This document shows, in pieces, positions 1-64,000 of a DNA stretch of 64,000 nucleotides. The stretch is from positions 1 to 64,000 of IMG/VR virus record IMGVR_UViG_3300021087_000857, one strand, 5' to 3'. Origin of the DNA: a virus. How positions within the stretch are numbered: position 1 is the stretch's first letter; each line of letters begins with the position of its first letter. Both the position numbers and the translations under genes were made by a program. Under the pieces are notes generated by a model. That model was not told the DNA's origin. It made no database searches and was given only the letters and a program-made list of their open reading frames with translations.

Positions 1-129
1 ATGAATAAAACAACAATCAAAAGACAACTATGGGCAACAGTGTTTCTAGCTGGAATATGTATTCTAGCAGGACTGTATGCAATATACGATTACTTTGATC
101 AGATATTGAGAGCGTATTTCTTTAGATGA
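1..129 (+). CDS. small membrane protein, 42 aa (may be 5'-partial)
   Basis: MNKTTIKRQLWATVFLAGICILAGLYAIYDYF...R*; one hydrophobic segment; ATGA overlap with next gene; below ORF-track cutoff. Confidence 0.6.
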   Translation: MNKTTIKRQLWATVFLAGICILAGLYAIYDYFDQILRAYFFR

Positions 130-1643
130 GTACCGTATGGGGAGTCAATGTAGGAACCCACGATAGCAGTATTGCTAGTGTAGTTGATGGCGAATTAGTA
201 TTCGCTGCACATTCAGAACGCAGTAGTCGTAAAAAGAACGACAGAGACCTACATCCAGACACAGTAATGCAAACACTAGACGCTGGTGGGTATCCAGATA
301 GAGTTGTGTTTTATGAACGTGACATGTGGAAACGTGCTAGGCAAATATGGGCAGGACAATATCATACTGCATTTAACAAACCAATAGTAAAGAGTTGTAT
401 TCCTTATTTGGGTTGGTTAAACAGAGAAGGTAATCCCGAACTACGCAAGTATAACAGTGTAGCACATCATCACAGTCATGCAGCCGCAGGTTACTACACA
501 AGCAACTACAGAGATGCCGCAGTATTGGTTGTAGATAGCATTGGTGAATGGGAAACACTAAGCATATGGAAGGGACAAGACAGAGAACTAAAACGTGTGT
601 TTAGTCAAGGATATCCAAACAGTGTGGGTTTATGGTATAGTGCTATGACTCAACGAATTGGATTAAAACCCAACGAAGATGAATACATATTAATGGGTTG
701 GGCCGCATTAGGCGATCCTGAACGTTTTAAGAAGCGTATCTTTGAAGACTTCTTTTATCCACTTAAACCAAATAGTCCTAGAATCAAATTCCGTCATAAC
801 TTACACCGAGGTTGTACTTGGTGGGCTCCAGAACTTAATACAATACAAGATTATGCCGACATAGCCGCAGCCACACAAGCAGTTTATGAATATGTATTCA
901 AACATTTAATTAAACAAACAAAGAAGTTAGTAGACAGTGATAACCTAGTTGTTATGGGTGGTTGTGCATTAAATTGTGTTGCAAACAGTATAGCATACAA
1001 CGAATACAATGGAAATGTTTGGATAATGCCTAACCCAGGTGATGCAGGCAGTAGTTTGGGTGCAGTATTGGCCTATCAACAAGATTTTATAGAGTGGACA
1101 GGTCCTTATCAAGGATACAACATTGCAGGCGACTATCCAGTAAACAATACGCTAAAACAATTGCAATCAACAGGACTAGTTGGAGTTGCTAACGGCAAAG
1201 CAGAGTTTGGACCTAGAGCATTGGGTAATAGAAGTTTACTAGCAGACCCTCGTGGAACAGATGTCAAAGACAGGGTAAATACTGTCAAGCGTAGACAAGA
1301 ATTTAGGCCTTTTGCACCAGTTATACTTGAAGCAGATGCAAGTGATTACTTTGATGGACCAGTTGGACCATACATGCAATACACAAGTGTTTGTAAACAA
1401 CCGGAATTGTTTCCTGCTATTGCACATTTAGATAACACAAGCAGAGTACAAACTGTGAACAAACAACAACACCCAGGCTTATTTGAGCTACTTACTAAAT
1501 GGAAAAACAAAACAGGTTGTCCTATGTTGTTGAATACAAGTTTAAACATCAAAGGCGAACCAATGGTAGATACTGAAGCAGACGCAGAGCGTTGGCAGGA
1601 ACAATACAATGTTCCAGTATTCACAAAAGAGGGCAAACAATGA
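126..1643 (+). CDS. O-carbamoyltransferase (NodU/CmcH/TobZ family)
   Basis: HDSS, SERSSRKKND, HHHSHAAAGY, VVDSIGE, EYILMG, GGCALNCVAN, PGDAGSSLGA, EFGPRALGNRS, RPFAP, LLNTSLN motifs. Confidence 0.95.
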   Translation: MSTVWGVNVGTHDSSIASVVDGELVFAAHSERSSRKKNDRDLHPDTVMQTLDAGGYPDRVVFYERDMWKRARQIWAGQYHTAFNKPIVKSCIPYLGWLNREGNPELRKYNSVAHHHSHAAAGYYTSNYRDAAVLVVDSIGEWETLSIWKGQDRELKRVFSQGYPNSVGLWYSAMTQRIGLKPNEDEYILMGWAALGDPERFKKRIFEDFFYPLKPNSPRIKFRHNLHRGCTWWAPELNTIQDYADIAAATQAVYEYVFKHLIKQTKKLVDSDNLVVMGGCALNCVANSIAYNEYNGNVWIMPNPGDAGSSLGAVLAYQQDFIEWTGPYQGYNIAGDYPVNNTLKQLQSTGLVGVANGKAEFGPRALGNRSLLADPRGTDVKDRVNTVKRRQEFRPFAPVILEADASDYFDGPVGPYMQYTSVCKQPELFPAIAHLDNTSRVQTVNKQQHPGLFELLTKWKNKTGCPMLLNTSLNIKGEPMVDTEADAERWQEQYNVPVFTKEGKQ

Positions 1644-1744
1644 TTAGTTGGATTAAGAACAAAATTGCAGAATGGAAATACAAACGCAAAATGAAAAAGA
1701 AATTAGAAGAACTAAAGAAAAAGGACCCATTTATTTACGACTAG
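1640..1744 (+). CDS. 34-aa basic micro-protein ending ...KKKDPFIYD
   Basis: ATGA-coupled to the carbamoyltransferase stop; MISWIKNKIAEWKYKRKMKKKLEELKKKDPFIYD; missed by ORF track. Confidence 0.7.
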   Translation: MISWIKNKIAEWKYKRKMKKKLEELKKKDPFIYD

Positions 1745-1755
1745 AAAGGAATGCT

Positions 1756-1968
1756 ATGGCACACTCAATAGAACAAGTATACGACAAAATAAAAGTACTA
1801 CACACAAAAGGTTTAATGTTACACAGAGAACGTTATAAAACTGCAGGTAGTTACGATAAAGTACAAGTACAATTTATGTTAGACGATATAAGAGCATTAG
1901 CAGGTGATATTCAACACGGGTTAGTAGATCTAGATATTGAATTCAGCAAGACAGACACAGAAGAATAA
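1756..1968 (+). CDS. hypothetical protein
   Basis: AAGGA SD before ATG 1756 (track start 1672 overlaps the micro-ORF). Confidence 0.6.
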   Translation: MAHSIEQVYDKIKVLHTKGLMLHRERYKTAGSYDKVQVQFMLDDIRALAGDIQHGLVDLDIEFSKTDTEE

Positions 1969-2306
1969 TGGAACATTTAAAAAAATATATAGGTTTATAT
2001 CTTTTAGCAATAATTGGGTTAGCAATCTATTTTGATGCAGCCGAGGATAGTTATCCAGTATGGGTATGGTGGTTGCTAATTCCTGTAGTACTATGGAAGA
2101 CACCACCTTTTAATATTGGTGATTGGTTCTGGGGTAAAATAGCAAGTTTTTGGATGTGGATATTGAAACCATTTACTACATGGCAAACCACTTGGCCTAC
2201 ATGGGTAAGGTATGTGTTTGGTATCGTACTTATTATATTGTTTGAAGAATATATTTTAAAGCCAGCAGGATATACAATGTATCCTTGGAGAATGGATTTT
2301 TCATAA
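1968..2306 (+). CDS. membrane protein, Trp-rich
   Basis: Several hydrophobic segments; TAATG coupling on both sides. Confidence 0.7.
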   Translation: MEHLKKYIGLYLLAIIGLAIYFDAAEDSYPVWVWWLLIPVVLWKTPPFNIGDWFWGKIASFWMWILKPFTTWQTTWPTWVRYVFGIVLIILFEEYILKPAGYTMYPWRMDFS

Positions 2307-2671
2307 TGTTTGATAGCAAAAAGCCAACCGCACAGATGTTGGGCAGGTGGCAACCGTTTCACGATGGACATTACAAGTTGTTCAAAGAGATTTTAAAAAA
2401 GACAGGTCAAGTATTAATAATGGTTAGAGATGTACAAGGTGTAGACGATAACCCATTTGATTTTGATACAGTTAAAAAGAATATAGAAGATAGACTTAAT
2501 CCAGAATTTGCAGAACAATTTAAAATAATACTAGTACCAAACATAACAAATATCTGTTATGGTAGAGGTGTCGGATACAAAATTGAGGAAATAGTTTTGG
2601 ATGAGGAAACACAAAAAATATCAGCTACTAAGATTAGAGCTAAAATGAGAGATAAGGGAGAGTTAAAATAA
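2306..2671 (+). CDS. cytidylyltransferase-like (HxGH) nucleotidyltransferase
   Basis: GRWQPFHDGH (HxGH), DNPF, ISATKIR; TAATG-coupled start at 2306. Confidence 0.85.
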   Translation: MFDSKKPTAQMLGRWQPFHDGHYKLFKEILKKTGQVLIMVRDVQGVDDNPFDFDTVKKNIEDRLNPEFAEQFKIILVPNITNICYGRGVGYKIEEIVLDEETQKISATKIRAKMRDKGELK

Positions 2672-3384
2672 TGAATACATTAATTGACGTATTTGAAAAA
2701 AGGCATACAACATTCGCATGGGACGAAGAACGTATACCAGAGAGAGAATTAATACTAGAAGCATTAAAAGAAGTACATGCTCATATACCAAGTAAAAACT
2801 TGCAATTCCCATATCAAGTTAGATTAATGCGTAATGATGATCCTGCTATAAGAAAACAAATAATGGGAATCTGTCAAAGAAATATGCACATGACTATAGA
2901 AGAAGATCATGGAAATCCACAAGTACTTGCACCTTGGCTAATAGGTTTTAATGCAAGATTCGTTGCAGACTTAGAAAGACGATATGAACCTGACAGTGTT
3001 AGAGGAGTATATGATGGTGAAGGTAAAGGAAAACTTAGAACCAATGATGAACATGGTGCTCAAACACAAACAGAAAACATAGAGATTGGTATCTTTAGTG
3101 CATATATAATGCTTGCACTTGCTAACAGAGGAATTCAAACTGGTATGTGTGCAAACATTTGCATTAACTATGAAGAAGCTACTGAAATATTTAAGTTAGA
3201 AGAAGATGAAAAGGCATTAGATTTTAGATTTATTATGGGTATTGGGTATGGTAAAGATATTGAAACAAGACACGACTATCTTGATCCAAGAATTAATAAA
3301 GAAAAACCTATTCCATTTGCACCAGTAGATGTTGAAGAAATATATCCTAGACCAGCGTTTGACGATATTATTGTACAATTGTAA
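2671..3384 (+). CDS. nitroreductase-family protein
   Basis: KRHTTFAW, PSKNLQFPY, IMLALANRGIQTGMC, MGIGY pattern of FMN nitroreductases. Confidence 0.75.
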   Translation: MNTLIDVFEKRHTTFAWDEERIPERELILEALKEVHAHIPSKNLQFPYQVRLMRNDDPAIRKQIMGICQRNMHMTIEEDHGNPQVLAPWLIGFNARFVADLERRYEPDSVRGVYDGEGKGKLRTNDEHGAQTQTENIEIGIFSAYIMLALANRGIQTGMCANICINYEEATEIFKLEEDEKALDFRFIMGIGYGKDIETRHDYLDPRINKEKPIPFAPVDVEEIYPRPAFDDIIVQL

Positions 3385-3389
3385 AAAGT

Positions 3390-4667
3390 ATGAATGGTTC
3401 TGATTCATTAATATACCATAAATGGAATAAGCAAGGTAAATTAGAAAACAATTTATGCAAGCATCCATTTACAGGGTTTTATATAGGACCAACAGGTAAT
3501 ATAGTTCTTTGTTGTATGGGACAGGATCTCCCCTTGGCACATATTGATAATGTAGATGATTTGGAATTATTCTATAACGATTCCGTAATGGAAAAATTTA
3601 GAAAAGGACTAGGACAAGGAAAATACTCAATAATGCCACCTTGTAATACTTGCTATCAAATGGAACTACAAGATTTAAACCCATTTAAAACTTCAATGGG
3701 CAATACTTTTAAATTTAAAAACTTTGATGATGATTGGAAGGCTTGGCAGATGAACGATCATAGGCCAATGAGATATTTAGAATATACATTGAGCAATATA
3801 TGTAACGCCGATTGTGCCACATGCAACAGCGAATGGTCTAGTAAATGGCAAGAACTAGATAGAAAGTTTAATAGATCAGTTACTCCACTTCAAAAGGTTG
3901 CAGATAAAAATATTGCAAAGATAGAAAAAGTTTTATACGGGTTAGAACATTTAATGATTAAAGGTGGCGAACCTTTCGCTGATATTAGAAATATAAGAAT
4001 ACTACAAAAGTTAATTGAAGTTAATCCTAATTGCCAAGTACATATAGTAAGTAACTTTCATGCAATAACTCCCGAAGCAATGGATATAATAGCAAACCTA
4101 CCTAACGTAAACTTTATAGCTAGTATAGACGCAGTTACTTCTGAGACATATAAATGGATTAGAGGAGGCAACTTTGAAAAAACAATTGCTAATATGAAAA
4201 CCGTTAGCAAATTAACAAATAATAAAATATCAGTAAACGTTACTATTTCTCTATATAACTATTTTCTACTAGATAAAATTAGAAAGTTCTTTGCTGAACA
4301 ACAACTGGAAGGATATTTTAAGAATATAAATTTTAGTAGTATTGCACGAGAGCCTCATCATACAATTGGATTATTGCCAGAGCAACTGTATAATAAACAA
4401 CAAGATAAGTTAAAAAAACACTTTGCTGATGATAATAATCAACTTGAGTTCAATGAACTCAACTGTAATATTGTTAATACAAGTGCAATATATTTAGATT
4501 ATGAGAAAATACTAAAACCTTCTTATAATAGTGATACACCAATTGAAGAAAGAGAAAAATTAATGAAAGATTTGTTTTTTCGTACTTTAGACCAAATGAA
4601 CGAGCATAGAGGGTTTGATCTATGTGATTATGTTCCAGAATTAAAAGAATGGCGAATAAACACTTGA
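3390..4667 (+). CDS. radical SAM protein with N-terminal SPASM/twitch domain
   Basis: CNADCATC, GGEPF; N-terminal CKHPF...LCC...CNTC. Confidence 0.9.
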   Translation: MNGSDSLIYHKWNKQGKLENNLCKHPFTGFYIGPTGNIVLCCMGQDLPLAHIDNVDDLELFYNDSVMEKFRKGLGQGKYSIMPPCNTCYQMELQDLNPFKTSMGNTFKFKNFDDDWKAWQMNDHRPMRYLEYTLSNICNADCATCNSEWSSKWQELDRKFNRSVTPLQKVADKNIAKIEKVLYGLEHLMIKGGEPFADIRNIRILQKLIEVNPNCQVHIVSNFHAITPEAMDIIANLPNVNFIASIDAVTSETYKWIRGGNFEKTIANMKTVSKLTNNKISVNVTISLYNYFLLDKIRKFFAEQQLEGYFKNINFSSIAREPHHTIGLLPEQLYNKQQDKLKKHFADDNNQLEFNELNCNIVNTSAIYLDYEKILKPSYNSDTPIEEREKLMKDLFFRTLDQMNEHRGFDLCDYVPELKEWRINT

Positions 4668-4692
4668 CAACAGTCTACAAGTACACTATAAT
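4664..4692 (+). promoter_or_regulatory. sigma70-type promoter
   Basis: TTGACA-17 nt-TATAAT, perfect consensus; followed by hairpin TCTGCTA-ctaa-TAGCAGA (4701-4718). Confidence 0.85.
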
Positions 4693-4733
4693 AATACTAA
4701 TCTGCTACTAATAGCAGAGTAAAGGAGCAATAA

Positions 4734-4868
4734 ATGGGATATTTTATTCTCGGGATACTAATAGGTTGGCTTGTACCAAGACCTAAATTAATAGGTAAGG
4801 CAGAAGCAGCAATATGGAATCCAATTAAACAAAAGATGCCAAAGAGCATAACAAAGCACTTTGGGTAA
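4734..4868 (+). CDS. small membrane-anchored protein, 44 aa
   Basis: AAGGAG SD; MGYFILGILIGWLVPRPK...; missed by track. Confidence 0.7.
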   Translation: MGYFILGILIGWLVPRPKLIGKAEAAIWNPIKQKMPKSITKHFG

Positions 4869-4880
4869 GAAAAGGAAATA

Positions 4881-5102
4881 ATGACTACAGGAAAAATAAA
4901 ATGGTTCAATCCAACTAAAGGATATGGATTCATTGAAACTAGCGAACAAGAGTCTGATGTGTTTTTACACATTTCAGCACTACAAGAAGCTGGTATTCAA
5001 ACTATAACTGAGGGTGACGATGTTACTTTCGATATAGGAGAAAACAGAGGTAAAACTACTGCTGTTAATATCAAAAAAGTCGCTACTAGCGAACAAGAAT
5101 AA
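4881..5102 (+). CDS. cspA: cold-shock protein
   Basis: GKIKWFNPTKGYGFI (RNP1), DVFLHISAL (RNP2). Confidence 0.95.
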   Translation: MTTGKIKWFNPTKGYGFIETSEQESDVFLHISALQEAGIQTITEGDDVTFDIGENRGKTTAVNIKKVATSEQE

Positions 5103-5115
5103 GGGAGAAAACATT

Positions 5116-5292
5116 ATGAATACACATGATGAAATCGTAGTAAGTTACGAAACATATCTTGCAGAGCATCAAAACTTTGAAGATAAAGGCGTCAAAGCCG
5201 CTGCCGCACGTGCCAGAAAAGCACTAGGCAACATTGGAAAACTTTCAAAAGAAAGACGTAAGGAAATCCAAGAAAAGAAAAACAATCTATAG
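5116..5292 (+). CDS. histone H1-like (Hc1-type) small basic protein, 58 aa
   Basis: GGGAG SD; ...FEDKGVKAAAARARKALGNIGKLSKERRKEIQEKKNNL; missed by track. Confidence 0.7.
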   Translation: MNTHDEIVVSYETYLAEHQNFEDKGVKAAAARARKALGNIGKLSKERRKEIQEKKNNL

Positions 5293-5302
5293 GAGAGGGC
5301 CC

Positions 5303-5566
5303 TTGTGGAAATCACTAAAAGATTTACCTACCTTAACTGAATTATTTTTTGGTAAAGGTGTTGACCCTGCAACGTATAAAGGTGAGAATCATGCACCTGC
5401 ATACTTGTCAGGGAAAGGTAAGAAAAAATCATCTAAAAAAAGCACAACCAAGAAGAAGCCTATTCAGGAGGTGAACTCGGCGACTTCTAAGGCTAAGGAT
5501 AAGAAAGCAATCAGTAAGAAACTGACTGCTGAAAAACCTAAAACGATGAAAACTATGAAAGAGTAA
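5303..5566 (+). CDS. Lys-rich basic protein
   Basis: AGGAG at 5291 then in-frame TTG 5303; C-terminal K/S/T low-complexity tail. Confidence 0.6.
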   Translation: MWKSLKDLPTLTELFFGKGVDPATYKGENHAPAYLSGKGKKKSSKKSTTKKKPIQEVNSATSKAKDKKAISKKLTAEKPKTMKTMKE

Positions 5567-5568
5567 TA

Positions 5569-6264
5569 ATGAATAGCAAGATTGCAAAAGAACTAAACGA
5601 ACTATTAATAGCTAGTCCACAATTGATGCGTAATAATGCATTACTTAGTCAAGCAGTAAATGGAACGTTTGGTGTTTTGATAAAGCCTACAGAACTTTAT
5701 CATACAAGCATAAACGATCTTGCTGACATTATTGATCATGCAGTACTAGAAAACTATTTTAGTAAAGTATGGCAACCACAAACAAAGAAATACAAATATA
5801 GTGGATTAAGTATTATTGACGAAGTTAACAAACTTAAACCTAGAAGTGTATTAGATTTGGGATGTGGATACAACGAGTTCAAAGGTAAAATAAGTAACCT
5901 AATTGGAGTTGATCCTTATAATGACAAAGCAGATGTTAAAAGTAGTATTATAGATTATAATAGTACAGAGCCATTTGATATTGTTATTTGTTTAGGAAGT
6001 ATTAATTTTGGTTCAGTTGATAAAATATATAATGAACTAGAACATGCAGTTAATTTAACAACAACAAATGGGTTACTTTACTTTAGAGCAAACCCAGGAA
6101 CACAACACAAGGCACCAGAAGCCAAGTGGATTGATTTTTTTAACTGGAATAGCCAATTTATTATTAACAGTGCTTCAACTTTAAACTGTTCTATTCTTGA
6201 TCTAAGACAAGAAGACGGTGATAGAGGCTCTAGATACTACTTTGTGCTAAGAAAAGATAAATAA
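5569..6264 (+). CDS. class I SAM-dependent methyltransferase
   Basis: VLDLGCG motif I, GVDPY, FDIVICLGSINFG; paralog of 47323..48042. Confidence 0.8.
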   Translation: MNSKIAKELNELLIASPQLMRNNALLSQAVNGTFGVLIKPTELYHTSINDLADIIDHAVLENYFSKVWQPQTKKYKYSGLSIIDEVNKLKPRSVLDLGCGYNEFKGKISNLIGVDPYNDKADVKSSIIDYNSTEPFDIVICLGSINFGSVDKIYNELEHAVNLTTTNGLLYFRANPGTQHKAPEAKWIDFFNWNSQFIINSASTLNCSILDLRQEDGDRGSRYYFVLRKDK

Positions 6265-6274
6265 AACTATACTA

Positions 6275-6412
6275 AACAATACAGAGTTGTATTGTTCCAA
6301 ACATACGCCATACCCAGACGATCGTCAAGGGACCAGAGGCGTAACTCATCAAAAAAATAATAGATGTTTTACTTAATGCAAAAGAATTGTGTCTTAGGCA
6401 CGGACTTTCTTT
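6275..6412 (+). promoter_or_regulatory. candidate structured 5' leader of tctA (three stem-loops)
   Basis: AACAATACA/TGTATTGTT (6275-6296); TACGCC/GGCGTA enclosing CCC/GGG and GAC/GTC (6304-6343); AAAGAA/TTCTTT enclosing TGTGTC/GGCACG (6381-6412). Confidence 0.45.
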
Positions 6413-6443
6413 GGCTAAAATTCATTACAAGGAACCATAACAC

Positions 6444-7886
6444 ATGAGTGCAATACTTACTTTACTCGCAGGAACATTTTACGGATTAATAATTGGCTTA
6501 ATACCTAGCGCCGGTGCTACCACAGGCTTAGTTGCTATGTTTGGCTTTATTAGTTACTTTGCTTTTGATCCTTACTTGGGTGTTGTATTTTGTATGGCAG
6601 TAGTTGCCGCAAGTACAACAGGTGATACTTATGCAGGAATACTGTTAGGTATTCCGGGTGCAAACAGTGCCGCCGCTACAATGGTAGATGGTTATCCACT
6701 AGCACAACAAGGTAGAGCCACTGAAGCATTAACGGCCGCAATTGTAACATCAACATTAAATGGATTATTTTGGGGTACATTAACATTTGCGTTACTACCT
6801 CAATATGCAAAACTTATTATGTATTTTGGTATTCCAGAACTATGGGCATTTATCTTATTAAGTTTAGCATGTGTGGGTTTTGTTAGTAATAAGTTTTGGT
6901 TCAGAAGTATTATAGCCATATGTGCAGGTATCTTTATAGGATTAATTGGCACAGACCCAATGACAAACTTTGATAGATATACATTTGGTTGGGAATACTT
7001 AGGTGATGGTGTACAACTTATGCCGTTGGTAGCTGGCTTATTTGCTTTCCCTGAAATCATTGCAGGCTGGCGTAGAGGAAATTCTATTGCAACATTAGAT
7101 GGCAAACAAACACATACGCATCAGACTTGGCTAGGCATTAAAGCAGTTTGGAAATATAAATGGGATGCATTACGTGGTGGAGGCATAGGAGCATTTGTTG
7201 GCTTCTTACCAGGACTAGGTGGTGCAATGGGAGATTGGATGAGTTATGGTTCCACAGTAGCCGCTCACCCTAACGAAGAATTTGGAAACGGAAATTTGAG
7301 AGGAGTTGTAGGACCGGAAGGTAGCAACAATGCTCAAAAGGCAACAAGCATGATTCCAACAGTATTGTTTGGAATACCAGGAGCTAGTTTTGCCGCAGTA
7401 CTGTTAGGACTATTTGCTTACTTGGGTTTTGAATTAGGAACACAAGAAATTGCCGCAGATATAAAGTTCTTTGACAGTTTAACATTTGGATTTATGTGGG
7501 CTACAGTTATCACTGGAGTTATTTGTGTAGCATTTAACAAATACATTGCAAAGATAACTTATGTGCCTTACATATACTATTTCCCATTTTTAGTGGGATT
7601 TATAATATGGGCTTGTGTTCAATACACAGGCGGATGGCAAGATTATGCTATATTAGTTGTTACTACTTGTTTAGGTTTGTTTATGAGAAAATACAAGTTT
7701 AGTAGACCAGCTATGTTAATGGCATTTATACTTGCTACTAAAGTAGAAGCATTAACACTACAAATGACAACAATTTATTCTATAGATAGATTGTTAGACA
7801 GACCGTTGTTTTTGGTGATAATGAGTTTTGTTGTTATGTTATTAATATTTGGCATAACAAAAAGAAGTAAACTAGAATACGCTTAA
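6444..7886 (+). CDS. tctA: tripartite tricarboxylate transporter large permease
   Basis: ILLGIPG..SAAATMVDGYPLAQQGRA, GFLPGLGG, FGNGNLRGVVGPEGSNNA, MIPTVLFGIPG, SRPAMLMAFIL; many TM segments. Confidence 0.9.
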   Translation: MSAILTLLAGTFYGLIIGLIPSAGATTGLVAMFGFISYFAFDPYLGVVFCMAVVAASTTGDTYAGILLGIPGANSAAATMVDGYPLAQQGRATEALTAAIVTSTLNGLFWGTLTFALLPQYAKLIMYFGIPELWAFILLSLACVGFVSNKFWFRSIIAICAGIFIGLIGTDPMTNFDRYTFGWEYLGDGVQLMPLVAGLFAFPEIIAGWRRGNSIATLDGKQTHTHQTWLGIKAVWKYKWDALRGGGIGAFVGFLPGLGGAMGDWMSYGSTVAAHPNEEFGNGNLRGVVGPEGSNNAQKATSMIPTVLFGIPGASFAAVLLGLFAYLGFELGTQEIAADIKFFDSLTFGFMWATVITGVICVAFNKYIAKITYVPYIYYFPFLVGFIIWACVQYTGGWQDYAILVVTTCLGLFMRKYKFSRPAMLMAFILATKVEALTLQMTTIYSIDRLLDRPLFLVIMSFVVMLLIFGITKRSKLEYA

Positions 7887-7908
7887 TTTAACTAATAAGG
7901 AGAATAAA

Positions 7909-8961
7909 ATGAAGAAAATTCTATTAGCCCTAGTACTAACACTAGGAATTACATCGTCAGCACTAGCTGAAACATTTACATTTGTTGTTCCACAGAAACC
8001 AGGTTCAGGAACAACTGTATGGACAGAAATTGTTCTAAAAGAACTACAAAGATTTATGCCTGGTCATACTTTGAAACTTAGAAACTTTCCGGGTGCAAGA
8101 GACATTCCAGCAGTTAACGCCTTTCAAAACGAACTAAGATTTGATGATACTATTGTTATGGTATCACATGGTGGTAATGGTGTATCATTCTTACAAGAAG
8201 ATGTAGACTATAACTATGCTGATTGGGAATCAATTGGTATGATGAATTTAAACATTATTGTCGGTAAAAGATTAGATGCTGATTTGGATAATATTATCTT
8301 TGCATCTAAGTCAGGTCGTGTGCCAGATGCAATGGGAATGGCTTTACTATTGTGTGGTAAACTAGACTCAATTGCTGAATACACAACTTGTTTTAAATCA
8401 AAAGTTAACTGGGTACCGGGATTTGGTAATGGTGGTGACAGACGTTTAGCATTTAAACGTGGCGAACTAACTGTTGACAGAGAAAACCCTGCCGCATATA
8501 AGAAGCATATTGCTCCTAATGAAGATGCAGAGCTTTGGTTCCATCATGGAATTCTACAAGCAGACGGTTCACATGCAGATGATCCAAACCACCCAGGTTT
8601 ACAAATGGAAATCTTGTATGAACAAAAGTGGGGTGAGGCTCCATCAGGACCAATGTATGATGCATATGTACTTGTTAAATCATTCCGTGATGCTTTACAA
8701 AAAGCATTTTGGGTAAACGCAGGTAACCCTAATGCAGAGTTGTTACAAAAAGCATTGTTAGAAATGTCTAAAGACCCACAGGCGATTAAGGCTATCCAAA
8801 AGAAAGTTGGAAAGTATGAATGGGTTATTGGTGAAGCAGGAAATGATCGTAGAGATACATTAATGTCATTCATTACTGAAGATTCATTACGTGATTTAGT
8901 TGAATTTTCAAATACTGCTCTAAATATTCCAGCAGTATACAAAGACAAGTTAGTAAAATAA
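7909..8961 (+). CDS. tctC: TctC/Bug-like periplasmic substrate-binding protein
   Basis: Signal peptide; FVVPQKPGSGT, RNFPGA, WVPGFGNGG..RLAFKRGE; adjacent to tctA. Confidence 0.8.
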   Translation: MKKILLALVLTLGITSSALAETFTFVVPQKPGSGTTVWTEIVLKELQRFMPGHTLKLRNFPGARDIPAVNAFQNELRFDDTIVMVSHGGNGVSFLQEDVDYNYADWESIGMMNLNIIVGKRLDADLDNIIFASKSGRVPDAMGMALLLCGKLDSIAEYTTCFKSKVNWVPGFGNGGDRRLAFKRGELTVDRENPAAYKKHIAPNEDAELWFHHGILQADGSHADDPNHPGLQMEILYEQKWGEAPSGPMYDAYVLVKSFRDALQKAFWVNAGNPNAELLQKALLEMSKDPQAIKAIQKKVGKYEWVIGEAGNDRRDTLMSFITEDSLRDLVEFSNTALNIPAVYKDKLVK

Positions 8962-9626
8962 TGGCAAACATTTTAGTGATTACCGGGCCACAAGGATCCG
9001 GTAATCATTTATTCTCAAAAGCATTATCTATGCACAATGATGTCTCGGGTTGGGATGACCTGTTAAGAGAGTATTGGATAAACCACGATGCGGCACCTTT
9101 TAAAGATATTTGGTCACATCCCGAAACTATTAAAGAATATGATTGGTCATTAAGTGAGAATTGGGTTCTTAGTGTAAGTGGTCCATATGTAGATATTATA
9201 GACGGGCAAAAGCAAACAGTTTATCCTAACTACAAAGAAGTATTAAGCGAACTTAGTAAAGTAGGAAACCTCCAAGTTGGTATTATTGGTAGAGACCAAA
9301 ATATCATGGGACAAAATCAACTAAGGAAACGAGGAGTAGAAAGTTATCATAACTTTCTCAACAAAGTAGAAGACTTAACAGCACACCCTCATGTGTTTTT
9401 AAGTGTAGAACTATTGTACTTGTTTAGACATCAATACTTAAAGTCACTAGATACCTTGCTTGATATTCCTGTAGATGCAAGTGATGAAAGACTTCATTAT
9501 ATTCTAAATAAAGATCCAAATGCCAAATATGTACACAGTGTTGAACATAGTTGGCTTGATAAACGTAAGAGAGACGGACTATTGAATGATAATAGTCTAC
9601 CTCATGATGAAACATCAACTGATTAG
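8961..9626 (+). CDS. P-loop/sulfotransferase-like protein
   Basis: N-terminal ILVITGPQGSGNHLFSK resembles a 5'-PSB/P-loop; IIGRD resembles a 3'-PB strand. Confidence 0.4.
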   Translation: MANILVITGPQGSGNHLFSKALSMHNDVSGWDDLLREYWINHDAAPFKDIWSHPETIKEYDWSLSENWVLSVSGPYVDIIDGQKQTVYPNYKEVLSELSKVGNLQVGIIGRDQNIMGQNQLRKRGVESYHNFLNKVEDLTAHPHVFLSVELLYLFRHQYLKSLDTLLDIPVDASDERLHYILNKDPNAKYVHSVEHSWLDKRKRDGLLNDNSLPHDETSTD

Positions 9627-9673
9627 TTGATAATCAGTCCTAACTACCTTAGGAACGTAACTTAGGTTACATT

Positions 9674-9701
9674 AAAGGGAGCAGAGATGCTCCCTTTTCT
9701 T
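9674..9701 (+). terminator. intrinsic terminator
   Basis: AAAGGGAGCA-GAGA-TGCTCCCTTT then T-rich tail. Confidence 0.85.
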
Positions 9702-9785
9702 ATGACTACTATTTTATTAAAGCATAGGTTAAAGAAATTGCTAAAAATAATAAATAGTAGTAGTTAATTAAGGAGACAGCATACT

Positions 9786-10334
9786 ATGAAAGTATTATTG
9801 CAAACATTGATGCTACTATTTTTCTTTGTACTAGGAAGCGTGGCTTATGCTGATCCTATTGTAACAGAATCAACTAGTAACAGCACAGTCACAACAAAAG
9901 GTGACAACAAAACAACCGTAAAAAGTCCACCTCCGAGTGCGATTTCACCGAGTATTAATAGCAGTAATAGTGATCTATGTACTGTAGGTATATCAGGCGC
10001 AGTACAAACTCAGATACTAGGTATCAGTGGCGGATCAACAGTACGTGACTTAAATTGTGAAAGGCTAAAACTAGCCAAAACAATATATGACATGGGTATG
10101 AAAGTCGCAGCCGTCAGTATCATGTGTCAAGATGACAGAGTTTTTAGAGCAATGGAAATGGCAGGCACCCCTTGTCCGTTTTTAGGTAAAATTGGAGAAG
10201 AAGCCCAGCAGGAATGGGATGCTAACGAAGATTTAAAACCTATAAACAAAGAGGAGGAGACTCGAAAGAATGACAAACTTGAAGGTGCTATGCAAGGCAT
10301 TGGTCTTGTTGGTATTCTGCTTTTGTTACTCTAG
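9786..10334 (+). CDS. exported/membrane protein with 4 Cys
   Basis: AAGGAG SD; signal peptide (..AYA-D), PPSAISPS, CERLKL, MCQD, GTPCP, C-terminal hydrophobic tail. Confidence 0.8.
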   Translation: MKVLLQTLMLLFFFVLGSVAYADPIVTESTSNSTVTTKGDNKTTVKSPPPSAISPSINSSNSDLCTVGISGAVQTQILGISGGSTVRDLNCERLKLAKTIYDMGMKVAAVSIMCQDDRVFRAMEMAGTPCPFLGKIGEEAQQEWDANEDLKPINKEEETRKNDKLEGAMQGIGLVGILLLLL

Positions 10335-13158
10335 TTTTTCTTTAGCAGACACATCAGCTCCGACCAGTCCAACAACTACAAGCCCATACACACTAGATTT
10401 AGATGACGGAACCATTGCGAATCCACAATATGGATGTCCTAGTGGAACAACAGCCGCACAAGTTAATGTTTCAAATTGGAGTACCCAAACAGTTCGCTTT
10501 GGCGAATGTGTCAACACGTTTGCTATAACATATGCAATCAATCAAGCACTAACAGGTACAGGCGTAAGCATAGACAAAGTCCACTACAGTTGGCGTTATG
10601 TCATGTGCTTCAACAAACCTGGCGACAGTTGTAATACTAACCTAAGTAATAGAGTTAACACTAGCACAGGTGAAGTTACAGATGATACATATTTTGATGA
10701 ACTACAAGTTGTTATTGAAATAACAGATAGCAGTGGAAATGTAGTTGAAACTAAAACATGGAACATGGATACTTGGTATCAATGGAATGCTGCCAACAGT
10801 CACAGTGACAATGAAATACAAGTTGGTTCAGTTTATTGGCAGATCGAAGAAGGTAACATAGAAGTATATAATCACATAGATAAAACAGGAACCATACGCA
10901 CACCAAACAGTGTAGGTGATGTAAGGTTTAGAATTAGTGGACACGACAAAGGTAATTGGGATGGATACTACGGACCAGTTATAAACAGATTACAAACTTG
11001 GTTTACTTATAGAGCAAACCCTTGTAACGATACAGCACTTTATGATCCAAGTTGCCCAGGTTATGCAACAGCCTATGCGGCATGGGAATACGAGCAAAAT
11101 TGTAGTGCAAATGCACTTTACGATCCAGGTTGTCCAGGTTATGCAACTGCAAACTATAATGCTCAGTGTAGTGCAGATCCATTATACGACAGTGGTTGCC
11201 CTGGCTATGCAACAGCATATTACAATCAACAATGTAGTGCAGATCCACTTTATGATAGTGGATGTGATGGATACGAAGCAGCATATCTTTCTCAACAATG
11301 TAATTTAGACCAAACGCATAGCAGTCAATGTCCATATTATAGTTCGGCTATTGCTACTAATACACCTGCCATGGAAAACGAAGCAGGACAAGGTAGTGAC
11401 TTTATTGAAATAGTCTCATCAGAAAATAGTGCGGCATATAATATAATATATTACAATAGTAGTGAAATAGCCGCAGGCGATTGGGTTGCATTATGTGAAA
11501 CTTATACCGGTGGATGTGAAGATGCAGTGATTTACCAGGTATCATATTTCAATAGCGAAAATGGACCTTATGCGTTTTTATATACAAAAGATAAAGATGG
11601 TAATACTTTTATCCCTACAAACGGTGACAAGTATAAATTTATGACAGAGACACAGTTTGATGCATACTGTGATTCGAGTTCACTTTATAGTCCAATGTGT
11701 GATGGATATGCGGCTGCATACTTTACACAACAATGCACAGCCAATCCACTTTACAACAGTGAATGCGATGGCTATGCGGCAGCTTACACGGCTCAGCAAT
11801 GTGAATCTAATCCATTGTACGCTACGTCATGCTCAGGATATGCCGCAGCTTACTTGGCTCAGCAATGTAGTATTAGTGCATTGTATGATAGTAGTTGTTC
11901 AGGATACGCAGAAGCCTACTTTGCATATCAGTGTAGTGCAAATGCATTATATGATGAAAATTGTACAGGATACGACGAAGCATATTTAACATATCAATGT
12001 AATGCAAATGTGTTGTATGATGAGAGTTGTACAGGATACGCAGAAGCATTCTTTAATGCACAGTGTGAGGCAGACGCAACTTACGATATTCGTTGTACAG
12101 GATACGAACAAGCATACTTTGATCAACAGTGTTTATATAATCCACAATACGATCCATTATGTACAGGTTATGTAGCACCAGTTGTTGAAGCAAGTCCAGA
12201 AGATTTAATAGATGATGGAGCAGGAACAGGTGATAGTATTGTTGATAGTATTATTGAAGTACCAACATTACCAGTTATTAATTTAATTCCAGAAATACCA
12301 CAAACAGTAGAAGTACCTCAACCTGAAATAGTTATGCCAGATATACCAGAAGTAGAAGTTGTAGTAGTTGAAGTACCTACTCCTGTTGAGCAAATAGAAT
12401 TAGAAGTAGAAGCACAAATAGAACAAGAATTAGAAATACTGCCAGAGGTAGAAGTAGAGACCGTAGAAAGCGAACCACAAAATGAAACGCAAGATTCACA
12501 AGAAGAGTCCAGTAGTGATGTGGAACAGTCAATGGATAGTGACGGGACAGACGAAGATAGTAGCGACTCCGGATCATCAGAAGAAGATAGTTCCACTGAG
12601 GATACTGAAGGAGATACCGAAGAAGTAGAAGAAAGCACAGAAGATGAAAGTACAGAAGATGAGGCTACTGAAGAAGAAAGCACAGAAGAAGAGTCTACTG
12701 AAGAAGAAAACACGGAAGAAGAATCAAGCGAAGAAGAAAGCACTGAAGAAGAATCAACTGAAGAAGAATCAACTGAAGAAGAATCAACTGAAGAGAAACC
12801 AGTTGTAAAGAAAAAGACTACTAAAAAACTAACAAAGGCACAAAAAGAAAAAGCAAAGAAAGAAAAGATGAAAGAAATTATTAAAGATAAGTTAAAAAAG
12901 TTAGCAGATGATATGGGTAAAGCACAAACGCTAGAAGCTCAGCAAGCCTTACAACAAATTATTGCTGCCTTAATTAACTATGTTCCAGGATTTAATGCTT
13001 ACGGAGAGTTAGCAATACCTGGAGTTGATTTCTATCAATCAGATGAAATATATAAAGATAAAAAAGTTCCAGAGAATCTAAGAGGGTTAAGGAACGGACT
13101 TGCAAGTGAATTACTTTGGAATAAGATGGTTGACGAGCAATATGAAGGAATGGAGTAA
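10270..13158 (+). CDS. large secreted protein with 13 Cys/Tyr-rich ~22-aa repeats and an acidic linker
   Basis: GAGGAGG SD at 10251-10257; signal peptide; repeats C-x3-(P/A)LY-x3-C-xGY; EESTE repeats; Lys-rich helical C-terminus. Confidence 0.85.
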   Translation: MTNLKVLCKALVLLVFCFCYSSFSLADTSAPTSPTTTSPYTLDLDDGTIANPQYGCPSGTTAAQVNVSNWSTQTVRFGECVNTFAITYAINQALTGTGVSIDKVHYSWRYVMCFNKPGDSCNTNLSNRVNTSTGEVTDDTYFDELQVVIEITDSSGNVVETKTWNMDTWYQWNAANSHSDNEIQVGSVYWQIEEGNIEVYNHIDKTGTIRTPNSVGDVRFRISGHDKGNWDGYYGPVINRLQTWFTYRANPCNDTALYDPSCPGYATAYAAWEYEQNCSANALYDPGCPGYATANYNAQCSADPLYDSGCPGYATAYYNQQCSADPLYDSGCDGYEAAYLSQQCNLDQTHSSQCPYYSSAIATNTPAMENEAGQGSDFIEIVSSENSAAYNIIYYNSSEIAAGDWVALCETYTGGCEDAVIYQVSYFNSENGPYAFLYTKDKDGNTFIPTNGDKYKFMTETQFDAYCDSSSLYSPMCDGYAAAYFTQQCTANPLYNSECDGYAAAYTAQQCESNPLYATSCSGYAAAYLAQQCSISALYDSSCSGYAEAYFAYQCSANALYDENCTGYDEAYLTYQCNANVLYDESCTGYAEAFFNAQCEADATYDIRCTGYEQAYFDQQCLYNPQYDPLCTGYVAPVVEASPEDLIDDGAGTGDSIVDSIIEVPTLPVINLIPEIPQTVEVPQPEIVMPDIPEVEVVVVEVPTPVEQIELEVEAQIEQELEILPEVEVETVESEPQNETQDSQEESSSDVEQSMDSDGTDEDSSDSGSSEEDSSTEDTEGDTEEVEESTEDESTEDEATEEESTEEESTEEENTEEESSEEESTEEESTEEESTEEESTEEKPVVKKKTTKKLTKAQKEKAKKEKMKEIIKDKLKKLADDMGKAQTLEAQQALQQIIAALINYVPGFNAYGELAIPGVDFYQSDEIYKDKKVPENLRGLRNGLASELLWNKMVDEQYEGME
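11023..11340 (+). repeat. coding tandem repeat block 1 (5 units of ~66 bp, Cys/Tyr)
   Basis: e.g. CSADPLYDSGCPGYATAYYNQQ repeated. Confidence 0.9.
11668..12171 (+). repeat. coding tandem repeat block 2 (8 units of 66 bp, Cys/Tyr)
   Basis: e.g. CSANALYDENCTGYDEAYLTYQ repeated. Confidence 0.9.
12628..12795 (+). repeat. 15-bp coding minisatellite (EESTE)n
   Basis: GAAGAAGAATCAACT perfect x3 plus degenerate copies. Confidence 0.85.
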
Positions 13159-13163
13159 ACACA

Positions 13164-13673
13164 ATGAGTGATAAAACAACATTAGAAGTAGGTGGATTAA
13201 AGTTTACTGGAGGTAAACTATTTTTAGTTATTACTATATTATCTACTTTAGGCGGAGCAGCATGGGGAGGCTTTGAATTCTATAATGACTATAGAAATAT
13301 GAAAGCCAAGATAGAAAAGTATGTAGCACCAGATCTAAGTGGAATTAGAGCAGAACTACAGGTAGTTAACACTAAACTTGACGAAGCACTAGACTATTCT
13401 AAAGATATTAAAAACGGATTACGTGATGATATTGTTAGATTAGAACGTATTGTTGATCAAGTAGAAGATGATGTAAACAAAGTTGAAGATAAAACACGTG
13501 AGCAAATTGATTTAGCTGATCAACGTTTTGAAAACAAACGTGACCAATTGCTAACTGATTACCAACAAAAAGCAGATAGTTTAACAACAAGTACCGACTT
13601 AAAACTTAAAGAATTAGAAAGTAGACTTAACAAAAGACTACAAAGAGCATTAGATAATCCACTAGCTCAGTAA
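13164..13673 (+). CDS. membrane-anchored coiled-coil protein
   Basis: N-terminal TM (LFLVITILSTLGGAAWGGF), heptad-rich body, ends RALDNPLAQ. Confidence 0.8.
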   Translation: MSDKTTLEVGGLKFTGGKLFLVITILSTLGGAAWGGFEFYNDYRNMKAKIEKYVAPDLSGIRAELQVVNTKLDEALDYSKDIKNGLRDDIVRLERIVDQVEDDVNKVEDKTREQIDLADQRFENKRDQLLTDYQQKADSLTTSTDLKLKELESRLNKRLQRALDNPLAQ

Positions 13674-13686
13674 TAAAATTAGATAC

Positions 13687-13713
13687 AACACCTCCCAATG
13701 GGGGGTGTTTTGT
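13687..13713 (+). terminator. intrinsic terminator
   Basis: AACACCTCCC-aat-GGGGGGTGTT followed by T-rich tail. Confidence 0.75.
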
Positions 13714-13756
13714 ATTATCATAAATATAACTATACTTAAACAACCCCAACAAACAC

Positions 13757-13785
13757 TTGACATTTACACTTATATAATGTATTAT
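13757..13785 (+). promoter_or_regulatory. sigma70-type promoter
   Basis: TTGACA-17 nt-TATTAT. Confidence 0.7.
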
Positions 13786-13824
13786 AGCGTATACAATGAC
13801 AAGATTACTTAAAGAGACAATTAT

Positions 13825-14529
13825 ATGTTAGATGTTTTTATGTTAACATTCGGCGAACCCGAAGCAGATGACAATTTTGAAATACTAAAATTAAAAGCCC
13901 CACATGCCAAACGCATTGATAATGTACAAGGATTACTGCAAGCACACCAGGCCGCAGCAGAAGAATCACGCACAGGTTATTTTTATGTATGTGATGCTGA
14001 CGCAGTAATACAAGAAAACTTTGCATTTAAGTTTGAGCCTAGTGATAGACGAGAAACATATCCAGGTGTAAAAGAAACAGAATGTGTGTTTACTTATCGT
14101 AGTCATAATCCTATTAATGATTTGATATACGGATATGGTGGACTTAAATTGTTTCCTAAAAAGAATTTACTAGCAGTAACAGAATTTAAAGTAGATATGA
14201 CTACAAGCATTGGTGCAAAGTTTGTACCTAAGTTTGAGATTGCAAACACTACTGCATTCAATACAGATCCATTTAACACATGGCGTAGTGGATTTAGAGA
14301 ATGTACTAAGTTAGCAAGTAATATTATTGATCACAACAAACAAGTTGATGATGCATATAGATTAGAAGTATGGTGTACACGTGGCGAAAACAGACGCTAT
14401 GGTGATTATGCAATACTAGGCGCTCAACAAGGCAGAGACTTTGGAACGCACTATAAAGGCAATACAGAAGCCCTACGCAAGATAAACGATTGGGAATGGT
14501 TAAAGGAGACATTTAATGAAGCACTCTGA
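13825..14529 (+). CDS. GT-A-like glycosyltransferase
   Basis: DVFMLTFGEP start, FYVCDADAVI (DxD), YGYGGLKLFP, WRSGFRECTKL. Confidence 0.55.
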   Translation: MLDVFMLTFGEPEADDNFEILKLKAPHAKRIDNVQGLLQAHQAAAEESRTGYFYVCDADAVIQENFAFKFEPSDRRETYPGVKETECVFTYRSHNPINDLIYGYGGLKLFPKKNLLAVTEFKVDMTTSIGAKFVPKFEIANTTAFNTDPFNTWRSGFRECTKLASNIIDHNKQVDDAYRLEVWCTRGENRRYGDYAILGAQQGRDFGTHYKGNTEALRKINDWEWLKETFNEAL

Positions 14530-15463
14530 TTTTCAAAAAGAATACCATTGGATGAACGGACTAAGTGAATACTTTAAGTTCAATGGACAAGAAGAACGAT
14601 ATGACCAGATTCACAAAGCATTATACCACAACAACTGGTATCGCAAGCGTGATATTATAGTTGAATTATGTGGTAGGATTAACAGCAATCCACATCATGT
14701 TAAGTCGTGGATGAATCTGATGTTGCATGAGCATCTACCAGATGTTGATATAAAAGCACAGTTAGTTGCAACACTTATTCGTAAGCATATGAGAGAAGAT
14801 AAATTTATAGCAAACGTATGTAAGTTTATTAATTATTGGTCAGGAGAAGATGGCGAAGCTGCCGACATGCCGGACATGAATGACTTTCTCAGTAGAGGTC
14901 AAGTCAAAAGTAAATTATGGATGGTAAGTGAGTTAGCTAAAGTAGTAGAAGGAAATTTAGGCAACGTAGCATTCTATGGCGGCTGGTATAACTTTATGGC
15001 GTACTTTTTATTCTCACAGTTTGAAGTTGACAAAGTATATAGTTTAGATGTTGACAGTAAAGTAATAGATCCAAGTAAACGACTTTACCCAAAACAAGTT
15101 GAACAAGAAAGATTTTTACCAAAGACTGTAAATGTATCTAAAATTAAATGGAACAACAATATTGCTACTGTTCCTACTAACCAAACCGACGGAGAAGATC
15201 CTGGAGAGTATTGGGAGTTAGATAAAATTGATATGATAATAAACACAAGTTGTGAACACATGAATAACGAATGGTTTGATAACTTACCAGACGGTACTCT
15301 CGTTGTGTTACAAACAAATGATTACTTTAGTAATCCACAACATAGTAATTGTTGTAAAGATTTAGAAGAAGCCAAAAATAAATATTCTATGCAAAGTGTA
15401 ATGTATGAAGGTGAGTTAGATACCTCTCTATATAATAGATTTATGCTAATTGGCATAAAGTAA
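14516..15463 (+). CDS. class I SAM-dependent methyltransferase-like protein
   Basis: VAFYGGWY glycine loop, SLDVD acidic strand, IINTSCEH. Confidence 0.6.
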   Translation: MKHSDFQKEYHWMNGLSEYFKFNGQEERYDQIHKALYHNNWYRKRDIIVELCGRINSNPHHVKSWMNLMLHEHLPDVDIKAQLVATLIRKHMREDKFIANVCKFINYWSGEDGEAADMPDMNDFLSRGQVKSKLWMVSELAKVVEGNLGNVAFYGGWYNFMAYFLFSQFEVDKVYSLDVDSKVIDPSKRLYPKQVEQERFLPKTVNVSKIKWNNNIATVPTNQTDGEDPGEYWELDKIDMIINTSCEHMNNEWFDNLPDGTLVVLQTNDYFSNPQHSNCCKDLEEAKNKYSMQSVMYEGELDTSLYNRFMLIGIK

Positions 15464-15472
15464 AAGTATTAT

Positions 15473-15715
15473 ATGAAAGACGTAGTTTACATAGATTTTG
15501 TTATAGATGATTTCACTGAGCATTCAGACATAGATGCATGTTGTAAAATATCAGCAGAGATTGGATCTAAAGGATTATTGTATGGTCCAGACTTTTGGTT
15601 CCATGAAGCATTTGTAGAAGATAGCCAGCAGATTCTTAAATTTGGATTCAAAGACAAACACGAAGCTATGTTAATTAAACTAGCAGGAGTACAAAAGTTA
15701 ACAACACTACATTAG
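15473..15715 (+). CDS. small hypothetical protein (F..D...AMLxKL family)
   Basis: FGFKDKHEAMLIKL. Confidence 0.7.
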   Translation: MKDVVYIDFVIDDFTEHSDIDACCKISAEIGSKGLLYGPDFWFHEAFVEDSQQILKFGFKDKHEAMLIKLAGVQKLTTLH

Positions 15716-15717
15716 TT

Positions 15718-15960
15718 ATGCCAGCAGTAATAAAGTTTTATACAGACGAATATACAAACAATAAAGATATGTTTGCTACATATGATGCTATTGGAAATAT
15801 AGCATCCTTATTGAGAGCTGAAGGTTTTGTATATGCTGAAGATGTTAGACTAGCAGAAGTATATTATAAAGAACAAAATGGTAGGCAAATAATAGCATTT
15901 GAATTTGTAGACGAACGCAAAGCAATGTTATTAAAGTTAAAAGGAATTAATAATGGATAA
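15718..15960 (+). CDS. small hypothetical protein (F..D...AMLxKL family)
   Basis: FEFVDERKAMLLKL; tandem paralog of the previous gene. Confidence 0.7.
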   Translation: MPAVIKFYTDEYTNNKDMFATYDAIGNIASLLRAEGFVYAEDVRLAEVYYKEQNGRQIIAFEFVDERKAMLLKLKGINNG

Positions 15961-16198
15961 AGAATTATGGGACGTAATACTTGATGGCTTTTCATTAAGA
16001 GAATTACAAAAAGAGGCAGCTAAAGCAATTAGTACAATGCCTGCAGATAATAATAGTATTCATAAATTTAATAAACAAGCACATCATAATAGCCAATTAT
16101 GGTACAGAGCAGTTATTATTCATTACTGTGAAGAACATGGAGGATTTCCTAGTGAAATTGGACCTGGCAAAGATGTAAAATTAATAATGGAGGATTAG
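15953..16198 (+). CDS. hypothetical protein
   Basis: AAGGA SD, coupled ORF. Confidence 0.7.
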   Translation: MDKELWDVILDGFSLRELQKEAAKAISTMPADNNSIHKFNKQAHHNSQLWYRAVIIHYCEEHGGFPSEIGPGKDVKLIMED

Positions 16199-16200
16199 GA

Positions 16201-16539
16201 ATGGTACCAAAAGAATTATATAAAATAGAAGATATAGGCGGAGAACTTGTTAAAGATAACGAAACTTATACCCTTAAAGACAATACACTATTAAATAATT
16301 TAGTTGTTAGTTCCACAAACCTAAAACCATATAAAAGTACAAACGGACATACACATCCTGGGCAAGAAGAAGTATATTACTTTGTTAAAGGTGCAGGTAC
16401 AATGTATTTAAATGATGTTCCAAGATTTGTAGAAGCAGGTGATATAGTATTAATAGAAGATGGAGTACATCACAGAGTTAGTACAGGACCAAGTGGATTA
16501 TATTTTGTTTGTGTGTTTGACGGAAAGCGATCACACTAA
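16201..16539 (+). CDS. cupin-domain protein
   Basis: GHTHPGQEEVYYFVKGAG and GDIVLIEDGVHHRV cupin motifs. Confidence 0.9.
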   Translation: MVPKELYKIEDIGGELVKDNETYTLKDNTLLNNLVVSSTNLKPYKSTNGHTHPGQEEVYYFVKGAGTMYLNDVPRFVEAGDIVLIEDGVHHRVSTGPSGLYFVCVFDGKRSH

Positions 16540-17238
16540 ATGCAAAACATAACTATTATATTCCGCGGTGGGCAGTGTGGGAACTATCTTGGATATAATA
16601 TAGGAAAGTATATTACTAAAAGATTTGAAGACCTCTCATCAATAGTTAACCCAGTTAATAACGAATACTTCACTTGCGAAATAGATATATTTAAATACCA
16701 AATTGTATGCAGTCATCTTAATCTTCTTGACAACAAACATATTAAAGATTCTTTTTTTCCTACTACCCAGATTAAAGATACTGTCATGCAAAAACGTGGA
16801 TTTCATGGCACAAAAACCTTAGTTAATAGTAATGCTAAAGTAATAGTAATACATAATAATTCGAATATAGAGTATACAGAAGTGTTATGTGGTATAAAAA
16901 AACAATTGATAGAAAATAAGTTAGATGACATATTTATAGGTTATGACTTTAATAGTTCAATTGCAAAAGAACGAAAAAAGAAATGGGAAGAATTATATAT
17001 TGAACCATATGTTAGAATGGCATCTAACTTTAAAGCAGAAGGATATGATGTATTTAATTTAGAGTACAAAGATTTGTTTATAGATGAAGATGATAATAGG
17101 AATAAATATATAGAACTATGTGACTTTCTAAATGAAGATTATTCTAATGAAGGATATAATCATTTAGTTGAATACACAAACAAAAACATAGCTCTAATGG
17201 AAAAACATTGTTTGTTTGATAGAAAGCAATTACATTAA
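16540..17238 (+). CDS. sulfotransferase-like/P-loop hypothetical protein
   Basis: IIFRGGQCGNYLG N-terminus; C-terminal LEYKDLF...LCDFL pattern seen in sulfotransferase folds. Confidence 0.35.
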   Translation: MQNITIIFRGGQCGNYLGYNIGKYITKRFEDLSSIVNPVNNEYFTCEIDIFKYQIVCSHLNLLDNKHIKDSFFPTTQIKDTVMQKRGFHGTKTLVNSNAKVIVIHNNSNIEYTEVLCGIKKQLIENKLDDIFIGYDFNSSIAKERKKKWEELYIEPYVRMASNFKAEGYDVFNLEYKDLFIDEDDNRNKYIELCDFLNEDYSNEGYNHLVEYTNKNIALMEKHCLFDRKQLH

Positions 17239-17591
17239 TGGAATTATTATTAACTAACGTAATTTATGTTGGGTATAGATTATTAGTTACCGCACATATA
17301 GTAAAGTTTTTTAACAAATATATGTTTTACTCGGCTGCAGTTTTAATAGCAGCTCAAGTGAGTTTTTTATATGACGGCGGAATATTTGCTTGGTTCTTTC
17401 AAGCACAAGCATTACCTTCAATGGACGAGCTTATACAAGCCAACGTATTATACACACTTAGAGTAGGAATAGCATGGGCATTTATATATTGGCTATGGCA
17501 GATAAGAAAACTTAATTATTATCTAGCAGTTTTTATTGGAGCAGAAGCAACCTTTATAGTTGACTATTTTATATTTGATGGAGTATTTTAA
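17238..17591 (+). CDS. multi-pass membrane protein
   Basis: About four hydrophobic segments; TAATG coupling. Confidence 0.7.
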   Translation: MELLLTNVIYVGYRLLVTAHIVKFFNKYMFYSAAVLIAAQVSFLYDGGIFAWFFQAQALPSMDELIQANVLYTLRVGIAWAFIYWLWQIRKLNYYLAVFIGAEATFIVDYFIFDGVF

Positions 17592-18685
17592 TGTATGACT
17601 ACAAACAAATAAACGAAGTACATTTAGAAGTTACACAACGTTGTAATGCAAGTTGTCCTATGTGCGACCGTAATGAGAATGGCGGAGCAGTTAATCAACA
17701 TATCAAAAACAACTTACAAGAACTAACATTAGATGATTGCATAGATATATTCCCACACGATTTTATTGCACAACTAAAAACAATGTATATGTGTGGTAAC
17801 TTAGGCGATCCAATTAGTGCTAGAGATACATTAGAAATATTCCAATGGTTCCGCGATTGCAATCCCGACATGTGGTTAAGCATGAACACAAACGCAGGTG
17901 CAAGAGATCCACAGTGGTGGGCCGAGGTTGCTAAAGTAATTGGTCGCAATGGTTGTGTTATCTTTAGTGTAGATGGATTAGAGAATACAAATCATTTATA
18001 TAGACAAGGTGTGCAATGGGATAAAGTAGAACGCAACATGAAAGCATTTATTAATGCAGGTGGCAGAGCTAGATGGGACTATTTAATCTTTGAACATAGT
18101 GAGTGTGATGTAGAACGTGCAGAACAGTTGGCCAAAGAGTGGGGTGTTGAACGCTTTATGAAAAAGAAAACTGGACGCTTTATTAATACAAACAGTGAGA
18201 AAAAAGAAACACACCAAGCAAAGAATAGAAAAGGTGCTGACATGCAACAACTTGCTAAACCTAAAAAAGCAGAGCATCAGAACTTAGCATTATTAAAACA
18301 AGAAGAAATTGAAAAGACATATGGTAGTATGATGGACTACTACAATCAAGCCACAGTAAAATGTAAAGTAGCAGGTAAAGATACTAAGAGTATTTTTATT
18401 ACCGCAGAAGGATTAGTTATGCCTTGTTGTTGGACTGCTGGTCGTATGTACAAATGGTGGCACAGTGATCCTAAGGTAGAACAAATATGGGACTTCATAG
18501 ATGCAGCCGGTGGCAAGGATGGAATTAGTGCTAAAGTAAATGGTATTAAAGGTGTGTTCGCTAGTGGCATTATGAAAGACATACAACGCAGTTGGGCATT
18601 CAATAGTATCAAAGAAGGCAAACTAGGAGTATGTGCCCAGAAGTGTGGTACAGAATTTGATCCATACGCAGAGCAATTTAAATAA
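17591..18685 (+). CDS. radical SAM protein with C-terminal SPASM/twitch domain
   Basis: CNASCPMC, CGNLGDP, FSVDGL; C-terminal KC...MPCC...CAQKCG. Confidence 0.9.
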   Translation: MYDYKQINEVHLEVTQRCNASCPMCDRNENGGAVNQHIKNNLQELTLDDCIDIFPHDFIAQLKTMYMCGNLGDPISARDTLEIFQWFRDCNPDMWLSMNTNAGARDPQWWAEVAKVIGRNGCVIFSVDGLENTNHLYRQGVQWDKVERNMKAFINAGGRARWDYLIFEHSECDVERAEQLAKEWGVERFMKKKTGRFINTNSEKKETHQAKNRKGADMQQLAKPKKAEHQNLALLKQEEIEKTYGSMMDYYNQATVKCKVAGKDTKSIFITAEGLVMPCCWTAGRMYKWWHSDPKVEQIWDFIDAAGGKDGISAKVNGIKGVFASGIMKDIQRSWAFNSIKEGKLGVCAQKCGTEFDPYAEQFK

Positions 18686-18694
18686 ATACATAAC

Positions 18695-19045
18695 ATGATA
18701 GAACTATTCCTTAATGCAATACCTAATGTCTTGGCCGCAATGCTAGTGGGAACAACCGCTGGCGGATTAGTACAAGCATGCGAAAAGGATATTCCTAAAC
18801 TAACAAGACTTAAACCAAGATTAACGGAAGTTATGATTGAACGAGAAGTAAGTGAAGATATTCAAATTGCCTTTTGGGCATCGTATGATAATGCATACAC
18901 CAAAGAAAAAGATATAACACTACCATGCGAAGAAGCCTTGATTGCATTAGGCAGTTCCAAAGAAGAAGTAGAAGAAATTCTCAAAGACGCAAGTGCTAAA
19001 AACAGAGATGAGAATAAAGTAATAATAGATCAAAGGCATCATTAA
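18695..19045 (+). CDS. hypothetical exported protein
   Basis: Hydrophobic N-terminus, two Cys. Confidence 0.6.
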   Translation: MIELFLNAIPNVLAAMLVGTTAGGLVQACEKDIPKLTRLKPRLTEVMIEREVSEDIQIAFWASYDNAYTKEKDITLPCEEALIALGSSKEEVEEILKDASAKNRDENKVIIDQRHH

Positions 19046-20194
19046 ATGAGTAATAAAAGACCAGCCTGTTATGCCCCATGGATAACAACATATGAGTACC
19101 CACAAAAAATTGTTCCTTGTTGCGAATGGAAACATAACGGTGGAAGATATATAGGAACAGAAGAACATATGTCTTTGGATGATCGATTTAATCATCCAAC
19201 AATGAAAGACATAAAAGAAGAAATGATGTCAGGTATTCTTCCTCCTGAATGTAAAAATTGTGTTAAAATGGAAGAAAATACTAATCAAGTGTCTCTTAGG
19301 CAACAATATAATGGAACAGTCAAAAAAACAGAAAGACTTACTGACTATAAGTTTAATGAAGATGAATTTAAATTAATTAACATGGATTACAGAGAAAGTA
19401 ACTTATGTAATTTTAGTTGTATGATGTGTGGTTATCCTCTAAGTAGTGTACATGCTCAGATAGCCGGAAAGTATGGCAAGACAGGTATTAAGAAAAATCC
19501 TCATAACTTACAAATGTATCTAGATAGACTAGATGAAGTTCGATTAATTCAGTGCTTGGGTGGTGAACCTTTGCTAACAGAATCAATGTGGACTACAATA
19601 AAAGAAGTAAAACGCAGAGGTCTTGAAGGACAAATAAATTTAAGTATTGTAACAAATGGTAGCTTATTACACAGACATGATGATGAGCTTTTAGAATTGA
19701 TAGAGGGATTTAAAGACGTCATGATTGCAGTAAGCATTGATTGTGTTGGTGTTCAACACGATTACTGGCGATCTTCAAACTCTTGGGAAACAGTTAAAAC
19801 TAATGTAGACAAGATATACAAGTGGAGTGAAGGTGGAGAGAGCAACAAAGTCTTTTGTACAAGAACTGCAATTGGATGGCCAAATGCATATGCAGCCAAA
19901 TATGTATTTGATATGTTTAAAGATTGGGATATGCAAAGGAGATGGAACTTAATCACTGGACCTATAGGATTATCATTACCTATGCTACCACAAGAAGAGT
20001 TAGAAAAATTAGCAGAACACTGGAAAGATTATTCAGATGTATCAGAAATGTTTGCTAACACTGTTAGTTCTCCTGATGTATTTCAAATGCAACAACAACG
20101 AAACCAGATAGAAAATTTAGAAAAACTTAGAGATATTAAATTTAAAGATGCATTCCCAGAAATGGCACACATCTACAATAAAGCAAGTATTTAG
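19046..20194 (+). CDS. radical SAM protein with N-terminal SPASM/twitch domain
   Basis: CYAPW...PCC...CKNC; CNFSCMMC; GGEPLL; VTNGS. Confidence 0.9.
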   Translation: MSNKRPACYAPWITTYEYPQKIVPCCEWKHNGGRYIGTEEHMSLDDRFNHPTMKDIKEEMMSGILPPECKNCVKMEENTNQVSLRQQYNGTVKKTERLTDYKFNEDEFKLINMDYRESNLCNFSCMMCGYPLSSVHAQIAGKYGKTGIKKNPHNLQMYLDRLDEVRLIQCLGGEPLLTESMWTTIKEVKRRGLEGQINLSIVTNGSLLHRHDDELLELIEGFKDVMIAVSIDCVGVQHDYWRSSNSWETVKTNVDKIYKWSEGGESNKVFCTRTAIGWPNAYAAKYVFDMFKDWDMQRRWNLITGPIGLSLPMLPQEELEKLAEHWKDYSDVSEMFANTVSSPDVFQMQQQRNQIENLEKLRDIKFKDAFPEMAHIYNKASI

Positions 20195-20195
20195 G

Positions 20196-20224
20196 TTGAC
20201 AAACCAATACAAATTTGCTATAAT
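20196..20224 (+). promoter_or_regulatory. sigma70-type promoter (extended -10)
   Basis: TTGACA-17 nt-TATAAT with TGn. Confidence 0.85.
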
Positions 20225-20260
20225 TACTACATAAATCAATAAACTAAAGGTTATATCGTA

Positions 20261-20713
20261 ATGATAGACTTAAAGCTAGAGGATCAGCAGTTCGCAGATG
20301 ACTACTCTAAATGGAGTATGTTCTATAATTACGAACTTACTGGCTTCTATGTACGAAAGTTATCACAACAATGCTATCGCCTCAACACACAATTCCCACA
20401 CAATATAGATTTTCGTTCACTATACACAGATAAATTTGTATTGACAACCACTTCCAACCGTGCTACAATCACTAGAAACATAAGCGATACTCATTGGGTA
20501 GAAGATACTTACTATCAAATTGCTAGGTATATTTACAACAATGATATCAATGAACAGGAAATGATACAGTACTTAATTGACAACAACAGAAGCAAGAAGA
20601 AACCATTTGCAATGCAATGGATAGTTGGAGCAATTGAAGCCACAACTGAAGAAGAAATTAAGAACTGTATGCAACATATTAATAATATAAAATGGAATGA
20701 GGAGAACTGGTAA
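20261..20713 (+). CDS. hypothetical protein
   Basis: ORF directly downstream of promoter. Confidence 0.65.
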   Translation: MIDLKLEDQQFADDYSKWSMFYNYELTGFYVRKLSQQCYRLNTQFPHNIDFRSLYTDKFVLTTTSNRATITRNISDTHWVEDTYYQIARYIYNNDINEQEMIQYLIDNNRSKKKPFAMQWIVGAIEATTEEEIKNCMQHINNIKWNEENW

Positions 20714-20973
20714 TGGCTAAATTTACACAACGATATCTTAAACCTACATTATTTAAACCTAAAGGCTCTGTGTTTGAAGGCTTAATATGGAAACAACCTA
20801 ACTCAAAAGGCACAGACACATATGATGTTACTTGCACAGATAAAGGCTTTACCTGTGACTGTCCAGGTTTTACATTCCGTGGCAAGTGCAAGCACAGTTT
20901 AGAAGTGCTAACACGAGTAGAAATAGCATTAGACGACAAGCATCCACAGTATAGAATGGAGTTTGCACAATGA
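20713..20973 (+). CDS. SWIM zinc-finger protein
   Basis: FTCDCPGFTFRGKCKH. Confidence 0.85.
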   Translation: MAKFTQRYLKPTLFKPKGSVFEGLIWKQPNSKGTDTYDVTCTDKGFTCDCPGFTFRGKCKHSLEVLTRVEIALDDKHPQYRMEFAQ

Positions 20974-21509
20974 CAACACACGCAATGATTGACTTAGAAA
21001 CATTAGGCACTGGTCCTGATTGTGTAGTTTTAACAATTGGCGGTGTTAAATTTAATCCTAATACAATAAGTTCTCCACGAGAGGAATTATATTACAGGTT
21101 TGAAGTAGACGAGCAATTAAACAAAGGCAGAACTACTTTAGAAAGTACCCTTGAGTGGTGGGGTAAACAGGAAGAAAGTGTACGTGAAGAAGCACTAGGT
21201 GATGGCAATAGAACACCAGTGTTAGAAGTATTACATGCACTAAACAAATGGTGTGTAGGTGTTGATACTATCTGGTGTCAAGGTCCTGCATTTGATATTG
21301 TAATATTAGAGAATTTATTTAAACAATATAATCATCACATACCTTGGCCATTTTGGAAGATTAAAGACAGTAGAACATTGTTTGGAATTATGCCAAAAGA
21401 TCCACGTAAAGCAATTGACTTTGCGGCCCACAATGCATTAGAAGATTGTAAAGTTCAAGCATTATGTGTACAACAAACAATAAAAGAATTAGGTTTAACC
21501 ATAAGGTAG
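20970..21509 (+). CDS. DEDDh 3'-5' exonuclease (phage DexA/Rv2179c-like)
   Basis: MIDLETLG, WCQGPAFD, HNALEDC. Confidence 0.9.
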   Translation: MTTHAMIDLETLGTGPDCVVLTIGGVKFNPNTISSPREELYYRFEVDEQLNKGRTTLESTLEWWGKQEESVREEALGDGNRTPVLEVLHALNKWCVGVDTIWCQGPAFDIVILENLFKQYNHHIPWPFWKIKDSRTLFGIMPKDPRKAIDFAAHNALEDCKVQALCVQQTIKELGLTIR

Positions 21510-21573
21510 CCCAATAGTAAGAAGTAATGGTATTACAAAATATCAATTTTAAAGCCATAAACGGCCTTTTTAC

Positions 21574-21602
21574 TTGACATTTTCTAAATACTATTATATA
21601 AT
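21574..21602 (+). promoter_or_regulatory. sigma70-type promoter heading the clamp/dpdA operon
   Basis: TTGACA-17 nt-TATAAT, perfect consensus. Confidence 0.85.
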
Positions 21603-21631
21603 AACAGTTAATCAATTAGGAGAAATATGAT

Positions 21632-22381
21632 ATGAGTACCAGAGATATAGTGCAAGACATTGTTAAGCACACAGCCGGACTAGGCTTTATTACTTCAGTA
21701 AAAGTCACAGGAACAGATGAATCAACTACACTTGATGCCATGGATGCAGATCGTACAGTTATTCTACAAGCAAAATTACACAACACAGTATCAGAATTTA
21801 ACGGTGAGTTTGGACTAGGTAACTTAGGTTTCTTAGCAGGTGTTACTGGATTGGGTAACTATCAAACAGATGATGCAACAGTAGATGTTGTAGCACGAGA
21901 TCGCAATGGAGTTTCAAGTCCAGATCATTTGATGTTTAAAGATGCAGATGGCAACACAGACCAGTATCGCTTTATGAGTAAAGAGATTATTGAACAAACA
22001 CTACAAACTGTAAAGTTTAAAGGTGTTGAGTGGGATGTTACATTAGAACCTACTAAAGCAAAAGTAAATGAACTACAACAAGTAGCAGGCATTTACGGAG
22101 GCATTGAACCTAACTTTACTGTTAAAACAGAAGGCAGTGACTTAATTGTTACTGTAGGTGCAGCTGATGGATCATTTACAGGTAAGCGAACATTTGCACA
22201 AAATGTAAATGGTGAAATTACAGAAGGCTATGCATGGCCACTAGCACAAGTATTAGCAATCCTAAAACTAGGAATGTCAGGTACATGTGTAATGCAAATT
22301 AGTAAGAAAGGTGCATTGATGATTTCAGTTGATTCTGGAATTGGCAAGTACGATTACATTTTACCAGCACTAACAGTATAA
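21632..22381 (+). CDS. DNA sliding clamp-like processivity factor (gp45/PCNA-like)
   Basis: 249 aa, two-domain alpha/beta pattern, C-terminal QISKKGALMISVDSGIGKYDYILPA reminiscent of clamps. Confidence 0.6.
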   Translation: MSTRDIVQDIVKHTAGLGFITSVKVTGTDESTTLDAMDADRTVILQAKLHNTVSEFNGEFGLGNLGFLAGVTGLGNYQTDDATVDVVARDRNGVSSPDHLMFKDADGNTDQYRFMSKEIIEQTLQTVKFKGVEWDVTLEPTKAKVNELQQVAGIYGGIEPNFTVKTEGSDLIVTVGAADGSFTGKRTFAQNVNGEITEGYAWPLAQVLAILKLGMSGTCVMQISKKGALMISVDSGIGKYDYILPALTV

Positions 22382-22392
22382 GAGAATACATT

Positions 22393-23886
22393 ATGGCAGA
22401 CAGAAAAGATTTAACAACTAGTAATAAAGACTACAGTGTGTTCTTACCGAGCATCAGTAGTTTCTATTCTAAGTTCATTGCACAAGCACAATTGCGTCCA
22501 GACTTTGTTAAGCCTGAGCGTATGCCTAAGGGCTTTGAATATGGAATAGATGGCTTTGACTTTTTAAAACCCAAAGACAATTATTACAATTACAAGTGGG
22601 GTCTTTACTCTGCCGGACATGCTACTCGAGATACTGCAAAGAGTGATGTACAGGAACCAATGATCCAAAAGCGTGACAGGGAGAATAGTTTTATCCTTGG
22701 CGACAGTGGTGGGTTCCAGATTGCTACAGGTGTAATCAAATGTGATTGGCCTAACTTTAAAACAGATGATGACTTACGTAAAACAATTTTAAATTGGTTA
22801 GAACATACCGCAGATTATAGTATGGTACTCGATATTCCTACATTGGCTGCGGCGCCACCGCTTAATGCTAAAACAGGATTAACTGATTGGGTTGATTGTT
22901 TAGAATATACAATGTTTAATAACGATTACTTTGTTCGTAACAGACAAGGTAAAACTAAGTTCTTAAATGTATTGCAAGGCAACAACGAGCAACAAGCAGA
23001 TGATTGGTATGCGGCAGTTAAGCATTATCCATTTGAAGGTTGGGCTATGGCTGGTTACAACATGAAGCAATTACATCTTGCATTACGCAGACTTATTGTT
23101 ATGCGTGATGAGAAGATGCTTGATCCGGGTAGAGATTTAATTCACTACTTGGGTACAAGTAAATTAAATTGGGCATGTATTTTTACAGCGATACAACGTA
23201 ACATAAGAGAAACTATTAATCCTAATATGATGGTAACGTATGATGCGGCTAGTCCATTTATTACTACTGCCAAAGGACAAGCGTATACACAACATGTTCA
23301 TAGAAATAGTAAGTTTAGTTATGTTATGGAAGCGGCAGTAGACGATAAACGTTTTCAGCACAGTGAAATACCTTTTCCGTTTAACAGTCCTATTGGAGAA
23401 CGCATGAACATGGGTGACTTATGTTATATGGGTCCAGGTATGTTAAACAAACTTGGAAAAGAAGGCAAGACAAGTTGGGATAGTTTCTCATACTTCTTGC
23501 TAATGGCACATAACGTTTATCAACACATTGAGTCGTGTCAACGTGCTAACACACTGGCCGACATAGCAACAACAAGATACAAGCCTAGTCACTTAGAATG
23601 GAATAAAGTTAAGCCTGGGCAAAGTGAATTTGACTTATGGGTACCACGTGATGTAATTTATGTTACAGAGTTTATCAATAAGTTATTTAAAAGTGAAACA
23701 CCTATGCAAATGCTCGAAGAAGGTGAAGCAATGCTAACACACTTCAGTGGTATGAAAACTATTAAAACGACACAAGGTGCATTTGATAGTTTATTTGACT
23801 CAGGTGACACAGTTCAAGAAGAAAGCGATGGAGAGTTTACATCAGAACAAGCCGAAGCGGCAGAGGACTTCTTAGAACACCTATAA
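22393..23886 (+). CDS. dpdA: TGT-fold guanine transglycosylase (DpdA-like)
   Basis: LGDSGGFQ, MVLDIP, NVLQG, GWAMAG, IHYLGTS, TYDAASP, AHNVY; no CxCxxC Zn site of tRNA TGTs; neighbours folE and dpdL-like. Confidence 0.75.
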   Translation: MADRKDLTTSNKDYSVFLPSISSFYSKFIAQAQLRPDFVKPERMPKGFEYGIDGFDFLKPKDNYYNYKWGLYSAGHATRDTAKSDVQEPMIQKRDRENSFILGDSGGFQIATGVIKCDWPNFKTDDDLRKTILNWLEHTADYSMVLDIPTLAAAPPLNAKTGLTDWVDCLEYTMFNNDYFVRNRQGKTKFLNVLQGNNEQQADDWYAAVKHYPFEGWAMAGYNMKQLHLALRRLIVMRDEKMLDPGRDLIHYLGTSKLNWACIFTAIQRNIRETINPNMMVTYDAASPFITTAKGQAYTQHVHRNSKFSYVMEAAVDDKRFQHSEIPFPFNSPIGERMNMGDLCYMGPGMLNKLGKEGKTSWDSFSYFLLMAHNVYQHIESCQRANTLADIATTRYKPSHLEWNKVKPGQSEFDLWVPRDVIYVTEFINKLFKSETPMQMLEEGEAMLTHFSGMKTIKTTQGAFDSLFDSGDTVQEESDGEFTSEQAEAAEDFLEHL

Positions 23887-23903
23887 AACAAAGGAGAATG
23901 TAA

Positions 23904-24110
23904 ATGGGTACAGGAACAATTAATAGTAAGAAAAGACATCTAGCACATCTAGTTGAGAAGCATAGAGAACTTGACAAAGAAGTAACTATGTTATACAATA
24001 AGCACATGAGCGATGATGTTATTAAACCACTTAAATTGGACAAACTACATTTAAAGCAAGAAATATCGTCCTTAACAGAAACAATTAACAATTTAGAAAC
24101 TGGAAAATAA
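23904..24110 (+). CDS. DUF465/YdcH-like coiled-coil protein
   Basis: HLVEKHRELDKEV...LKLDKLHLKQEI. Confidence 0.7.
   Translation: MGTGTINSKKRHLAHLVEKHRELDKEVTMLYNKHMSDDVIKPLKLDKLHLKQEISSLTETINNLETGK
23971..23999 (+). promoter_or_regulatory. intragenic sigma70-type promoter
   Basis: TTGACA-17 nt-TACAAT. Confidence 0.5.
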
Positions 24111-24111
24111 A

Positions 24112-24645
24112 ATGGAAAGAGATTACAGTTCAAGTGATAACATTACTGGTGTTACATATTTTATAGGTAAAGAAATAGAACACACACTTGCATTTGGTAA
24201 GAAAACATTATTTGTAGTTGGCATTCAAGATGCAGACGAAGTATTAGAAATGGCACAAAAGAATGGTGTTGAACATGTTTACTTAGGTGCTAATCAAAGT
24301 TTTGAAATCACAGGCGAAGATGGCACAGATGATGAGCAAGCAGGATGGGATGCAATGGTTAATGCATGTACGTCTGAAGGTTATTTAGTTACACTTGACT
24401 TTGATCTTGAAGATTTAGAATGGGTACAAGAAAGCGGGTACTCAGAACACAACAATTTTATTCCAATGATCAGTGTTAAAGTTCCATACATTGAACAATT
24501 GGGATATAATGCTAACATTAAGATCGATGATGTTGATTTTAATGCTACAAATAAAGGGGTATGGACACACTCTGTACACTCGTTAATGGACCCTAAGAAG
24601 TTCACAAACTGGAACCAATATAAACAAGACGAAATAATCGAATAG
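24112..24645 (+). CDS. hypothetical protein within the deazaguanine cluster
   Basis: GKEIEHT..GKKTLFVVG, HVYLGANQSF, KIDDVDFNATNKGVW. Confidence 0.75.
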   Translation: MERDYSSSDNITGVTYFIGKEIEHTLAFGKKTLFVVGIQDADEVLEMAQKNGVEHVYLGANQSFEITGEDGTDDEQAGWDAMVNACTSEGYLVTLDFDLEDLEWVQESGYSEHNNFIPMISVKVPYIEQLGYNANIKIDDVDFNATNKGVWTHSVHSLMDPKKFTNWNQYKQDEIIE

Positions 24646-24654
24646 GAGAATACT

Positions 24655-24849
24655 ATGACTAAAAAGATTCGTTTAACTGAAGATGAAACAAATGTAGAAG
24701 AAGTAACACTTGAACCTACAACAGCTCCAGCAGGCGCTAACGATATAGCTGTAAGACAACTTATGAAATATCTAGAAGCAATTGACTGGAAACTATGGGA
24801 ATTACTAAAAATTCAAAAGAAACTTGCAGACGAGAAAGACGAGGAATAA
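24655..24849 (+). CDS. hypothetical protein
   Basis: AGGAG SD; LEAIDWKLWE. Confidence 0.7.
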   Translation: MTKKIRLTEDETNVEEVTLEPTTAPAGANDIAVRQLMKYLEAIDWKLWELLKIQKKLADEKDEE

Positions 24850-24850
24850 T

Positions 24851-25243
24851 ATGCTAGATGTAACACAAAGGCAAATTTGGGTAACCTTTCAAAAAGAAGG
24901 TGTACATTTGTACCCTGCGGCGAAAGATGATCCTGCACTTGCAACAGGAGGTTGGGATGATGTTTCATTTCTAGGTGTTGCACATAGACATATTTTTCAC
25001 TTTCGTGTAGCAATTGATGTATTCCACGATGACAGAGATATTGAATTTATTCAATTCAAACGTTGGTTGGAATCATTATATGCTTCAGATATATTAGAAC
25101 TTAATCATCGTAGTTGTGAGATGATTGCAGAGGAATTAGCACAGGAAATTCACAACAAGTATCCTGGACGTTCAATAACAATTAGTGTTGCGGAGGATAA
25201 TGAGAACGGCGCAACAATGACTTTTAACCCTAAACAAGGATGA
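24851..25243 (+). CDS. dpdL: QueD-paralog T-fold protein, DpdL-like (putative CDG decarboxylase)
   Basis: LGVAHRHIF = LxxxHRHxF; DRDIEFI, SCEMIAE, VAEDNENGA; GAGG SD before ATG 24851. Confidence 0.7.
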   Translation: MLDVTQRQIWVTFQKEGVHLYPAAKDDPALATGGWDDVSFLGVAHRHIFHFRVAIDVFHDDRDIEFIQFKRWLESLYASDILELNHRSCEMIAEELAQEIHNKYPGRSITISVAEDNENGATMTFNPKQG

Positions 25244-25249
25244 CATATT

Positions 25250-25621
25250 ATGTCAGAAGAAACAGTAAAAAAAGATAAAGAAGTTAGTAATCCAGGATCT
25301 GGAAGTTATTTCAGATTGATGGGTTATTATAATATTAACGATATTAAGTATGATCTACTTAAAATCATTCAGCCATATGATGGCTATATGTATAATGAAA
25401 AAGATACTAATAAACTTATTAGTGTTTTCAATTCATACTTGGGCGACTTAAAAAGAAGCTACAAGATTTACGCATTTGAAATTGCAGATACTGAAAAAGA
25501 AAATGCAATTACATTTGATATTCAAATTAAAATGCAAAAGGACAGAAGCCCTAAAAAGCTAAAGATTCACGTTGGTAAACTTTGGCTTAATCCATCTTCT
25601 GAAGAAGGTGACAATGCGTAA
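25250..25621 (+). CDS. hypothetical protein
   Basis: AAGGA SD; coupled to the glycosyltransferase. Confidence 0.65.
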   Translation: MSEETVKKDKEVSNPGSGSYFRLMGYYNINDIKYDLLKIIQPYDGYMYNEKDTNKLISVFNSYLGDLKRSYKIYAFEIADTEKENAITFDIQIKMQKDRSPKKLKIHVGKLWLNPSSEEGDNA

Positions 25622-26828
25622 GTTATTCTACATGGGCTTAGAACCTTACGAAGGCCGTTACACATTACAATTACAAGACTGGAGTGAAGCGGCATTTAAA
25701 GAGCGTGGTATAGATTATGTAATCGTACCAGGCGAAACTATCGACAATACTAAATCAATTTCAGTAGGACAAGTGTTAGACGCACATGGGCGTTCATACT
25801 TTGGTATGAGCCAGCTCATGAACCTGGTACAAATGATGCGTAACGGAGAGTGCGGAGGAGATGATGTGGTTTTCTTTGAAGATATGTTTCAACCTGGTAT
25901 TGAAAGTCTTCCATATATTATGTGTCAAATTCCAGAAGAACAACGACCACAGATTTATTTACGTTGTTTAGCACAAGCAGTAGACCCAGATGACTTTGTT
26001 CATGTATGGGGTATGAGCAAGTGGATGTCGTTATACGAACAAATGTGTAATGAGATTCCTAATGTACATATTCTTGCAACCAACGAAGAAATGGTTGCAC
26101 ATATGCGTATTGCTAATTGGAATGCACCTATCTATAATATTTCAGGTTTAAGTTTTGGCAAGAGGGAAGTGCTCTCCAGAATTAACAACCAAATTAAGCC
26201 ATGGGAAGAACGTAGCAACAGAGTAGTATTTGCGGCACGTTTTGATCAGGAGAAGCAACCAGACTTCTTCATGGATGTTATTGAAATGGTACACGAAAGA
26301 ACTAAATCTTTTGACAGAAACGATTTAACAGATTCCATATATCCTGTAGAATTTGCAGTACTAAGTGGTGGTCCGTTGCGTAGTAATAATCAAAAGTATT
26401 TAGATAGAGCTTTAAAAATGGAAGCGGAAGGCAAACTTACAATCCTAAAAGACTTACAAAAGAATGATTACTATAACGTAGTAAATGATTCTAAAGTAAT
26501 GTTTAATTGTGCATTGCAAGACTGGGTATCTAATACAGTCAGTGAAGCAGATGCATTGGGTTGTAATGTTGTCTATCCTGCATACAGAAGTTTTCCAGAA
26601 ACATTTGCAAACGATCATACAAGACTTTATATGCCTTGGAGCAAAGAAGATGCAGTAAGTAAAATACTAGCAGGACTCGAAGCACCAAGTGATAAGATGG
26701 GTAAGATTAGTGATTGGACTAATGGTACTATTGATCGTATGCTTGACATTATGGAAGGTAGATTTGATGACATTTGGCTACGCAGTGGTAACAGATATCG
26801 TGACCATGTAGCAGAGGAGAAATACTAA
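25614..26828 (+). CDS. GT-B (GT4-like) glycosyltransferase
   Basis: VVFAARFDQEKQPDFF, QDWVSNTVSEADALGCNVVYPAYRSFPETF (Ex7E-like region); start MRKLFY at 25614. Confidence 0.8.
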   Translation: MRKLFYMGLEPYEGRYTLQLQDWSEAAFKERGIDYVIVPGETIDNTKSISVGQVLDAHGRSYFGMSQLMNLVQMMRNGECGGDDVVFFEDMFQPGIESLPYIMCQIPEEQRPQIYLRCLAQAVDPDDFVHVWGMSKWMSLYEQMCNEIPNVHILATNEEMVAHMRIANWNAPIYNISGLSFGKREVLSRINNQIKPWEERSNRVVFAARFDQEKQPDFFMDVIEMVHERTKSFDRNDLTDSIYPVEFAVLSGGPLRSNNQKYLDRALKMEAEGKLTILKDLQKNDYYNVVNDSKVMFNCALQDWVSNTVSEADALGCNVVYPAYRSFPETFANDHTRLYMPWSKEDAVSKILAGLEAPSDKMGKISDWTNGTIDRMLDIMEGRFDDIWLRSGNRYRDHVAEEKY

Positions 26829-26829
26829 T

Positions 26830-27798
26830 ATGAAAATACTAGTAACAGGAGCAGGTGGGTATATAGGCTCACAGACATGTAAATTTCTAAGTGACAATGG
26901 ACATAAAGTGGTAGGAGTTGATAGAAATAATCTTCGCCATAACTATTGTATTGACAGTTATATTGGAAACTATGCAGACTTTGAAGTGCAACAGTTATTA
27001 TTAGACGTTGATAGCGTAGTTCATATTGGTGCAACAAGTTTAGTAGGACCTAGTGTTTTAGACCCTAGCAAATACTATAACAATAATGTTGTAGGAACAC
27101 TAAAACTCTTAGACGCATGTAAAAATCAAGGCGTAAAGAGTTTTGTGTTTGCCAGTAGTGCCGCAACATATGGTGAACCAGAAAGTGGAGTTTGTTTAGA
27201 AACAGAGCAACACACACCTATGAATCCATATGGTTGGAGCAAACGTATGACAGAGATCATGTTAAGTGATTACGCTACTGCATACGGAATGAATAGCGTT
27301 AGTTTGCGTTTCTTTAATGTTGCTGGTGCAGATACATTAATGGAAATGGGACAAGAAAAAGACGCTACACATATTATTGCTATGTTAATTGAAAGAACAA
27401 TGCAGGGTAAAGGATTTACACTATTTGGTGATAAATTTGATACACCTGATGGAACTTGTGTACGTGATTATGTTCATGTAGAAGATGTTGCAAATGGAAT
27501 ATACAAAGCAATTGAATATACAAAAGCAAATGAAGGTGCATATAGATTTAACTTAGGCAATAAAGAAGGTTACAGTAATCTACAAATTGTAGAAGCAGTA
27601 AAACGTAATACTCCATTAGAACCTAATGTTAAAATGGGACCAGCAAGGGATGGAGATCCTGCTACATTGGTAGCAAATACTATGTCAGCCAATGTAGACT
27701 TAGGTTGGACACCAAGATATGATCTTGACACAATAGTCAAAACAGCATATAATTGGTATAGAAAAAAAGCAGAAACTAACACGACATCCTCGTCGTAA
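26830..27798 (+). CDS. galE: UDP-glucose 4-epimerase
   Basis: TGAGGYIGS, SSAATYG, YGWSK, LRFFNVAGA, DGTCVRDYVHV. Confidence 0.9.
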   Translation: MKILVTGAGGYIGSQTCKFLSDNGHKVVGVDRNNLRHNYCIDSYIGNYADFEVQQLLLDVDSVVHIGATSLVGPSVLDPSKYYNNNVVGTLKLLDACKNQGVKSFVFASSAATYGEPESGVCLETEQHTPMNPYGWSKRMTEIMLSDYATAYGMNSVSLRFFNVAGADTLMEMGQEKDATHIIAMLIERTMQGKGFTLFGDKFDTPDGTCVRDYVHVEDVANGIYKAIEYTKANEGAYRFNLGNKEGYSNLQIVEAVKRNTPLEPNVKMGPARDGDPATLVANTMSANVDLGWTPRYDLDTIVKTAYNWYRKKAETNTTSSS

Positions 27799-27807
27799 AC
27801 TCGGAGA
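27781..27807 (+). promoter_or_regulatory. candidate RBS-proximal hairpin/pseudoknot of folE
   Basis: ACGAC-ATCCTC-GTCGT stem-loop; loop is complementary to the GGAG SD 6 nt downstream. Confidence 0.4.
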
Positions 27808-27813
27808 AAATAA

Positions 27814-28512
27814 ATGGGAAAATCAGATCAAATTAGAAACAAACTAGAAGAAGCAGGCATCAGATATTGGGCAGGTGATAACATCAGTGCAGTATTACAA
27901 AAAGGTGATAAAGAAGAACTAATTGATGAGGCAACAGTTGCCTTTGAAAAAGTATTAGATACATTAGTTATTGATAGGAAAACAGATCCTAACAGTATGG
28001 ATACCGCTAGACGTCTAGCAAAGATGTATTATAAAGAATTAATGGCAGGTAGATATGAAACAGCTCCGCCGGCTACTGCATTTCCAAATGAACCAGACAA
28101 TGTAACTAATGAAAAGTATGATGGTATGTTAGTTGTACGTAGTGAACTTAGAAGTGTTTGTTCACATCACCATCAGCCAGTAACAGGTATAGCATATATT
28201 GGCATTATTGCCGCTGACACACTAATTGGCTTATCTAAATATACACGTATCGCACAATGGTGTGCAAGGCGTGGCACACTACAAGAAGAACTTGCTATGG
28301 ATATCTCACGTGAGATTATGAAAGCAACTAAGTCAGATGATGTAGGTGTTTACATTCAAGCAACACATGGATGTTGTGAGAACAGAGGTATAATGGCACA
28401 CAGTAGTTTAACACAAACTACAGTTCTTAAAGGTGCTTTCAAAAACGATCCTGCAACTAAAGAAGAGTTCATGGATAATATTAAATTACAATCAGATTTC
28501 GCAGTTAAGTAG
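27814..28512 (+). CDS. folE: GTP cyclohydrolase I
   Basis: TARRLAKMY, SVCSHHHQP, IGLSKYTRI, LQEEL, HGCCENRG. Confidence 0.95.
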   Translation: MGKSDQIRNKLEEAGIRYWAGDNISAVLQKGDKEELIDEATVAFEKVLDTLVIDRKTDPNSMDTARRLAKMYYKELMAGRYETAPPATAFPNEPDNVTNEKYDGMLVVRSELRSVCSHHHQPVTGIAYIGIIAADTLIGLSKYTRIAQWCARRGTLQEELAMDISREIMKATKSDDVGVYIQATHGCCENRGIMAHSSLTQTTVLKGAFKNDPATKEEFMDNIKLQSDFAVK

Positions 28513-28521
28513 GAGATACTA

Positions 28522-29040
28522 ATGGTTAACAAGGTACACTATACGTGGAAAGATATCGAGCATATGATAGATACTATTAACAATCTTATGTTTGCAGATA
28601 ATTGGCGTCCAGATTATATAGTAGGTATGACACGAGGTGGCCTTGTGCCAGCAGTAATGATGTCAAACAAAACAAGCATTATGATGCATGCACTAGATGT
28701 AAGATTCAGAGACACAGATAATAATTATGATGGACCAGAATCAAATATGTGGATGGCCGAAGATGCATTAGCCAAAGGTAAAAAGATTTTAATCATTGAT
28801 GATATTAACGACACTGGCAAGACACTTAGTTGGATTAGAGAAGACTGGGTAGCAAGTATGGGCGGTGCTTCATATGATGCTAGTGCATGGGGCGATACTG
28901 TTCGTACTGCATGTTTAATAGACAATCAAGCAAGTGGATTTGATGGCATGGACTATACTGCATTGGAAATTAATAAGATGGAAGAAGATGTATGGGTAGT
29001 GTTTCCATGGGAAGGTGAAAGAGATTATGGTAGCACATAA
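28522..29040 (+). CDS. purine phosphoribosyltransferase (Gpt-like)
   Basis: VGMTRGGLVPA, ILIIDDINDTGKT (PRPP loop), WVVFPWE. Confidence 0.85.
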   Translation: MVNKVHYTWKDIEHMIDTINNLMFADNWRPDYIVGMTRGGLVPAVMMSNKTSIMMHALDVRFRDTDNNYDGPESNMWMAEDALAKGKKILIIDDINDTGKTLSWIREDWVASMGGASYDASAWGDTVRTACLIDNQASGFDGMDYTALEINKMEEDVWVVFPWEGERDYGST

Positions 29041-30199
29041 TCATAATATATCAAAAATATTAAATACACCTACTTTCCTATTACCTTGGGAACATAAAAT
29101 AATATGGAATGCGTTTGATAAAGAAACAATTGACTCTTTATTGGAAGCATTTCACACTATAGATTGGGATAATGCTCCTGACGATGATTTTGAAAATGGC
29201 ATTCAAACAAAATGGATATCACAAGATTTTGTTGAGTTAATGCCACAGTCACTTGCTAAAGATGTATTGCAAGAGCTAAACGGGTGGTCAACACACGAAC
29301 TATTACTTCAGCATTACGATATAGATTATAGTACAGGATACGAAGCTAGTCTTGTATTTGATAGATGTAATCCAAACGGTCTTAACGAAGTACATAATGA
29401 TACAGGTCCACGCAAAGATACATTAACATTGCAATATTATTTACAAATTGATGATGAAACACGAACATTGCATTTAGATAATTTTGATACTCGTGCAACA
29501 TCTGGCGATGCAGTTATATTTAAAAGTCAACCTCATACAATGCACAGTTTTAAAGCAGGAGAAGGTAGCAGATATAGTTTGCGTTTACGCATAGGAACTA
29601 AAATATTAAACCCAAAAGTTATACAAAATAAAAGTGATAGCAAAGTTGGTGTATTAATTGATTGTAAAGATATGGAAAGTGATAGTTGTCATAGATTACT
29701 TGAAGTTAATTTAGGTGCAGTAACTTATAGAAATCTAATTCAAAATGGATTTACTAATATAGTAACTTTTAGAGAACGTGAAGATTATGAGTCAGCAAGA
29801 GATTTATTAAAAGAACACGGAGTAGAAAGAATACTAATGGTATTTGCAGGTGCAACAGTTGATAACACAACACTGGCTCAAGTATATGCGGCAAAGCATA
29901 TTACCGCACCAATTGATAATGATACAGTACTAAGACAGTTTGTAGTGTTTGATACAAACGACAGTGATTTTAATATTGTTGGAGATTACTTGGGTAATGT
30001 TAAAGATAAAATAACACATGCAGACATGATGGATTTGGGTATTGCATTGCTACATCCAGATGAAGACAGTGTAAACTTTTTAGAAGAGATAAGTGAATAC
30101 TTGATACCAAGGTCAGAATTAACAGATAAATTAAGTGAGTATGACAAAGAGTTAGCAAGTATTATTAAAGAAAGAGTAAAGGAAATAAAATATGTCTAA
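29027..30199 (+). CDS. 2OG-Fe(II) oxygenase domain plus unknown C-terminal domain
   Basis: VHND (HxD), TLQYYL, AVIF..PHTMHSF, RYSLR. Confidence 0.6.
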   Translation: MVAHNHNISKILNTPTFLLPWEHKIIWNAFDKETIDSLLEAFHTIDWDNAPDDDFENGIQTKWISQDFVELMPQSLAKDVLQELNGWSTHELLLQHYDIDYSTGYEASLVFDRCNPNGLNEVHNDTGPRKDTLTLQYYLQIDDETRTLHLDNFDTRATSGDAVIFKSQPHTMHSFKAGEGSRYSLRLRIGTKILNPKVIQNKSDSKVGVLIDCKDMESDSCHRLLEVNLGAVTYRNLIQNGFTNIVTFREREDYESARDLLKEHGVERILMVFAGATVDNTTLAQVYAAKHITAPIDNDTVLRQFVVFDTNDSDFNIVGDYLGNVKDKITHADMMDLGIALLHPDEDSVNFLEEISEYLIPRSELTDKLSEYDKELASIIKERVKEIKYV

Positions 30200-30461
30200 G
30201 TATAAAACAGGTGGAACTTTTAGTGTAAAACAATCATACTCTGATGTTGATCTTGCCGCATATACAATAGGAGGCGGCAATGTAACTCTATCAGAGCCTA
30301 TGCCTATAATTGATCCTTACGAAGAAAAAATAAAAGATGCACATTTTAAAATTGAAGTGTTAACAGAACTACTCGAAGAGATGGGAGTAGATGTTAGCAA
30401 ACGAATAGAAGAAAAACTATTTCTAAATAAACTTTCAGGAGAAGACAATGGCAAAGTATGA
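30192..30461 (+). CDS. hypothetical protein
   Basis: Coupled ORF with AAGGA SD. Confidence 0.65.
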   Translation: MSKYKTGGTFSVKQSYSDVDLAAYTIGGGNVTLSEPMPIIDPYEEKIKDAHFKIEVLTELLEEMGVDVSKRIEEKLFLNKLSGEDNGKV

Positions 30462-31020
30462 AGTAGAATTATACGGCTATGGTGGTGAGTTTGTATTAGG
30501 CACACTAACAAAAGAGCAGTATGATTTTTGGATAGAAAACGAAGGTGATGGACTAGACAGTCATGTATTTTGGGATCCATATGATGACGCTGATGGAGAT
30601 AATCCTATTACTGATGAAGAAGACCCACGTTTCTTGGGTTACTGGCACGACTTAGATGACATAGAACATGTATGTGGTGCTGATGTAGATTCGTGTAGAG
30701 TTGTAGTAACATCATTAGACTCGGGCGAAGAAGTATATACATCAGATGATGTTAATCTAATACACACCACAGATCAACTTGTAGAAGAACAAAAGAGTGG
30801 ATATTATTGGACTGCATACGCATCGGAAAAAGGTCAGCATTTTTATGCAGAACTTGAGATAGATGGCGAGTTTGATCCAACTAAATTAACAGTAAATGCA
30901 ACTAATATAGACGGTGAACATATAATTGATGAAGTTATGTATAACGAAGAAACACTAGATAATGACGGTGGATCTACGGATACTAAGAGTCAAAGCTATG
31001 AATTGCACGAAATTGTGTAA
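30448..31020 (+). CDS. acidic hypothetical protein
   Basis: AGGAG SD; YGYGGE, SEKG, FDPTKL. Confidence 0.75.
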   Translation: MAKYEVELYGYGGEFVLGTLTKEQYDFWIENEGDGLDSHVFWDPYDDADGDNPITDEEDPRFLGYWHDLDDIEHVCGADVDSCRVVVTSLDSGEEVYTSDDVNLIHTTDQLVEEQKSGYYWTAYASEKGQHFYAELEIDGEFDPTKLTVNATNIDGEHIIDEVMYNEETLDNDGGSTDTKSQSYELHEIV

Positions 31021-31037
31021 AAACCAAGACATTTCGG

Positions 31038-31066
31038 TTGACATCTGACTTATTATATCATATAAT
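31038..31066 (+). promoter_or_regulatory. sigma70-type promoter
   Basis: TTGACA-17 nt-TATAAT, perfect consensus. Confidence 0.85.
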
Positions 31067-31095
31067 ATACTTATATTAACAGTCAGGAGACTACT

Positions 31096-33786
31096 ATGAA
31101 GAAAATAATTGCAACCGCAGTAATGAGTCTATTCATTGCTCTAACGCCACTTTCGGCATCTGCAAAAACAAGTTACTTCGATCAGTCCTGGTTCCAAAAA
31201 ATGGACCAAATGAAGCAAATTAATTTTGCTAAATCAGTAGTAACTAATTACACAAATATCACTAATAGATATTCATTTATTATAGACAAATACTCTCGCT
31301 ATAGTAACGCCAGTTGGTACAAACGTATTCAAACAAGATACACATGGCATATAGCAGAGATTGAAAAATACAACACTATTATCAATGGCAATAGTGCACC
31401 TACAGTTGTTCGTACTTATGTTGAAGAAGTACCTGGTACAACTTTTAAACGTGGTGAAACTGTTACTAACACAACTAATAATGTTGTTGAAGAACAAGAT
31501 GGTAACACAATTAGAGAGTGGGCAGTAATTACTGTTACTCAGACTACACCAGTTACAACCACATATTATACTAATTATAAAACTGTTAGTGTATACACCA
31601 ACGGTAAAGAAACATATAGTAATGATGTAAAAGTTGACAGAGAAGAAACCATAAATGAGATTGATACACAAGTTAATCGTGAGCTGATTAGAGAGTATGC
31701 TCTTGTTGTTCCAATCGAAAAGGAAGAACCAGACGCACCTACTACAATTGTATTCACAGAAGAAGAATATCTTGCTAGAGGTGATGTTGACTATACAGTA
31801 AGTGATAGTTATTATAATGCTGTTAAGACTATGAACAGTAATATTAATGATTCATATGTTGAAAGACTAGGTGGATACTTTGGTAACAACCTAGATAAAA
31901 TTGGAGCACCAGCGGCATGGTCAAGAGGATACACAGGTGAAGGTAGTGTAATTGCAATCTTTGATACTGGTATCGACACAGACCATAGTGAGTTTACAGA
32001 TAGTATTCTTGATGCACAATGTTTTACAAATGTGTGTGAACGTGGACTTGGAACTGTAGAAGATGGTAACAAGTATGGACACGGAACACATGTGGCAGGT
32101 ATTGCCGCGGCAAACTTAGATGGTGTTGGTACTACAGGTGTAGCCCCTGATGCTGATTTACTTATTGGTAAACTTGCATACGACAGTGGCTTCTTTCAAT
32201 TTAACAAGATTCCTGACGCAATGGAATGGGCAGTTAATAATGGTGCAGATGTTGTAAACATCAGTGCTAGTACACGACCAAGTAGTTCATATAAAAACAG
32301 TCTTACAGAAATTAGCGAAGGTGTTTACTATTCAAATATGACATTTGGTGATTATAACACTCTTGGTTATAATCAAATATTTTCTACAAATGGACATGGT
32401 ACTGCAATGATTGAGTCAATGAAAGGACATGAAACTGTAATGGTTCTTGCCGCTGGTAATGATAGACTTAAAGTGTCTAGTCAAGAATCACACATCGCTC
32501 TTGATTCAGAAATTGGCGATCGTGTACTTATAGTTGGTATGTATGATGAAAGAAGAAACGGCCTTAGTAAATGGAGTAATGCGGCAGGAACTATTTGTCG
32601 AGAACTTGATGATAATGGTACTTGTAAATCAGATGCTTATAAGTGATAGATATATTATGTGGCACCAGGTGTATATATTGCGGCACCAACTAACGATGGT
32701 GGATATGTAACAATGACAGGTACATCAATGGCGGCTCCTCATGTAGCAGGTGCAGTTGCAATTGTACATCAAATGTGGCCACACATGACTGGTGCTAATG
32801 TTAGTCAACTTCTACTTAATACTGCAAGTACAGATGGTATTAATAATTACGATCCTAATGTACATGGACAAGGTATGCTAGATTTAGATGAAGCAACACA
32901 ACCACAGGGTGCAATGGGACTAGCAACCACAGGTAGAATTGATGGTGCTATAGTAGATCTTGCAAACAGTGGTACTATTGCAATGAGTGGTAATACAAAC
33001 ATTTCAGCATTAAGTAGTATAATGGCAGTTGATGATTATGATAGAGATTATTACTTTGATGCTAATGGAATGGTAAACACAATTGATACTCGTACTGCAA
33101 GTGCCACACTAGCAGGTCAACATGGATTTGCTCCAGACTATTATATTGGATACAATGGCGGTAGTATTATTCCTTTATCAAATGCAGGTACACATATTGC
33201 ATTAAATGATACAAATGGTAACGTTAGTATTGTACAACAATGGGACAAATTTAGTATGGGTCTTGTAAACGAATCAGAAAGTTTCTTAGGTAACTATGCA
33301 AACAGTGAGCTTATGAAAGTAGATGGTTCTAACACTGCATATCTAGGTTTTACAGATAGTATAGACTTTAACAATGGTATTAATATGTGGGGTAGTGCAA
33401 CACTAGGAGCAACAAGGCTTAATGTAGATAATAGCTCTATGCTTAAGAGTGCAGACATTATGATGTCTAATAGTGCAACACTAGGTATTAAACAAACTGT
33501 AGACAATGAAACATTTGGATTTGTAGCAAGTTTACCAGTTAGTATTACAAGTGGTAATGCAAACTTTAGTATTCCTACTAGTGTTAATTCAACTGGAGAT
33601 ATTTCAAATACAAATATGAATAGTTCATTGGAAATGGATAACAGAGAGCTTGACTTGGGTTTATTTTATATAAATACATTAACAGAGTCAACTTCACTTA
33701 CTGCTAACATTGAGTTGCGAAATAACTATTCAGGTACTAGCGACAATCATGTAACAGCAGGACTAACTTACAAGGTAACGTTTTAA
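31096..33786 (+). pseudogene. S8 subtilase with C-terminal beta-barrel (autotransporter-like), interrupted at 32644-32649
   Basis: Signal peptide, IFDTGID, HGTHVAG and AAGND in 31096..32646; GTSMAAPHVAG and terminal Phe in same-frame 32659..33786; TGA-TAG between them. Confidence 0.8.
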
Positions 33787-34364
33787 TGCAAAAGCAATAC
33801 AAGACTAAGCGAGGCAAACTTGAGGTCATAGCAGGCCCAATGTTCGCAGGAAAGAGCAGTGAGTTACTCAAACGACTGCTCTTTATCGAACACGGTGGGA
33901 ACAAATGTCTTGTATTGAAACCAGTTATTGATGATAGGTATGATGCAAATCATATTATAACACACAATCAATTAAAACATTCTGCCGTTGCAGTAATTGA
34001 CTTAGAACTAGTTAAAGACAACTACACAATAAAGTCATATAACTTCCATACAGTATTCATTGATGAGATACAGTTCTTTGATATGAATGAAACTATGTGG
34101 TTTGTTGAAGAAGGATTACGCAATGGTGTAAACTTTGTGGTAGCAGGTTTAGATCAAGACAGTAGAGGAGTACCGTTTGAAACTACATCAAGATGTTTAG
34201 CACTAGCAGACGAAGTACTTAAAATTAAAGCATTCTGTACAATATGTGGAATGGATGCAGGTAAAACACAAAGACTTAGAGCAACACAACATTCGGATAG
34301 AGTAAAGGTTGGTGGTGCAGAATCATACGAGCCTCGTTGCTCGGAACATTGGGAGAGTAAGTAA
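33786..34364 (+). CDS. tdk: thymidine kinase
   Basis: GPMFAGKSSEL, FIDEIQFF, VAGLD, CTICG, VGGAESYEPRC. Confidence 0.95.
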   Translation: MQKQYKTKRGKLEVIAGPMFAGKSSELLKRLLFIEHGGNKCLVLKPVIDDRYDANHIITHNQLKHSAVAVIDLELVKDNYTIKSYNFHTVFIDEIQFFDMNETMWFVEEGLRNGVNFVVAGLDQDSRGVPFETTSRCLALADEVLKIKAFCTICGMDAGKTQRLRATQHSDRVKVGGAESYEPRCSEHWESK

Positions 34365-34585
34365 TGAATGTATGGGTTGGAACATTGTTAACAATACTAT
34401 TCCTTATTATTATATTCACACTCTTTGGCTTTACTGGCTTAACTTTAGTGATCTTACCTTGGATGCTTTATATGTGGGCAACAGAAAAAGACTATCCAAA
34501 AAAGGTATGTCAGGCTTGTATAGAAGAAATACATATAGAAGCAATCAAATGTAAACATTGTGGTGAAATTCAACCAACAGAATAA
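34364..34585 (+). CDS. membrane protein with zinc ribbon
   Basis: Hydrophobic N-terminus then CQAC...CKHCG. Confidence 0.75.
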   Translation: MNVWVGTLLTILFLIIIFTLFGFTGLTLVILPWMLYMWATEKDYPKKVCQACIEEIHIEAIKCKHCGEIQPTE

Positions 34586-34599
34586 ATGGAGAGTAAGTA

Positions 34600-34878
34600 A
34601 TGACAGATCATACAATAGATATTTTAAGACAAGTTTGCCAAGAAGAACTTGATGATAAAGTAACTGACTTAACAGATGGAACAGAAGATATATTTGAAGG
34701 CCGTAAAGAGTTTGCAAATACAGTACTAGGACTTATTAATAAACTAGAACGCCCCAGGCAAGAAGATCAAGCTAAAAAACTACAAGCAAAGGCTATCGCA
34801 GCCAGCAATGCAAGAAACGAAATCGCATCTGAATACAACACAGAATGGATGCCAATTGACAACGGAGACTTTAAATGA
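34600..34878 (+). CDS. hypothetical protein
   Basis: GGAG SD. Confidence 0.65.
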   Translation: MTDHTIDILRQVCQEELDDKVTDLTDGTEDIFEGRKEFANTVLGLINKLERPRQEDQAKKLQAKAIAASNARNEIASEYNTEWMPIDNGDFK

Positions 34879-35078
34879 AAAAAGTAACAAATAGTCAATG
34901 GATTATAGAAGTACAAGAAAATGGTAAAACAAAAGAATTGTTTATAGAGTTTCCACCCGAAGTTCTCAATCAAGTTGGTTGGGATACAGGTGATACATTG
35001 ATCTGGGAAGAACTAGATCATGGAGCTATGAGGCTAACCAAAAAGGAAAACAACAATGAAGAGAAGATTGATAGTTGA
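34875..35078 (+). CDS. AbrB/MazE-like swapped-hairpin protein
   Basis: LFIEFPPEVLNQVGWDTGDTLIW. Confidence 0.7.
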   Translation: MKKVTNSQWIIEVQENGKTKELFIEFPPEVLNQVGWDTGDTLIWEELDHGAMRLTKKENNNEEKIDS

Positions 35079-35295
35079 TCCACCAAACGGAAGCAAGTAT
35101 GGTTTCCCTAAAGCAGTACCAATTAAAGGTACAATATACTACGGTAGTAAATGGGACTACGGAGTACAAACAGATTTTGATTTAATGAAGTGGCTAGTCA
35201 AAGAAGGTTACCCACAAAAAGAAATTGACAAACTTGGCGATAAGTTTGTATACAAATACTGGACAGTTCCTGCTGAAGAAGTAGATGGAACATAA
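35056..35295 (+). CDS. hypothetical protein
   Basis: VDPPNGSKYGFPK, WLVKEGYP. Confidence 0.7.
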   Translation: MKRRLIVDPPNGSKYGFPKAVPIKGTIYYGSKWDYGVQTDFDLMKWLVKEGYPQKEIDKLGDKFVYKYWTVPAEEVDGT

Positions 35296-35539
35296 GCCGC
35301 AAGAGAGATATTATGATTTTATGCTTAGGCGCACACGAGAAGTTCGTGAGCAAGAATTCTACGAAGCATGCATGTACTTTTATATGGTTAAAGGACATTT
35401 AGATACAAACGATGCTACAATAACAGAATCAAAGGAACATTACTTTAAACGTATATGGAGAGCAGGTTGCGATGGTGCACCACTCGATGAATGGGTAGAT
35501 GGATTTGAAGAAGTATATAAGAAAAAAATGAATAAATAA
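35285..35539 (+). CDS. hypothetical protein
   Basis: Coupled ORF. Confidence 0.6.
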   Translation: MEHKPQERYYDFMLRRTREVREQEFYEACMYFYMVKGHLDTNDATITESKEHYFKRIWRAGCDGAPLDEWVDGFEEVYKKKMNK

Positions 35540-35545
35540 TACTAC

Positions 35546-36178
35546 ATGTTATTAACTAACCCACTAGAAATAGAACTCACAACAAAATGCACACTTGGGT
35601 GTCCTGCTTGTCCGCGAAACAATCCCAAAGAGAAAAAAGAAAATTGGGATGTAGGACACATGAATACAGATATTGCTAAAAGTTTAGCAAACTCTACAGT
35701 AGAACGTTCGTATCTTTTTGTAGGATGTTATGGTGATCCAATATATCACCCAGACTTTATAGATATAGTAAAGTATTATATAGATAGAAATAAAAGTCTT
35801 ACAATTCATACCAATGGGAGTTTTAAAAAACAATCATGGTGGGATAAACTAGCAAGTCTTAATTGGACATATAAGCAAAACTTTACTTTTAGTGTTGATG
35901 GATTAAAAGATACAAATCACATATATAGGATTCGTGCAGATTGGGAATCTATTATGCGAGGAATGAAAACAATAGGATCGTTACCATCAGATCGTAAGCC
36001 TCGTTTAGAATGGAAAATGTTAGTTTTTCCATATAACAAACATCAAGTACCAGAAGCAAGAAAACTAGCACAAGAAATAGGTATTGATACGTTTACACCA
36101 GTTAAAAGTGAAAGAGATATCAATCAATACAGAGTAGAAAACAATGAAATATATAGGTGGCCAGATGATAAAGCCTAG
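35546..36178 (+). CDS. radical SAM core domain (SPASM encoded separately)
   Basis: CTLGCPAC, GCYGDP, HTNGS, FSVDGL. Confidence 0.9.
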   Translation: MLLTNPLEIELTTKCTLGCPACPRNNPKEKKENWDVGHMNTDIAKSLANSTVERSYLFVGCYGDPIYHPDFIDIVKYYIDRNKSLTIHTNGSFKKQSWWDKLASLNWTYKQNFTFSVDGLKDTNHIYRIRADWESIMRGMKTIGSLPSDRKPRLEWKMLVFPYNKHQVPEARKLAQEIGIDTFTPVKSERDINQYRVENNEIYRWPDDKA

Positions 36179-36527
36179 ATGTTTATTATATAATATGCCA
36201 ATATTTTTATCTGCTGATAATAGATTAAAGCCGTGTTGTTTTTTAAATCCAGTTGAGCAATGGAACGATTTTATTAATTGGGGCAAACAAAACGGATTAA
36301 ATGTGGAAGAAGACTTAGACATAACAAAACATGACGTAGAAACAATACTAAAAAGCCCAACATGGTTAGCAGTACTAGATGGATTTAAAACAGGTAATGC
36401 TCCACATGAATGTCATGTATCATGTGGTCCTGATAGTTACTCAAGTACATCACAAACAGCTAAACATAGTGATTATGAAGAAAATCCTGATAGTAGTGGA
36501 TTATCTTCGGCTTATAGAGAGGAATAA
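36165..36527 (+). CDS. stand-alone SPASM/twitch domain
   Basis: AGGTGG SD, ATG 36165; KPRC...KPCC...ECHVSCG. Confidence 0.75.
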   Translation: MIKPRCLLYNMPIFLSADNRLKPCCFLNPVEQWNDFINWGKQNGLNVEEDLDITKHDVETILKSPTWLAVLDGFKTGNAPHECHVSCGPDSYSSTSQTAKHSDYEENPDSSGLSSAYREE

Positions 36528-36532
36528 TATTA

Positions 36533-36964
36533 ATGAAGATATTAATATGTGGACTACCTGGTAGTGGTAAAACAACACTGGCAGAACCGTTAGCAGAAGA
36601 ACTAGGTGCTCATTGGTTAAATGCTGATGCAGTTAGAACCGAGTATAATGATTGGGATTTCAGTAAAGAGGGAAGAATGCGACAAGCAGATAGAATGAAA
36701 TCTATAGCCAATACATTAGTAAAAGAAGGTCAAATTGTTGTCGCTGATTTTATTTGCCCTACTAAAGAAACAAGAGATTACTTTGGTGCCGATTTTACAA
36801 TATGGATGGACACTATAAGTAAAGGAAGATACGAAGATACAAACGCAATGTATGAACGCCTTACTGACGATGAATGGGACTATCATATTGAAGCTTGGTT
36901 TGATGATACACACAAACAAATAGTACCTATAATAAAGCGTTTGATAAAAACAAATGAGAAATAA
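36533..36964 (+). CDS. cysC: adenylyl-sulfate (APS) kinase-like
   Basis: GLPGSGKTTLA, NADAVR, WDFSKEGR, VADFICP. Confidence 0.7.
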   Translation: MKILICGLPGSGKTTLAEPLAEELGAHWLNADAVRTEYNDWDFSKEGRMRQADRMKSIANTLVKEGQIVVADFICPTKETRDYFGADFTIWMDTISKGRYEDTNAMYERLTDDEWDYHIEAWFDDTHKQIVPIIKRLIKTNEK

Positions 36965-36967
36965 TAT

Positions 36968-37756
36968 ATGAACATAACAATATTTGGTTGCGGTTTCGTT
37001 GGAGGAACCGTAGCAAATTACTTAGAAGAAAAATACGAAGGTGAACGTTACAACATAGTAAAAGTTGATCCGTTGCATTATCCAGATGTCGATCCACAAC
37101 AAGCGGCAATGGAAGCAGATGCAATTATTATATGTGTACCCACTCCAAGTGAATACTTTGGAGAATGTGATGATAGTATAGTTAGACAAGTATTAGAACT
37201 ATGCGATGAACGTACTCCTATATTACTTAAAAGTTCAGTAACACCAGATTTAATTAAAAAGTATCCACCAAATGTAATATACAATCCAGAGTTTTTAAGA
37301 GAAGCACATGCAGAAAGCGACTTTAAAAACCAACATACATTTGTATTAGGACACCACGAGAACAACAAAGAACAAGCAAAAAACTGGGCAGACTTATTTT
37401 GTATACCAGAATGGAATGTAGTTTATACAGACCCATGTACTGCAAGTATGATAAAATACACGCATAACGCCTGGCTAGCCACTAAAGTAGCATGGTTTCA
37501 TGAGCTATATAGTGAATTACCACCAGGTATTGACTATGATACTATAACTAGTGCCTTAGGTAGGTTTCCTACTATTGGTTCGACACATATGCAAGTGCCA
37601 AATGCAGATGGAACCCTAGGATATAGTGGTGCTTGTTTCCCAAAAGACGTAAAAGCCTTGACAAAAGTAGTAAAACATAGTATACTTAACACAGTTAAAG
37701 AAACAAATGATAAACTTAATAACACAAAAGGAGATCAAGATGAAGATGAAGATTAA
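36968..37756 (+). CDS. UDP-glucose/GDP-mannose dehydrogenase (lacks C-terminal domain)
   Basis: GCGFVG, ICVPTP, LKSSV, YNPEFLRE, GYSGACFPKD. Confidence 0.85.
   Translation: MNITIFGCGFVGGTVANYLEEKYEGERYNIVKVDPLHYPDVDPQQAAMEADAIIICVPTPSEYFGECDDSIVRQVLELCDERTPILLKSSVTPDLIKKYPPNVIYNPEFLREAHAESDFKNQHTFVLGHHENNKEQAKNWADLFCIPEWNVVYTDPCTASMIKYTHNAWLATKVAWFHELYSELPPGIDYDTITSALGRFPTIGSTHMQVPNADGTLGYSGACFPKDVKALTKVVKHSILNTVKETNDKLNNTKGDQDEDED
37658..37686 (+). promoter_or_regulatory. intragenic sigma70-type promoter
   Basis: TTGACA-17 nt-TATACT, upstream of the glycine-zipper/queD/queE/metK block. Confidence 0.7.
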
Positions 37757-38231
37757 AGATATATTAACAGTAGCAATTGCAGGATTTATATTCATGGCAG
37801 TAACAGGTATTGCAAAAGCTGATAGTTATACTGAAGTTGACGGCTATTTAACACATCATTACAAAACAGTAGAAGTACAAACTAAAGTTTCTAACAGAAC
37901 ATGTTCTGAAGTAGATGTTCCAATTTATCAAAACAAAGATGCAAAAACTGGTGAAGTACTAGGTGGTGCTATTATTGGTGGTATCATTGGTAATCAAATT
38001 GGTAAAGGCAAAGGTAACGATGCCGCTACAATCTTAGGTGCAATACTAGGTGCAGATATAGCCAATAAAAAAAGCAGTAACAAAACTATTGTTGGATACA
38101 AAAGATCAACTGTATGTAAAGATAGTCCAACTTATGTAACTGAAACAAAAAACATTTATAGTCACAGTACAATTAGATTTGCAGACGGTAATAGACAATA
38201 CGATATCAAATTTATTGACGAAGACAAGTAA
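37740..38231 (+). CDS. glycine-zipper 2TM exported protein (YcfJ-like)
   Basis: Signal peptide; GGAIIGGIIGNQIGKGKGNDAATILGAILGA. Confidence 0.85.
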   Translation: MKMKIKDILTVAIAGFIFMAVTGIAKADSYTEVDGYLTHHYKTVEVQTKVSNRTCSEVDVPIYQNKDAKTGEVLGGAIIGGIIGNQIGKGKGNDAATILGAILGADIANKKSSNKTIVGYKRSTVCKDSPTYVTETKNIYSHSTIRFADGNRQYDIKFIDEDK

Positions 38232-38238
38232 TCAAACC

Positions 38239-38278
38239 AGAGGACTTTATGCGTCGACCCTCTTTAAATACTCCGCCG
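38239..38278 (+). ncRNA. candidate preQ1-I-like riboswitch/pseudoknot upstream of queD
   Basis: AGAGG/CCTCT stem, 15-nt loop ending in C, A-rich tail, loop GCG complementary to tail CGC. Confidence 0.45.
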
Positions 38279-38300
38279 TTTAATTTTATAGGAGAATACA

Positions 38301-38747
38301 ATGGCTTATTATAGCACAAAACATTACGGACACAACATTGGACTAAGTGCAGTGTTCCGCCAACCCAATGCAGATCATTCGCATTGCCATTTGCTACACG
38401 GATATAGTTTAGCATTTACATTTACATTTGGTTGTAATGAATTAGACAACAAAAACTGGGCAGTCGACTTTGGAGGACTAAAACCTTTGAAGGCTTGGCT
38501 AGAAGATAGCTTTGATCATAAAGTAGCAGTAGACAAAGCAGATCCACATATGGATACACTAAAAGATCTTGAAGCAAAAGGCTTAGCAGAACTACGTATT
38601 TTTGATGGAGTAGGTGCAGAGAAATTTGCCGAGCATGCTTTTAATTTTGCAGACAAACTTATACGTGAAGCAACTGATAACAGATGCTATTGTGTTAAAG
38701 CCGAGTGTGCAGAGCATGGAGCCAATTCAGCAATCTACGAGGCATAA
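38301..38747 (+). CDS. queD: 6-carboxy-5,6,7,8-tetrahydropterin synthase
   Basis: HCHLLHGY, VDFGGLK, FDHK, GAEKFAE. Confidence 0.85.
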   Translation: MAYYSTKHYGHNIGLSAVFRQPNADHSHCHLLHGYSLAFTFTFGCNELDNKNWAVDFGGLKPLKAWLEDSFDHKVAVDKADPHMDTLKDLEAKGLAELRIFDGVGAEKFAEHAFNFADKLIREATDNRCYCVKAECAEHGANSAIYEA

Positions 38748-39647
38748 ATGGATAAACTTAGATATAGTGAAGCATTCTATTCAGTGCAAGGTGAAGGTAA
38801 ATTTGTAGGAGTACCTAGTGTATTCTTACGTACTTTTGGTTGTAACTTTAGATGCATGAACTTTGGGCTTGATAGGAGTGAACCTAGTAGAGCAGAAAAA
38901 CATGCACAAGGCAATCGTTATAATGATGAGGTATTAGATCTTATCAATAATGATGTACACAAAACAACTAAAGAATTTACAGACTTACCTATTATACACA
39001 CAGGGTGTGATACTTATGCAAGTATCTATCCAGAATTTAAAGAATATAATAAACAAAGAACTATAGACGAAGTAGTAGAACACTTACTAAGTCTTACTCC
39101 TGAAGGTAAATGGACTTGTGATAATGGACAAGATATTCATCTTATACTTACAGGCGGCGAACCGTTGTTAGCGTGGCAACGTTTGTACGTTGATTTATTT
39201 GAACATCCACGTATGAGGGATTTACAAAATGTTACAGTTGAAACAAACACTACGCAACACTTACACAAAGATTTATTCAAATATCTCGACAACAATGACA
39301 GAATTACAGTTACATGGAGTTGTTCGCCAAAGCTCTCCGTTAGTGGAGAATCTTGGGACGATGCTATTAAGCCTAGTGTGGCTAGGGAGTATAGTACTGT
39401 TGATGGTAGCGATATCTATCTTAAATTTGTTGTTGCTGACAGGACTGATATTGACGAGGCTGGTAGAGCTGTTGATGAATATCGTAAAGCGGGTTTGGAC
39501 TGCCCTGTGTACCTTATGCCGTTGGGCGGCAGGTCAGAAGAGTATAATCTCAATGTTCAAGAAGTTGCGAACATCTGTATGGAAAAGGGTTGGAGATTCA
39601 CCCCAAGACTCCACATCAGCCTATTCGGAAACGCATGGGGAACCTAA
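38748..39647 (+). CDS. queE: 7-carboxy-7-deazaguanine synthase (radical SAM) with an insertion in the Cys motif
   Basis: SEAFYSVQGEG, VFLRTFGCNFRC...GCDT, LTGGEP, VETN, SPKL, RLHI. Confidence 0.9.
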   Translation: MDKLRYSEAFYSVQGEGKFVGVPSVFLRTFGCNFRCMNFGLDRSEPSRAEKHAQGNRYNDEVLDLINNDVHKTTKEFTDLPIIHTGCDTYASIYPEFKEYNKQRTIDEVVEHLLSLTPEGKWTCDNGQDIHLILTGGEPLLAWQRLYVDLFEHPRMRDLQNVTVETNTTQHLHKDLFKYLDNNDRITVTWSCSPKLSVSGESWDDAIKPSVAREYSTVDGSDIYLKFVVADRTDIDEAGRAVDEYRKAGLDCPVYLMPLGGRSEEYNLNVQEVANICMEKGWRFTPRLHISLFGNAWGT

Positions 39648-39693
39648 AGACGGTCTAGAAGATCGTATAAGAAAAGCAGGATACTAAAAAATT

Positions 39694-40791
39694 ATGAAGC
39701 AAGGCAATTATATTTTTACAAGCGAAAGTGTAAGTAAAGGACACCCAGATAAGGTGTCAGATCAAATTAGTGATGCACTAGTTGATGCAGGATTAAAAAA
39801 CGGCGACGAGACAACTCGTGTAGCAGTTGAAACACTTGTAACCACTAACCATGTAACGTTAGCGGGTGAGGTAAAGAACTTTAATGTAAGCAAGGACGAA
39901 GTCAAACAAATCGTTCGTGACAAAGTTAAAGAGATTGGATACGAACAGGATGGATTCCATTGGGATAAGTTAAACATCTATAACGAGATTCATTCGCAAT
40001 CAGGTGATATTGGGTTGGGAACAGATAGTTTTGGTGCAGGTGATCAAGGTATTATGTTTGGTTACGCATGTACAGATAACGATGCAATGCTACCAGCACC
40101 TATTCATTACTCGCATGAAATTTTAAAGTCGTTAGACAAAGCAAGAGAAAGTGGATACGAATTTCTACTACCAGATGCTAAGTCACAAGTAAGTGTTCAG
40201 TACGAAGGTGGAAAGCCAACACGTATTGATCAAATTGTTGTATCACATCAACACAAAGACGGATTTCAACATAGCATTAAGGCACCTATAAAAGATGCCG
40301 CTAACGAAGTATTAGGAGATTTAATTGATAAAGAAACTGTATGGCATATTAATCCTACTGGTAATTTTGTTATTGGTGGACCCGATGGAGACACAGGTCT
40401 CACAGGCAGAAAGATCATTGTTGATACTTATGGTGGTTTTGCTCCCCATGGCGGCGGCGCATTTAGTGGCAAGGATCCTACCAAAGTAGATCGCAGTGCG
40501 GCTTATATGGCACGATGGTTAGCAAAGAATGTTGTAGCAGATAACATGGCTGACTGGTGTAGTATTCAACTTAGTTATGCTATTGGTGTTAAAGAACCTA
40601 CTAGTATCTATATAGATTCAAATGGACACAATAGAAGTATTCAGCAATTTATCCAAAACAACATTGACTTAACACCAAAAGGAATCATTGACAAGTTTGG
40701 GTTATTCAAGTATAATAAGTATAGTGAAAATTGTGTTTACGGACACTTTGGCGACAAAGATGTACCGTGGGAAAGTATAGGATGGAAATGA
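39694..40791 (+). CDS. metK: S-adenosylmethionine synthetase
   Basis: FTSESVSKGHPDK, GAGDQG, GLTGRKIIVDTYGG, GGGAFSGKDPTKVDRS. Confidence 0.97.
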   Translation: MKQGNYIFTSESVSKGHPDKVSDQISDALVDAGLKNGDETTRVAVETLVTTNHVTLAGEVKNFNVSKDEVKQIVRDKVKEIGYEQDGFHWDKLNIYNEIHSQSGDIGLGTDSFGAGDQGIMFGYACTDNDAMLPAPIHYSHEILKSLDKARESGYEFLLPDAKSQVSVQYEGGKPTRIDQIVVSHQHKDGFQHSIKAPIKDAANEVLGDLIDKETVWHINPTGNFVIGGPDGDTGLTGRKIIVDTYGGFAPHGGGAFSGKDPTKVDRSAAYMARWLAKNVVADNMADWCSIQLSYAIGVKEPTSIYIDSNGHNRSIQQFIQNNIDLTPKGIIDKFGLFKYNKYSENCVYGHFGDKDVPWESIGWK

Positions 40792-41072
40792 AAAATATGT
40801 TAGATAAGATAAAAGGTTTAGTTACACCAAAGCCAAAGCAAGAAGTAGTTTCTGATAAAGATAAAGCCACTGCAAAAGGTGAAGCTTACATTAAAGTACT
40901 TGATGTTAAGTTTGACAAAAACAATCCAGGTGATGGATATTTTGAGTTAGAGTGGAATAAAATATTCGTAAAGAAATTACTTGATGCAGGCTACAGTGGT
41001 AGTTCCGATGATGAAATTGTTGATGCTTGGTTTACAGGTCTTTGTAGACAAATTGCTGAAGACGAATCGTAA
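40788..41072 (+). CDS. hypothetical protein
   Basis: ATGA-coupled to metK; GYFELEWN...VDAWF. Confidence 0.7.
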   Translation: MKNMLDKIKGLVTPKPKQEVVSDKDKATAKGEAYIKVLDVKFDKNNPGDGYFELEWNKIFVKKLLDAGYSGSSDDEIVDAWFTGLCRQIAEDES

Positions 41073-41099
41073 TTTAATTTTAAACAATATAGGACTTCT

Positions 41100-42098
41100 A
41101 TGATGAGTTATATTTTAGTTGATGCCGCTAATATGTTCTTTCGTGCAAGGCACGTAGTTCAACGTGGTGCAGATATGGACACAAAGATTGGTATGAGTTA
41201 TCATATCATGTTTAATAGTATTAATAAAGTATGGCGTGAGCAACAAGGCTCGCATGTTGTACTATGTTTAGAAGGACGTAGTTGGCGTAAAGATGCATAT
41301 GAACCTTACAAGAATAATCGTAAGGTAGCTCGTGCAGCACTAACAGAAGCAGAGCAAGAAGAAGATCGTGCATTTTGGGATGCATTTGATGAGCTTAAAG
41401 CATTCTTTGAGAAACGTACTAATGTAACAGTATTGCAACATGGTGAGTGTGAAGCTGATGACTTTATTGCACGTTGGATACAAAATCATCCTAATGATAA
41501 ACATTGTATTGTAAGTAGTGATAGTGATTTCTATCAGCTTATTAATAAGAACGTTAATCAATACAACGGCATTACAGGTCAACTTATTACAACAGAAGGT
41601 ATCTTTAATGACAAAGGTAAGCCTGTTATGGATAAAAAAACTAAAGCACCTAAAGAGTTAGGTGACCCAGCATGGTTACTGTTTGAGAAGTGTATACGAG
41701 GCGACACCAGTGATAATGTGTTTAGTGCATTTCCAGGTGCTCGTAAAAAAGGTACTAAAAACAAAGTAGGAATGATGGAAGCATTTGCTGATAAAGATAC
41801 TAAAGGATTTAATTGGAATAACTTTATGCTACAACGTTGGGTAGATCATAACAATGAAGAGCATAGAGTATTAGAAGATTACGAACGTAACAGACAACTA
41901 ATTGACTTAACAATGCAACCTGATCATATTAAAGCAAAACTAGATGAGGCTATTGTTGAGCAAGTACAAAAAGAAAAGAAAGCACAAGTAGGAGTACATT
42001 TTATGAGATTTTGTGGAAAATGGGATATGCAAAGAGTAGTAGACAGAGCTACAGATCACTCTGCCTATTTAAATGCGAGTTATTCCAATGCCCAGTAA
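41100..42098 (+). CDS. rnh: T4-like RNase H / 5'-3' exonuclease
   Basis: LVDAAN, SWRK, YKNNR, EADD, SSDSDF, RGDTSDNV. Confidence 0.9.
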   Translation: MMSYILVDAANMFFRARHVVQRGADMDTKIGMSYHIMFNSINKVWREQQGSHVVLCLEGRSWRKDAYEPYKNNRKVARAALTEAEQEEDRAFWDAFDELKAFFEKRTNVTVLQHGECEADDFIARWIQNHPNDKHCIVSSDSDFYQLINKNVNQYNGITGQLITTEGIFNDKGKPVMDKKTKAPKELGDPAWLLFEKCIRGDTSDNVFSAFPGARKKGTKNKVGMMEAFADKDTKGFNWNNFMLQRWVDHNNEEHRVLEDYERNRQLIDLTMQPDHIKAKLDEAIVEQVQKEKKAQVGVHFMRFCGKWDMQRVVDRATDHSAYLNASYSNAQ

Positions 42099-42807
42099 TG
42101 TATATTTGTTTGATGTAGATGGTACACTTACTGTAAGTCGTACATTAATGGATCCAGAATTCAAAGAGTTTTTCCTAAAATTTATAGCCGATAACGAAGT
42201 TTATTTGGTAACAGGAAGTGACTATGCTAAAACACTAGAACAACTAGGTGAAGATATTATGCATGGTGTAAAACGTTCATACCAATGTAGTGGAAACAGT
42301 CTTTATGAAAAAGGTGTTGAAATATCTCACAACGAATGGACACTAGGAAACGAAGAACGTGATTGTTTATCGCATGAGCTATTTGAGTCCAAGTTTCCCA
42401 TTAGAACAGGAATTAATCACATTGAAGAACGTCCTGGTATGGTTAACTTTAGTATACTTGGTAGAGGTGCTAATAAAGAACAACGTGAAGCATATGTTAA
42501 GTGGGATAAAGAACACAACGAACGTGAACGTATTGCTGGTATATTTAATAGCAGATATGGAAACAAAGGTATTAAGGCTCAAGTAGCAGGAGAAACAGGA
42601 TTAGACATTGTACAAGATGGATGCGATAAAGGTCAAGTACTAAATGACTTTGATGATTGCAATGTTATTTTCTTTGGAGATATGATGCAACCAGGTGGTA
42701 ATGATGAACCACTTGCTACTGCTATTGCTTCGAGAGGCAATGACAACGATGGATCTATATGGGTCAAGGATTGGAAGCATACGTGGGATATATTAAAGGA
42801 TTTATAA
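42088..42807 (+). CDS. HAD-IIB phosphomannomutase (eukaryote-type PMM-like)
   Basis: LFDVDGTLT, VTGSD, IEERPGMVNFS, FFGD..PGGND. Confidence 0.85.
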   Translation: MPSNVYLFDVDGTLTVSRTLMDPEFKEFFLKFIADNEVYLVTGSDYAKTLEQLGEDIMHGVKRSYQCSGNSLYEKGVEISHNEWTLGNEERDCLSHELFESKFPIRTGINHIEERPGMVNFSILGRGANKEQREAYVKWDKEHNERERIAGIFNSRYGNKGIKAQVAGETGLDIVQDGCDKGQVLNDFDDCNVIFFGDMMQPGGNDEPLATAIASRGNDNDGSIWVKDWKHTWDILKDL

Positions 42808-42808
42808 T

Positions 42809-42970
42809 CTGAGTATTGAACAAGGGTTGGGATTACTTTTAATTGGATTAGTAATAACAATAGTAGGTTTTTATATTGCATTTAATGTAGGAACTAAACA
42901 ATTACAAAAACGTAACAAACCAAAAGAAACAAATCCAATAGAAGAACTTAGGAGAAGACTAAATGGATGA
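42809..42970 (+). CDS. small membrane protein, 53 aa (non-ATG start)
   Basis: AAGGA SD then CTG; SIEQGLGLLLIGLVITIVGFYIAF; stop overlaps next gene. Confidence 0.5.
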   Translation: MSIEQGLGLLLIGLVITIVGFYIAFNVGTKQLQKRNKPKETNPIEELRRRLNG

Positions 42971-43172
42971 ACTAGAAAAAGCATATAGAGATTTTGAAGA
43001 ACTTTCTCTAAAGCACGAACCTTTAGCATCAGCTGGGGTTATGATGGCACAAGCACTTAAAATTTATAAGGCTTTGTTATCCGAAGAAGAATTTAATTTA
43101 ATGACTCAACATGTACTTAACAGTGCTGATGATATTGAATCATTGCAATTAAATAAACCAATGTTGCATTAA
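42963..43172 (+). CDS. hypothetical protein
   Basis: AGGAG SD. Confidence 0.7.
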   Translation: MDELEKAYRDFEELSLKHEPLASAGVMMAQALKIYKALLSEEEFNLMTQHVLNSADDIESLQLNKPMLH

Positions 43173-43173
43173 T

Positions 43174-43302
43174 ATGAAAGGTACATTACAATTCTTTTCT
43201 ATTATGATCTTTGCATTGTTATTAGGAATTGTAGTAGGTAATGCAGGTGGGCATGCAATTATGTATTTAGATGAATTTGAAGTAGACAGGACAATAAAAT
43301 GA
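43174..43302 (+). CDS. small membrane protein, 42 aa
   Basis: MKGTLQFFSIMIFALLLGIVVG...; ATGA coupling with next gene. Confidence 0.55.
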   Translation: MKGTLQFFSIMIFALLLGIVVGNAGGHAIMYLDEFEVDRTIK

Positions 43303-43625
43303 TTATCGAAAGAGAAAAATTAGAAGGGCAACTTAGAACAAGTATTATGGAAGTAACTTTTAATAAAATTAACGGTGACAACCGTGTTATGACATGTACA
43401 TTAAATGTATCACATCTTCCACCAGCAACTAAAAAAGATCCAATGACACAAGAAAAGATTCGTAAGATTAACGAAGAAGTTATGAGTGTTTGGGATACAA
43501 ATGCTAAAGGATTTAGAAGTTTTAGAATGGCAAATATCACTGAAGTTAAACGACTAGGAAGTGCGTGTTGGTGTGAAAAAAGTGGAAGTTATCCTACATG
43601 CGATAACACACATAAATCTCTATGA
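43299..43625 (+). CDS. SH3-like beta-barrel (DUF2693-type) protein with C-terminal CDGSH-like motif
   Basis: VTFNKINGDNRVMTCTL, VWDTNAKGFRSFR; CWCEKSGSYPTCDNTH. Confidence 0.75.
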   Translation: MIIEREKLEGQLRTSIMEVTFNKINGDNRVMTCTLNVSHLPPATKKDPMTQEKIRKINEEVMSVWDTNAKGFRSFRMANITEVKRLGSACWCEKSGSYPTCDNTHKSL

Positions 43626-44068
43626 CACAGAAAATTAAAGAAATTATAAAAGACAAGTATTGGATCGTAGAAGGCCAATATGGTAAGATAGGTACTCTGC
43701 GTAAAGTAGAAGAAGGCTATGAGTTCTTTGATCAAAATAATAATAAAAAAGAACTACTAGATAGTATTGAGAGCTTCAAATCCGTTAATACAGCGGAGAT
43801 TAGCGGACCAACACAAGAGTATAAAGGGTTACCAACGAACACGAGTATTTTATACCCTGTTGAGCACGACACAATGCCACTGTTTAAAAAAGCAGAAAAA
43901 GGCAAGACTGTGTTTGTAGCAGGATATTATCTACTCAAGTATGATGGTATGGGATGGCAACATGCGTTCTGTCCTAAGTTAGAAACTGTAGAAAAGTATG
44001 AAACAAGAGGACCATTCTTTACTGAATGGGATATGAATTTAAACTTAAAGAAAGCGAGGCAAGAATGA
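43622..44068 (+). CDS. hypothetical protein
   Basis: AGYY, AFCPKL, RGPF. Confidence 0.7.
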   Translation: MTQKIKEIIKDKYWIVEGQYGKIGTLRKVEEGYEFFDQNNNKKELLDSIESFKSVNTAEISGPTQEYKGLPTNTSILYPVEHDTMPLFKKAEKGKTVFVAGYYLLKYDGMGWQHAFCPKLETVEKYETRGPFFTEWDMNLNLKKARQE

Positions 44069-44442
44069 AACTATTATGTACATTAGGAGCATTGGTTCTC
44101 CTATCAACATCGGTAATGGCACAACAGGAACTTAATCCAACACTGCCAACACCATCAACTCCAGAAGTTGAACAAGCACCAGAAGTGTCACCATGGAGAC
44201 AAATTAATAGAGTTATTACATGTAATTCGTTGGGAATTGTTAGAAATATACTAGAAACAAATGGACAAACAATATATGCAACTGGTTATAAGACACCAGA
44301 GTATTTGCCAATGGATCCATTTGATGGGGTTATAATTACTAGAAACGAAATAACGTTAGAATACACCATATTGCTTATTAAATCAGATTTGAATATAGCA
44401 TGTGTATTAGCTGGCGGCAATAGATTTGAATTGGTAGAGTAA
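44065..44442 (+). CDS. exported hypothetical protein
   Basis: Signal peptide from ATG 44065; two Cys in mature part. Confidence 0.7.
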   Translation: MKLLCTLGALVLLSTSVMAQQELNPTLPTPSTPEVEQAPEVSPWRQINRVITCNSLGIVRNILETNGQTIYATGYKTPEYLPMDPFDGVIITRNEITLEYTILLIKSDLNIACVLAGGNRFELVE

Positions 44443-45281
44443 TGCAATCTGTTCCTAAAAAGCCTTTTATGATTGTACTAGGAACTAGTCATACTAATGG
44501 TGACTGTGAAGAAGGTGACTTTCATCTATATACTTTACAAAATGGCAAGAAGGTTAACCTAGTACAAAAGACTGCATATCAAAGAGTTGCAGAAGAACTA
44601 GGATTAGAAATAGTTCAACTTGGATTATCTGGGTGTAATAATCTAGATCTATTAGAAGCAACAAATGAACTATTGAGTAGAGGGTTTCTTAATGATAACT
44701 GTAAACTTTTTATACTAGAACCTCGTTGTGTTGATAATACAGTAAAATTACCACAAGAATTTTTTGAAGATTTGCCAAATAAAGAGTGGGTGCTCGAACA
44801 CGAACCAACTAGTATACTAGAAGGATGGGGAGTTAGAAGGGGACATGACAATAAAAACAAACCTCCTGCTATACAACAAATATCAAAGGAAGTTAATGTT
44901 ATAAGTCCTATGGATTATACAGAACTGTATCCAAAAGCCAACACAATGCTAATACAAAAAGCAAGTGAAGTTCATATATTTTCTGCCGGAACGGCAATGC
45001 AACTATACGAACATCTTGTTCAAATTAATGCTATAAAAAATATTGTAATGTCTAATAATATTAACTTTAAATGGCAAACATGGAACATACATGATAATGA
45101 GAAACTCATATGTGACCATATAATAGGACCACACTCAGATTTATTTGATCACTTTATAGGTGAAATAGCACCAAAAGGAACAGATGAAGAATTGTTTTGT
45201 AGTTGCGAACATTACAACGAAAATGGGCATATATATTGGTATAATAATATTATTGAGAGTATAAAATTAAGTATGAAATAA
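44442..45281 (+). CDS. SGNH-hydrolase-like protein
   Basis: VLGTSHTNG, LGLSGCNN, C-terminal HYNENGH. Confidence 0.55.
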   Translation: MQSVPKKPFMIVLGTSHTNGDCEEGDFHLYTLQNGKKVNLVQKTAYQRVAEELGLEIVQLGLSGCNNLDLLEATNELLSRGFLNDNCKLFILEPRCVDNTVKLPQEFFEDLPNKEWVLEHEPTSILEGWGVRRGHDNKNKPPAIQQISKEVNVISPMDYTELYPKANTMLIQKASEVHIFSAGTAMQLYEHLVQINAIKNIVMSNNINFKWQTWNIHDNEKLICDHIIGPHSDLFDHFIGEIAPKGTDEELFCSCEHYNENGHIYWYNNIIESIKLSMK

Positions 45282-45312
45282 ACCATTAACTATAGTTTTT
45301 TTAGGTTATTTG

Positions 45313-45320
45313 TATAAATA
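45313..45320 (+). promoter_or_regulatory. T4-like late promoter
   Basis: TATAAATA upstream of AGGAG SD and ATG 45343. Confidence 0.6.
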
Positions 45321-45342
45321 CATGTAACAGGAGAAACATTTA

Positions 45343-45645
45343 ATGGCAAGACCAAAACCTACGATTATACTTGACCAAGTGGATAAAAGTTATAATAGTG
45401 AACAAATATTAAAAGCAGAGGCAATTTTTGCAGTGTATTATGAGAGTAAACCAATTAACTTAAGAACGTTGAATACGTTGGTAAACTATCCAGGACCAAA
45501 GTATAAGAAGGTAAGTTTCTCAAATAGTGGGCATGCATTTAATTTAGCAGATAGGCTTAATAAGAAGTTTAATACTGATTTATTTAGTGTAGTAAAGTTA
45601 ACAGATGGTGAGACAGTCACAAGAAATTCAATCGATTCAGACTAA
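45343..45645 (+). CDS. hypothetical protein
   Basis: MARPKP, YPGPKYKKVSFSNSGHAFNLA. Confidence 0.75.
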   Translation: MARPKPTIILDQVDKSYNSEQILKAEAIFAVYYESKPINLRTLNTLVNYPGPKYKKVSFSNSGHAFNLADRLNKKFNTDLFSVVKLTDGETVTRNSIDSD

Positions 45646-45925
45646 GATAATTAGTCTAATTGAACGTGATCATCTCAAAGTAAAGGAAATATTTAAAAAC
45701 AATCATACTTTACGATTGACAAAGTATGGTAAGAATCTTTTAAGTAAACAGTTTGACGCTTATGAATTTGAATCACCAAAGATGAGTGCAAACAATCTTA
45801 TTCTTCTGTTAAGGAAGATGAAATATCCATATTATGTAGACAAGAGTATTATAGTTTTGTTTACAGAAAAGGATGCATTTTTAACAAAGCTCGCAGGAGC
45901 CCAAGGATGGCTAGATGGCAAATAG
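45605..45925 (+). CDS. hypothetical protein
   Basis: LRLTKYG, YPYY, LFTEKDAFLTKL. Confidence 0.65.
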   Translation: MVRQSQEIQSIQTKIISLIERDHLKVKEIFKNNHTLRLTKYGKNLLSKQFDAYEFESPKMSANNLILLLRKMKYPYYVDKSIIVLFTEKDAFLTKLAGAQGWLDGK

Positions 45926-46124
45926 AGAAGATAAAGTAGAAGTACCAGAAACAATAGTAGTACATTGTACAGACAACGATCAAGATGTAGAAGTAACATA
46001 TGTATCACAACACAATGGCATAATAAGAACAGACTTACAAGGAATGCCGTTATATTTTAAACACCACAGAGCAAATATTTATGTAGGCAATATGCTAGGT
46101 AGAGAATTTGTAATGAAACTATGA
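45915..46124 (+). CDS. hypothetical protein
   Basis: VHCTDN, YVGNMLGREF. Confidence 0.65.
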   Translation: MANREDKVEVPETIVVHCTDNDQDVEVTYVSQHNGIIRTDLQGMPLYFKHHRANIYVGNMLGREFVMKL

Positions 46125-46429
46125 ACGAACTAGACTTACATGGATACAAAGTACATGATGCTTGGAAAGAGTTTTCTAAGCACATACAACAATGTTATCT
46201 AGATGAACTAAAAACCACAACAATTATTACCGGACACGGTAAGATTGCAGAAGAAATAATAGCATGGGTTCATGCTAATCAATATTGTAAAACAATACAA
46301 CGAAGTAGAAATACTGGAGCGTTTATTGTTCACATCAAAAAGAACAAAAGCAAAAAGAAAGAAGATACTAAAGCAGAAAAGCCTAAAGTGGATTTATCTC
46401 CGTTGCTAAAAAAGTTCAATAGTCGTTGA
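46121..46429 (+). CDS. Smr/MutS2-domain protein
   Basis: ELDLHG, IITGHG, NTGAFIV. Confidence 0.85.
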   Translation: MNELDLHGYKVHDAWKEFSKHIQQCYLDELKTTTIITGHGKIAEEIIAWVHANQYCKTIQRSRNTGAFIVHIKKNKSKKKEDTKAEKPKVDLSPLLKKFNSR

Positions 46430-46465
46430 CAAAACACATTATTATCATATAATATTATATAAATA
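46426..46465 (+). promoter_or_regulatory. sigma70-type promoter with adjacent late box
   Basis: TTGACA-16 nt-TATAAT, then TATAAATA at 46458-46465. Confidence 0.65.
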
Positions 46466-46489
46466 TTAATTATAGACGGAGTAGTATTT

Positions 46490-46654
46490 GTGATAAATGT
46501 TGACGCAATTAAAGAAAAGATTTACGGCAAAACTAAGATAGAGTTAGAAAGAGATAAACGATATGAATCTAGGTGGGTTTGGTATCATACATTTCTTGCC
46601 GCAGAAATACTTGTTACTAATATTTTGTTAGTAATTATTATATTTAAACTATAA
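46490..46654 (+). CDS. small membrane protein, 54 aa
   Basis: GGAG SD, GTG start, C-terminal TM; missed by track. Confidence 0.6.
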   Translation: MINVDAIKEKIYGKTKIELERDKRYESRWVWYHTFLAAEILVTNILLVIIIFKL

Positions 46655-46672
46655 AAAGAGGAACCATATAGA

Positions 46673-47326
46673 ATGCAAGTGAAACTAATATCACATAGTA
46701 CAGCGCCTGCTGACACAGGGCTAGATAACTTACAAGAACTAATTGCCTTTTGTGCCAAAGTAAGTAACCCTAACAATCAAATCAACAAAGAAACCAGTGA
46801 GAAACTAATTAGATATTTAATTAAGCATCAACACTGGAGCCCACTTGAGATGGTAAGTGCATGTTTAGAAATTGAAACAACTCGCGACATTGCACATCAA
46901 ATAGTAAGACATAGAAGTTTTGCTTTTCAAGAGTTTAGTCAACGTTATGCTAACCCAGAAGAAATGGGCGAGCAGTTTGTAACACGCGAATGTCGTTTAC
47001 AAGATACAAAGAACAGGCAAAACAGTATTGATACTGATAATGATTATCTAAAAGAGCGTTGGGAAGATGAACAACTAAAAGTTATTATGCAGGCCGAAAA
47101 AGCATACAATTGGGCTATTAGTAATGGTATTGCTAAAGAACAAGCCCGTGTAGTATTGCCAGAAGGTAACACTAAAACAAGATTATATATGAATGGCACA
47201 ATTCGTAGTTGGGTACATTACATTGAATTACGTGGTGCAAATGGCACACAAAAAGAACATATGGAAATTGCACATGCTTGTGCTAAAGTAATTGCTGAAA
47301 TATTTCCATTAGCAAAAGAACTTTGA
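46673..47326 (+). CDS. thyX: flavin-dependent thymidylate synthase
   Basis: HWSPLE, QIVRHRSFAFQEFSQRY, EQARVVLP, TQKEH. Confidence 0.97.
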   Translation: MQVKLISHSTAPADTGLDNLQELIAFCAKVSNPNNQINKETSEKLIRYLIKHQHWSPLEMVSACLEIETTRDIAHQIVRHRSFAFQEFSQRYANPEEMGEQFVTRECRLQDTKNRQNSIDTDNDYLKERWEDEQLKVIMQAEKAYNWAISNGIAKEQARVVLPEGNTKTRLYMNGTIRSWVHYIELRGANGTQKEHMEIAHACAKVIAEIFPLAKEL

Positions 47327-48042
47327 TGAGAATAAACAAAAAAATAACAGATGATTTAGCAAACTTGATACAAGAGCGTTACGGTATTGATGTTAAAGAT
47401 TATCAATCTTTTTTACAATTACAATATGATATAGACGAAGCAGTTTTGGCTCGTTACTTTGGAGATACTAAAGAATCTGCAGATGCAAAAAAATACTGGA
47501 AACAACATCTAAAGTTTGAAACTCGTAAAACAGGCAGACAACTACTAGATAAGATTAATGCTTTGCAAGAACAAAGTAAAGATCCATTTGAAATACTAGA
47601 TGTTGGTTGTGGAGATAACGGATGGAAAGAGCATTTTGGTGAACAACTACTAGGAATTGATCCATTTAATAAAAATGCTGATGTTCAATTAGGTATAGAA
47701 CAATTTGCAAAAGAACGCCCATTTGTATCATGGGATATTGTATTAGTACTAGGCAGTATTAATTTTGGTGATCAAGCAACAATTGAAGCTCAACTAGTAT
47801 CTGCTGCCGGTCTAGTAAAACCGGGCGGTAAATTGTTCTTACGTGCTAATCCAGGTATCACACATATAAATGAGTATGCAAAATGGGTTGATTTCTTTGA
47901 TTGGACAGAGGAATATATAAAAGATGTTGCTAAACGACTTGGATTTACAGTAAACGAAATAGATTGGGACCACCCACAAAGCGAGTTGGATGTTCCAAAT
48001 GGCAATAGATATTACAGCGAATGGACTAAACATAGTGTTTAA
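47323..48042 (+). CDS. class I SAM-dependent methyltransferase
   Basis: ILDVGCG, GIDPFN, LGSINFG, LRANPG; paralog of 5569..6264. Confidence 0.8.
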   Translation: MMRINKKITDDLANLIQERYGIDVKDYQSFLQLQYDIDEAVLARYFGDTKESADAKKYWKQHLKFETRKTGRQLLDKINALQEQSKDPFEILDVGCGDNGWKEHFGEQLLGIDPFNKNADVQLGIEQFAKERPFVSWDIVLVLGSINFGDQATIEAQLVSAAGLVKPGGKLFLRANPGITHINEYAKWVDFFDWTEEYIKDVAKRLGFTVNEIDWDHPQSELDVPNGNRYYSEWTKHSV

Positions 48043-48076
48043 CTAGTGTTTAATAGATTACAAATCGTGGTAAATA

Positions 48077-48132
48077 CATATAGTTTCCTATAGAGTTAAT
48101 CTTAGGATTCTACTTTAAAAGGAAACTATATG
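48077..48132 (+). promoter_or_regulatory. stem-loop sequestering the SD and start codon of the HtrA gene
   Basis: CATATAGTTTCCT (48077-48089) perfectly complements AGGAAACTATATG (48120-48132); inner 7-bp stem. Confidence 0.7.
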
Positions 48133-49392
48133 AAAAAGTCTAACCTCATCACGTTCTTCAAGAAACCATTAGTAAGAACAATATCAATAATCACAGTAGC
48201 ATTCGTACTCAGCGTAGTAACAAATTCATATTATAGAGAAATACAAGAAAAGATACATGATGGCATTGGCTATGTGTATGATAAAAATGAAACTGTTGGG
48301 CAAGCAATATATGATGTAAATTCATTTCTATTTAATGGAGATGGATTTGATCAAGAGCGTAGAGCAAAAGAAACAATTTACGGAAACTTTGGTAAAGTAG
48401 TTGTACTAAGTGTATTTGCTCCAGATAATCCAGAACTTAATGGAATGTCAGGACGTGGCACTGGTTTTATAATTGATGTTGACGATACTTCAGCAACAAT
48501 TGTTACAAATCATCACGTAGTAGACTCATATATTAAACAACCAAGCATATTTAAAGTAAATGTACAAACTGCTATGCAAATGTGGTCTTATGAAGCAGAA
48601 GTTATTGGTCACGACATAGTAACTGATATAGCAGTTATTAAAATTTACAAGAAAGAAAATGAAGATTGGGAAGCTATAGAATGGGGCACCAAAGACGACT
48701 ATAACACAGGAACACCTGTTGTTGTAATTGGACACGGTATGAGCATGTCTTGGACAAGTACACAAGGACATGTTGTATACAGAGATAGATTTGGTATGCG
48801 TCCATATAACTTAATGTTACAAGTTGATGCAGTTATTAACCAAGGTAACAGTGGCGGTCCTATATTTAATGACCGTGGACAAGTTATTGGTGTTGCTCAA
48901 AGTATTTACAGTCCGGGTAGATCAATTCCAGGTTGGGACGGTGTAGGAATGGCAGTAAGTGTGGAACAAGTAAAAAGAAGTGTTGACTTTATTCTAAGTC
49001 CACAATACCATGCTAAGGGTTATGTACCATATGCAGAGTTTCCATTTAGTCTTGGATCTTTCTTATTTGAAGAAATAAAGCATATACCAGACGAAGATAG
49101 ACATTATGCTTATTTTGATTATACAAAGAAGAAACCAGATGCAGAACCTAATGTAGGTGAATTAGCAGGACTCAAACAAGGCGATGTTCTAATAGAATTA
49201 AATGGTGAAAAGGTTGTTAACAGTTTTTCAGTATTACGTGAAACACTAAAAGCATTTCCAGGAGATGTTTGGTATGTTACTGTATTAAGAGGTGAAGAAG
49301 AATTAACAATAGAAGTAGCACTAAGTGAAATGGATATACAATCACTTAGAGATATCATTACTCAACGAGAAAAGAATCGTAGCGGCAAATAA
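48130..49392 (+). CDS. HtrA/DegP-like S1C serine protease with PDZ domain
   Basis: N-terminal TM; GTGF, TNHHV, DIAVIK, INQGNSGGP, GLKQGDVL. Confidence 0.9.
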   Translation: MKKSNLITFFKKPLVRTISIITVAFVLSVVTNSYYREIQEKIHDGIGYVYDKNETVGQAIYDVNSFLFNGDGFDQERRAKETIYGNFGKVVVLSVFAPDNPELNGMSGRGTGFIIDVDDTSATIVTNHHVVDSYIKQPSIFKVNVQTAMQMWSYEAEVIGHDIVTDIAVIKIYKKENEDWEAIEWGTKDDYNTGTPVVVIGHGMSMSWTSTQGHVVYRDRFGMRPYNLMLQVDAVINQGNSGGPIFNDRGQVIGVAQSIYSPGRSIPGWDGVGMAVSVEQVKRSVDFILSPQYHAKGYVPYAEFPFSLGSFLFEEIKHIPDEDRHYAYFDYTKKKPDAEPNVGELAGLKQGDVLIELNGEKVVNSFSVLRETLKAFPGDVWYVTVLRGEEELTIEVALSEMDIQSLRDIITQREKNRSGK

Positions 49393-49404
49393 CCTTTAAA
49401 CAAG

Positions 49405-49433
49405 TTGACAACATAGTCAACATATCTTATAAT
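49405..49433 (+). promoter_or_regulatory. sigma70-type promoter
   Basis: TTGACA-17 nt-TATAAT, perfect consensus. Confidence 0.85.
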
Positions 49434-49456
49434 AATATAAACAATAAGGAGTAATT

Positions 49457-49810
49457 ATGAATTGTTTAGCACTATCATTAGCAGTAACAATGCACCTTGG
49501 ACTAGCAGGTGATTATAACTCATTACATCCACATGCAAGATGCGATGTTGATAATACAGTAGCCGGAATTTATTATAATAGTGAAGAAAACATAAGTGGT
49601 TACGTTGGATATCAATTTCAAATGCCACATGATATAGAGATTGAACTAGGTTGGGTTACAGGATATAATATGGATAACAAGTATAATATATCCCCTATGT
49701 TTAGAATAGTCAAAGATAATTGGTTTATTACACCAGCATATGAGTCAGGACCTGATGAAAAATGGGGTGTAGCCATTGGTTTTGAAATACCTATTTACAA
49801 AAATAATTAA
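49457..49810 (+). CDS. small beta-rich (outer-membrane-like) protein
   Basis: Alternating aromatic/Gly strands GIYYNS, GWVTGY, GVAIGFE. Confidence 0.55.
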   Translation: MNCLALSLAVTMHLGLAGDYNSLHPHARCDVDNTVAGIYYNSEENISGYVGYQFQMPHDIEIELGWVTGYNMDNKYNISPMFRIVKDNWFITPAYESGPDEKWGVAIGFEIPIYKNN

Positions 49811-49818
49811 ATTAAGTT

Positions 49819-49847
49819 AAAAACCCTTGTAAAATAAGGGTTTTTTT
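49819..49847 (+). terminator. intrinsic terminator (possibly bidirectional)
   Basis: AAAAACCCTT-gtaaaat-AAGGGTTTTTTT. Confidence 0.75.
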
Positions 49848-49870
49848 ATGGCTTTTTTACCTATAAAAGG

Positions 49871-49899
49871 TTGACAGGTAAGACGTCTTACTGTATACT
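49871..49899 (+). promoter_or_regulatory. sigma70-type promoter with palindromic spacer
   Basis: TTGACA-17 nt-TATACT; TAAGACGTCTTA palindrome in the spacer. Confidence 0.75.
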
Positions 49900-49931
49900 G
49901 TAAGTATAGTTAATAAAAAAGGAGACGCAAA

Positions 49932-50135
49932 ATGAATACATTTTTAAACATATTAGGCGGAATTTTGTTATTTGGTGGGCTTATGGCTATAGCTGGTTCA
50001 GGTAACGATTGTGACGGTAAGTGTATGGAAACTGCAAATACCTTGGGTGAAATGCTAGTAGTAGCATTTTTTGGATTAATAGCAATGGGAGTAGGTGGTT
50101 ACTTATTTGCCATAGCAAACGGAAAGGGTAATTAA
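49932..50135 (+). CDS. 2-TM membrane protein
   Basis: Two hydrophobic helices flanking DCDGKC. Confidence 0.75.
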   Translation: MNTFLNILGGILLFGGLMAIAGSGNDCDGKCMETANTLGEMLVVAFFGLIAMGVGGYLFAIANGKGN

Positions 50136-50138
50136 ATA

Positions 50139-50167
50139 TTGACTATTATACAGAGTTGTATTATAAT
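50139..50167 (+). promoter_or_regulatory. sigma70-type promoter
   Basis: TTGACT-17 nt-TATAAT. Confidence 0.7.
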
Positions 50168-50231
50168 AGTAATATAAGTTATGCCAAAGAAGAAACAAAT
50201 TTTATCACCATTAGAAGAAGGAAGTGAAAAT

Positions 50232-51356
50232 ATGAAAACTGCGATAAGTGAATCAAGAACTGTAAAAATTAGTGAGGCAACTACCCTCATTACACGAGCT
50301 TTTAAAAAGAAGCGTCCTGTATTTTTATGGGGTCCTCCAGGAATTGGTAAATCAGAACTAGTTAAAGAAATTGGCGACTCGGGTGCATTAGGTAAAACTC
50401 ATGTAATTGATATGCGTCTTGCATTGTTTGAGCCTACTGATTTGCGAGGCTATCCTGTACCAAATGTTGAAACAGGTGTTATGCAATGGTTACCACCTGC
50501 AGATTTGCCAAGTAAAGAATTGGCTAAGAAGTATGATACAGTTATTGTATTCTTAGATGAAATGAACTCAGCGGCACCTAGTGTGCAGGCGGCGGGTTAC
50601 CAGTTAATCCTTAACAGACGTATTGGACAATACGAACTGCCAGACAATGTTGTAATGATTGCTGCAGGTAATAGGGAAACTGACAAAGGTGTTACTTACA
50701 GAATGCCTAAGCCACTTGAAAATCGTTTTGTTCACTTTGAACTTAGAGTTGATTTCCAAGATTGGTTGAACTGGGCAGTAATGCACGAAGTTAATCCTGA
50801 TGTAGTTGGTTACTTGTCATTTGCAAAAGGCGACTTATATAACTTTGATCCTCAATCAAGTTCAAGAGGATTTGCTACGCCAAGAGCTTGGACATTTACT
50901 TCAGAACTACTTGAAGGTGAAGACGACTTGTCAGATAGTTTACAAACTGATATGGTAGCAGGTTGTGTTGGCGAAGGTATTGCAGTTAAGTTTATGGCAC
51001 ATAGAAAGATTGCAGGAGACCTTCCTGTTCCAGAAGATGTGCTAGATGCTAAAGTTAAAAAGATTGATACTACTGAAGTATCGGCAATGTATGCATTGGC
51101 TACATCACTATGTTATGAACTACGTGATAGATTTATTACTGGTGAAAAAGCAGGTGCTGATAGCAAGCAGATGGAAAAGTACCACAAGAGCTTTTCAAAC
51201 TTTATCAGCTTTATGATGGATAACATGGAAACTGAAATGGTTGTTATGGCATCAAGAATTGCAATGCAACAATACAAGTTGGTTCCTAAGCAAAAGAAAA
51301 TTGAACGTTTTGAAGAATACTTTAACCGTTATGGACGTTTGGTACTTGACGCTTAA
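50232..51356 (+). CDS. MoxR-type AAA+ ATPase
   Basis: GPPGIGKS, FLDEMN, AAGNR, LENRF, ATPRAW; SD-supported ATG 50232 (track start 50181). Confidence 0.9.
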   Translation: MKTAISESRTVKISEATTLITRAFKKKRPVFLWGPPGIGKSELVKEIGDSGALGKTHVIDMRLALFEPTDLRGYPVPNVETGVMQWLPPADLPSKELAKKYDTVIVFLDEMNSAAPSVQAAGYQLILNRRIGQYELPDNVVMIAAGNRETDKGVTYRMPKPLENRFVHFELRVDFQDWLNWAVMHEVNPDVVGYLSFAKGDLYNFDPQSSSRGFATPRAWTFTSELLEGEDDLSDSLQTDMVAGCVGEGIAVKFMAHRKIAGDLPVPEDVLDAKVKKIDTTEVSAMYALATSLCYELRDRFITGEKAGADSKQMEKYHKSFSNFISFMMDNMETEMVVMASRIAMQQYKLVPKQKKIERFEEYFNRYGRLVLDA

Positions 51357-51376
51357 TTTAACAGTAGGAAAATAAA

Positions 51377-52549
51377 ATGAACAAAACAGCAGAAGAAAGA
51401 ATTACCCAGTCCAGAGTTAGGTTGCTATTAACTAAACCTTTCTTTGGGCAACTAGCGGTAAGATTAAAAATTGAAGATGCAAGTTCATATTTGCCTACTG
51501 CGGCAACAGATGGTAGAAGGTTTATGTTCAATAGAGAGTTTGTTGATTCTCTAAATGATGAGATGCTTGACTTTTTAGTAGGACATGAAGTATTGCATTG
51601 TGTGTTTGATCACATGCAGGCACGTGGTGATCGTAAGCCTCAACTATTTAATGCGGCGGCTGACTATAACATTAACATGACGCTTGTAGAACAAAACATA
51701 GGTAAGCCAATTACTGAAGATAAACTAGAAGGCGGCAAGATTTGTTTGGACTGGAAATATCAAGGTTGGAACAGTTATGAGATATATGATGACTTGCTAA
51801 AGACTCAGCAAGATGCTAAAGGCATGGATGTGCATATGGACGAAATACAACCCGGTGACGAAGATGGCGAAGGTGGTCAAGGTGTTGAAATGTCTGAAGA
51901 AGAAAAGAAAGCATTAGCAGACGAAATTAAGCAGGCTACTATCCAAGCGGCACAGGCGGCAGGTGAAGGTGTACCAGATGTAATTAAACGTATGATCAGT
52001 GAATTAGTTGCACCTAAAATGGATTGGAGAGACATACTAAGAACTCAATTAGAAAGTTCACTTAAAAATGATTTTACTTTTATGCGTCCTAGTAAAAGAA
52101 GTGGTGAAGTTATTTTTCCAGGTATGAACAAAGACGAAGAACTTAATATTGCAATTGGACTTGATACTTCAGGTAGTATTAGTCAAGATATGTTACGTGA
52201 TTTCCTTAGTGAAGTACAAGGCATTATGGATCAATATCAAAGTTACAATGTACATATCTTTCAATTTGATACAGATGTGTATGGTGCAGATGACTTTACT
52301 AGTGATGATGGTCGTACAATGGATGAATACCAACTTAAAGGTGGAGGTGGTACAGACTTTGATGTAGTGTTTAATTACTTAGAACAGTATAACATTGAAC
52401 CCGATCAACTTGTTATGTTCACAGACGGCTATCCTTGGGGTAGTTGGGGTAATGCAGATTACTGTGATACACTTTTTGTTATTCACGGTGATAAGCAAAA
52501 AAGAATTCAATCACCATTTGGAGTTACAGTACATTATGAAGCAGCTTAA
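51377..52549 (+). CDS. DUF2201-type metallopeptidase plus VWA domain
   Basis: TAATDG, HEVLH, DTSGSI (MIDAS), GGGGTDF, FTDGY. Confidence 0.9.
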   Translation: MNKTAEERITQSRVRLLLTKPFFGQLAVRLKIEDASSYLPTAATDGRRFMFNREFVDSLNDEMLDFLVGHEVLHCVFDHMQARGDRKPQLFNAAADYNINMTLVEQNIGKPITEDKLEGGKICLDWKYQGWNSYEIYDDLLKTQQDAKGMDVHMDEIQPGDEDGEGGQGVEMSEEEKKALADEIKQATIQAAQAAGEGVPDVIKRMISELVAPKMDWRDILRTQLESSLKNDFTFMRPSKRSGEVIFPGMNKDEELNIAIGLDTSGSISQDMLRDFLSEVQGIMDQYQSYNVHIFQFDTDVYGADDFTSDDGRTMDEYQLKGGGGTDFDVVFNYLEQYNIEPDQLVMFTDGYPWGSWGNADYCDTLFVIHGDKQKRIQSPFGVTVHYEAA

Positions 52550-53687
52550 ACTATTAGCAATACTACTTTGTATGGCACTTCCTGCTCATGCAAAAGTTAA
52601 ATCTAACGATATTACTTTTCCAGGTAATTTTTATACAGATGATATAAAATCATGTGAAGCAGTACAACCTGTATCATTTACTAATAATAGAACTGTTAAT
52701 ATCATGGAAGGGTTAATTGGTTATGATTGGCATGCTGATCACTCAACAAATAGCAACTCACGTGATGTTCATCATCGAAATATAACTGTACCAATGAATA
52801 TGTTAATGGCGGCAACACATAAAGCACTTGGCAATAACATTCAGTCTGAAATAGAAAATGCTAAAAACTTGTTATTAGATTTAGCTAAAGCAGATACTTT
52901 GTACGATAGTATTGGCTATATTGAAGTAAAAAAGAAACCTGATTGCTATGCCGGTGGAGATGTAAATGCACCTTGTTGGTATCATGAATATGAATTTGCA
53001 AGAAATGTATTTTCAAATTACATGATTACTGCATTGTGGCTAAAAAATGAATTAAACGAACAAGAATTTAAACTTGTAAACAAGTATATCAAAAAGATGT
53101 ACAAAAAGTTTATAAAGCCAACAGAATTTAAAAGTCAAGAACAAGGTTTCTATGCTATGGCTAACGGTGGCACATCAGTATTAGTTTATGCATCTTGGAC
53201 AGATAATAAGAAACTTGCCGCAAAAGAAATAAATTTTAGATTTAAAGAAATGAACAGGCTATTTTATGAAGATGGTTATATCAATAATAATTCATTTAGA
53301 GGATATAGAGCTCAATGGTATCATTCTTATGGGTTAGACATTGCACTTGGTTATGTTTATATTGCTGAGTTATGGGGTGCAGAAGTACCAACTAAATTAC
53401 AAAACAAATTAGTTAAAGCATCTAAATTAGTTAATCTTGCAATAACTGATTGGGACAAGTTTAAAAGTAGAAAGTATATTGGTGAAAATCACAATGCACT
53501 TAATAATCCAGCAGATGCTATAAAACATACTCACCAATTTGCAATTGCAATAGATACACTAATGCTAGAAGTAACCAACGTAGAACTAGAGTACGATCCT
53601 AAATATCTTGGAAAAAGAAAGTATCAAATTACACAATCCTATGGAATAGATGAATTAATAGGATTTCCGTCAGGATGTATACAATGA
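52536..53687 (+). CDS. exported alginate-lyase-like (alpha/alpha) protein
   Basis: Signal peptide from ATG 52536; DGYI..SFRG.RAQWYHSYGL resembles the PL5-like lyase catalytic region. Confidence 0.55.
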   Translation: MKQLKLLAILLCMALPAHAKVKSNDITFPGNFYTDDIKSCEAVQPVSFTNNRTVNIMEGLIGYDWHADHSTNSNSRDVHHRNITVPMNMLMAATHKALGNNIQSEIENAKNLLLDLAKADTLYDSIGYIEVKKKPDCYAGGDVNAPCWYHEYEFARNVFSNYMITALWLKNELNEQEFKLVNKYIKKMYKKFIKPTEFKSQEQGFYAMANGGTSVLVYASWTDNKKLAAKEINFRFKEMNRLFYEDGYINNNSFRGYRAQWYHSYGLDIALGYVYIAELWGAEVPTKLQNKLVKASKLVNLAITDWDKFKSRKYIGENHNALNNPADAIKHTHQFAIAIDTLMLEVTNVELEYDPKYLGKRKYQITQSYGIDELIGFPSGCIQ

Positions 53688-54028
53688 CAGCACCGTTATA
53701 TAAACTAGGACTAACACCTAAACTAGTAGACGAAGATACAATAGATATTAGCGAGTTTGATCCTAGGCAAAGAACAAATATTAGGTTATATGGATTGGAA
53801 TGTAAAGATTGGACTCCATTAATGATTAGTGATTATAAAAGAAAATGGGCATCGACTAGTACACCAGTAGTAGTGTTTGACTATGATGGTGCTCTAAAGT
53901 GGTGCAAAAAACATTTATATCATCATACTTTTAATGTTATAAAGTGGTCAAATCCAGACGATAGCCATACAGTACATTTTGAAAAAGAAGAAGATGCAAT
54001 GCTATTTAAATTAGCGTTTAGTGGTTGA
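53684..54028 (+). CDS. hypothetical protein (F..E.DAMLFKL family)
   Basis: HFEKEEDAMLFKL; ATGA coupling. Confidence 0.7.
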   Translation: MTAPLYKLGLTPKLVDEDTIDISEFDPRQRTNIRLYGLECKDWTPLMISDYKRKWASTSTPVVVFDYDGALKWCKKHLYHHTFNVIKWSNPDDSHTVHFEKEEDAMLFKLAFSG

Positions 54029-54053
54029 CATAACCACTTTACTATCATATAAT
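54025..54053 (+). promoter_or_regulatory. sigma70-type promoter
   Basis: TTGACA-17 nt-TATAAT, perfect consensus. Confidence 0.85.
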
Positions 54054-54062
54054 AATACAATT

Positions 54063-54392
54063 ATGGGAATGGTTAAAAAAGTGAAAGAATCAGAGAATAA
54101 AATAAAATTAGTTAATAATGGCGGAAGCCTAAGTGAAACAGACTTGCAATTAATTGCAGGTACAGAATTAGTTATAAACATGATGAGAAATAGATTATGT
54201 GTGGTAACTAATAACAATGACATAGCCTGGCAAGATCTAATGATAGATGTACAGGGCTTATATCATATTAGACCGTTAGATAAGTCTAAAAGAGTATATC
54301 AGCTATGGTTTGAATCCAAGCAAGATATAGAGCAATTTAATAAGAATCTTTATGTTAGTAAGTTAAGCAATACCGCACACGAACCGGCATAA
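54063..54392 (+). CDS. hypothetical protein
   Basis: Start moved downstream of the promoter. Confidence 0.6.
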   Translation: MGMVKKVKESENKIKLVNNGGSLSETDLQLIAGTELVINMMRNRLCVVTNNNDIAWQDLMIDVQGLYHIRPLDKSKRVYQLWFESKQDIEQFNKNLYVSKLSNTAHEPA

Positions 54393-54435
54393 ATAAACAT
54401 AGTAGTTAATTATATTCTACAACAAGGAGAAAACA

Positions 54436-54708
54436 ATGGCAGAAGAAGAAACAAAAACAGTTGAAGTCGAAGCGCCTAAAGATGCAGGCGAAATGGTAGG
54501 ACTAGCCCTACAAGATATCGTTCTTTCAGCTAACATTATTGACCTAGCAACACAACGTGGTGCTTTTAAGGCAGCAGAAGCAGGTCAAGTAGGTGCATGT
54601 TTTAACAAGTTAGTAGCTTTCATTAAAGCAAATACACCTAAACCAGAAGAAAAAGAAGAAGATAAAGCACCAGCAGATGCAGATGCAGACTCTTCTGATA
54701 ATTCCTAA
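54436..54708 (+). CDS. hypothetical protein
   Basis: AAGGAG SD; IIDLATQRGAFKAAE. Confidence 0.75.
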   Translation: MAEEETKTVEVEAPKDAGEMVGLALQDIVLSANIIDLATQRGAFKAAEAGQVGACFNKLVAFIKANTPKPEEKEEDKAPADADADSSDNS

Positions 54709-54723
54709 CAAGGAGAAATAATT

Positions 54724-55350
54724 ATGAGTATGAACATAAAACACGTGGGTAAGACTCACACAGGAAAAAAATGTGTAGTGGTATTCAGAGAAGTACCAGA
54801 AGAGCCACATAACTGCTTAATCGTAGATACAGATGCACTTCCAGATTGGATGCATGATGATATCATGAATGCAGTAGAATCACCAGGCGCTCAACAAAGC
54901 AATGACTTTTATGAGTATGCAGAACGAACAGTTCTAACAGATGGTACTAATATGCTACAAGCATTGCACACCACAGGTAGACTACAAAAATTACCTACAG
55001 ATCAAATCACACTGACTCCAAACAATGAAGTAGCAGTTGGATTAACTGAGATTAATAATATTGTACGTGAAAATACTGGTGATAAAACAGTAGTTGCTCC
55101 ATCAACTGAACAGGTTGGTATGGCAGGAAAAGATACAGCACCTACTCCAGTAATGGAAAGTGCAAGTGCTCCTAGCAACAACGACGGTATTAGTGATACT
55201 GATTTAGCTAAACAATTCTTAGCACAAGCAAAAGGATACGAAACAGAAGCAAAGAGTTTAAAAGCTCAAGCATATGAATTAGCTCCTGGATTAAAGCCTG
55301 GGCCTAAGAAACCAGTTGCTAAAAAAGAATCTGAAGCAGTTTCAGAATAA
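54724..55350 (+). CDS. hypothetical protein
   Basis: AAGGAG SD; IKHVGK, VVFREVP. Confidence 0.75.
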   Translation: MSMNIKHVGKTHTGKKCVVVFREVPEEPHNCLIVDTDALPDWMHDDIMNAVESPGAQQSNDFYEYAERTVLTDGTNMLQALHTTGRLQKLPTDQITLTPNNEVAVGLTEINNIVRENTGDKTVVAPSTEQVGMAGKDTAPTPVMESASAPSNNDGISDTDLAKQFLAQAKGYETEAKSLKAQAYELAPGLKPGPKKPVAKKESEAVSE

Positions 55351-55369
55351 TACTAATTAAGGGAATAAC

Positions 55370-55666
55370 ATGCCAATAGAACGAAAAGACAGGTCTTTCG
55401 ATCTGATCTTTGACCAAGTATCTATGGATCATGTTCCAGCTGAATATATCAAGGAAGTTAGAGTAGATCTAGGTACAGGTGAAAGAATAACACTAACAAA
55501 AGAAGATTTGCAGATGATTAAAAACAAGTCTGCAGATGAAATTATTAAAGCATTAACAGTAGACTCAATGTCTAATATCAGTTTAAAGTTAGATTACACT
55601 GCTATTAAATCAGATGTTATGCGAGGTGTCTCGGGCTTTTTAGGAAAACACTTTGACGACAAGTAA
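55370..55666 (+). CDS. hypothetical protein
   Basis: AAGGG SD. Confidence 0.7.
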   Translation: MPIERKDRSFDLIFDQVSMDHVPAEYIKEVRVDLGTGERITLTKEDLQMIKNKSADEIIKALTVDSMSNISLKLDYTAIKSDVMRGVSGFLGKHFDDK

Positions 55667-56357
55667 CATATGGTTTTGTGGAATACCAGGAAGTAGGTGG
55701 AGCGGTATCGATATACAGATGCGTTCCATTTTACCCTGTGATCGCACAGACGAAACTCCAGAAAGAACACAATATCACAGAGCGTTTGATCCAAACGATG
55801 CTAATAATGGTCATCGTGGTAGCTATTGGGGTCCTGGCATGGGATGTGGTAAAGACTGGGTAGACTTTAATTTTTTAACAAAAAACAAATTGCAAGATGA
55901 TATTAATAATGTATTCTCTGGTACAGGATATAGAATAATTAAGAGTCATTTTTTTGCAAGAAAATTTAACTTAGACTTTATATGGAATAACTTTCCAGGT
56001 GATCGTATAGTGCTAATATATAGAGAGCCTCAAAAAAGTTTTGCGTGGTGGAGTGAAGTAATGGATATGGCACCAGAACATTATCCAGACTATAGACCAG
56101 GATATACTGACTATAACACCATGCGTGAATTACTATGGAAAGAGTCTGCAATTATAACAGACTTTGCCATACGTAAAGGATTAACATTCAAACCTTACAG
56201 TACACATGAATTTTCCTCTTGGAAAGGTTTTGACCATGCTAGTGCATTTCAAATAGACTTTGAAAAGATAAATAATACTAAGCACAAAGATGTTTTTATA
56301 ACATCGTGTCAAATACCAAATCAAAGGAATAATGTTCATGACTTTCCAAAATCTTAA
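55653..56357 (+). CDS. P-loop/sulfotransferase-like protein
   Basis: WFCGIPGSRWSG, IIKSH, VLIYREP...SFAWW follow the sulfotransferase motif order. Confidence 0.45.
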   Translation: MTTSNIWFCGIPGSRWSGIDIQMRSILPCDRTDETPERTQYHRAFDPNDANNGHRGSYWGPGMGCGKDWVDFNFLTKNKLQDDINNVFSGTGYRIIKSHFFARKFNLDFIWNNFPGDRIVLIYREPQKSFAWWSEVMDMAPEHYPDYRPGYTDYNTMRELLWKESAIITDFAIRKGLTFKPYSTHEFSSWKGFDHASAFQIDFEKINNTKHKDVFITSCQIPNQRNNVHDFPKS

Positions 56358-56432
56358 GAACATACAGTATATTGATAAAATTAATACTGAACGTTATCTT
56401 GCGATTGGACAAAATAAAATATAGAGAATAAT

Positions 56433-57860
56433 ATGTCAGATAGTAAATTACCAAGCGATACTTTTTGTATACTTCCGTGGATACATTTAAGTACTAGACC
56501 AGATGGAAGTATGAGAGTATGTTGTACTGCTAACGCATCAAGTGTAGGAGCAACAAATGATAAAGCACACGGTGGAAGAGTAGGTATTGTTAAAACAGAA
56601 GATGGCAAGCCTGCTAACCTAAACAACAGTGATCTTAACAGTAGTTGGAATAACAGCTATATGCGAAGTGTTAGACAAATGATGCTTAAAGGCGATAAGC
56701 CAGCAAGTTGTTTAAAATGCTACAAAGAAGAAGATGCAGGACACAGATCAAAGCGTCAATGGGAAACAGACTATTGGATGCGTGATGGTATTGATGTTGA
56801 CGAACTAGTAGCTCAAACATACGAAGATGGATCAACAGATAGTAAACTACGTTATATTGATATTCGTATGGGAACTAAATGTCAATTAGGTTGTGTTATG
56901 TGTAGCCCACATGATAGTTCAGGTTGGGTGAAAGACTGGAACAAGTTATATCCAAATATTACAAATGAATCTCTAAAAGAAACTATGAATTGGGATTCTA
57001 AAGGTAAAACGTTTGGTGCTAGTTATAATTGGCACAAAGACAATCCAGTATTTTGGGATCAGTTTTATGCACAAATTCCATACATTAGACAGTTATACTT
57101 TGCAGGCGGCGAAAGTACAGTTATTGAAGAACATTATAGTATTTTATCTAAAGTTATTGAAATGGGGTATGCACATCAAATTGAAGTACGTTATAATTCA
57201 AACGGAATTGAACTACCAGATAGACTATTAGAACTATGGACACATTTCCAAAAAGTACGTTTCCATTATAGTATTGACAGTATTGGTGTAATGAATGATT
57301 ATATTCGTTACCCAAGTGAATGGGACCATCAACTTAAAATGTTTGAACGTTTAGATAAAGAAACATCTAACAATGTAGAAGTTACAATTGCATGTGCCGT
57401 TAACGCTCTTAACATTCATTATATTCCAGACTTCCTTAAATGGAAACTTCAGGATAGCGGACTAAAGAAAACAAATATGTGGCCATTTGGTGCAGGCGGT
57501 ATTAACTATCACTTTGTATACTGGCCAGGACATTTGAATGTTAAAGTACTACCAGATGAATTCTTAGATAAGACTGAAGCTAAGTATGAAGAATTTATTG
57601 AATGGTGGAAAGAAAATTGGGAACTAGGTGTTCCAAGTTGGCATAAAGGTAAAGTAACCAAAGAACAATGGCTAGATGCGAGTTATGGAATTAAACGTTT
57701 ACGTGGTATGATTAGTTTTGCTCGCAGTGAAGATTGGAGTAGACGCTTACCAGAATTTAGAGAATATATTAATAAACTAGATGAGTTACGTGGAACTGAT
57801 TTCCGCAATACATTTCCAGAAATGGCATACTTACTAGATGAACCGGAGAATGATAAATGA
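56433..57860 (+). CDS. radical SAM protein with N-terminal twitch domain
   Basis: CILPW...VCC...CLKCY; CQLGCVMC; FAGGE; YNSNG. Confidence 0.92.
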   Translation: MSDSKLPSDTFCILPWIHLSTRPDGSMRVCCTANASSVGATNDKAHGGRVGIVKTEDGKPANLNNSDLNSSWNNSYMRSVRQMMLKGDKPASCLKCYKEEDAGHRSKRQWETDYWMRDGIDVDELVAQTYEDGSTDSKLRYIDIRMGTKCQLGCVMCSPHDSSGWVKDWNKLYPNITNESLKETMNWDSKGKTFGASYNWHKDNPVFWDQFYAQIPYIRQLYFAGGESTVIEEHYSILSKVIEMGYAHQIEVRYNSNGIELPDRLLELWTHFQKVRFHYSIDSIGVMNDYIRYPSEWDHQLKMFERLDKETSNNVEVTIACAVNALNIHYIPDFLKWKLQDSGLKKTNMWPFGAGGINYHFVYWPGHLNVKVLPDEFLDKTEAKYEEFIEWWKENWELGVPSWHKGKVTKEQWLDASYGIKRLRGMISFARSEDWSRRLPEFREYINKLDELRGTDFRNTFPEMAYLLDEPENDK

Positions 57861-58432
57861 AATATTTATTAGTCGCACTTGAAAATGAAGTGCCAAATAT
57901 CGATTTACCCGATGATTATACACTAATGATTACAGGTGTAGGTAAAGTAAATGCTACTGTAATGGCTACTATTGCCGCTAGACAACCAGACTGTGAATGT
58001 ATTATTAACTACGGAACAGCAGGAACTTTTAATCCTAAACTAGTTGGTAAACTACACAGAATTGGAATAGTAAAACAACGCGATATGGATGCAAGACCAC
58101 AAGCACCATTAGGAACTACTCCATACGAAGATACAAAATTCAGCAGTGATTTGCAACTTTATAAAGGAAGTAAATTTACATTAAGCACAGGCGATAACTT
58201 TGTAAAAGCCAACCCCGAAATGCAAAGTGACTTTGTAGACATGGAAGGGTATGCTATTGCAAAAGTGGCAGGTATGTTTAATAAGCCATGTATGATGTTA
58301 AAATATGCAAGCGACTTAGCTGACGATAAAGCACCAGAAGAATGGGAAAAGAATCAAGCCAAAGGCAAAGATATGTTCCTAAAATGGCTAGATGATTTAG
58401 AAAAGAATATCCAAGAAATAAACGATGAGTAA
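57857..58432 (+). CDS. mtnN: 5'-methylthioadenosine/SAH/5'-deoxyadenosine nucleosidase
   Basis: ALENE, TGVGKVNA, INYGTAG, STGDNF, VDMEGYAIAKV, KYASDLAD. Confidence 0.85.
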   Translation: MKYLLVALENEVPNIDLPDDYTLMITGVGKVNATVMATIAARQPDCECIINYGTAGTFNPKLVGKLHRIGIVKQRDMDARPQAPLGTTPYEDTKFSSDLQLYKGSKFTLSTGDNFVKANPEMQSDFVDMEGYAIAKVAGMFNKPCMMLKYASDLADDKAPEEWEKNQAKGKDMFLKWLDDLEKNIQEINDE

Positions 58433-59684
58433 TTCGGGCTTTTGTGCATTACCATTTGTTCAATATAGTACTTACAACGGAGGACGTTTTAGACTTTGTT
58501 GTATGGCTAAAGAACCTAAAGAACTAGTCAATCAAGAAGAACTAGGAATTGATGGCACTTGGAATCACAATTATATAAAAGACGTAAGACGCAGAATGAC
58601 TGCTGGTGAGAAATTATCAGAGTGTATTGAATGTCATCATTTAGAACGTAACGGAATAATGAGCTCACGCCAATGGGAAAATAAAGTGTGGGCAGACGTA
58701 ATAGATGATGTAGTAGCAGACGCATCAGCTAATGATTGGGAGATTGACCAGCCTCTACAATTTGATTTTAGACTTGGTAACTTATGTAATTTGCAGTGTC
58801 AAATGTGCAACAAAGAAGCATCTCACTTAGTGAGTGTGGAAAGAGCCACAATGGTACAAAGCGGACTCGGAGCGAACCATCCTGATTGGGACGGCAATAT
58901 TGCAAACAAAAAACAAGCATTACTTCAACCTGGAATAGAGTGGGAGAGCTTTGAAAGAATGTTACCATATGCTCGCAAAATAAAACTAATAGGTGGCGAG
59001 CCTACAGTTGCTCAAGACATGTTTAAATTGTTAGACATTGCAACTGCAAGTGGTCATGCAGAACATATAGAATTAAGTTTTTATACAAACATCACTAACA
59101 TGCAAGATAAATGGTTAGACCAACTATCTAAGTTTGAGAAAGTGATTGTTAACTGTTCATTGGAAGGAATGGAAGATATGAATGATTATCTTAGGCCTCC
59201 AAGTAAGTGGGCAAGTGTATGGAAGAACTTTGATAAGTTAGTTAAGTTCTCAGATACAAAAGAAGGTAAACGTATAAAGGTACGAGTTACTACAGTAAAC
59301 CAAATAACCAATGCATTGCATACTGCTACATTTTGGAAGTTTATGCATGATTATCAGATGACTAGTAATAGAGGCATTGGTATGAGTACTAACCAATTAG
59401 TAGAGCCAGCATACTATAGTATGGCACATGCTCCTGAATGGTTGAAAGAAGAACAACGTGAACAGATTTTGGAATTTCTCAAAAGCATTGGCAACAGTCC
59501 ACATTTTGAGCAATACGAAGAACCTCTTATGGAACTTGTTAATTTTAGTTTGGATCCTGAGCATAAGTATGATGCTGACATCATGCGCCAGTATGTCAAG
59601 ATCACCGAAAACTACGACAGATTCAGAGGACACGACATTATTCAAGTGTCGCCCGAATTTAGAAGAATTAAAAGAGACCTCTGA
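58425..59684 (+). CDS. radical SAM protein with N-terminal twitch domain
   Basis: CALPF...LCC...CIECH; CNLQCQMC; IGGEP. Confidence 0.92.
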   Translation: MSNSGFCALPFVQYSTYNGGRFRLCCMAKEPKELVNQEELGIDGTWNHNYIKDVRRRMTAGEKLSECIECHHLERNGIMSSRQWENKVWADVIDDVVADASANDWEIDQPLQFDFRLGNLCNLQCQMCNKEASHLVSVERATMVQSGLGANHPDWDGNIANKKQALLQPGIEWESFERMLPYARKIKLIGGEPTVAQDMFKLLDIATASGHAEHIELSFYTNITNMQDKWLDQLSKFEKVIVNCSLEGMEDMNDYLRPPSKWASVWKNFDKLVKFSDTKEGKRIKVRVTTVNQITNALHTATFWKFMHDYQMTSNRGIGMSTNQLVEPAYYSMAHAPEWLKEEQREQILEFLKSIGNSPHFEQYEEPLMELVNFSLDPEHKYDADIMRQYVKITENYDRFRGHDIIQVSPEFRRIKRDL

Positions 59685-59738
59685 TTTAACTAAAGCAGAA
59701 ACCTATCATCGATGGGATTGTAAAGTAACTGTAGACTT

Positions 59739-60569
59739 TTAAAACTTTTTAATACGTTCTGCCATACATAGCTCAGGCTTGAGCAAACTTTCATTTAATA
59801 TATCAGCTTCAAAGCATTGTAACTTTGTGCCAAATACAATTTGGTGAGTAATCCATTGTGCATTAAAGAACCAAATATCACCTGGATCAAAAGTAATATA
59901 ATGTAATGGGTGGTGAAACTGATCCCATTTTTCTTCATTCCATACACATCTATCACGCATTCCAGTAATAAATGTATGTATGTTGTTTTTATCTAGTTCA
60001 CCTAAGTTAAACTTATCTTTGTACATGTTATACATTTGTTGTAAGTCTGGACCACACGATAATACTCTAGGACGCTTTTTATCTAATTGAACAAACATAC
60101 GTATCTGTTGTTCTAGTCCAGTGTGTTGTTCATCTAGTTCGTCCAAGTGTAGTTTATTTTCTACTAGTGTATTATATCTATGACTAAGCATACGTTCACT
60201 TGTTTTGTAATGTGGGAATAACATATCAAATACTTCGTTCCATCCATTGTTAGCTTGTTTGTGTTTTTGATGAAATACATTAATTTGCTCGTCATTCCAA
60301 CCACGTTCTATATGCATACGTGATCTATTTTTAATATGACTGTTATACCAAGGCATAATCCATTTGTTATCTTTAATAGTCCAGTCTGGTAAGTCGTCAT
60401 AGTAATCATAATCTAATTGTGGTATAGTTAGATTTTTAATAACCACCGGCCAGCCACTTTCAAATGCTTCGTATAGTTTAAAATTGTCTTTTAGGTCGTG
60501 TTTATTAGCGTCGAAAACATTGACAATGAAGTCGTTTCCTGCTATAATATCTTTAGCGATACGGGTCAT
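59739..60569 (-). CDS. Kdo-hydroxylase (KdoO)-like 2OG-Fe(II) oxygenase
   Basis: LHLD (HxD), IRMFVQL..RPRV, FDPGDIWFF...THQIVFG; GGAG SD before ATG 60569; only convincing minus-strand gene. Confidence 0.6.
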   Translation of the reverse strand: MTRIAKDIIAGNDFIVNVFDANKHDLKDNFKLYEAFESGWPVVIKNLTIPQLDYDYYDDLPDWTIKDNKWIMPWYNSHIKNRSRMHIERGWNDEQINVFHQKHKQANNGWNEVFDMLFPHYKTSERMLSHRYNTLVENKLHLDELDEQHTGLEQQIRMFVQLDKKRPRVLSCGPDLQQMYNMYKDKFNLGELDKNNIHTFITGMRDRCVWNEEKWDQFHHPLHYITFDPGDIWFFNAQWITHQIVFGTKLQCFEADILNESLLKPELCMAERIKKF

Positions 60570-60598
60570 GTTGTATAAAACTCCATTTGTGTGTATAG

Positions 60599-60619
60599 AT
60601 AAATACATATATATTTATG
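60599..60619. promoter_or_regulatory. inverted pair of late-promoter-like ATAAATA boxes between divergent genes
   Basis: ATAAATA-catatata-TTTAT (ATAAATA also reads on the minus strand). Confidence 0.5.
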
Positions 60620-60674
60620 CAAGTAAAAATCCAAGTTCAACGCATATTGAACAAACATCATATGAGAATAAAAA

Positions 60675-61760
60675 ATGACAAAATCAGTTAATGTATGGAG
60701 CGAATTTCAGCCCCTAAAAAGAGTAGTGCTAGGAGCACCGTTTCCACCTGAAACATTTGATTGGCACGAGGACGAAGAAACACGCAATGTAATGCGTCAA
60801 ATCTTTAAAGAAACAGCCGAGGACATAGCAGTGCTGGAGGGAATATTAAAGGACAGAGGTATTGAAGTAGTACGTCCTAAAAATATATTTACAATCACAG
60901 GTGAAGAACAAATTAAATTACCATGGATGCATTGTGGGTTTCCTAACCACCCATTAATGCCACGTGATACACTTATGCCGTATGGCAATAGTATATTTGA
61001 ATGTTTTACAGGTAGCGATAATCGTTACTTTGAGAATCTCGCATATTACGATCATTGTAGTAAATGGTTTAGTGAAGGTGCAGATTGGGTTAGTATGCCA
61101 GGAGTATTAGTAGAAAGTGGTAAAAAATATGACCACTTTGTAGATAATCATCGACTGCTTTATCATGCGGCTAACATGATAAAGTGTGGACGCCACGTTT
61201 TGTTTAGCCAACCCTATGAGGGAGACAATAAACGAGGCAGAGGTACGGAGCTGGGCCGTGAATGGATTCGTAGAGAAATAAAACTACGTTATCCAGATAC
61301 AAAGTTTTTGGACATTCCAGTAGGAGGACATATCGATGGTAAAATAGCATTGCTAAAACCTGGTGTGCTAATGACCTGGAATGCAAATTGGGTTCCTAAA
61401 GAAATGGAAGGTTGGCACATTATTGAAGTAGATGATGATTTTGACATGCCAGAAGATTTCCAACAAACTCGTAAGAAAAGATTCCACAAAGAATATGTAA
61501 GCAAGTGGTTAGAGCATTGGGTAGGTTGTCCAGACGAAAGTGTGTTTGATGTTAACGTACTATCACTAGATGAAAAGACGGTAATTTGTACAGGTAAAAA
61601 TGAACAAGCATTTGCTGAAATGGAAGCACATGGCATTGAACCAATATACTGGAACTTTAGACATCAGTATTTTTGGGATGGTGGCATACATTGTTTAACA
61701 AGTGATATTGTTAGAGAAGGTGGGCAGGAAGATTATATAACTAACAAAAGGTACTATTAA
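60675..61760 (+). CDS. amidinotransferase (glycine/inosamine-phosphate amidinotransferase family)
   Basis: WSEFQPLKRVVLG, MPRD, GHIDG, FDVNVLSLD, GGIHCLTSD. Confidence 0.9.
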   Translation: MTKSVNVWSEFQPLKRVVLGAPFPPETFDWHEDEETRNVMRQIFKETAEDIAVLEGILKDRGIEVVRPKNIFTITGEEQIKLPWMHCGFPNHPLMPRDTLMPYGNSIFECFTGSDNRYFENLAYYDHCSKWFSEGADWVSMPGVLVESGKKYDHFVDNHRLLYHAANMIKCGRHVLFSQPYEGDNKRGRGTELGREWIRREIKLRYPDTKFLDIPVGGHIDGKIALLKPGVLMTWNANWVPKEMEGWHIIEVDDDFDMPEDFQQTRKKRFHKEYVSKWLEHWVGCPDESVFDVNVLSLDEKTVICTGKNEQAFAEMEAHGIEPIYWNFRHQYFWDGGIHCLTSDIVREGGQEDYITNKRYY

Positions 61761-62809
61761 TGAGTTGGTACAAGAACCTACATAAATTACAACTTGACCC
61801 AACAAGTCATTGTAATGCAAGATGCGGTGCTTGTGCTAGAAATATATACGGTGGTGAAACTAGACACGACTTGGAATTAAAACATTTTGACTTAGAGTTA
61901 TGGAAAAGAATAGCAATCGAAGACACTAAAGAGTGCTACATAAATCATTTAAGTCTAAATGGAAATTGGGGCGATGCTTTAATGCACCCAGATATAATAG
62001 AAATAATTGAAATTTGGAATACATATCATCCAGAAAGTGAAATGGCAATAGCAACAAATGGAAGCCTACGTAGTACAGAGTTTTGGAAAAAGTTAGCCAA
62101 CGTACTAAGAAACACTCCTCGACATAGTCTTGAATTTTCAATGGATGGAATGGAAGATACACATCACATTTATAGAAGAAAAACATCACATTCAAAGTTA
62201 GTAGATAATATTAAAACTTTTGTAGATGCAGGTGGAACTGCAAACATATATATGACTTTATTCGAACACAACAAACACCAAATTAAAGAAGTAGCAAACT
62301 TATCTAAAGAATTAGGTGCTGATGGATTTTATATAAGGCATAGTCATCGTAGTAAGATGAAAATTATAGACGGTGAAGAACGATACGATATAGAAGGTTA
62401 TTTTCCAAAAATAATAAAAGGCTCTTTTACTTTTCCAAAAAATAAAAAAATAAATAGTGATGCAAGAGATAGTAAAATACACATACAAAATAATGAAAAA
62501 ATTAAACCAAATACAACAAGTAAATGTCCTTGGAAACAACAACACAAAGTACAAATTGATCCATGGGGAATAATATGGCCTTGTTGTTATGTAAGTAAGT
62601 ATGGTGGTGGTGGGTCAATGACAGGTTTTAATATGGACGAAATTTTTTCACCAGGCAATGATAATATTATTAATAATGTATTTGAACAAAATGATGTAAA
62701 CAAGTATACCTTAAAAGAAATATTAGAAAATAAATGGTTTAATACAACAGTAGATAATGCAATAGCAAAGTCTGAATGGAATATTTGCAATGAAACTTGC
62801 GGAATATAA
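61760..62809 (+). CDS. radical SAM protein with C-terminal SPASM/twitch domain
   Basis: CNARCGAC, NGNWGD, ATNGS; KCPW...WPCC...CNETCG. Confidence 0.92.
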   Translation: MSWYKNLHKLQLDPTSHCNARCGACARNIYGGETRHDLELKHFDLELWKRIAIEDTKECYINHLSLNGNWGDALMHPDIIEIIEIWNTYHPESEMAIATNGSLRSTEFWKKLANVLRNTPRHSLEFSMDGMEDTHHIYRRKTSHSKLVDNIKTFVDAGGTANIYMTLFEHNKHQIKEVANLSKELGADGFYIRHSHRSKMKIIDGEERYDIEGYFPKIIKGSFTFPKNKKINSDARDSKIHIQNNEKIKPNTTSKCPWKQQHKVQIDPWGIIWPCCYVSKYGGGGSMTGFNMDEIFSPGNDNIINNVFEQNDVNKYTLKEILENKWFNTTVDNAIAKSEWNICNETCGI

Positions 62810-62818
62810 GGAATAACA

Positions 62819-63919
62819 ATGAATTGGTATAGACAGATACATAAATTACAAATAGATATAACAAGTCATTGTAATGCTAGATGTGGTGCTTGTATAAGAA
62901 ATATAAATGGAGGTGCAACTCATCCAGGTTTAAAACTAACCCATTTTGATGTAGATGTTTGGAAACGTATGGCTACCGAAGACACTAGAGGTTGGTGGGT
63001 TAGGCAGCTAACACTAAATGGAAATTGGGGCGATCCAATGATGCATCCTCATTTAGTAGAAATGTTAGAAATATGGATTACTGCTCACCCGGAAACTTTT
63101 ATATCTATTGCAACAAATGGAAGTATGCGTAGCACTAAGTTTTGGTCAGACCTTGCTACAATATTACGTAAAGGATCTCATCACAAAGTTGATTTTGCAG
63201 TAGATGGAATGGAAGACACGCATCATATATACAGACGAAAAACTGTGTTTTCTAAACTAAAAGAAAACATAAAAGCATTTACAGATGCAAAAGGACAAGC
63301 AATTGCAGTAATGACAATGTTTGAACATAACAAACATCAAATAGAAGAAGTAAAAGAATTGGCAAGAGAAGTAGGTTGCAAACACTTTATTGCAAGAAGA
63401 AGTCATAGTGATCATATGCTTATCGAAGACGGTGACGAACAATACGAAATAAAAGGTTGGTATCCAACTGGAAATGGCGAGCATGTAATTGATAACGATA
63501 CTCCGGAACTTGAACAAGACTTTCCCGAAAACGAACATCCACTAAGTGTAAATAGAGACAGAATATGGATGAGAGCTAATGAACGTTTTGAAGAATTAAA
63601 TGATAATCATATACCAAGTAAATGTCCTTGGAAAGATGAAGGGGAAGTACAAATAGACCCATGGGGTGTTGTATGGCCTTGTTGTCATGTAAGTTTATAT
63701 GGCGGTGCTGGAGCATCAGAAAATATGTCTATAAAATTAAACTTTAATGAAGAAGCTGAACAAACTAATTTTATCGAAGAAGGAAAAGAATCAAACAGTT
63801 TGCATAATAGATCGTTAAAAGATATATTAAATAATCAATGGTATAATGATACACTTAATCATGCTATAAAAAATGCAGATTATGATGTGTGCAGACGTAG
63901 TTGTGGGATATGTAAATAA
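62819..63919 (+). CDS. radical SAM protein with C-terminal SPASM/twitch domain (tandem paralog)
   Basis: CNARCGAC, NGNWGDP; KCPW...WPCC...CRRSCG. Confidence 0.92.
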   Translation: MNWYRQIHKLQIDITSHCNARCGACIRNINGGATHPGLKLTHFDVDVWKRMATEDTRGWWVRQLTLNGNWGDPMMHPHLVEMLEIWITAHPETFISIATNGSMRSTKFWSDLATILRKGSHHKVDFAVDGMEDTHHIYRRKTVFSKLKENIKAFTDAKGQAIAVMTMFEHNKHQIEEVKELAREVGCKHFIARRSHSDHMLIEDGDEQYEIKGWYPTGNGEHVIDNDTPELEQDFPENEHPLSVNRDRIWMRANERFEELNDNHIPSKCPWKDEGEVQIDPWGVVWPCCHVSLYGGAGASENMSIKLNFNEEAEQTNFIEEGKESNSLHNRSLKDILNNQWYNDTLNHAIKNADYDVCRRSCGICK

Positions 63920-64000
63920 TGTACGTTAATCCAATGTTAAATGATACACGCTATCCAACGTGCTTGGCACCTTGGAATGCACTCACTATTAAATGGGGCG
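63919..64000 (+). CDS. 5' fragment of a probable further twitch-domain radical SAM protein
   Basis: TAATG coupling; MYVNPMLNDTRYPTCLAPWNALTIKWG (CxxPW start); truncated by window edge. Confidence 0.6.
   Translation, partial: MYVNPMLNDTRYPTCLAPWNALTIKWG

Follow-up and report, generated by a model that had tools for sequence, protein, structure and literature searches.

The uncultured marine giant phage represented by IMG/VR record IMGVR_UViG_3300021087_000857 devotes 19.6% of its 110,270-bp record to 19 genes with the radical SAM motif CxxxCxxC, among which a small core is shared with bacteria and the remainder are swappable cassettes. The window analysed here is the first 64 kb of this 110-kb phage fragment, and the array runs on beyond its end. 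We consider the radical tailoring of a sugar or glycan to be the best reading of this battery and give it about an even chance of being right; substrate, reaction types and attachment target are what we infer from gene content, protein families, folds, synteny and distribution. To our knowledge, radical SAM sugar chemistry has been described for a handful of enzymes, each studied singly, while the family that dominates here, with a permuted domain order, comprises at least 8,600 sequence clusters and no characterised member, and occurs commonly in marine metagenomes. The number of radical SAM genes, all types counted, goes up to 25 in single phage records, and the present record has 13 members of this family. 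If the sugar reading is true, such islands would be a large untapped source of new carbohydrate-modifying reactions, and may add a new level of variation to phage surfaces or phage DNA.

The phage is a jumbo myophage of roughly 350 kb with a T4-type replication core, and not a pelagimyophage; the nearest cultured DNA polymerases are those of Atu_ph07, Yersinia fHe-Yen9-04 and similar phages. Near-identical DNA is present in at least 14 marine metagenomes, and contigs of three metatranscriptome studies match the radical SAM genes, though these contigs might derive from carried-over DNA.

Radical SAM genes and their domain architectures

A six-frame motif scan of the window found CxxxCxxC in exactly eight plus-strand ORFs, starting at 3390, 17591, 19046, 35546, 56433, 58425, 61760 and 62819. 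This agrees with an earlier note on this DNA, which had claimed eight complete enzymes of this kind in addition to a QueE-like gene, a figure that is nonetheless an undercount when set against the 19 of the record. One further match, in the antisense ORF 31273-31671, was rejected as a chance match. Pfam Radical_SAM (PF04055) matches all eight proteins with E values from 2e-12 to 8e-6; six of the eight lie above the gathering score of 29.5 bits, with 17591 (26.6 bits) and 56433 (28.1 bits) slightly under it.

Thirteen of the 19 radical SAM genes of the record are members of NCBIfam NF033640 (N_Twi_rSAM), scoring 181-418 bits against a whole-protein cut-off of 170 bits; in proteins of this family a twitch domain with Cys ligands lies at the N-terminus, ahead of the CxxxCxxC core. 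The four members complete in the window, all on the plus strand, are those for which an N-terminal twitch domain had been proposed: the accessory paralogue at 3390..4667 (195 bits; Radical_SAM E 2.2e-12, with a SPASM match at residues 23-89), which is a singleton when clustered at 45% identity, the accessory 19046..20194 (215 bits), the core enzyme 56433..57860 (418 bits), and 58425..59684 (293 bits), which is conserved in the subclade and has orthologues of 71-94% identity in 20 viral loci and in no bacterial locus. Nine more members lie beyond the window; the probable ninth enzyme suspected at its end, of which the window holds the start (63919..64000, plus strand), does continue as an ORF to 65169 and reaches 252 bits in the full record. 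NF033640 itself is a catalogue entry only, and in the literature we searched, 'N-terminal twitch' or 'N-terminal SPASM' was never paired with radical SAM; the size of the family, at least 8,629 clusters at 50% identity (E<=1e-30), has not been described before, and the same is true of its 13-fold expansion in a single phage.

The paralogues are old, being only 20-31% identical to each other, and have kept their catalytic motifs: CxxxCxxC, the GGE motif and the twitch cysteines are retained in 13 of 13. In the alignment, the SAM-binding residues G225, G226 and E227 are invariant, and the N-terminal twitch ligands C12, C30/C31, C93 and C96 are conserved, with the CC pair absent only from 63919. 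The core domain is closest to TvgB, SkfB, BlsE, MoaA and viperin, while the N-terminal domain matches the C-terminal twitch domain of BtrN (E 6e-6), a homologous one-cluster domain with the same C-x17/18-C ... CxxC spacing. BtrN is the twitch radical SAM 2-deoxy-scyllo-inosamine dehydrogenase of butirosin synthesis, with a carbohydrate-like substrate and a transamination to follow. It differs from the phage proteins in carrying its twitch domain at the C-terminus, so that the layout here is permuted, and identity between the cores is low.

A second architecture has the additional domain at the C-terminus. The earlier note had assigned C-terminal SPASM domains to 17591..18685, 61760..62809 and 62819..63919 (all plus strand); C-terminal twitch-like domains are indeed there, but the label is loose, and a full, seven-Cys SPASM domain (PF13186) was rejected for all three on Cys counts and Pfam scores. 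The proteins at 17591, with CxxxCxxC at residue 18 and a C-terminal C-x20-CC-x67-CxxxC, and at 61760 (Radical_SAM E 4.3e-11; 49% identical to 62819) have five C-terminal Cys each and no Pfam SPASM match; 62819 (Radical_SAM E 1.2e-9) has six and a marginal match of 21.9 bits against a cut-off of 21.5, and an HMM built from the N-twitch domains of the 13 paralogues matches its residues 277-313 (E 2e-4).

The same HMM recognises a free-standing twitch protein. The gene at 35546..36178 (plus strand; Radical_SAM E 2.9e-10) encodes a core-only protein, the gene for which is followed in relatives by an ORF of 96-113 aa; here the partner is 36144..36527 (plus strand), which lies in a different reading frame and matches the HMM over residues 12-91 (E 5.6e-5) with the Cys pattern C-x17-CC...CxxxC. 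That this enzyme is split, as had been suggested, is real; the split recurs in at least five diverged phage loci, and a homologue in Bacteriovoracaceae is fused, at 389 aa. One type of twitch domain is found in three arrangements, N-fused, C-fused and free-standing. The idea of a large phage-encoded radical SAM platform with two architectures is supported.

A conserved core and swappable cassettes

Clustering at 45% identity placed 563 unique radical SAM proteins, drawn from about 150 loci, in 194 clusters, 135 of them singletons. Only three radical SAM genes of the record, 56433, 17591 and, past the end of the window, 79778, are in clusters common to phages and bacteria; the others are swappable cassettes. 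The cluster of 17591 has members in 28 viral and 24 bacterial loci, while relatives of 56433 are encoded on 513 IMG/VR contigs, and orthologues about 60% identical to it are found in Bdellovibrionota chromosomes. Twenty related phage records, mostly fragments, with one complete genome of 364 kb, carry 6-25 radical SAM genes each, and in about half of the close relatives additional radical SAM genes are inserted between 56433 and 58425.

Conserved along with these three enzymes are a GT-A-fold, nucleotide-diphospho-sugar transferase-like protein (13825..14529, plus strand) and a protein with the fold of a class I SAM-dependent methyltransferase (14516..15463, plus strand), the adjacency of which is maintained in phage and Bdellovibrionota loci. 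The former has no Pfam or NCBIfam match; its AF2 model (pLDDT 92) gives Foldseek matches to RmlT, SunS, WrtF and PBCV-1 A64R (probability up to 0.99) and a VIA Z of 11.6 to B4GALNT1, while the nucleotidyltransferases MobA and IspD score nearly as high (Z about 10), so that the protein could be a nucleotidyltransferase instead of a glycosyltransferase. D59 of its DAD motif is invariant in 29 homologues, and a sigma70-like promoter and a terminator lie upstream of the gene. The model of 14516 (pLDDT 82) matches PsoF, TehB and halide methyltransferases in Foldseek (probability 1.00). We also count an 81-aa protein (15953..16198, plus strand) among the core; its orthologues, at 52-65% identity, adjoin those of 14516 and 17591 in many loci of phages and also on the 13-kb contig L084, which was binned as Neisseriaceae and resembles phage DNA.

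The core in Bdellovibrionota and the nature of the substrate

The core is also found in chromosomes of Bdellovibrionota, predatory Bdellovibrio-type bacteria, where it lies amid GT2 and GT-C glycosyltransferases. In Bdellovibrio sp. HCB2-146 the core trio is surrounded by five GT2 genes and by genes for a GNAT, an FtsJ-like methyltransferase, membrane proteins and a fibre of 1355 aa that carries a Peptidase_S74 chaperone domain; on a Bacteriovoracaceae chromosome the trio adjoins a GT2 and a PMT_2 GT-C gene. The platform is not phage-specific, its core being common to glycosylation loci of Bdellovibrionota, and this narrows the choice of substrate towards a sugar. It is because of this GT2 and GT-C context that we favor sugar tailoring. 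The window adds sugar genes of its own (a GT-B, a GalE-like epimerase, part of a UDP-glucose dehydrogenase, a phosphomannomutase and, at 126-1643, a carbamoyltransferase of the TobZ/NodU family), while there is no Pfam GT2 in the 110 kb of the record, which we count against the sugar reading, as we do the possible nucleotidyltransferase identity of 13825.

We suggest that a fixed core of 13825, 14516, 15953, 17591, 56433 and 79778 would work together with a changeable set of very divergent N-terminal-twitch paralogues around it. Each radical SAM enzyme would cleave SAM reductively at its CxxxCxxC cluster, and the resulting 5'-deoxyadenosyl radical may remove hydrogen from a carbon of the sugar, in the manner of BtrN, BlsE, viperin and MoaA, with the twitch cluster handling the electron; this could oxidise, epimerise or deoxygenate the sugar or bring about a C-C/C-methyl change. 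Later steps would add amino, amidino and methyl groups, and the transferase would attach the product to a macromolecule. A bolder version, which we regard as tentative and would sooner expect to fail than to hold, is that the N-twitch paralogues form a combinatorial glycan-editing toolkit: the core would make a scaffold sugar and each interchangeable cassette would perform a different radical edit, the cassettes being exchanged among jumbo phages and coming originally from Bdellovibrio-type predators. The result would be a lineage-distinct sugar decoration on the phage, its DNA or the host surface, and it would matter for recognising hosts or evading defences.

A reaction cannot be read off fold and neighbourhood, and the top structural relatives include peptide-modifying enzymes; this, too, counts against a sugar. 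Among PDB sequences, the family profile finds its best matches in TvgB (8vpo, 6.5e-15) and SkfB (2.6e-14), and an Asp_Arg_Hydrox gene is located in the array, the family of Asp/Asn hydroxylases being one that acts on proteins. The target of the battery might be a ribosomal peptide, or a protein of the virion or the host, that is cross-linked, epimerised or otherwise edited and on which the hydroxylase acts as well, and small ORFs in or beside the clusters (15473, 15718, 15953, 68430, 68607 and 80948) would be in line with this. We nevertheless think peptide or protein modification improbable. The record has no match to the PqqD/RRE domain (PF05402, E<=1), nor was a precursor-like peptide seen, whether repeated or rich in Cys; RiPP clusters seldom exceed three radical SAM genes; and what is conserved alongside these enzymes is a GT-A fold and a methyltransferase, in a bacterial context rich in glycosyltransferases. 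Some RiPP maturases do, however, function without an RRE.

SAM supply, nucleosidase and the 7-deazaguanine genes

The earlier note had proposed that the array brings its own SAM supply and product clean-up. The metK gene (39694..40791, plus strand) is present with all three Pfam domains (S-AdoMet_synt N 1.6e-32, M 2.9e-35, C 1.4e-57), directly 3' of queD-queE and 16 kb off the main array. The nucleosidase of MTA/SAH type (57857..58432, plus strand; PNP_UDP_1 5.6e-14) does sit between two radical SAM genes, overlapping 56433 by 4 nt and 58425 by 8 nt, and it holds this place between their orthologues in 25 of 27 close relatives. At 191 aa it is shorter than MtnN (roughly 230 aa) and stays below the MtnN equivalog cut-offs (NF004168, 97.8 vs 129 bits; NF004079, 66.4 vs 169 bits), while it matches MTAN structures (2.7e-9) and its catalytic MEG and SD (Asp) motifs align with 6aym and 4pr3; clearance of 5'-deoxyadenosine is its probable role.

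While both genes are real and syntenic within the subclade, the further expectation that they co-vary with radical SAM copy number did not hold. Across the 20 related records their presence tracks the subclade (10/10 vs 1/10, Fisher p=1e-4) and does not track the radical SAM count (means 15.2 vs 12.8, Mann-Whitney p=0.40). Neither gene was found in sister-subclade fragments with 13-18 radical SAM genes, and both are also missing from the one complete genome, of 364 kb and with 7 such genes. MetK and the nucleosidase are thus a trait of the subclade and not a rule of the system, and because of this the idea of a self-contained SAM economy matters less. In this subclade, MetK, the MTAN-like nucleosidase and genes beyond the window (Prs, an Apt-like PRTase, an A-type carrier, NifU, a DUF59/SufT-like protein and a 7Fe ferredoxin) might share the cofactor load of sugar tailoring, without being obligatory for it.

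Another possibility is that the enzymes make modified nucleotides, or edit bases or sugars on the phage DNA, in connection with the 7-deazaguanine pathway (FolE, QueD, QueE), the presence of which in the same window we also count against a sugar substrate. The QueE-like radical SAM protein (38748..39647, plus strand), directly after QueD/PTPS at 38301, has an atypical cluster motif (Cys at 32, 36 and 87) and no Pfam match, and its N-terminus matches positions 3-37 of TIGR03365 (E 3e-7). Besides these genes, the PRTase and MetK, the best scores of 76245 and 79778 against viperin, MoaA and QueE-type models point in the same direction, and phages of the CP220 type, with a smaller radical SAM/amidinotransferase module, have deazaguanine-modified DNA. 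Against this, the two Bdellovibrionota loci with annotated neighbours are flanked by GT2/GT-C and not by deazaguanine genes, the deazaguanine genes lie 16-30 kb from the arrays, and the variability of the cassettes is far above that of any known DNA modification pathway; we therefore hold a link to DNA hypermodification to be unlikely.

The amidinotransferase run and comparison with other phages

Interleaved with the N-twitch paralogues are an amidinotransferase, the Asp/Asn-hydroxylase-type oxygenase, a protein weakly resembling PLP enzymes (65162) and other tailoring genes. The amidinotransferase (60675..61760, plus strand) is the first gene of a coupled run of 22 genes, reaching to 81205, in which the widest gap is 23 nt; a 289-aa protein on the minus strand at 59739..60608, conserved in close relatives (63-88% identity), has no Pfam or NCBIfam match. 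The amidinotransferase, of the pentein-fold type, resembles HsvA (8.8e-24, over residues 19-355), SxtG (2.9e-18) and StrB1 (3e-17) along its full length, carries the C-terminal catalytic Cys, Cys340, in a GGIHC motif, and has a 45% identical homologue in a Bdellovibrionota locus. Taken with the BtrN-type twitch domain, the PLP-enzyme match and the TobZ/NodU-family carbamoyltransferase, it would also fit a free small molecule, similar to an aminocyclitol, aminoglycoside or guanidino sugar, that acts unattached on the host or on competitors. A transferase fold in the conserved core and bacterial loci with GT2, GT-C and a fibre protein point to attachment instead, and the array has no recognisable exporter or resistance gene, so that we consider an unattached product quite improbable.

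Radical SAM cassettes in marine T4-like phages have been mentioned in passing: a 183-kb T4-like environmental genome has 12 radical SAM genes, an A-type carrier, paaD and grx (Nishimura 2017, PMC5332604), and among close pelagimyophages the cassettes vary within a glycosyltransferase-rich host recognition cluster (Zaragoza-Solas 2020, PMC7029224). These reports differ from the present analysis in having no family assignment, core/cassette structure, Bdellovibrionota link or mechanism. Campylobacter phage CP220, a cultured T4-like phage, has a co-directional run in which a homologous amidinotransferase (24% identity, 4e-15) and two GT-A (nucleotide-diphospho-sugar transferase) genes accompany five radical SAM genes, a combination that we count in favor of a sugar; its module is much smaller, and tblastn against CP220 yielded neither a member with an N-terminal twitch domain nor orthologues of the core trio. 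This module and the link to a culturable Bdellovibrio isolate are both experimental entry points. Likewise in favor of a sugar, a homologue of the amidinotransferase in a cyanophage adjoins KdsA, KdsB and a GT24.

Radical SAM genes of the window and the record

A six-frame ORF and motif scan of the window found eight plus-strand ORFs with a CxxxCxxC motif, starting at 3390, 17591, 19046, 35546, 56433, 58425, 61760 and 62819, and all eight match Pfam Radical_SAM; one extra CxxxCxxC, on an antisense ORF, was set aside as a chance match. The eight complete enzymes of the earlier note, and with them the observation of a radical SAM array, are thus confirmed. Its N-terminal twitch class corresponds to a catalogued family, NCBIfam NF033640 (hereafter N-twitch), with four window genes over the cut-off. 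The class that it called C-terminal SPASM holds up as a separate class but not under that name: only 62819 matches SPASM, marginally, and with five or six C-terminal Cys the enzymes are better termed "twitch-like". The split of one enzyme into 35546 and 36144 is a true two-gene arrangement that recurs across diverged phage loci; a bacterial homologue is a single fused protein.

The array exceeds what was described before. The window spans the first 64 kb of an IMG/VR record of 110,270 bp (CheckV completeness 32%), in which 19 CxxxCxxC genes make up 19.6% of the DNA and 13 of the 19 lie over the NF033640 cut-off. From 60675 to 81205 run 22 co-directional genes with every gap at most 23 nt. Pairwise identity among paralogues is 20-31%, which rules out recent duplication as their origin; the one exception is 61760 vs 62819, at 49%. 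All 13 N-twitch paralogues retain the Cys residues of the cluster and of the twitch domain as well as the GGE motif, the CC pair being missing in 63919 only, and this invariance of the catalytic motifs rules out pseudogene decay. Judged by their sequences, the N-twitch paralogues are evidently old, maintained genes. In 63919, which ends at 65169 of the record, the auxiliary cluster may be incomplete, as the twitch CC pair is absent; the gene is nonetheless conserved at 62-97% in relatives despite this loss.

One twitch module in three arrangements

In a profile of the 13 paralogues, the N-terminal 70 positions match the C-terminal twitch domain of BtrN (E 6e-6), and the core is nearest to TvgB, SkfB, BlsE, MoaA and viperin. 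BtrN thus carries its own twitch domain at the C-terminus, whereas the phage paralogues carry the homologous domain at the N-terminus. The N-terminal domain, searched as an HMM, additionally picks up the C-terminus of 62819 and 36144, a free-standing ORF; one twitch module therefore exists in N-fused, C-fused and detached form. In a profile search of the protein library (E<=1e-30) the N-twitch family numbers 8,629 clusters or more at 50% identity. Many relatives among the library matches P0121-P0147 are 770-1,120 aa long and contain two N-twitch radical SAM units in tandem, and others have unexplained extensions of 240-970 aa. Among the best 150 library representatives, none fuses an N-twitch domain to the domain of 13825 or 14516, the two non-radical-SAM proteins discussed below. 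PDB sequence searches returned no match for the record's proteins 65162, 68878 and 70164 or for the fused protein P0134, and only marginal ones (E 0.027) for 79778. In the literature library that we searched, no paper mentions a radical SAM enzyme with an N-terminal twitch or SPASM domain.

A conserved core shared with Bdellovibrionota

A relative of 56433 is encoded on 513 IMG/VR contigs. The 80 loci fetched hold up to 13 radical SAM genes in 21 kb, and 20 large related records hold 6-25 apiece. Arrays of this kind have a precedent: 12 radical SAM genes, accompanied by Fe-S helpers, were noted in an environmental genome of T4-like type (Nishimura 2017, PMC5332604). Clustered at 45% identity, the 563 unique radical SAM proteins collected from some 150 loci fall into 194 clusters, 135 of them singletons, and the record contributes just three of its radical SAM genes, 56433, 17591 and 79778, to clusters common to phages and bacteria. 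In more distant relatives these three are grouped with 13825 (GT-A fold), 14516 (methyltransferase fold) and 15953 (81 aa). In close relatives the interval between 56433 and 58425 holds extra radical SAM or other genes in about half of the loci. In close pelagimyophages, radical SAM cassettes have been noted to vary inside a glycosyltransferase-rich host recognition cluster (Zaragoza-Solas 2020, PMC7029224). In four related loci (L011-L014), which are not all independent, the stretch from the nucleosidase to the 58425 orthologue includes a 521-aa protein, placed directly between the nucleosidase and a radical SAM gene, that has a GT-A domain like that of 13825 (57% identity).

Orthologues of 56433 with about 60% identity occur in Bdellovibrionota chromosomes, including that of the isolate Bdellovibrio sp. 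HCB2-146 and closed chromosomes of 2-3 Mb. There they are adjoined by orthologues of 13825, 14516, 17591 and 79778 and by more N-twitch genes, as annotated from our own ORF calls. Five such genomes have 7-13 N-twitch copies each, and the family is present in 31 of 151 sampled Bdellovibrionota genomes. In a paralogue-rooted tree the phage sequences form a single clade within a Bdellovibrionota grade, which suggests transfer from Bdellovibrionota-type bacteria into the phage lineage; the direction is tentative because the outgroup branches are very long.

Cofactor supply

The earlier note's interpretation, in which the array has its own SAM supply (MetK) and product clean-up (MtnN), is as a whole partly supported. 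Both genes are in place: MetK (39694-40791) has its three domains, and 57857-58432 encodes a 191-aa PNP_UDP_1 nucleosidase that overlaps the radical SAM gene on either side. The nucleosidase retains two MTA/SAH nucleosidase motifs, MEG and SD, but scores below every NCBIfam equivalog cut-off. Beyond the window, genes for Prs, ClpP, MazG, an A-type carrier, an Apt-like PRTase, NifU, a 7Fe ferredoxin, a DUF59/SufT-like protein and PepA cluster around one additional N-twitch gene. With Prs, Fe-S carriers and others confirmed, cofactor-supply support genes are therefore present.

The expected co-variation of MetK and the nucleosidase with radical SAM number did not appear. Each occurs in 11 of 20 related records, most of which are fragments, making absences provisional. 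Their occurrence follows subclade: both are in 10/10 records of the close subclade and each is in 1/10 of the sister subclade, in different records (Fisher p=1e-4). Radical SAM counts with and without them are no different (15.2 vs 12.8, p=0.40). The sole complete genome among them, of 364 kb and with 7 radical SAM genes, lacks both MetK and the nucleosidase, and in one close relative the nucleosidase is interrupted by a stop codon. MetK itself lies outside the array, directly after queD-queE. The QueE-like gene downstream of QueD (38748-39647) combines the N-terminal QueE signature with a cluster motif that is atypical (Cys 32, 36 and 87), and no Radical_SAM match was obtained in a Pfam search.

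Candidate substrates

We consider radical tailoring of a sugar decoration to be the likeliest function, at about an even chance; the evidence fixes neither product nor acceptor. In favour of a sugar substrate, the model of 13825 (pLDDT 92) has a GT-A fold (Z 11.6, Foldseek probability up to 0.99), with PBCV-1 A64R, SunS and RmlT among its structural matches and a DAD motif with an invariant Asp; it has no family match. The 14516 protein has a class I methyltransferase fold. PDB searches with the profiles of both gave no match, and the ESM Atlas gave weak GT2 and methyltransferase leads only. In Bdellovibrio sp. HCB2-146 the neighbours of the core are five GT2 genes, a GNAT, an FtsJ-like methyltransferase, membrane proteins and a fibre of 1355 aa that carries a Peptidase_S74 domain; in a Bacteriovoracaceae chromosome they are one GT2 and one PMT_2 GT-C. 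The gene at 60675 encodes an amidinotransferase (HsvA 8.8e-24; SxtG, StrB1), whose homologue in Campylobacter phage CP220 sits within a run of five radical SAM and two GT-A genes, and in a cyanophage adjoins KdsA, KdsB and a GT24. The window also codes for a GT-B, a GalE-like epimerase, a partial UDP-glucose dehydrogenase, a phosphomannomutase and a carbamoyltransferase.

Rival readings are that the enzymes modify a peptide or protein, that they modify a nucleotide or DNA, or that they make a free small molecule. Speaking against the first of these and for a sugar, a search of the record turned up no RRE domain. An APS-kinase-like P-loop protein (36533-36964, 1.7e-12) and a conserved protein of 234 aa encoded immediately ahead of 56433 (55653-56357), in which a PAPS-binding-like motif was read by eye only, hint at a sulfation step.

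Phage type, occurrence and expression

The record encodes a T4-type RNase H, a gp44-like clamp loader, ThyX and a family B polymerase, the last closest (44-49% identity) to those of 350-490 kb jumbo phages, Atu_ph07, Yersinia fHe-Yen9-04 and Vibrio 2.275.O among them. Against cultured phages, megablast of 56000-64000 found no match, and tblastn of 56433, 17591, 79778 and 10270 gave remote matches or none. At least 14 marine or seawater metagenomes, drawn from many studies, contain near-identical DNA. The radical SAM genes have exact matches in contigs of three marine metatranscriptome studies, DNA carry-over being possible; these contigs cover the arrays about as evenly as the adjoining genes, and they are therefore no proof of transcription.

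Upstream of the core operon, 13674-13824 holds a hairpin and T-run terminator followed by a near-consensus sigma70 promoter (TTGACA, 17 nt, TATTAT), and at 20195-20260 a TTGACA-17-TATAAT promoter precedes 20261. These sigma70-type promoters suggest that host RNA polymerase transcribes from them early. Sites for the T4 late promoter TATAAATA show no enrichment (3 on the plus strand), and none lies ahead of the arrays.

Several other genes were noted. A 962-aa protein with 35 Cys (10270-13158) has no Pfam match and no tblastn match in cultured phages; several relatives keep its gene upstream of 13164. Inside the run of Fe-S support genes, on the minus strand at 89216-89722 of the record (L002:8216-8722), lies a 168-aa ORF whose only match is to part of the bacterial DNA_pol3_alpha NTPase domain (7.4e-10). 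A Peptidase_S8 subtilase (31096-33786) is present as two same-frame ORFs with an in-frame TGA TAG pair between them at 32644-32649, the second carrying on the C-terminal catalytic part. Finally, 6444-7886 is an unusual cargo gene for a phage: its product is a TctA tricarboxylate transporter subunit of full length (Pfam 5.6e-97).

Follow-up and report, generated by a model that had tools for sequence, protein, structure and literature searches.

The closest described systems are modules of radical SAM genes in T4-like phages. In the Campylobacter phages CP220 and CPt10, co-directional radical SAM genes surround a gene annotated as a glycine amidinotransferase and are followed by transferase-fold genes, two of them with a nucleotide-diphospho-sugar-transferase fold at the end of the CP220 module; each genome has 11-12 radical SAM genes, and the function of the module is unassigned (Timms et al. 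2010, PMC2853527). Functions are likewise unassigned for a marine T4-like Tara genome with 12 radical SAM genes and an A-type carrier (Nishimura 2017, PMC5332604) and for the radical SAM cassettes in the host recognition cluster of pelagimyophages (Zaragoza-Solas 2020, PMC7029224); both papers stopped at counting the genes. Given these blocks, the statement in the initial annotation of our locus that no such viral pathway was known is too strong.

The locus examined here lies on a 110-kb IMG/VR viral record, of which the first 64,000 nucleotides constitute the window. The record carries a T4-type DNA polymerase and clamp loader and comes from an uncultured marine T4-like giant phage; contigs carrying homologues of its lineage reach 322 kb. 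The block is twice the size of the CP220 module and has additional PLP-like, SDR-like, hydroxylase and nucleosidase genes. Its amidinotransferase is homologous to CP220 gp086 (hhalign probability 99.7%) but only 24% identical to it. In CP220 gp080-gp084 the annotated radical SAM domain starts at or near the gene start, leaving no space for an N-terminal twitch domain, and the two CP220 transferase genes have no detectable sequence similarity to their counterparts here (68878 and 70164). Like the Tara and pelagimyophage genomes, this marine T4-like phage has about a dozen radical SAM genes and its own Fe-S carrier genes, and cassettes have been gained and lost between its close relatives; the block, however, adjoins the replication module and not the tail fibres.

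A second point of comparison is the biosynthesis of 2-deoxystreptamine and streptidine, where a twitch radical SAM enzyme (BtrN), an aminotransferase and an arginine amidinotransferase (StrB1) are found together, as are a twitch radical SAM, a PLP aminotransferase-like and an arginine amidinotransferase enzyme here. BtrN is an aminocyclitol dehydrogenase, and BlsE, a solved relative of the radical SAM core in our block, acts on a nucleoside sugar. Unlike the proteins in our block, BtrN has its twitch domain at the opposite protein end, and its pathway uses one radical SAM step as opposed to ten or more. No inositol-phosphate synthase, 2-deoxy-scyllo-inosose synthase or other core gene of aminoglycoside pathways was recognized here.

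Results

The block occupies ~25 kb of the record, starting near 56.4 kb and ending near 81.2 kb. The initial annotation had described a contiguous set of tailoring-type enzymes running past the window edge, and reading the flanking sequence bore this out: the set is both contiguous and conserved, and it includes beyond the window nine further radical SAM genes, a PLP aminotransferase-like gene, an Fe/2OG hydroxylase and two paralogues that combine a glycosyltransferase-A (GT-A) fold with a methyltransferase fold. The 22 genes between 60675 and 81205 overlap or lie no more than 23 nt apart, forming a translationally coupled run that begins with the amidinotransferase gene. A perfect sigma-70-type sequence (60520..60548, plus strand; TTGACA-17-TATAAT with TG, 12/12 consensus match) is found ~127 nt upstream of the amidinotransferase start. 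As a lead only, this site may be the promoter of the 20.5-kb operon, the total count of promoter-like sites across the region being not above chance.

Between 56.4 and 81 kb there are 14 radical SAM genes, ten of which score above the 170-bit cut-off of NF033640 (N_Twi_rSAM, twitch domain-containing radical SAM protein), a catalogue family with no known reaction. Over the entire 110 kb, 13 of the 19 ORFs with a CxxxCxxC motif exceed this cut-off (182-418 bits), while no match above it was found in any of 14 control genomes. The density of radical SAM genes on the record is more than chance.

The positions of the ORFs agree exactly with the initial annotation. The window holds four whole radical SAM genes and the first part of a fifth (all plus strand); three belong to NF033640 and two are of the SPASM type. 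The first of the NF033640 genes (56433..57860; 418 bits) has Cys12, Cys30/31, Cys93 and Cys96 in addition to the CxxxCxxC at residue 150. It is the most conserved member of the block, with 66% identity in a distant viral group and 57% identity to a protein of a Pseudobdellovibrionaceae MAG. The second (58425..59684; 293 bits) also has the Cys motifs, and the third (63919..64000 in the window, 63919-65169 on the record) scores 252 bits. The two SPASM-type genes are 49% identical, both with the SPASM type of C-terminus. That at 61760..62809 lacks the N-terminal twitch (PF04055 43.7 bits), and its top NCBIfam matches, ScmF and a tungsten-cofactor maturase, are far under cut-off. The other, at 62819..63919, matches PF04055 at 39 bits and the SPASM domain PF13186 at 21.9 bits (cut-off 21.5); its homologue comes after the amidinotransferase in most relatives.

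All 13 NF033640 proteins of the record retain the CxxxCxxC, GGE and N-terminal Cys motifs, yet they are only ~20-31% identical among themselves. By comparison, the best matches of 56433, 63919, 65162, 73304 and 79778 in a single viral group reach 39-77% identity, while the amidinotransferase is only 46% identical in the same group, and single genes of the cluster match Bdellovibrionia proteins at 28-62% identity. The low identity between paralogues together with the high identity across groups suggests that the functions are old and distinct from one another. Their N-terminal domain aligns with the twitch domain of BtrN (E 5.7e-6), and the nearest solved relatives of the radical SAM core are 8vpo, SkfB (second-best), BlsE, MoaA and viperin.

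The gene at 57857..58432 (plus strand) overlaps a radical SAM gene on either side. The initial annotation called it MtnN. Membership of the PNP_UDP_1 superfamily holds (PF01048 52.6 bits, cut-off 25.1) and nucleosidase/MTAN models are the closest, but the matches to NF004168 (97.8 bits) and NF004079 (66.4 bits) are under the equivalog cut-offs, so that we describe the product as MTA/SAH-nucleosidase-like. It probably clears 5'-deoxyadenosine, which forms as an inhibitory by-product when radical SAM enzymes turn over.

The amidinotransferase call at 60675..61760 (plus strand) was upheld by PDB matches to HsvA (8.8e-24), SxtG (2.9e-18), StrB1 (3e-17) and AGAT (1.3e-14). The enzyme is a genuine amidinotransferase of the arginine type, and its catalytic motifs are intact: PRD, GHxD and HCxT are invariant across nine relatives. 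Its nearest solved relatives are small-molecule enzymes that use free amines as substrates.

Two initial assignments found no match in any search. One is the supposed sulfotransferase at 55653..56357 (plus strand), a 234-aa ORF for which NCBIfam, PHROGs, PDB sequences and Pfam, the last even at E<=10, all gave no match. It is accessory, occurring only in some close relatives: of the 23 related viral loci, 5 have a best-match homologue that covers 60% or more of the ORF, and it is missing from locus L004. Because this call is unsupported, a sulfated product has no basis here. The other is the KdoO-like call at 59739..60608, the only minus-strand gene of the block, which encodes a conserved 289-aa protein with no Pfam, NCBIfam, PHROG or PDB match and no Pfam domain in any of its 120 database homologues; the AlphaFold model was unusable (pLDDT 50). 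In 17 viral loci it is kept beside the amidinotransferase, and the Bdellovibrionia clusters contain a protein with 28-32% identity to it. The invariant H154-x-D156 and several invariant His residues would allow, but do not demonstrate, a metal site. The predicted carbamoyltransferase does exist (126-1643; phrog_1601, 1.7e-94), but it is 54 kb upstream and outside the block, and a carbamoylated product is thus unsupported. The initial observation was therefore confirmed in part, for the radical SAM, nucleosidase and amidinotransferase genes.

Past the window edge, the gene at 65162-66067 is probably PLP fold-I aminotransferase-like. It has an Atlas score of 0.99 to viral clusters, 17-27% of which carry PF00155, and a direct Pfam match just under the 19.7-bit cut-off (18.1 bits, E 0.0017). 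Genes 68878 and 70164 encode a pair of paralogues (hhalign probability 99.7%) whose structure model (pLDDT 88) resembles a GT-A fold at residues 14-200 (Z 9-10, rmsd 3.1-4.1 over 135-162 residues) and a class I methyltransferase fold at residues 203-414 (Z 12.2 to 6ulo; 8.7-8.9 to NNMT/PNMT). With middling Z scores and no DxD motif identified, the GT-A assignment is a putative one. The product of 71582 matches PF05118 with an invariant HxD...H...R and is a predicted Fe/2OG hydroxylase. Gene 74490 is only weakly SDR-like (PDB E 0.0066).

Across 23 viral contigs the block keeps both its genes and their order. In Bdellovibrionia chromosomes the content is kept but not the order, the genes being spread over several loci, and these genomes have 9-25 NF033640 matches at E<=1e-10, most of them over the cut-off. 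A random gene order among relatives, which would have spoken against a pathway, was thus not what we found.

Discussion

With the gene identities in hand, we infer the substrate and reaction steps of the block, and the most likely reading is that a sugar-type molecule is tailored stepwise by radical chemistry, then guanidinylated and transferred to an acceptor, a proposal to which we give an even chance. At the core of this phage-borne, operon-like pathway would be the expanded radical SAM family with its N-terminal twitch (auxiliary Fe-S) domain, represented by 13 diverged paralogues in one phage. About ten such paralogues would edit a polyhydroxylated substrate, be it a free or nucleotide-activated sugar, a cyclitol or a short glycan, at many C-H/C-OH positions. 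The PLP aminotransferase-like enzyme may then transaminate at least one keto intermediate, and the amidinotransferase would move an amidino group from arginine onto the resulting amine. The Fe(II)/2OG hydroxylase and the two GT-A/methyltransferase-fold proteins could hydroxylate, methylate and/or transfer the product onto the acceptor. The nucleosidase would dispose of 5'-deoxyadenosine within the block, and the phage's SAM synthetase (MetK, 430 bits) and Fe-S carriers (A-type carrier, NifU), encoded elsewhere on the record, could supply the radical SAM load. The earlier interpretation is partly supported, in that sugar or small-molecule chemistry fits the mix of amidinotransferase, PLP aminotransferase-like, SDR-like, Fe/2OG hydroxylase and GT-A plus methyltransferase-fold proteins. 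Against the sugar pathway, none of the enzymes in the block has an established substrate, neither a nucleotidyltransferase nor a sugar-activating gene turned up among its genes, and PF00535 and PF01041 had no match across the entire record.

SPASM/twitch enzymes are known mostly as peptide maturases, and PF05118 enzymes, the Asp/Asn beta-hydroxylase family, are often protein-directed. It is therefore conceivable, if rather unlikely, that the radical SAM, hydroxylase and GT-A-like proteins act on a structural protein of the phage (a fibre, for instance), on a protein of the host or on a ribosomal peptide, by cross-linking, epimerization, hydroxylation followed by glycosylation, or lysine-to-homoarginine-type amidination. 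The SPASM/twitch families of NCBIfam are mostly peptide maturases, with PapB, SkfB, YhhB and mycofactocin maturase among the weak secondary matches here, and the rank of SkfB among solved relatives points the same way. In Bdellovibrionia, a 71582-like hydroxylase is fused to a 70164-like protein, a general layout shared with the collagen lysyl hydroxylase/glycosyltransferase LH3 (PLOD3), itself a weak, low-rank fold match. In the bacterial fusion, however, the hydroxylase comes first, the reverse of the order in LH3, and it belongs to PF05118 and not to the PLOD family; the second domain of the GT-A-fold and Rossmann-fold partner is methyltransferase-like. No collagen-like substrate was recognized either, such repeats being absent from the 110-kb record, and no small ORF in the fetched viral or bacterial loci had a best match to a small ORF of the block. 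An amidinotransferase and a 2OG oxygenase do occur in the virion proteome of cyanophage S-SCSM2R (PMC12801897), but PLP aminotransferase-like, SDR-like and arginine amidinotransferase enzymes typify small-molecule pathways, and the nearest solved amidinotransferases take free amines as substrates.

Such a small molecule might instead be released, either as an aminocyclitol or guanidino compound resembling an antibiotic or as a metabolite that counters defences, and its target might be the infected cell, competitors or the prey that Bdellovibrio-like predators attack. The order of oxidation, transamination and amidination would match that of 2-deoxystreptamine/streptidine chemistry, and Gram-negative cells are attacked by phages and predatory bacteria alike. 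We nevertheless regard a diffusible product as quite unlikely, since no transporter, resistance or regulatory gene was recognized within the block, the presence of GT-A-like transferases points to a product that is attached to an acceptor and not released, and secreting a compound would bring a strictly lytic phage little benefit in the time available. The acceptor could also be DNA, with a modified base such as a 7-deazaguanine derivative (DpdA-type insertion) enlarged to an adduct that bears amino or guanidino groups and keeps host nucleases from cutting. Thymidine hypermodification in other phages involves radical SAM and PLP enzymes, and a QueE-like gene (38748-39647), GalE and GT-B genes share the record. 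CP220, moreover, has QueD ~6 kb upstream of its related module and DNA that is fully 7-deazaguanine-substituted (PMC10516641). This explanation is improbable, however, because the gene set also occurs in Bdellovibrionia chromosomes, the block has no DNA-binding, glycosylase or transglycosylase gene, the que/dpd genes are 17-35 kb away, and 14 radical SAM steps far exceed the needs of any known base modification.

As for the sugar-type substrate that we prefer, the bacterial loci offer two observations. In three of five Bdellovibrionota genomes, an NF033640 cluster has a GT2 gene no more than ~5 kb away, an adjacency counted by eye and suggestive only. One genome (G034) encodes an NDP-sugar-epimerase-like protein with 31% identity to the phage GalE, its gene being separated by ~4.5 kb from the closest radical SAM gene in the cluster.

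Extent and genomic setting of the block

The block of radical SAM tailoring genes, at about 56.4–81.2 kb, lies on a linear IMG/VR record of 110,270 bp for which CheckV estimates a completeness of about 32%. Its gene products include a T4-type DNA polymerase (phrog_262, 2.4e-146) as well as a clamp loader (phrog_168, 8.1e-78), and contigs of up to 322 kb carry homologues of its genes. Judging from this gene content, the record represents part of the genome of a T4-like jumbo phage. The G+C content is about 35% across the record, with no break in composition at the block, and megablast found no match to the block among 50,697 phage records. Genes are named here by their start coordinate and are on the plus strand unless marked (−).

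The initial annotation had read 55653–64000 as a natural-product-like cluster continuing past the window edge. Its ORF positions agreed exactly with the ORFs located here, and the block does continue, to about 81.2 kb of the record. From 60675 to 81205, 22 genes overlap or lie no more than 23 nt apart, a packing that is operon-like. Perfect 12/12 matches to the sigma-70 consensus (TTGACA-17-TATAAT) occur on the plus strand at 54025–54053 and 60520–60548. The second site is within the 5′ end of the minus-strand gene 59739, faces the amidinotransferase gene and is 127 nt upstream of 60675; as a lead only, it is a candidate promoter of the 60675–81205 run. The T4-type late promoter TATAAATA precedes no gene of the block, and its five copies in the 110 kb are all elsewhere.

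Radical SAM proteins

The block contains 14 radical SAM genes within about 24.5 kb, and there are 19 across the 110-kb record. The curated cut-off of NCBIfam model NF033640 (N_Twi_rSAM, N-terminal-twitch radical SAM), a whole-protein score of 170 bits, was passed by 13 proteins of the record. Within the block these are encoded at 56433–57860 (418 bits), 58425–59684 (293 bits), 63919 onwards, which runs off the window (252 bits), 66060 (214 bits), 67195 (314 bits), 72309 (182 bits), 73304 (382 bits), 75073 (322 bits), 76954 (281 bits) and 78450 (297 bits); outside it they are encoded at 3390 (195 bits), 19046 (215 bits) and 92438–93631 (−; 348 bits). The CxxxCxxC and GGE motifs are kept in all 13 copies, and the twitch motif C-x17-CC-x(28-61)-CxxC is found ahead of CxxxCxxC in 12 of them, 63919 being without the CC pair. 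The N-terminal part of NF033640 aligns to the twitch domain of BtrN. Pairwise identity among the copies is only about 20–31%.

The other radical SAM genes of the block are 61760–62809, for which only the core passes and whose product is 49% identical to that of 62819; 62819–63919, with a C-terminal SPASM domain (PF04055 39 bits; PF13186 21.9 bits against a cut-off of 21.5); and 76245–76961 and 79778–80947, both without the N-terminal twitch. The four radical SAM genes and the start of a fifth (63919 onwards) that had been recognised in the window were borne out by family models.

An A-type Fe-S carrier (90439–90822, −; PF01521, 4e-11) and a NifU-domain protein (93637–93987, −; PF01106, 2.4e-21) flank the thirteenth NF033640 gene (92438–93631, −). 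MetK (430 bits) is also encoded on the record, in a sugar-nucleotide/cofactor set scattered upstream of the block at 25572–27798 and 36968–40791 (+), together with a GT-B glycosyltransferase (PF00534), GalE (306 bits), a QueE-like gene and a 262-aa protein whose match to the UDP-glucose dehydrogenase N-domain is only partial.

At 35546–36527 (+), a radical SAM core limited to 210 aa comes first and a distinct 127-aa ORF after it. Homologues of both pieces are separate adjacent genes, in the opposite order, in a Bdellovibrionia locus (L032, 6644–7753). Because this bacterial genome keeps two separate pieces too, the split looks real rather than the result of a frameshift.

Amidinotransferase and MTAN-like gene

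The amidinotransferase label for 60675–61760 was upheld by full-length similarity to characterised members and by invariant motifs. The matches to solved amidinotransferases (HsvA 8.8e-24, SxtG 2.9e-18, StrB1 3e-17, AGAT 1.3e-14) cover residues 19–355 of 361, and H339-C340 is aligned with the HC of HsvA. The PRD, GHxD and HCxT motifs (P96-R97-D98, H219-x-D221 and H339-C340-x-T342) are invariant in nine sequences with identity down to 25%, and by analogy with AGAT these residues would supply the Cys-His-Asp catalytic triad. The product of 60675 is thus predicted to be an L-arginine-type amidinotransferase.

The gene at 57857–58432 had been labelled MtnN. Its superfamily assignment stands, as PNP_UDP_1 (PF01048) passes; its identity as MtnN does not, as all equivalog cut-offs were missed (NF004168, 97.8 against 129 bits; NF004079, 66.4 against 169 bits; TIGR01704, 37.9 against 73.8 bits). 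The nearest models are nucleosidase/MTAN models and the superfamily model alone passes, so 57857 should be named MTAN-like.

Probable GT-A/methyltransferase-fold paralogues and other genes of the block

The genes 68878–70164 and 70164–71585 encode a paralogous pair (hhalign probability 99.7%). Profile searches of the PDB with the 68878 and 70164 alignments gave no significant match, and a structure model of 68878 was built from a 40-sequence alignment (pLDDT 88). Residues 14–200 adopt a GT-A nucleotide-diphospho-sugar-transferase fold in this model (Z 9.0–9.8, rmsd 3.1–4.1, 135–162 residues aligned), with matches that include a Leptospira glycosyltransferase, LARGE1, GlyE, SpsA, the PBCV-1 capsid glycosyltransferase and Mimivirus R699. 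These Z scores are themselves middling, and nucleotidyltransferases of the same fold scored 7.6–8.0. Residues 203–414 adopt a class I methyltransferase fold, matched by an uncharacterised Leptospira protein at Z 12.2 and by NNMT/PNMT at 8.7–8.9. No invariant DxD is present in the 40-sequence alignment of the 68878/70164 family, where W-x-[D/E]-G-x-W-P is the only acidic site to be conserved. The modelling makes it likely that 68878 and 70164 combine GT-A and methyltransferase folds, with the corresponding activities putative.

The next gene, 71582–72331, encodes an Fe/2OG hydroxylase of the Asp/Asn beta-hydroxylase family (PF05118, 39.8 bits against a cut-off of 22.6) in which H164-x-D166, H212 and R222 are invariant (HxD...H...R; 2-His-1-carboxylate site). 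When unassigned ORFs were searched against Pfam at E≤10, the sole family cut-off passed was that of PF11695, by the ABM/DUF3291-like product of 68607–68891 (33.2 bits against 23.5). In the same search, 65162–66067 matched PF00155 just under the cut-off and is PLP fold-I aminotransferase-like; its alignment gave no significant match in a PDB profile search. The product of 74490–75080 is weakly SDR-like.

Two labels of the initial annotation were not supported. Searches of Pfam, relaxed to E≤10, and of NCBIfam, PHROGs and PDB sequences returned nothing for the 'sulfotransferase-like' 55653–56357, so that no sulfotransferase family model or solved structure was matched by sequence, and BLASTP showed no similarity to the annotated sulfotransferase of cyanophage S-SCSM2R. 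It is an accessory gene, present in only five related loci. The same searches were equally empty for the 'KdoO-like' 59739–60608 (−); its 10-sequence profile drew no PDB match at E≤1, none of 120 homologues had a Pfam domain, and KdoO was matched by neither family model, sequence nor profile. An AlphaFold model from the 10-sequence alignment was unusable (pLDDT 50). In the alignment, H154-x-D156 is invariant, as are some His residues further along.

Conservation in viral relatives and in Bdellovibrionia

A search with the amidinotransferase recovered 23 viral loci. Gene order is kept within a close group (79–92% identity), with single cassettes gained or lost, and a group that is 46% identical, found on contigs 236–256 kb long, has the order 56433-like ... 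amidinotransferase, 63919-like, 65162-like ... 73304-like, 79778-like. The order is therefore not random across viral relatives, in line with the initial reading of these genes as a cluster. Five related, still-incomplete records have 8–25 PF04055 matches each, 17–25 being typical and one (G004) having only 8. Marine metagenomes yielded 2,793 protein relatives of one block enzyme at E≤1e-10.

Two contigs under other labels were also encountered. Contig PAAV01000055.1 (locus L039, labelled as a Chloroflexota MAG) has a G+C content of 27% and resembles the phages in its cluster genes, and a 322-kb contig assigned to 'bacterium' at NCBI encodes homologues (proteins P0199 and P0284) of the phage 68878 and 59739 genes. 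Both look like mis-binned jumbo-phage DNA.

The amidinotransferase alignment also found nine loci, one on a 917-kb contig, in MAGs of Bdellovibrionales, Bdellovibrionia or Pseudobdellovibrionaceae, with 37–47% identity. Neighbours of the amidinotransferase in the bacterial loci have best matches to 56433 (57%), 79778 (62%) and 17591 (42%), and further ones to 63919, 65162, 67195, 73304, 59739 and 71582. Among the radical SAM proteins, 56433 and 79778 are the best conserved. Gene content is common to phage and Bdellovibrionia, whereas order and strand differ. Each such genome has 9–25 matches to NF033640 at E≤1e-10, the majority of which exceed the cut-off, and one or more matches over the cut-off were found in 31 of 151 sampled Bdellovibrionota genomes compared with none of 14 control genomes. 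Three of five genomes examined have a GT2 gene no more than about 5 kb from an NF033640 cluster, and an epimerase-like gene is about 4.5 kb from the nearest radical SAM gene of the cluster in a 2.66-Mb single-contig genome (G034).

The bacterial loci encode proteins of 680–810 aa, three of which, of 736–808 aa, have an N-terminal PF05118 hydroxylase fused to a full 70164-like protein (L034, 13247–15469; L035, 4110–6536; L031, 13247–15457). A 678-aa protein (L032, 13018–15054) had a BLASTP match to the 68878/70164 part only. The fusions link the adjacent phage genes 70164 and 71582 functionally.

Relation to published phage modules

The initial annotation knew of no such viral pathway; comparable phage radical SAM modules have been published since 2010, with no function assigned. 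Each of the 10–12-gene clusters in the cultured Campylobacter phages CP220 and CPt10 includes five genes for radical SAM proteins and one for a putative glycine amidinotransferase, and their 11–12 radical SAM proteins per genome were termed highly unusual (Timms et al., PMC2853527). Like these, the present phage is T4-like and has a co-directional block with several radical SAM genes and an amidinotransferase, which is homologous to that of CP220. Two genes annotated with a nucleotide-diphospho-sugar-transferase fold close the CP220 module; CP220 gp088, gp089 and gp082 show no detectable similarity to the 68878/70164 or 59739 families (hhalign probability <1%). Twelve radical SAM genes and an A-type carrier are present in a 183-kb T4-like Tara genome (Nishimura et al., PMC5332604), radical SAM cassettes were observed in pelagimyophages (Zaragoza-Solas et al., PMC7029224), and the virion proteome of cyanophage S-SCSM2R contains an amidinotransferase (PMC12801897). 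The literature found assigns no function to such clusters in phages or Bdellovibrio. The block is a larger, differently composed form of a phage module that has been on record since 2010 and is still unexplained, rather than an unprecedented one.

Proposed function and alternatives

Radical SAM enzymes perform some of biology's hardest reactions and, to our knowledge, phages rarely carry more than one of them. Given this radical SAM load, accompanied by a SAM synthetase, Fe-S carriers and a putative by-product nucleosidase that the phage itself encodes, the product must matter for infection. The synthesis of 2-deoxystreptamine and streptidine proceeds by oxidation, PLP transamination and amidino transfer from arginine, and the auxiliary cluster of BtrN serves the oxidation of an alcohol to a ketone. 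Radical SAM (BtrN-like twitch), PLP-aminotransferase-like and amidinotransferase classes are all present in the block. We propose, as the most likely reading and one with about an even chance of being correct, that the block carries out stepwise radical tailoring of a sugar-type molecule followed by guanidinylation and transfer. The twitch radical SAM enzymes would oxidise alcohol to ketone on a scaffold, 65162 would transaminate after this oxidation, and 60675 would then move an amidino group from arginine. The hydroxylase 71582 and the GT-A/methyltransferase-fold pair would finish and transfer the product, and the MTAN-like 57857 would remove 5′-deoxyadenosine, whose product inhibition MTAN is known to relieve.

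That there are many diverged yet individually conserved paralogues suggests that numerous different steps take place on a substrate whose C-H/C-OH positions are many and alike, which points to a sugar, cyclitol or short glycan. Modification of a protein or peptide would be an alternative, and we consider it unlikely: no small ORF in the fetched viral or bacterial loci had a small ORF of the block as its best match, as far as a precursor peptide is concerned, although short or diverged ones could escape, and there were no collagen-like repeats of note as a candidate protein substrate. A free metabolite as the product appears less probable still, and hypermodification of DNA is the explanation to which we give least weight. 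Tailoring of a decorated sugar or small molecule, as initially suggested, is at present the best general reading, but no support was obtained for its sulfate and carbamoyl parts, the former for want of any sulfotransferase match to 55653. As for the latter, the NodU/CmcH-type carbamoyltransferase at 126–1643 (+; phrog_1601, 1.7e-94; NodU model, 1.4e-40 over the C-terminal half) is on the same strand as the block but 54 kb away from it.

With the gene set in their chromosomes, Bdellovibrio-like predators provide a cellular system in which experiments could be done, and its occurrence in Bdellovibrionia hints at a function linked to attack on Gram-negative cells. It is conceivable, though we hold it rather doubtful, that phages and Bdellovibrionia share at least ten diverged twitch radical SAM enzymes working one after another on a single sugar-type scaffold which, combined with transamination, amidination, hydroxylation and transfer, would lead to a new class of heavily edited guanidino-glycan, employed by both at the Gram-negative envelope as a coat, shield or weapon. 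Such a shared pathway would represent new radical SAM chemistry and a new tool common to phages and bacterial predators. The identity of the product would give a reaction to NF033640, a large uncharacterised enzyme family, and could uncover a new phage-made glycan, metabolite or macromolecular modification.

Other genes upstream of the block

Directly upstream of the block, at 50181–52549 (+), is a conserved pair encoding a MoxR-type AAA ATPase and then a DUF2201 metallopeptidase/VWA protein (PF13203, 6.7e-37; PF09967, 1.7e-19). The record also encodes, at 6444–7886 (+), a full-length TctA-family subunit of a tripartite tricarboxylate transporter (PF01970, 5.6e-97), an unusual auxiliary gene for a phage.
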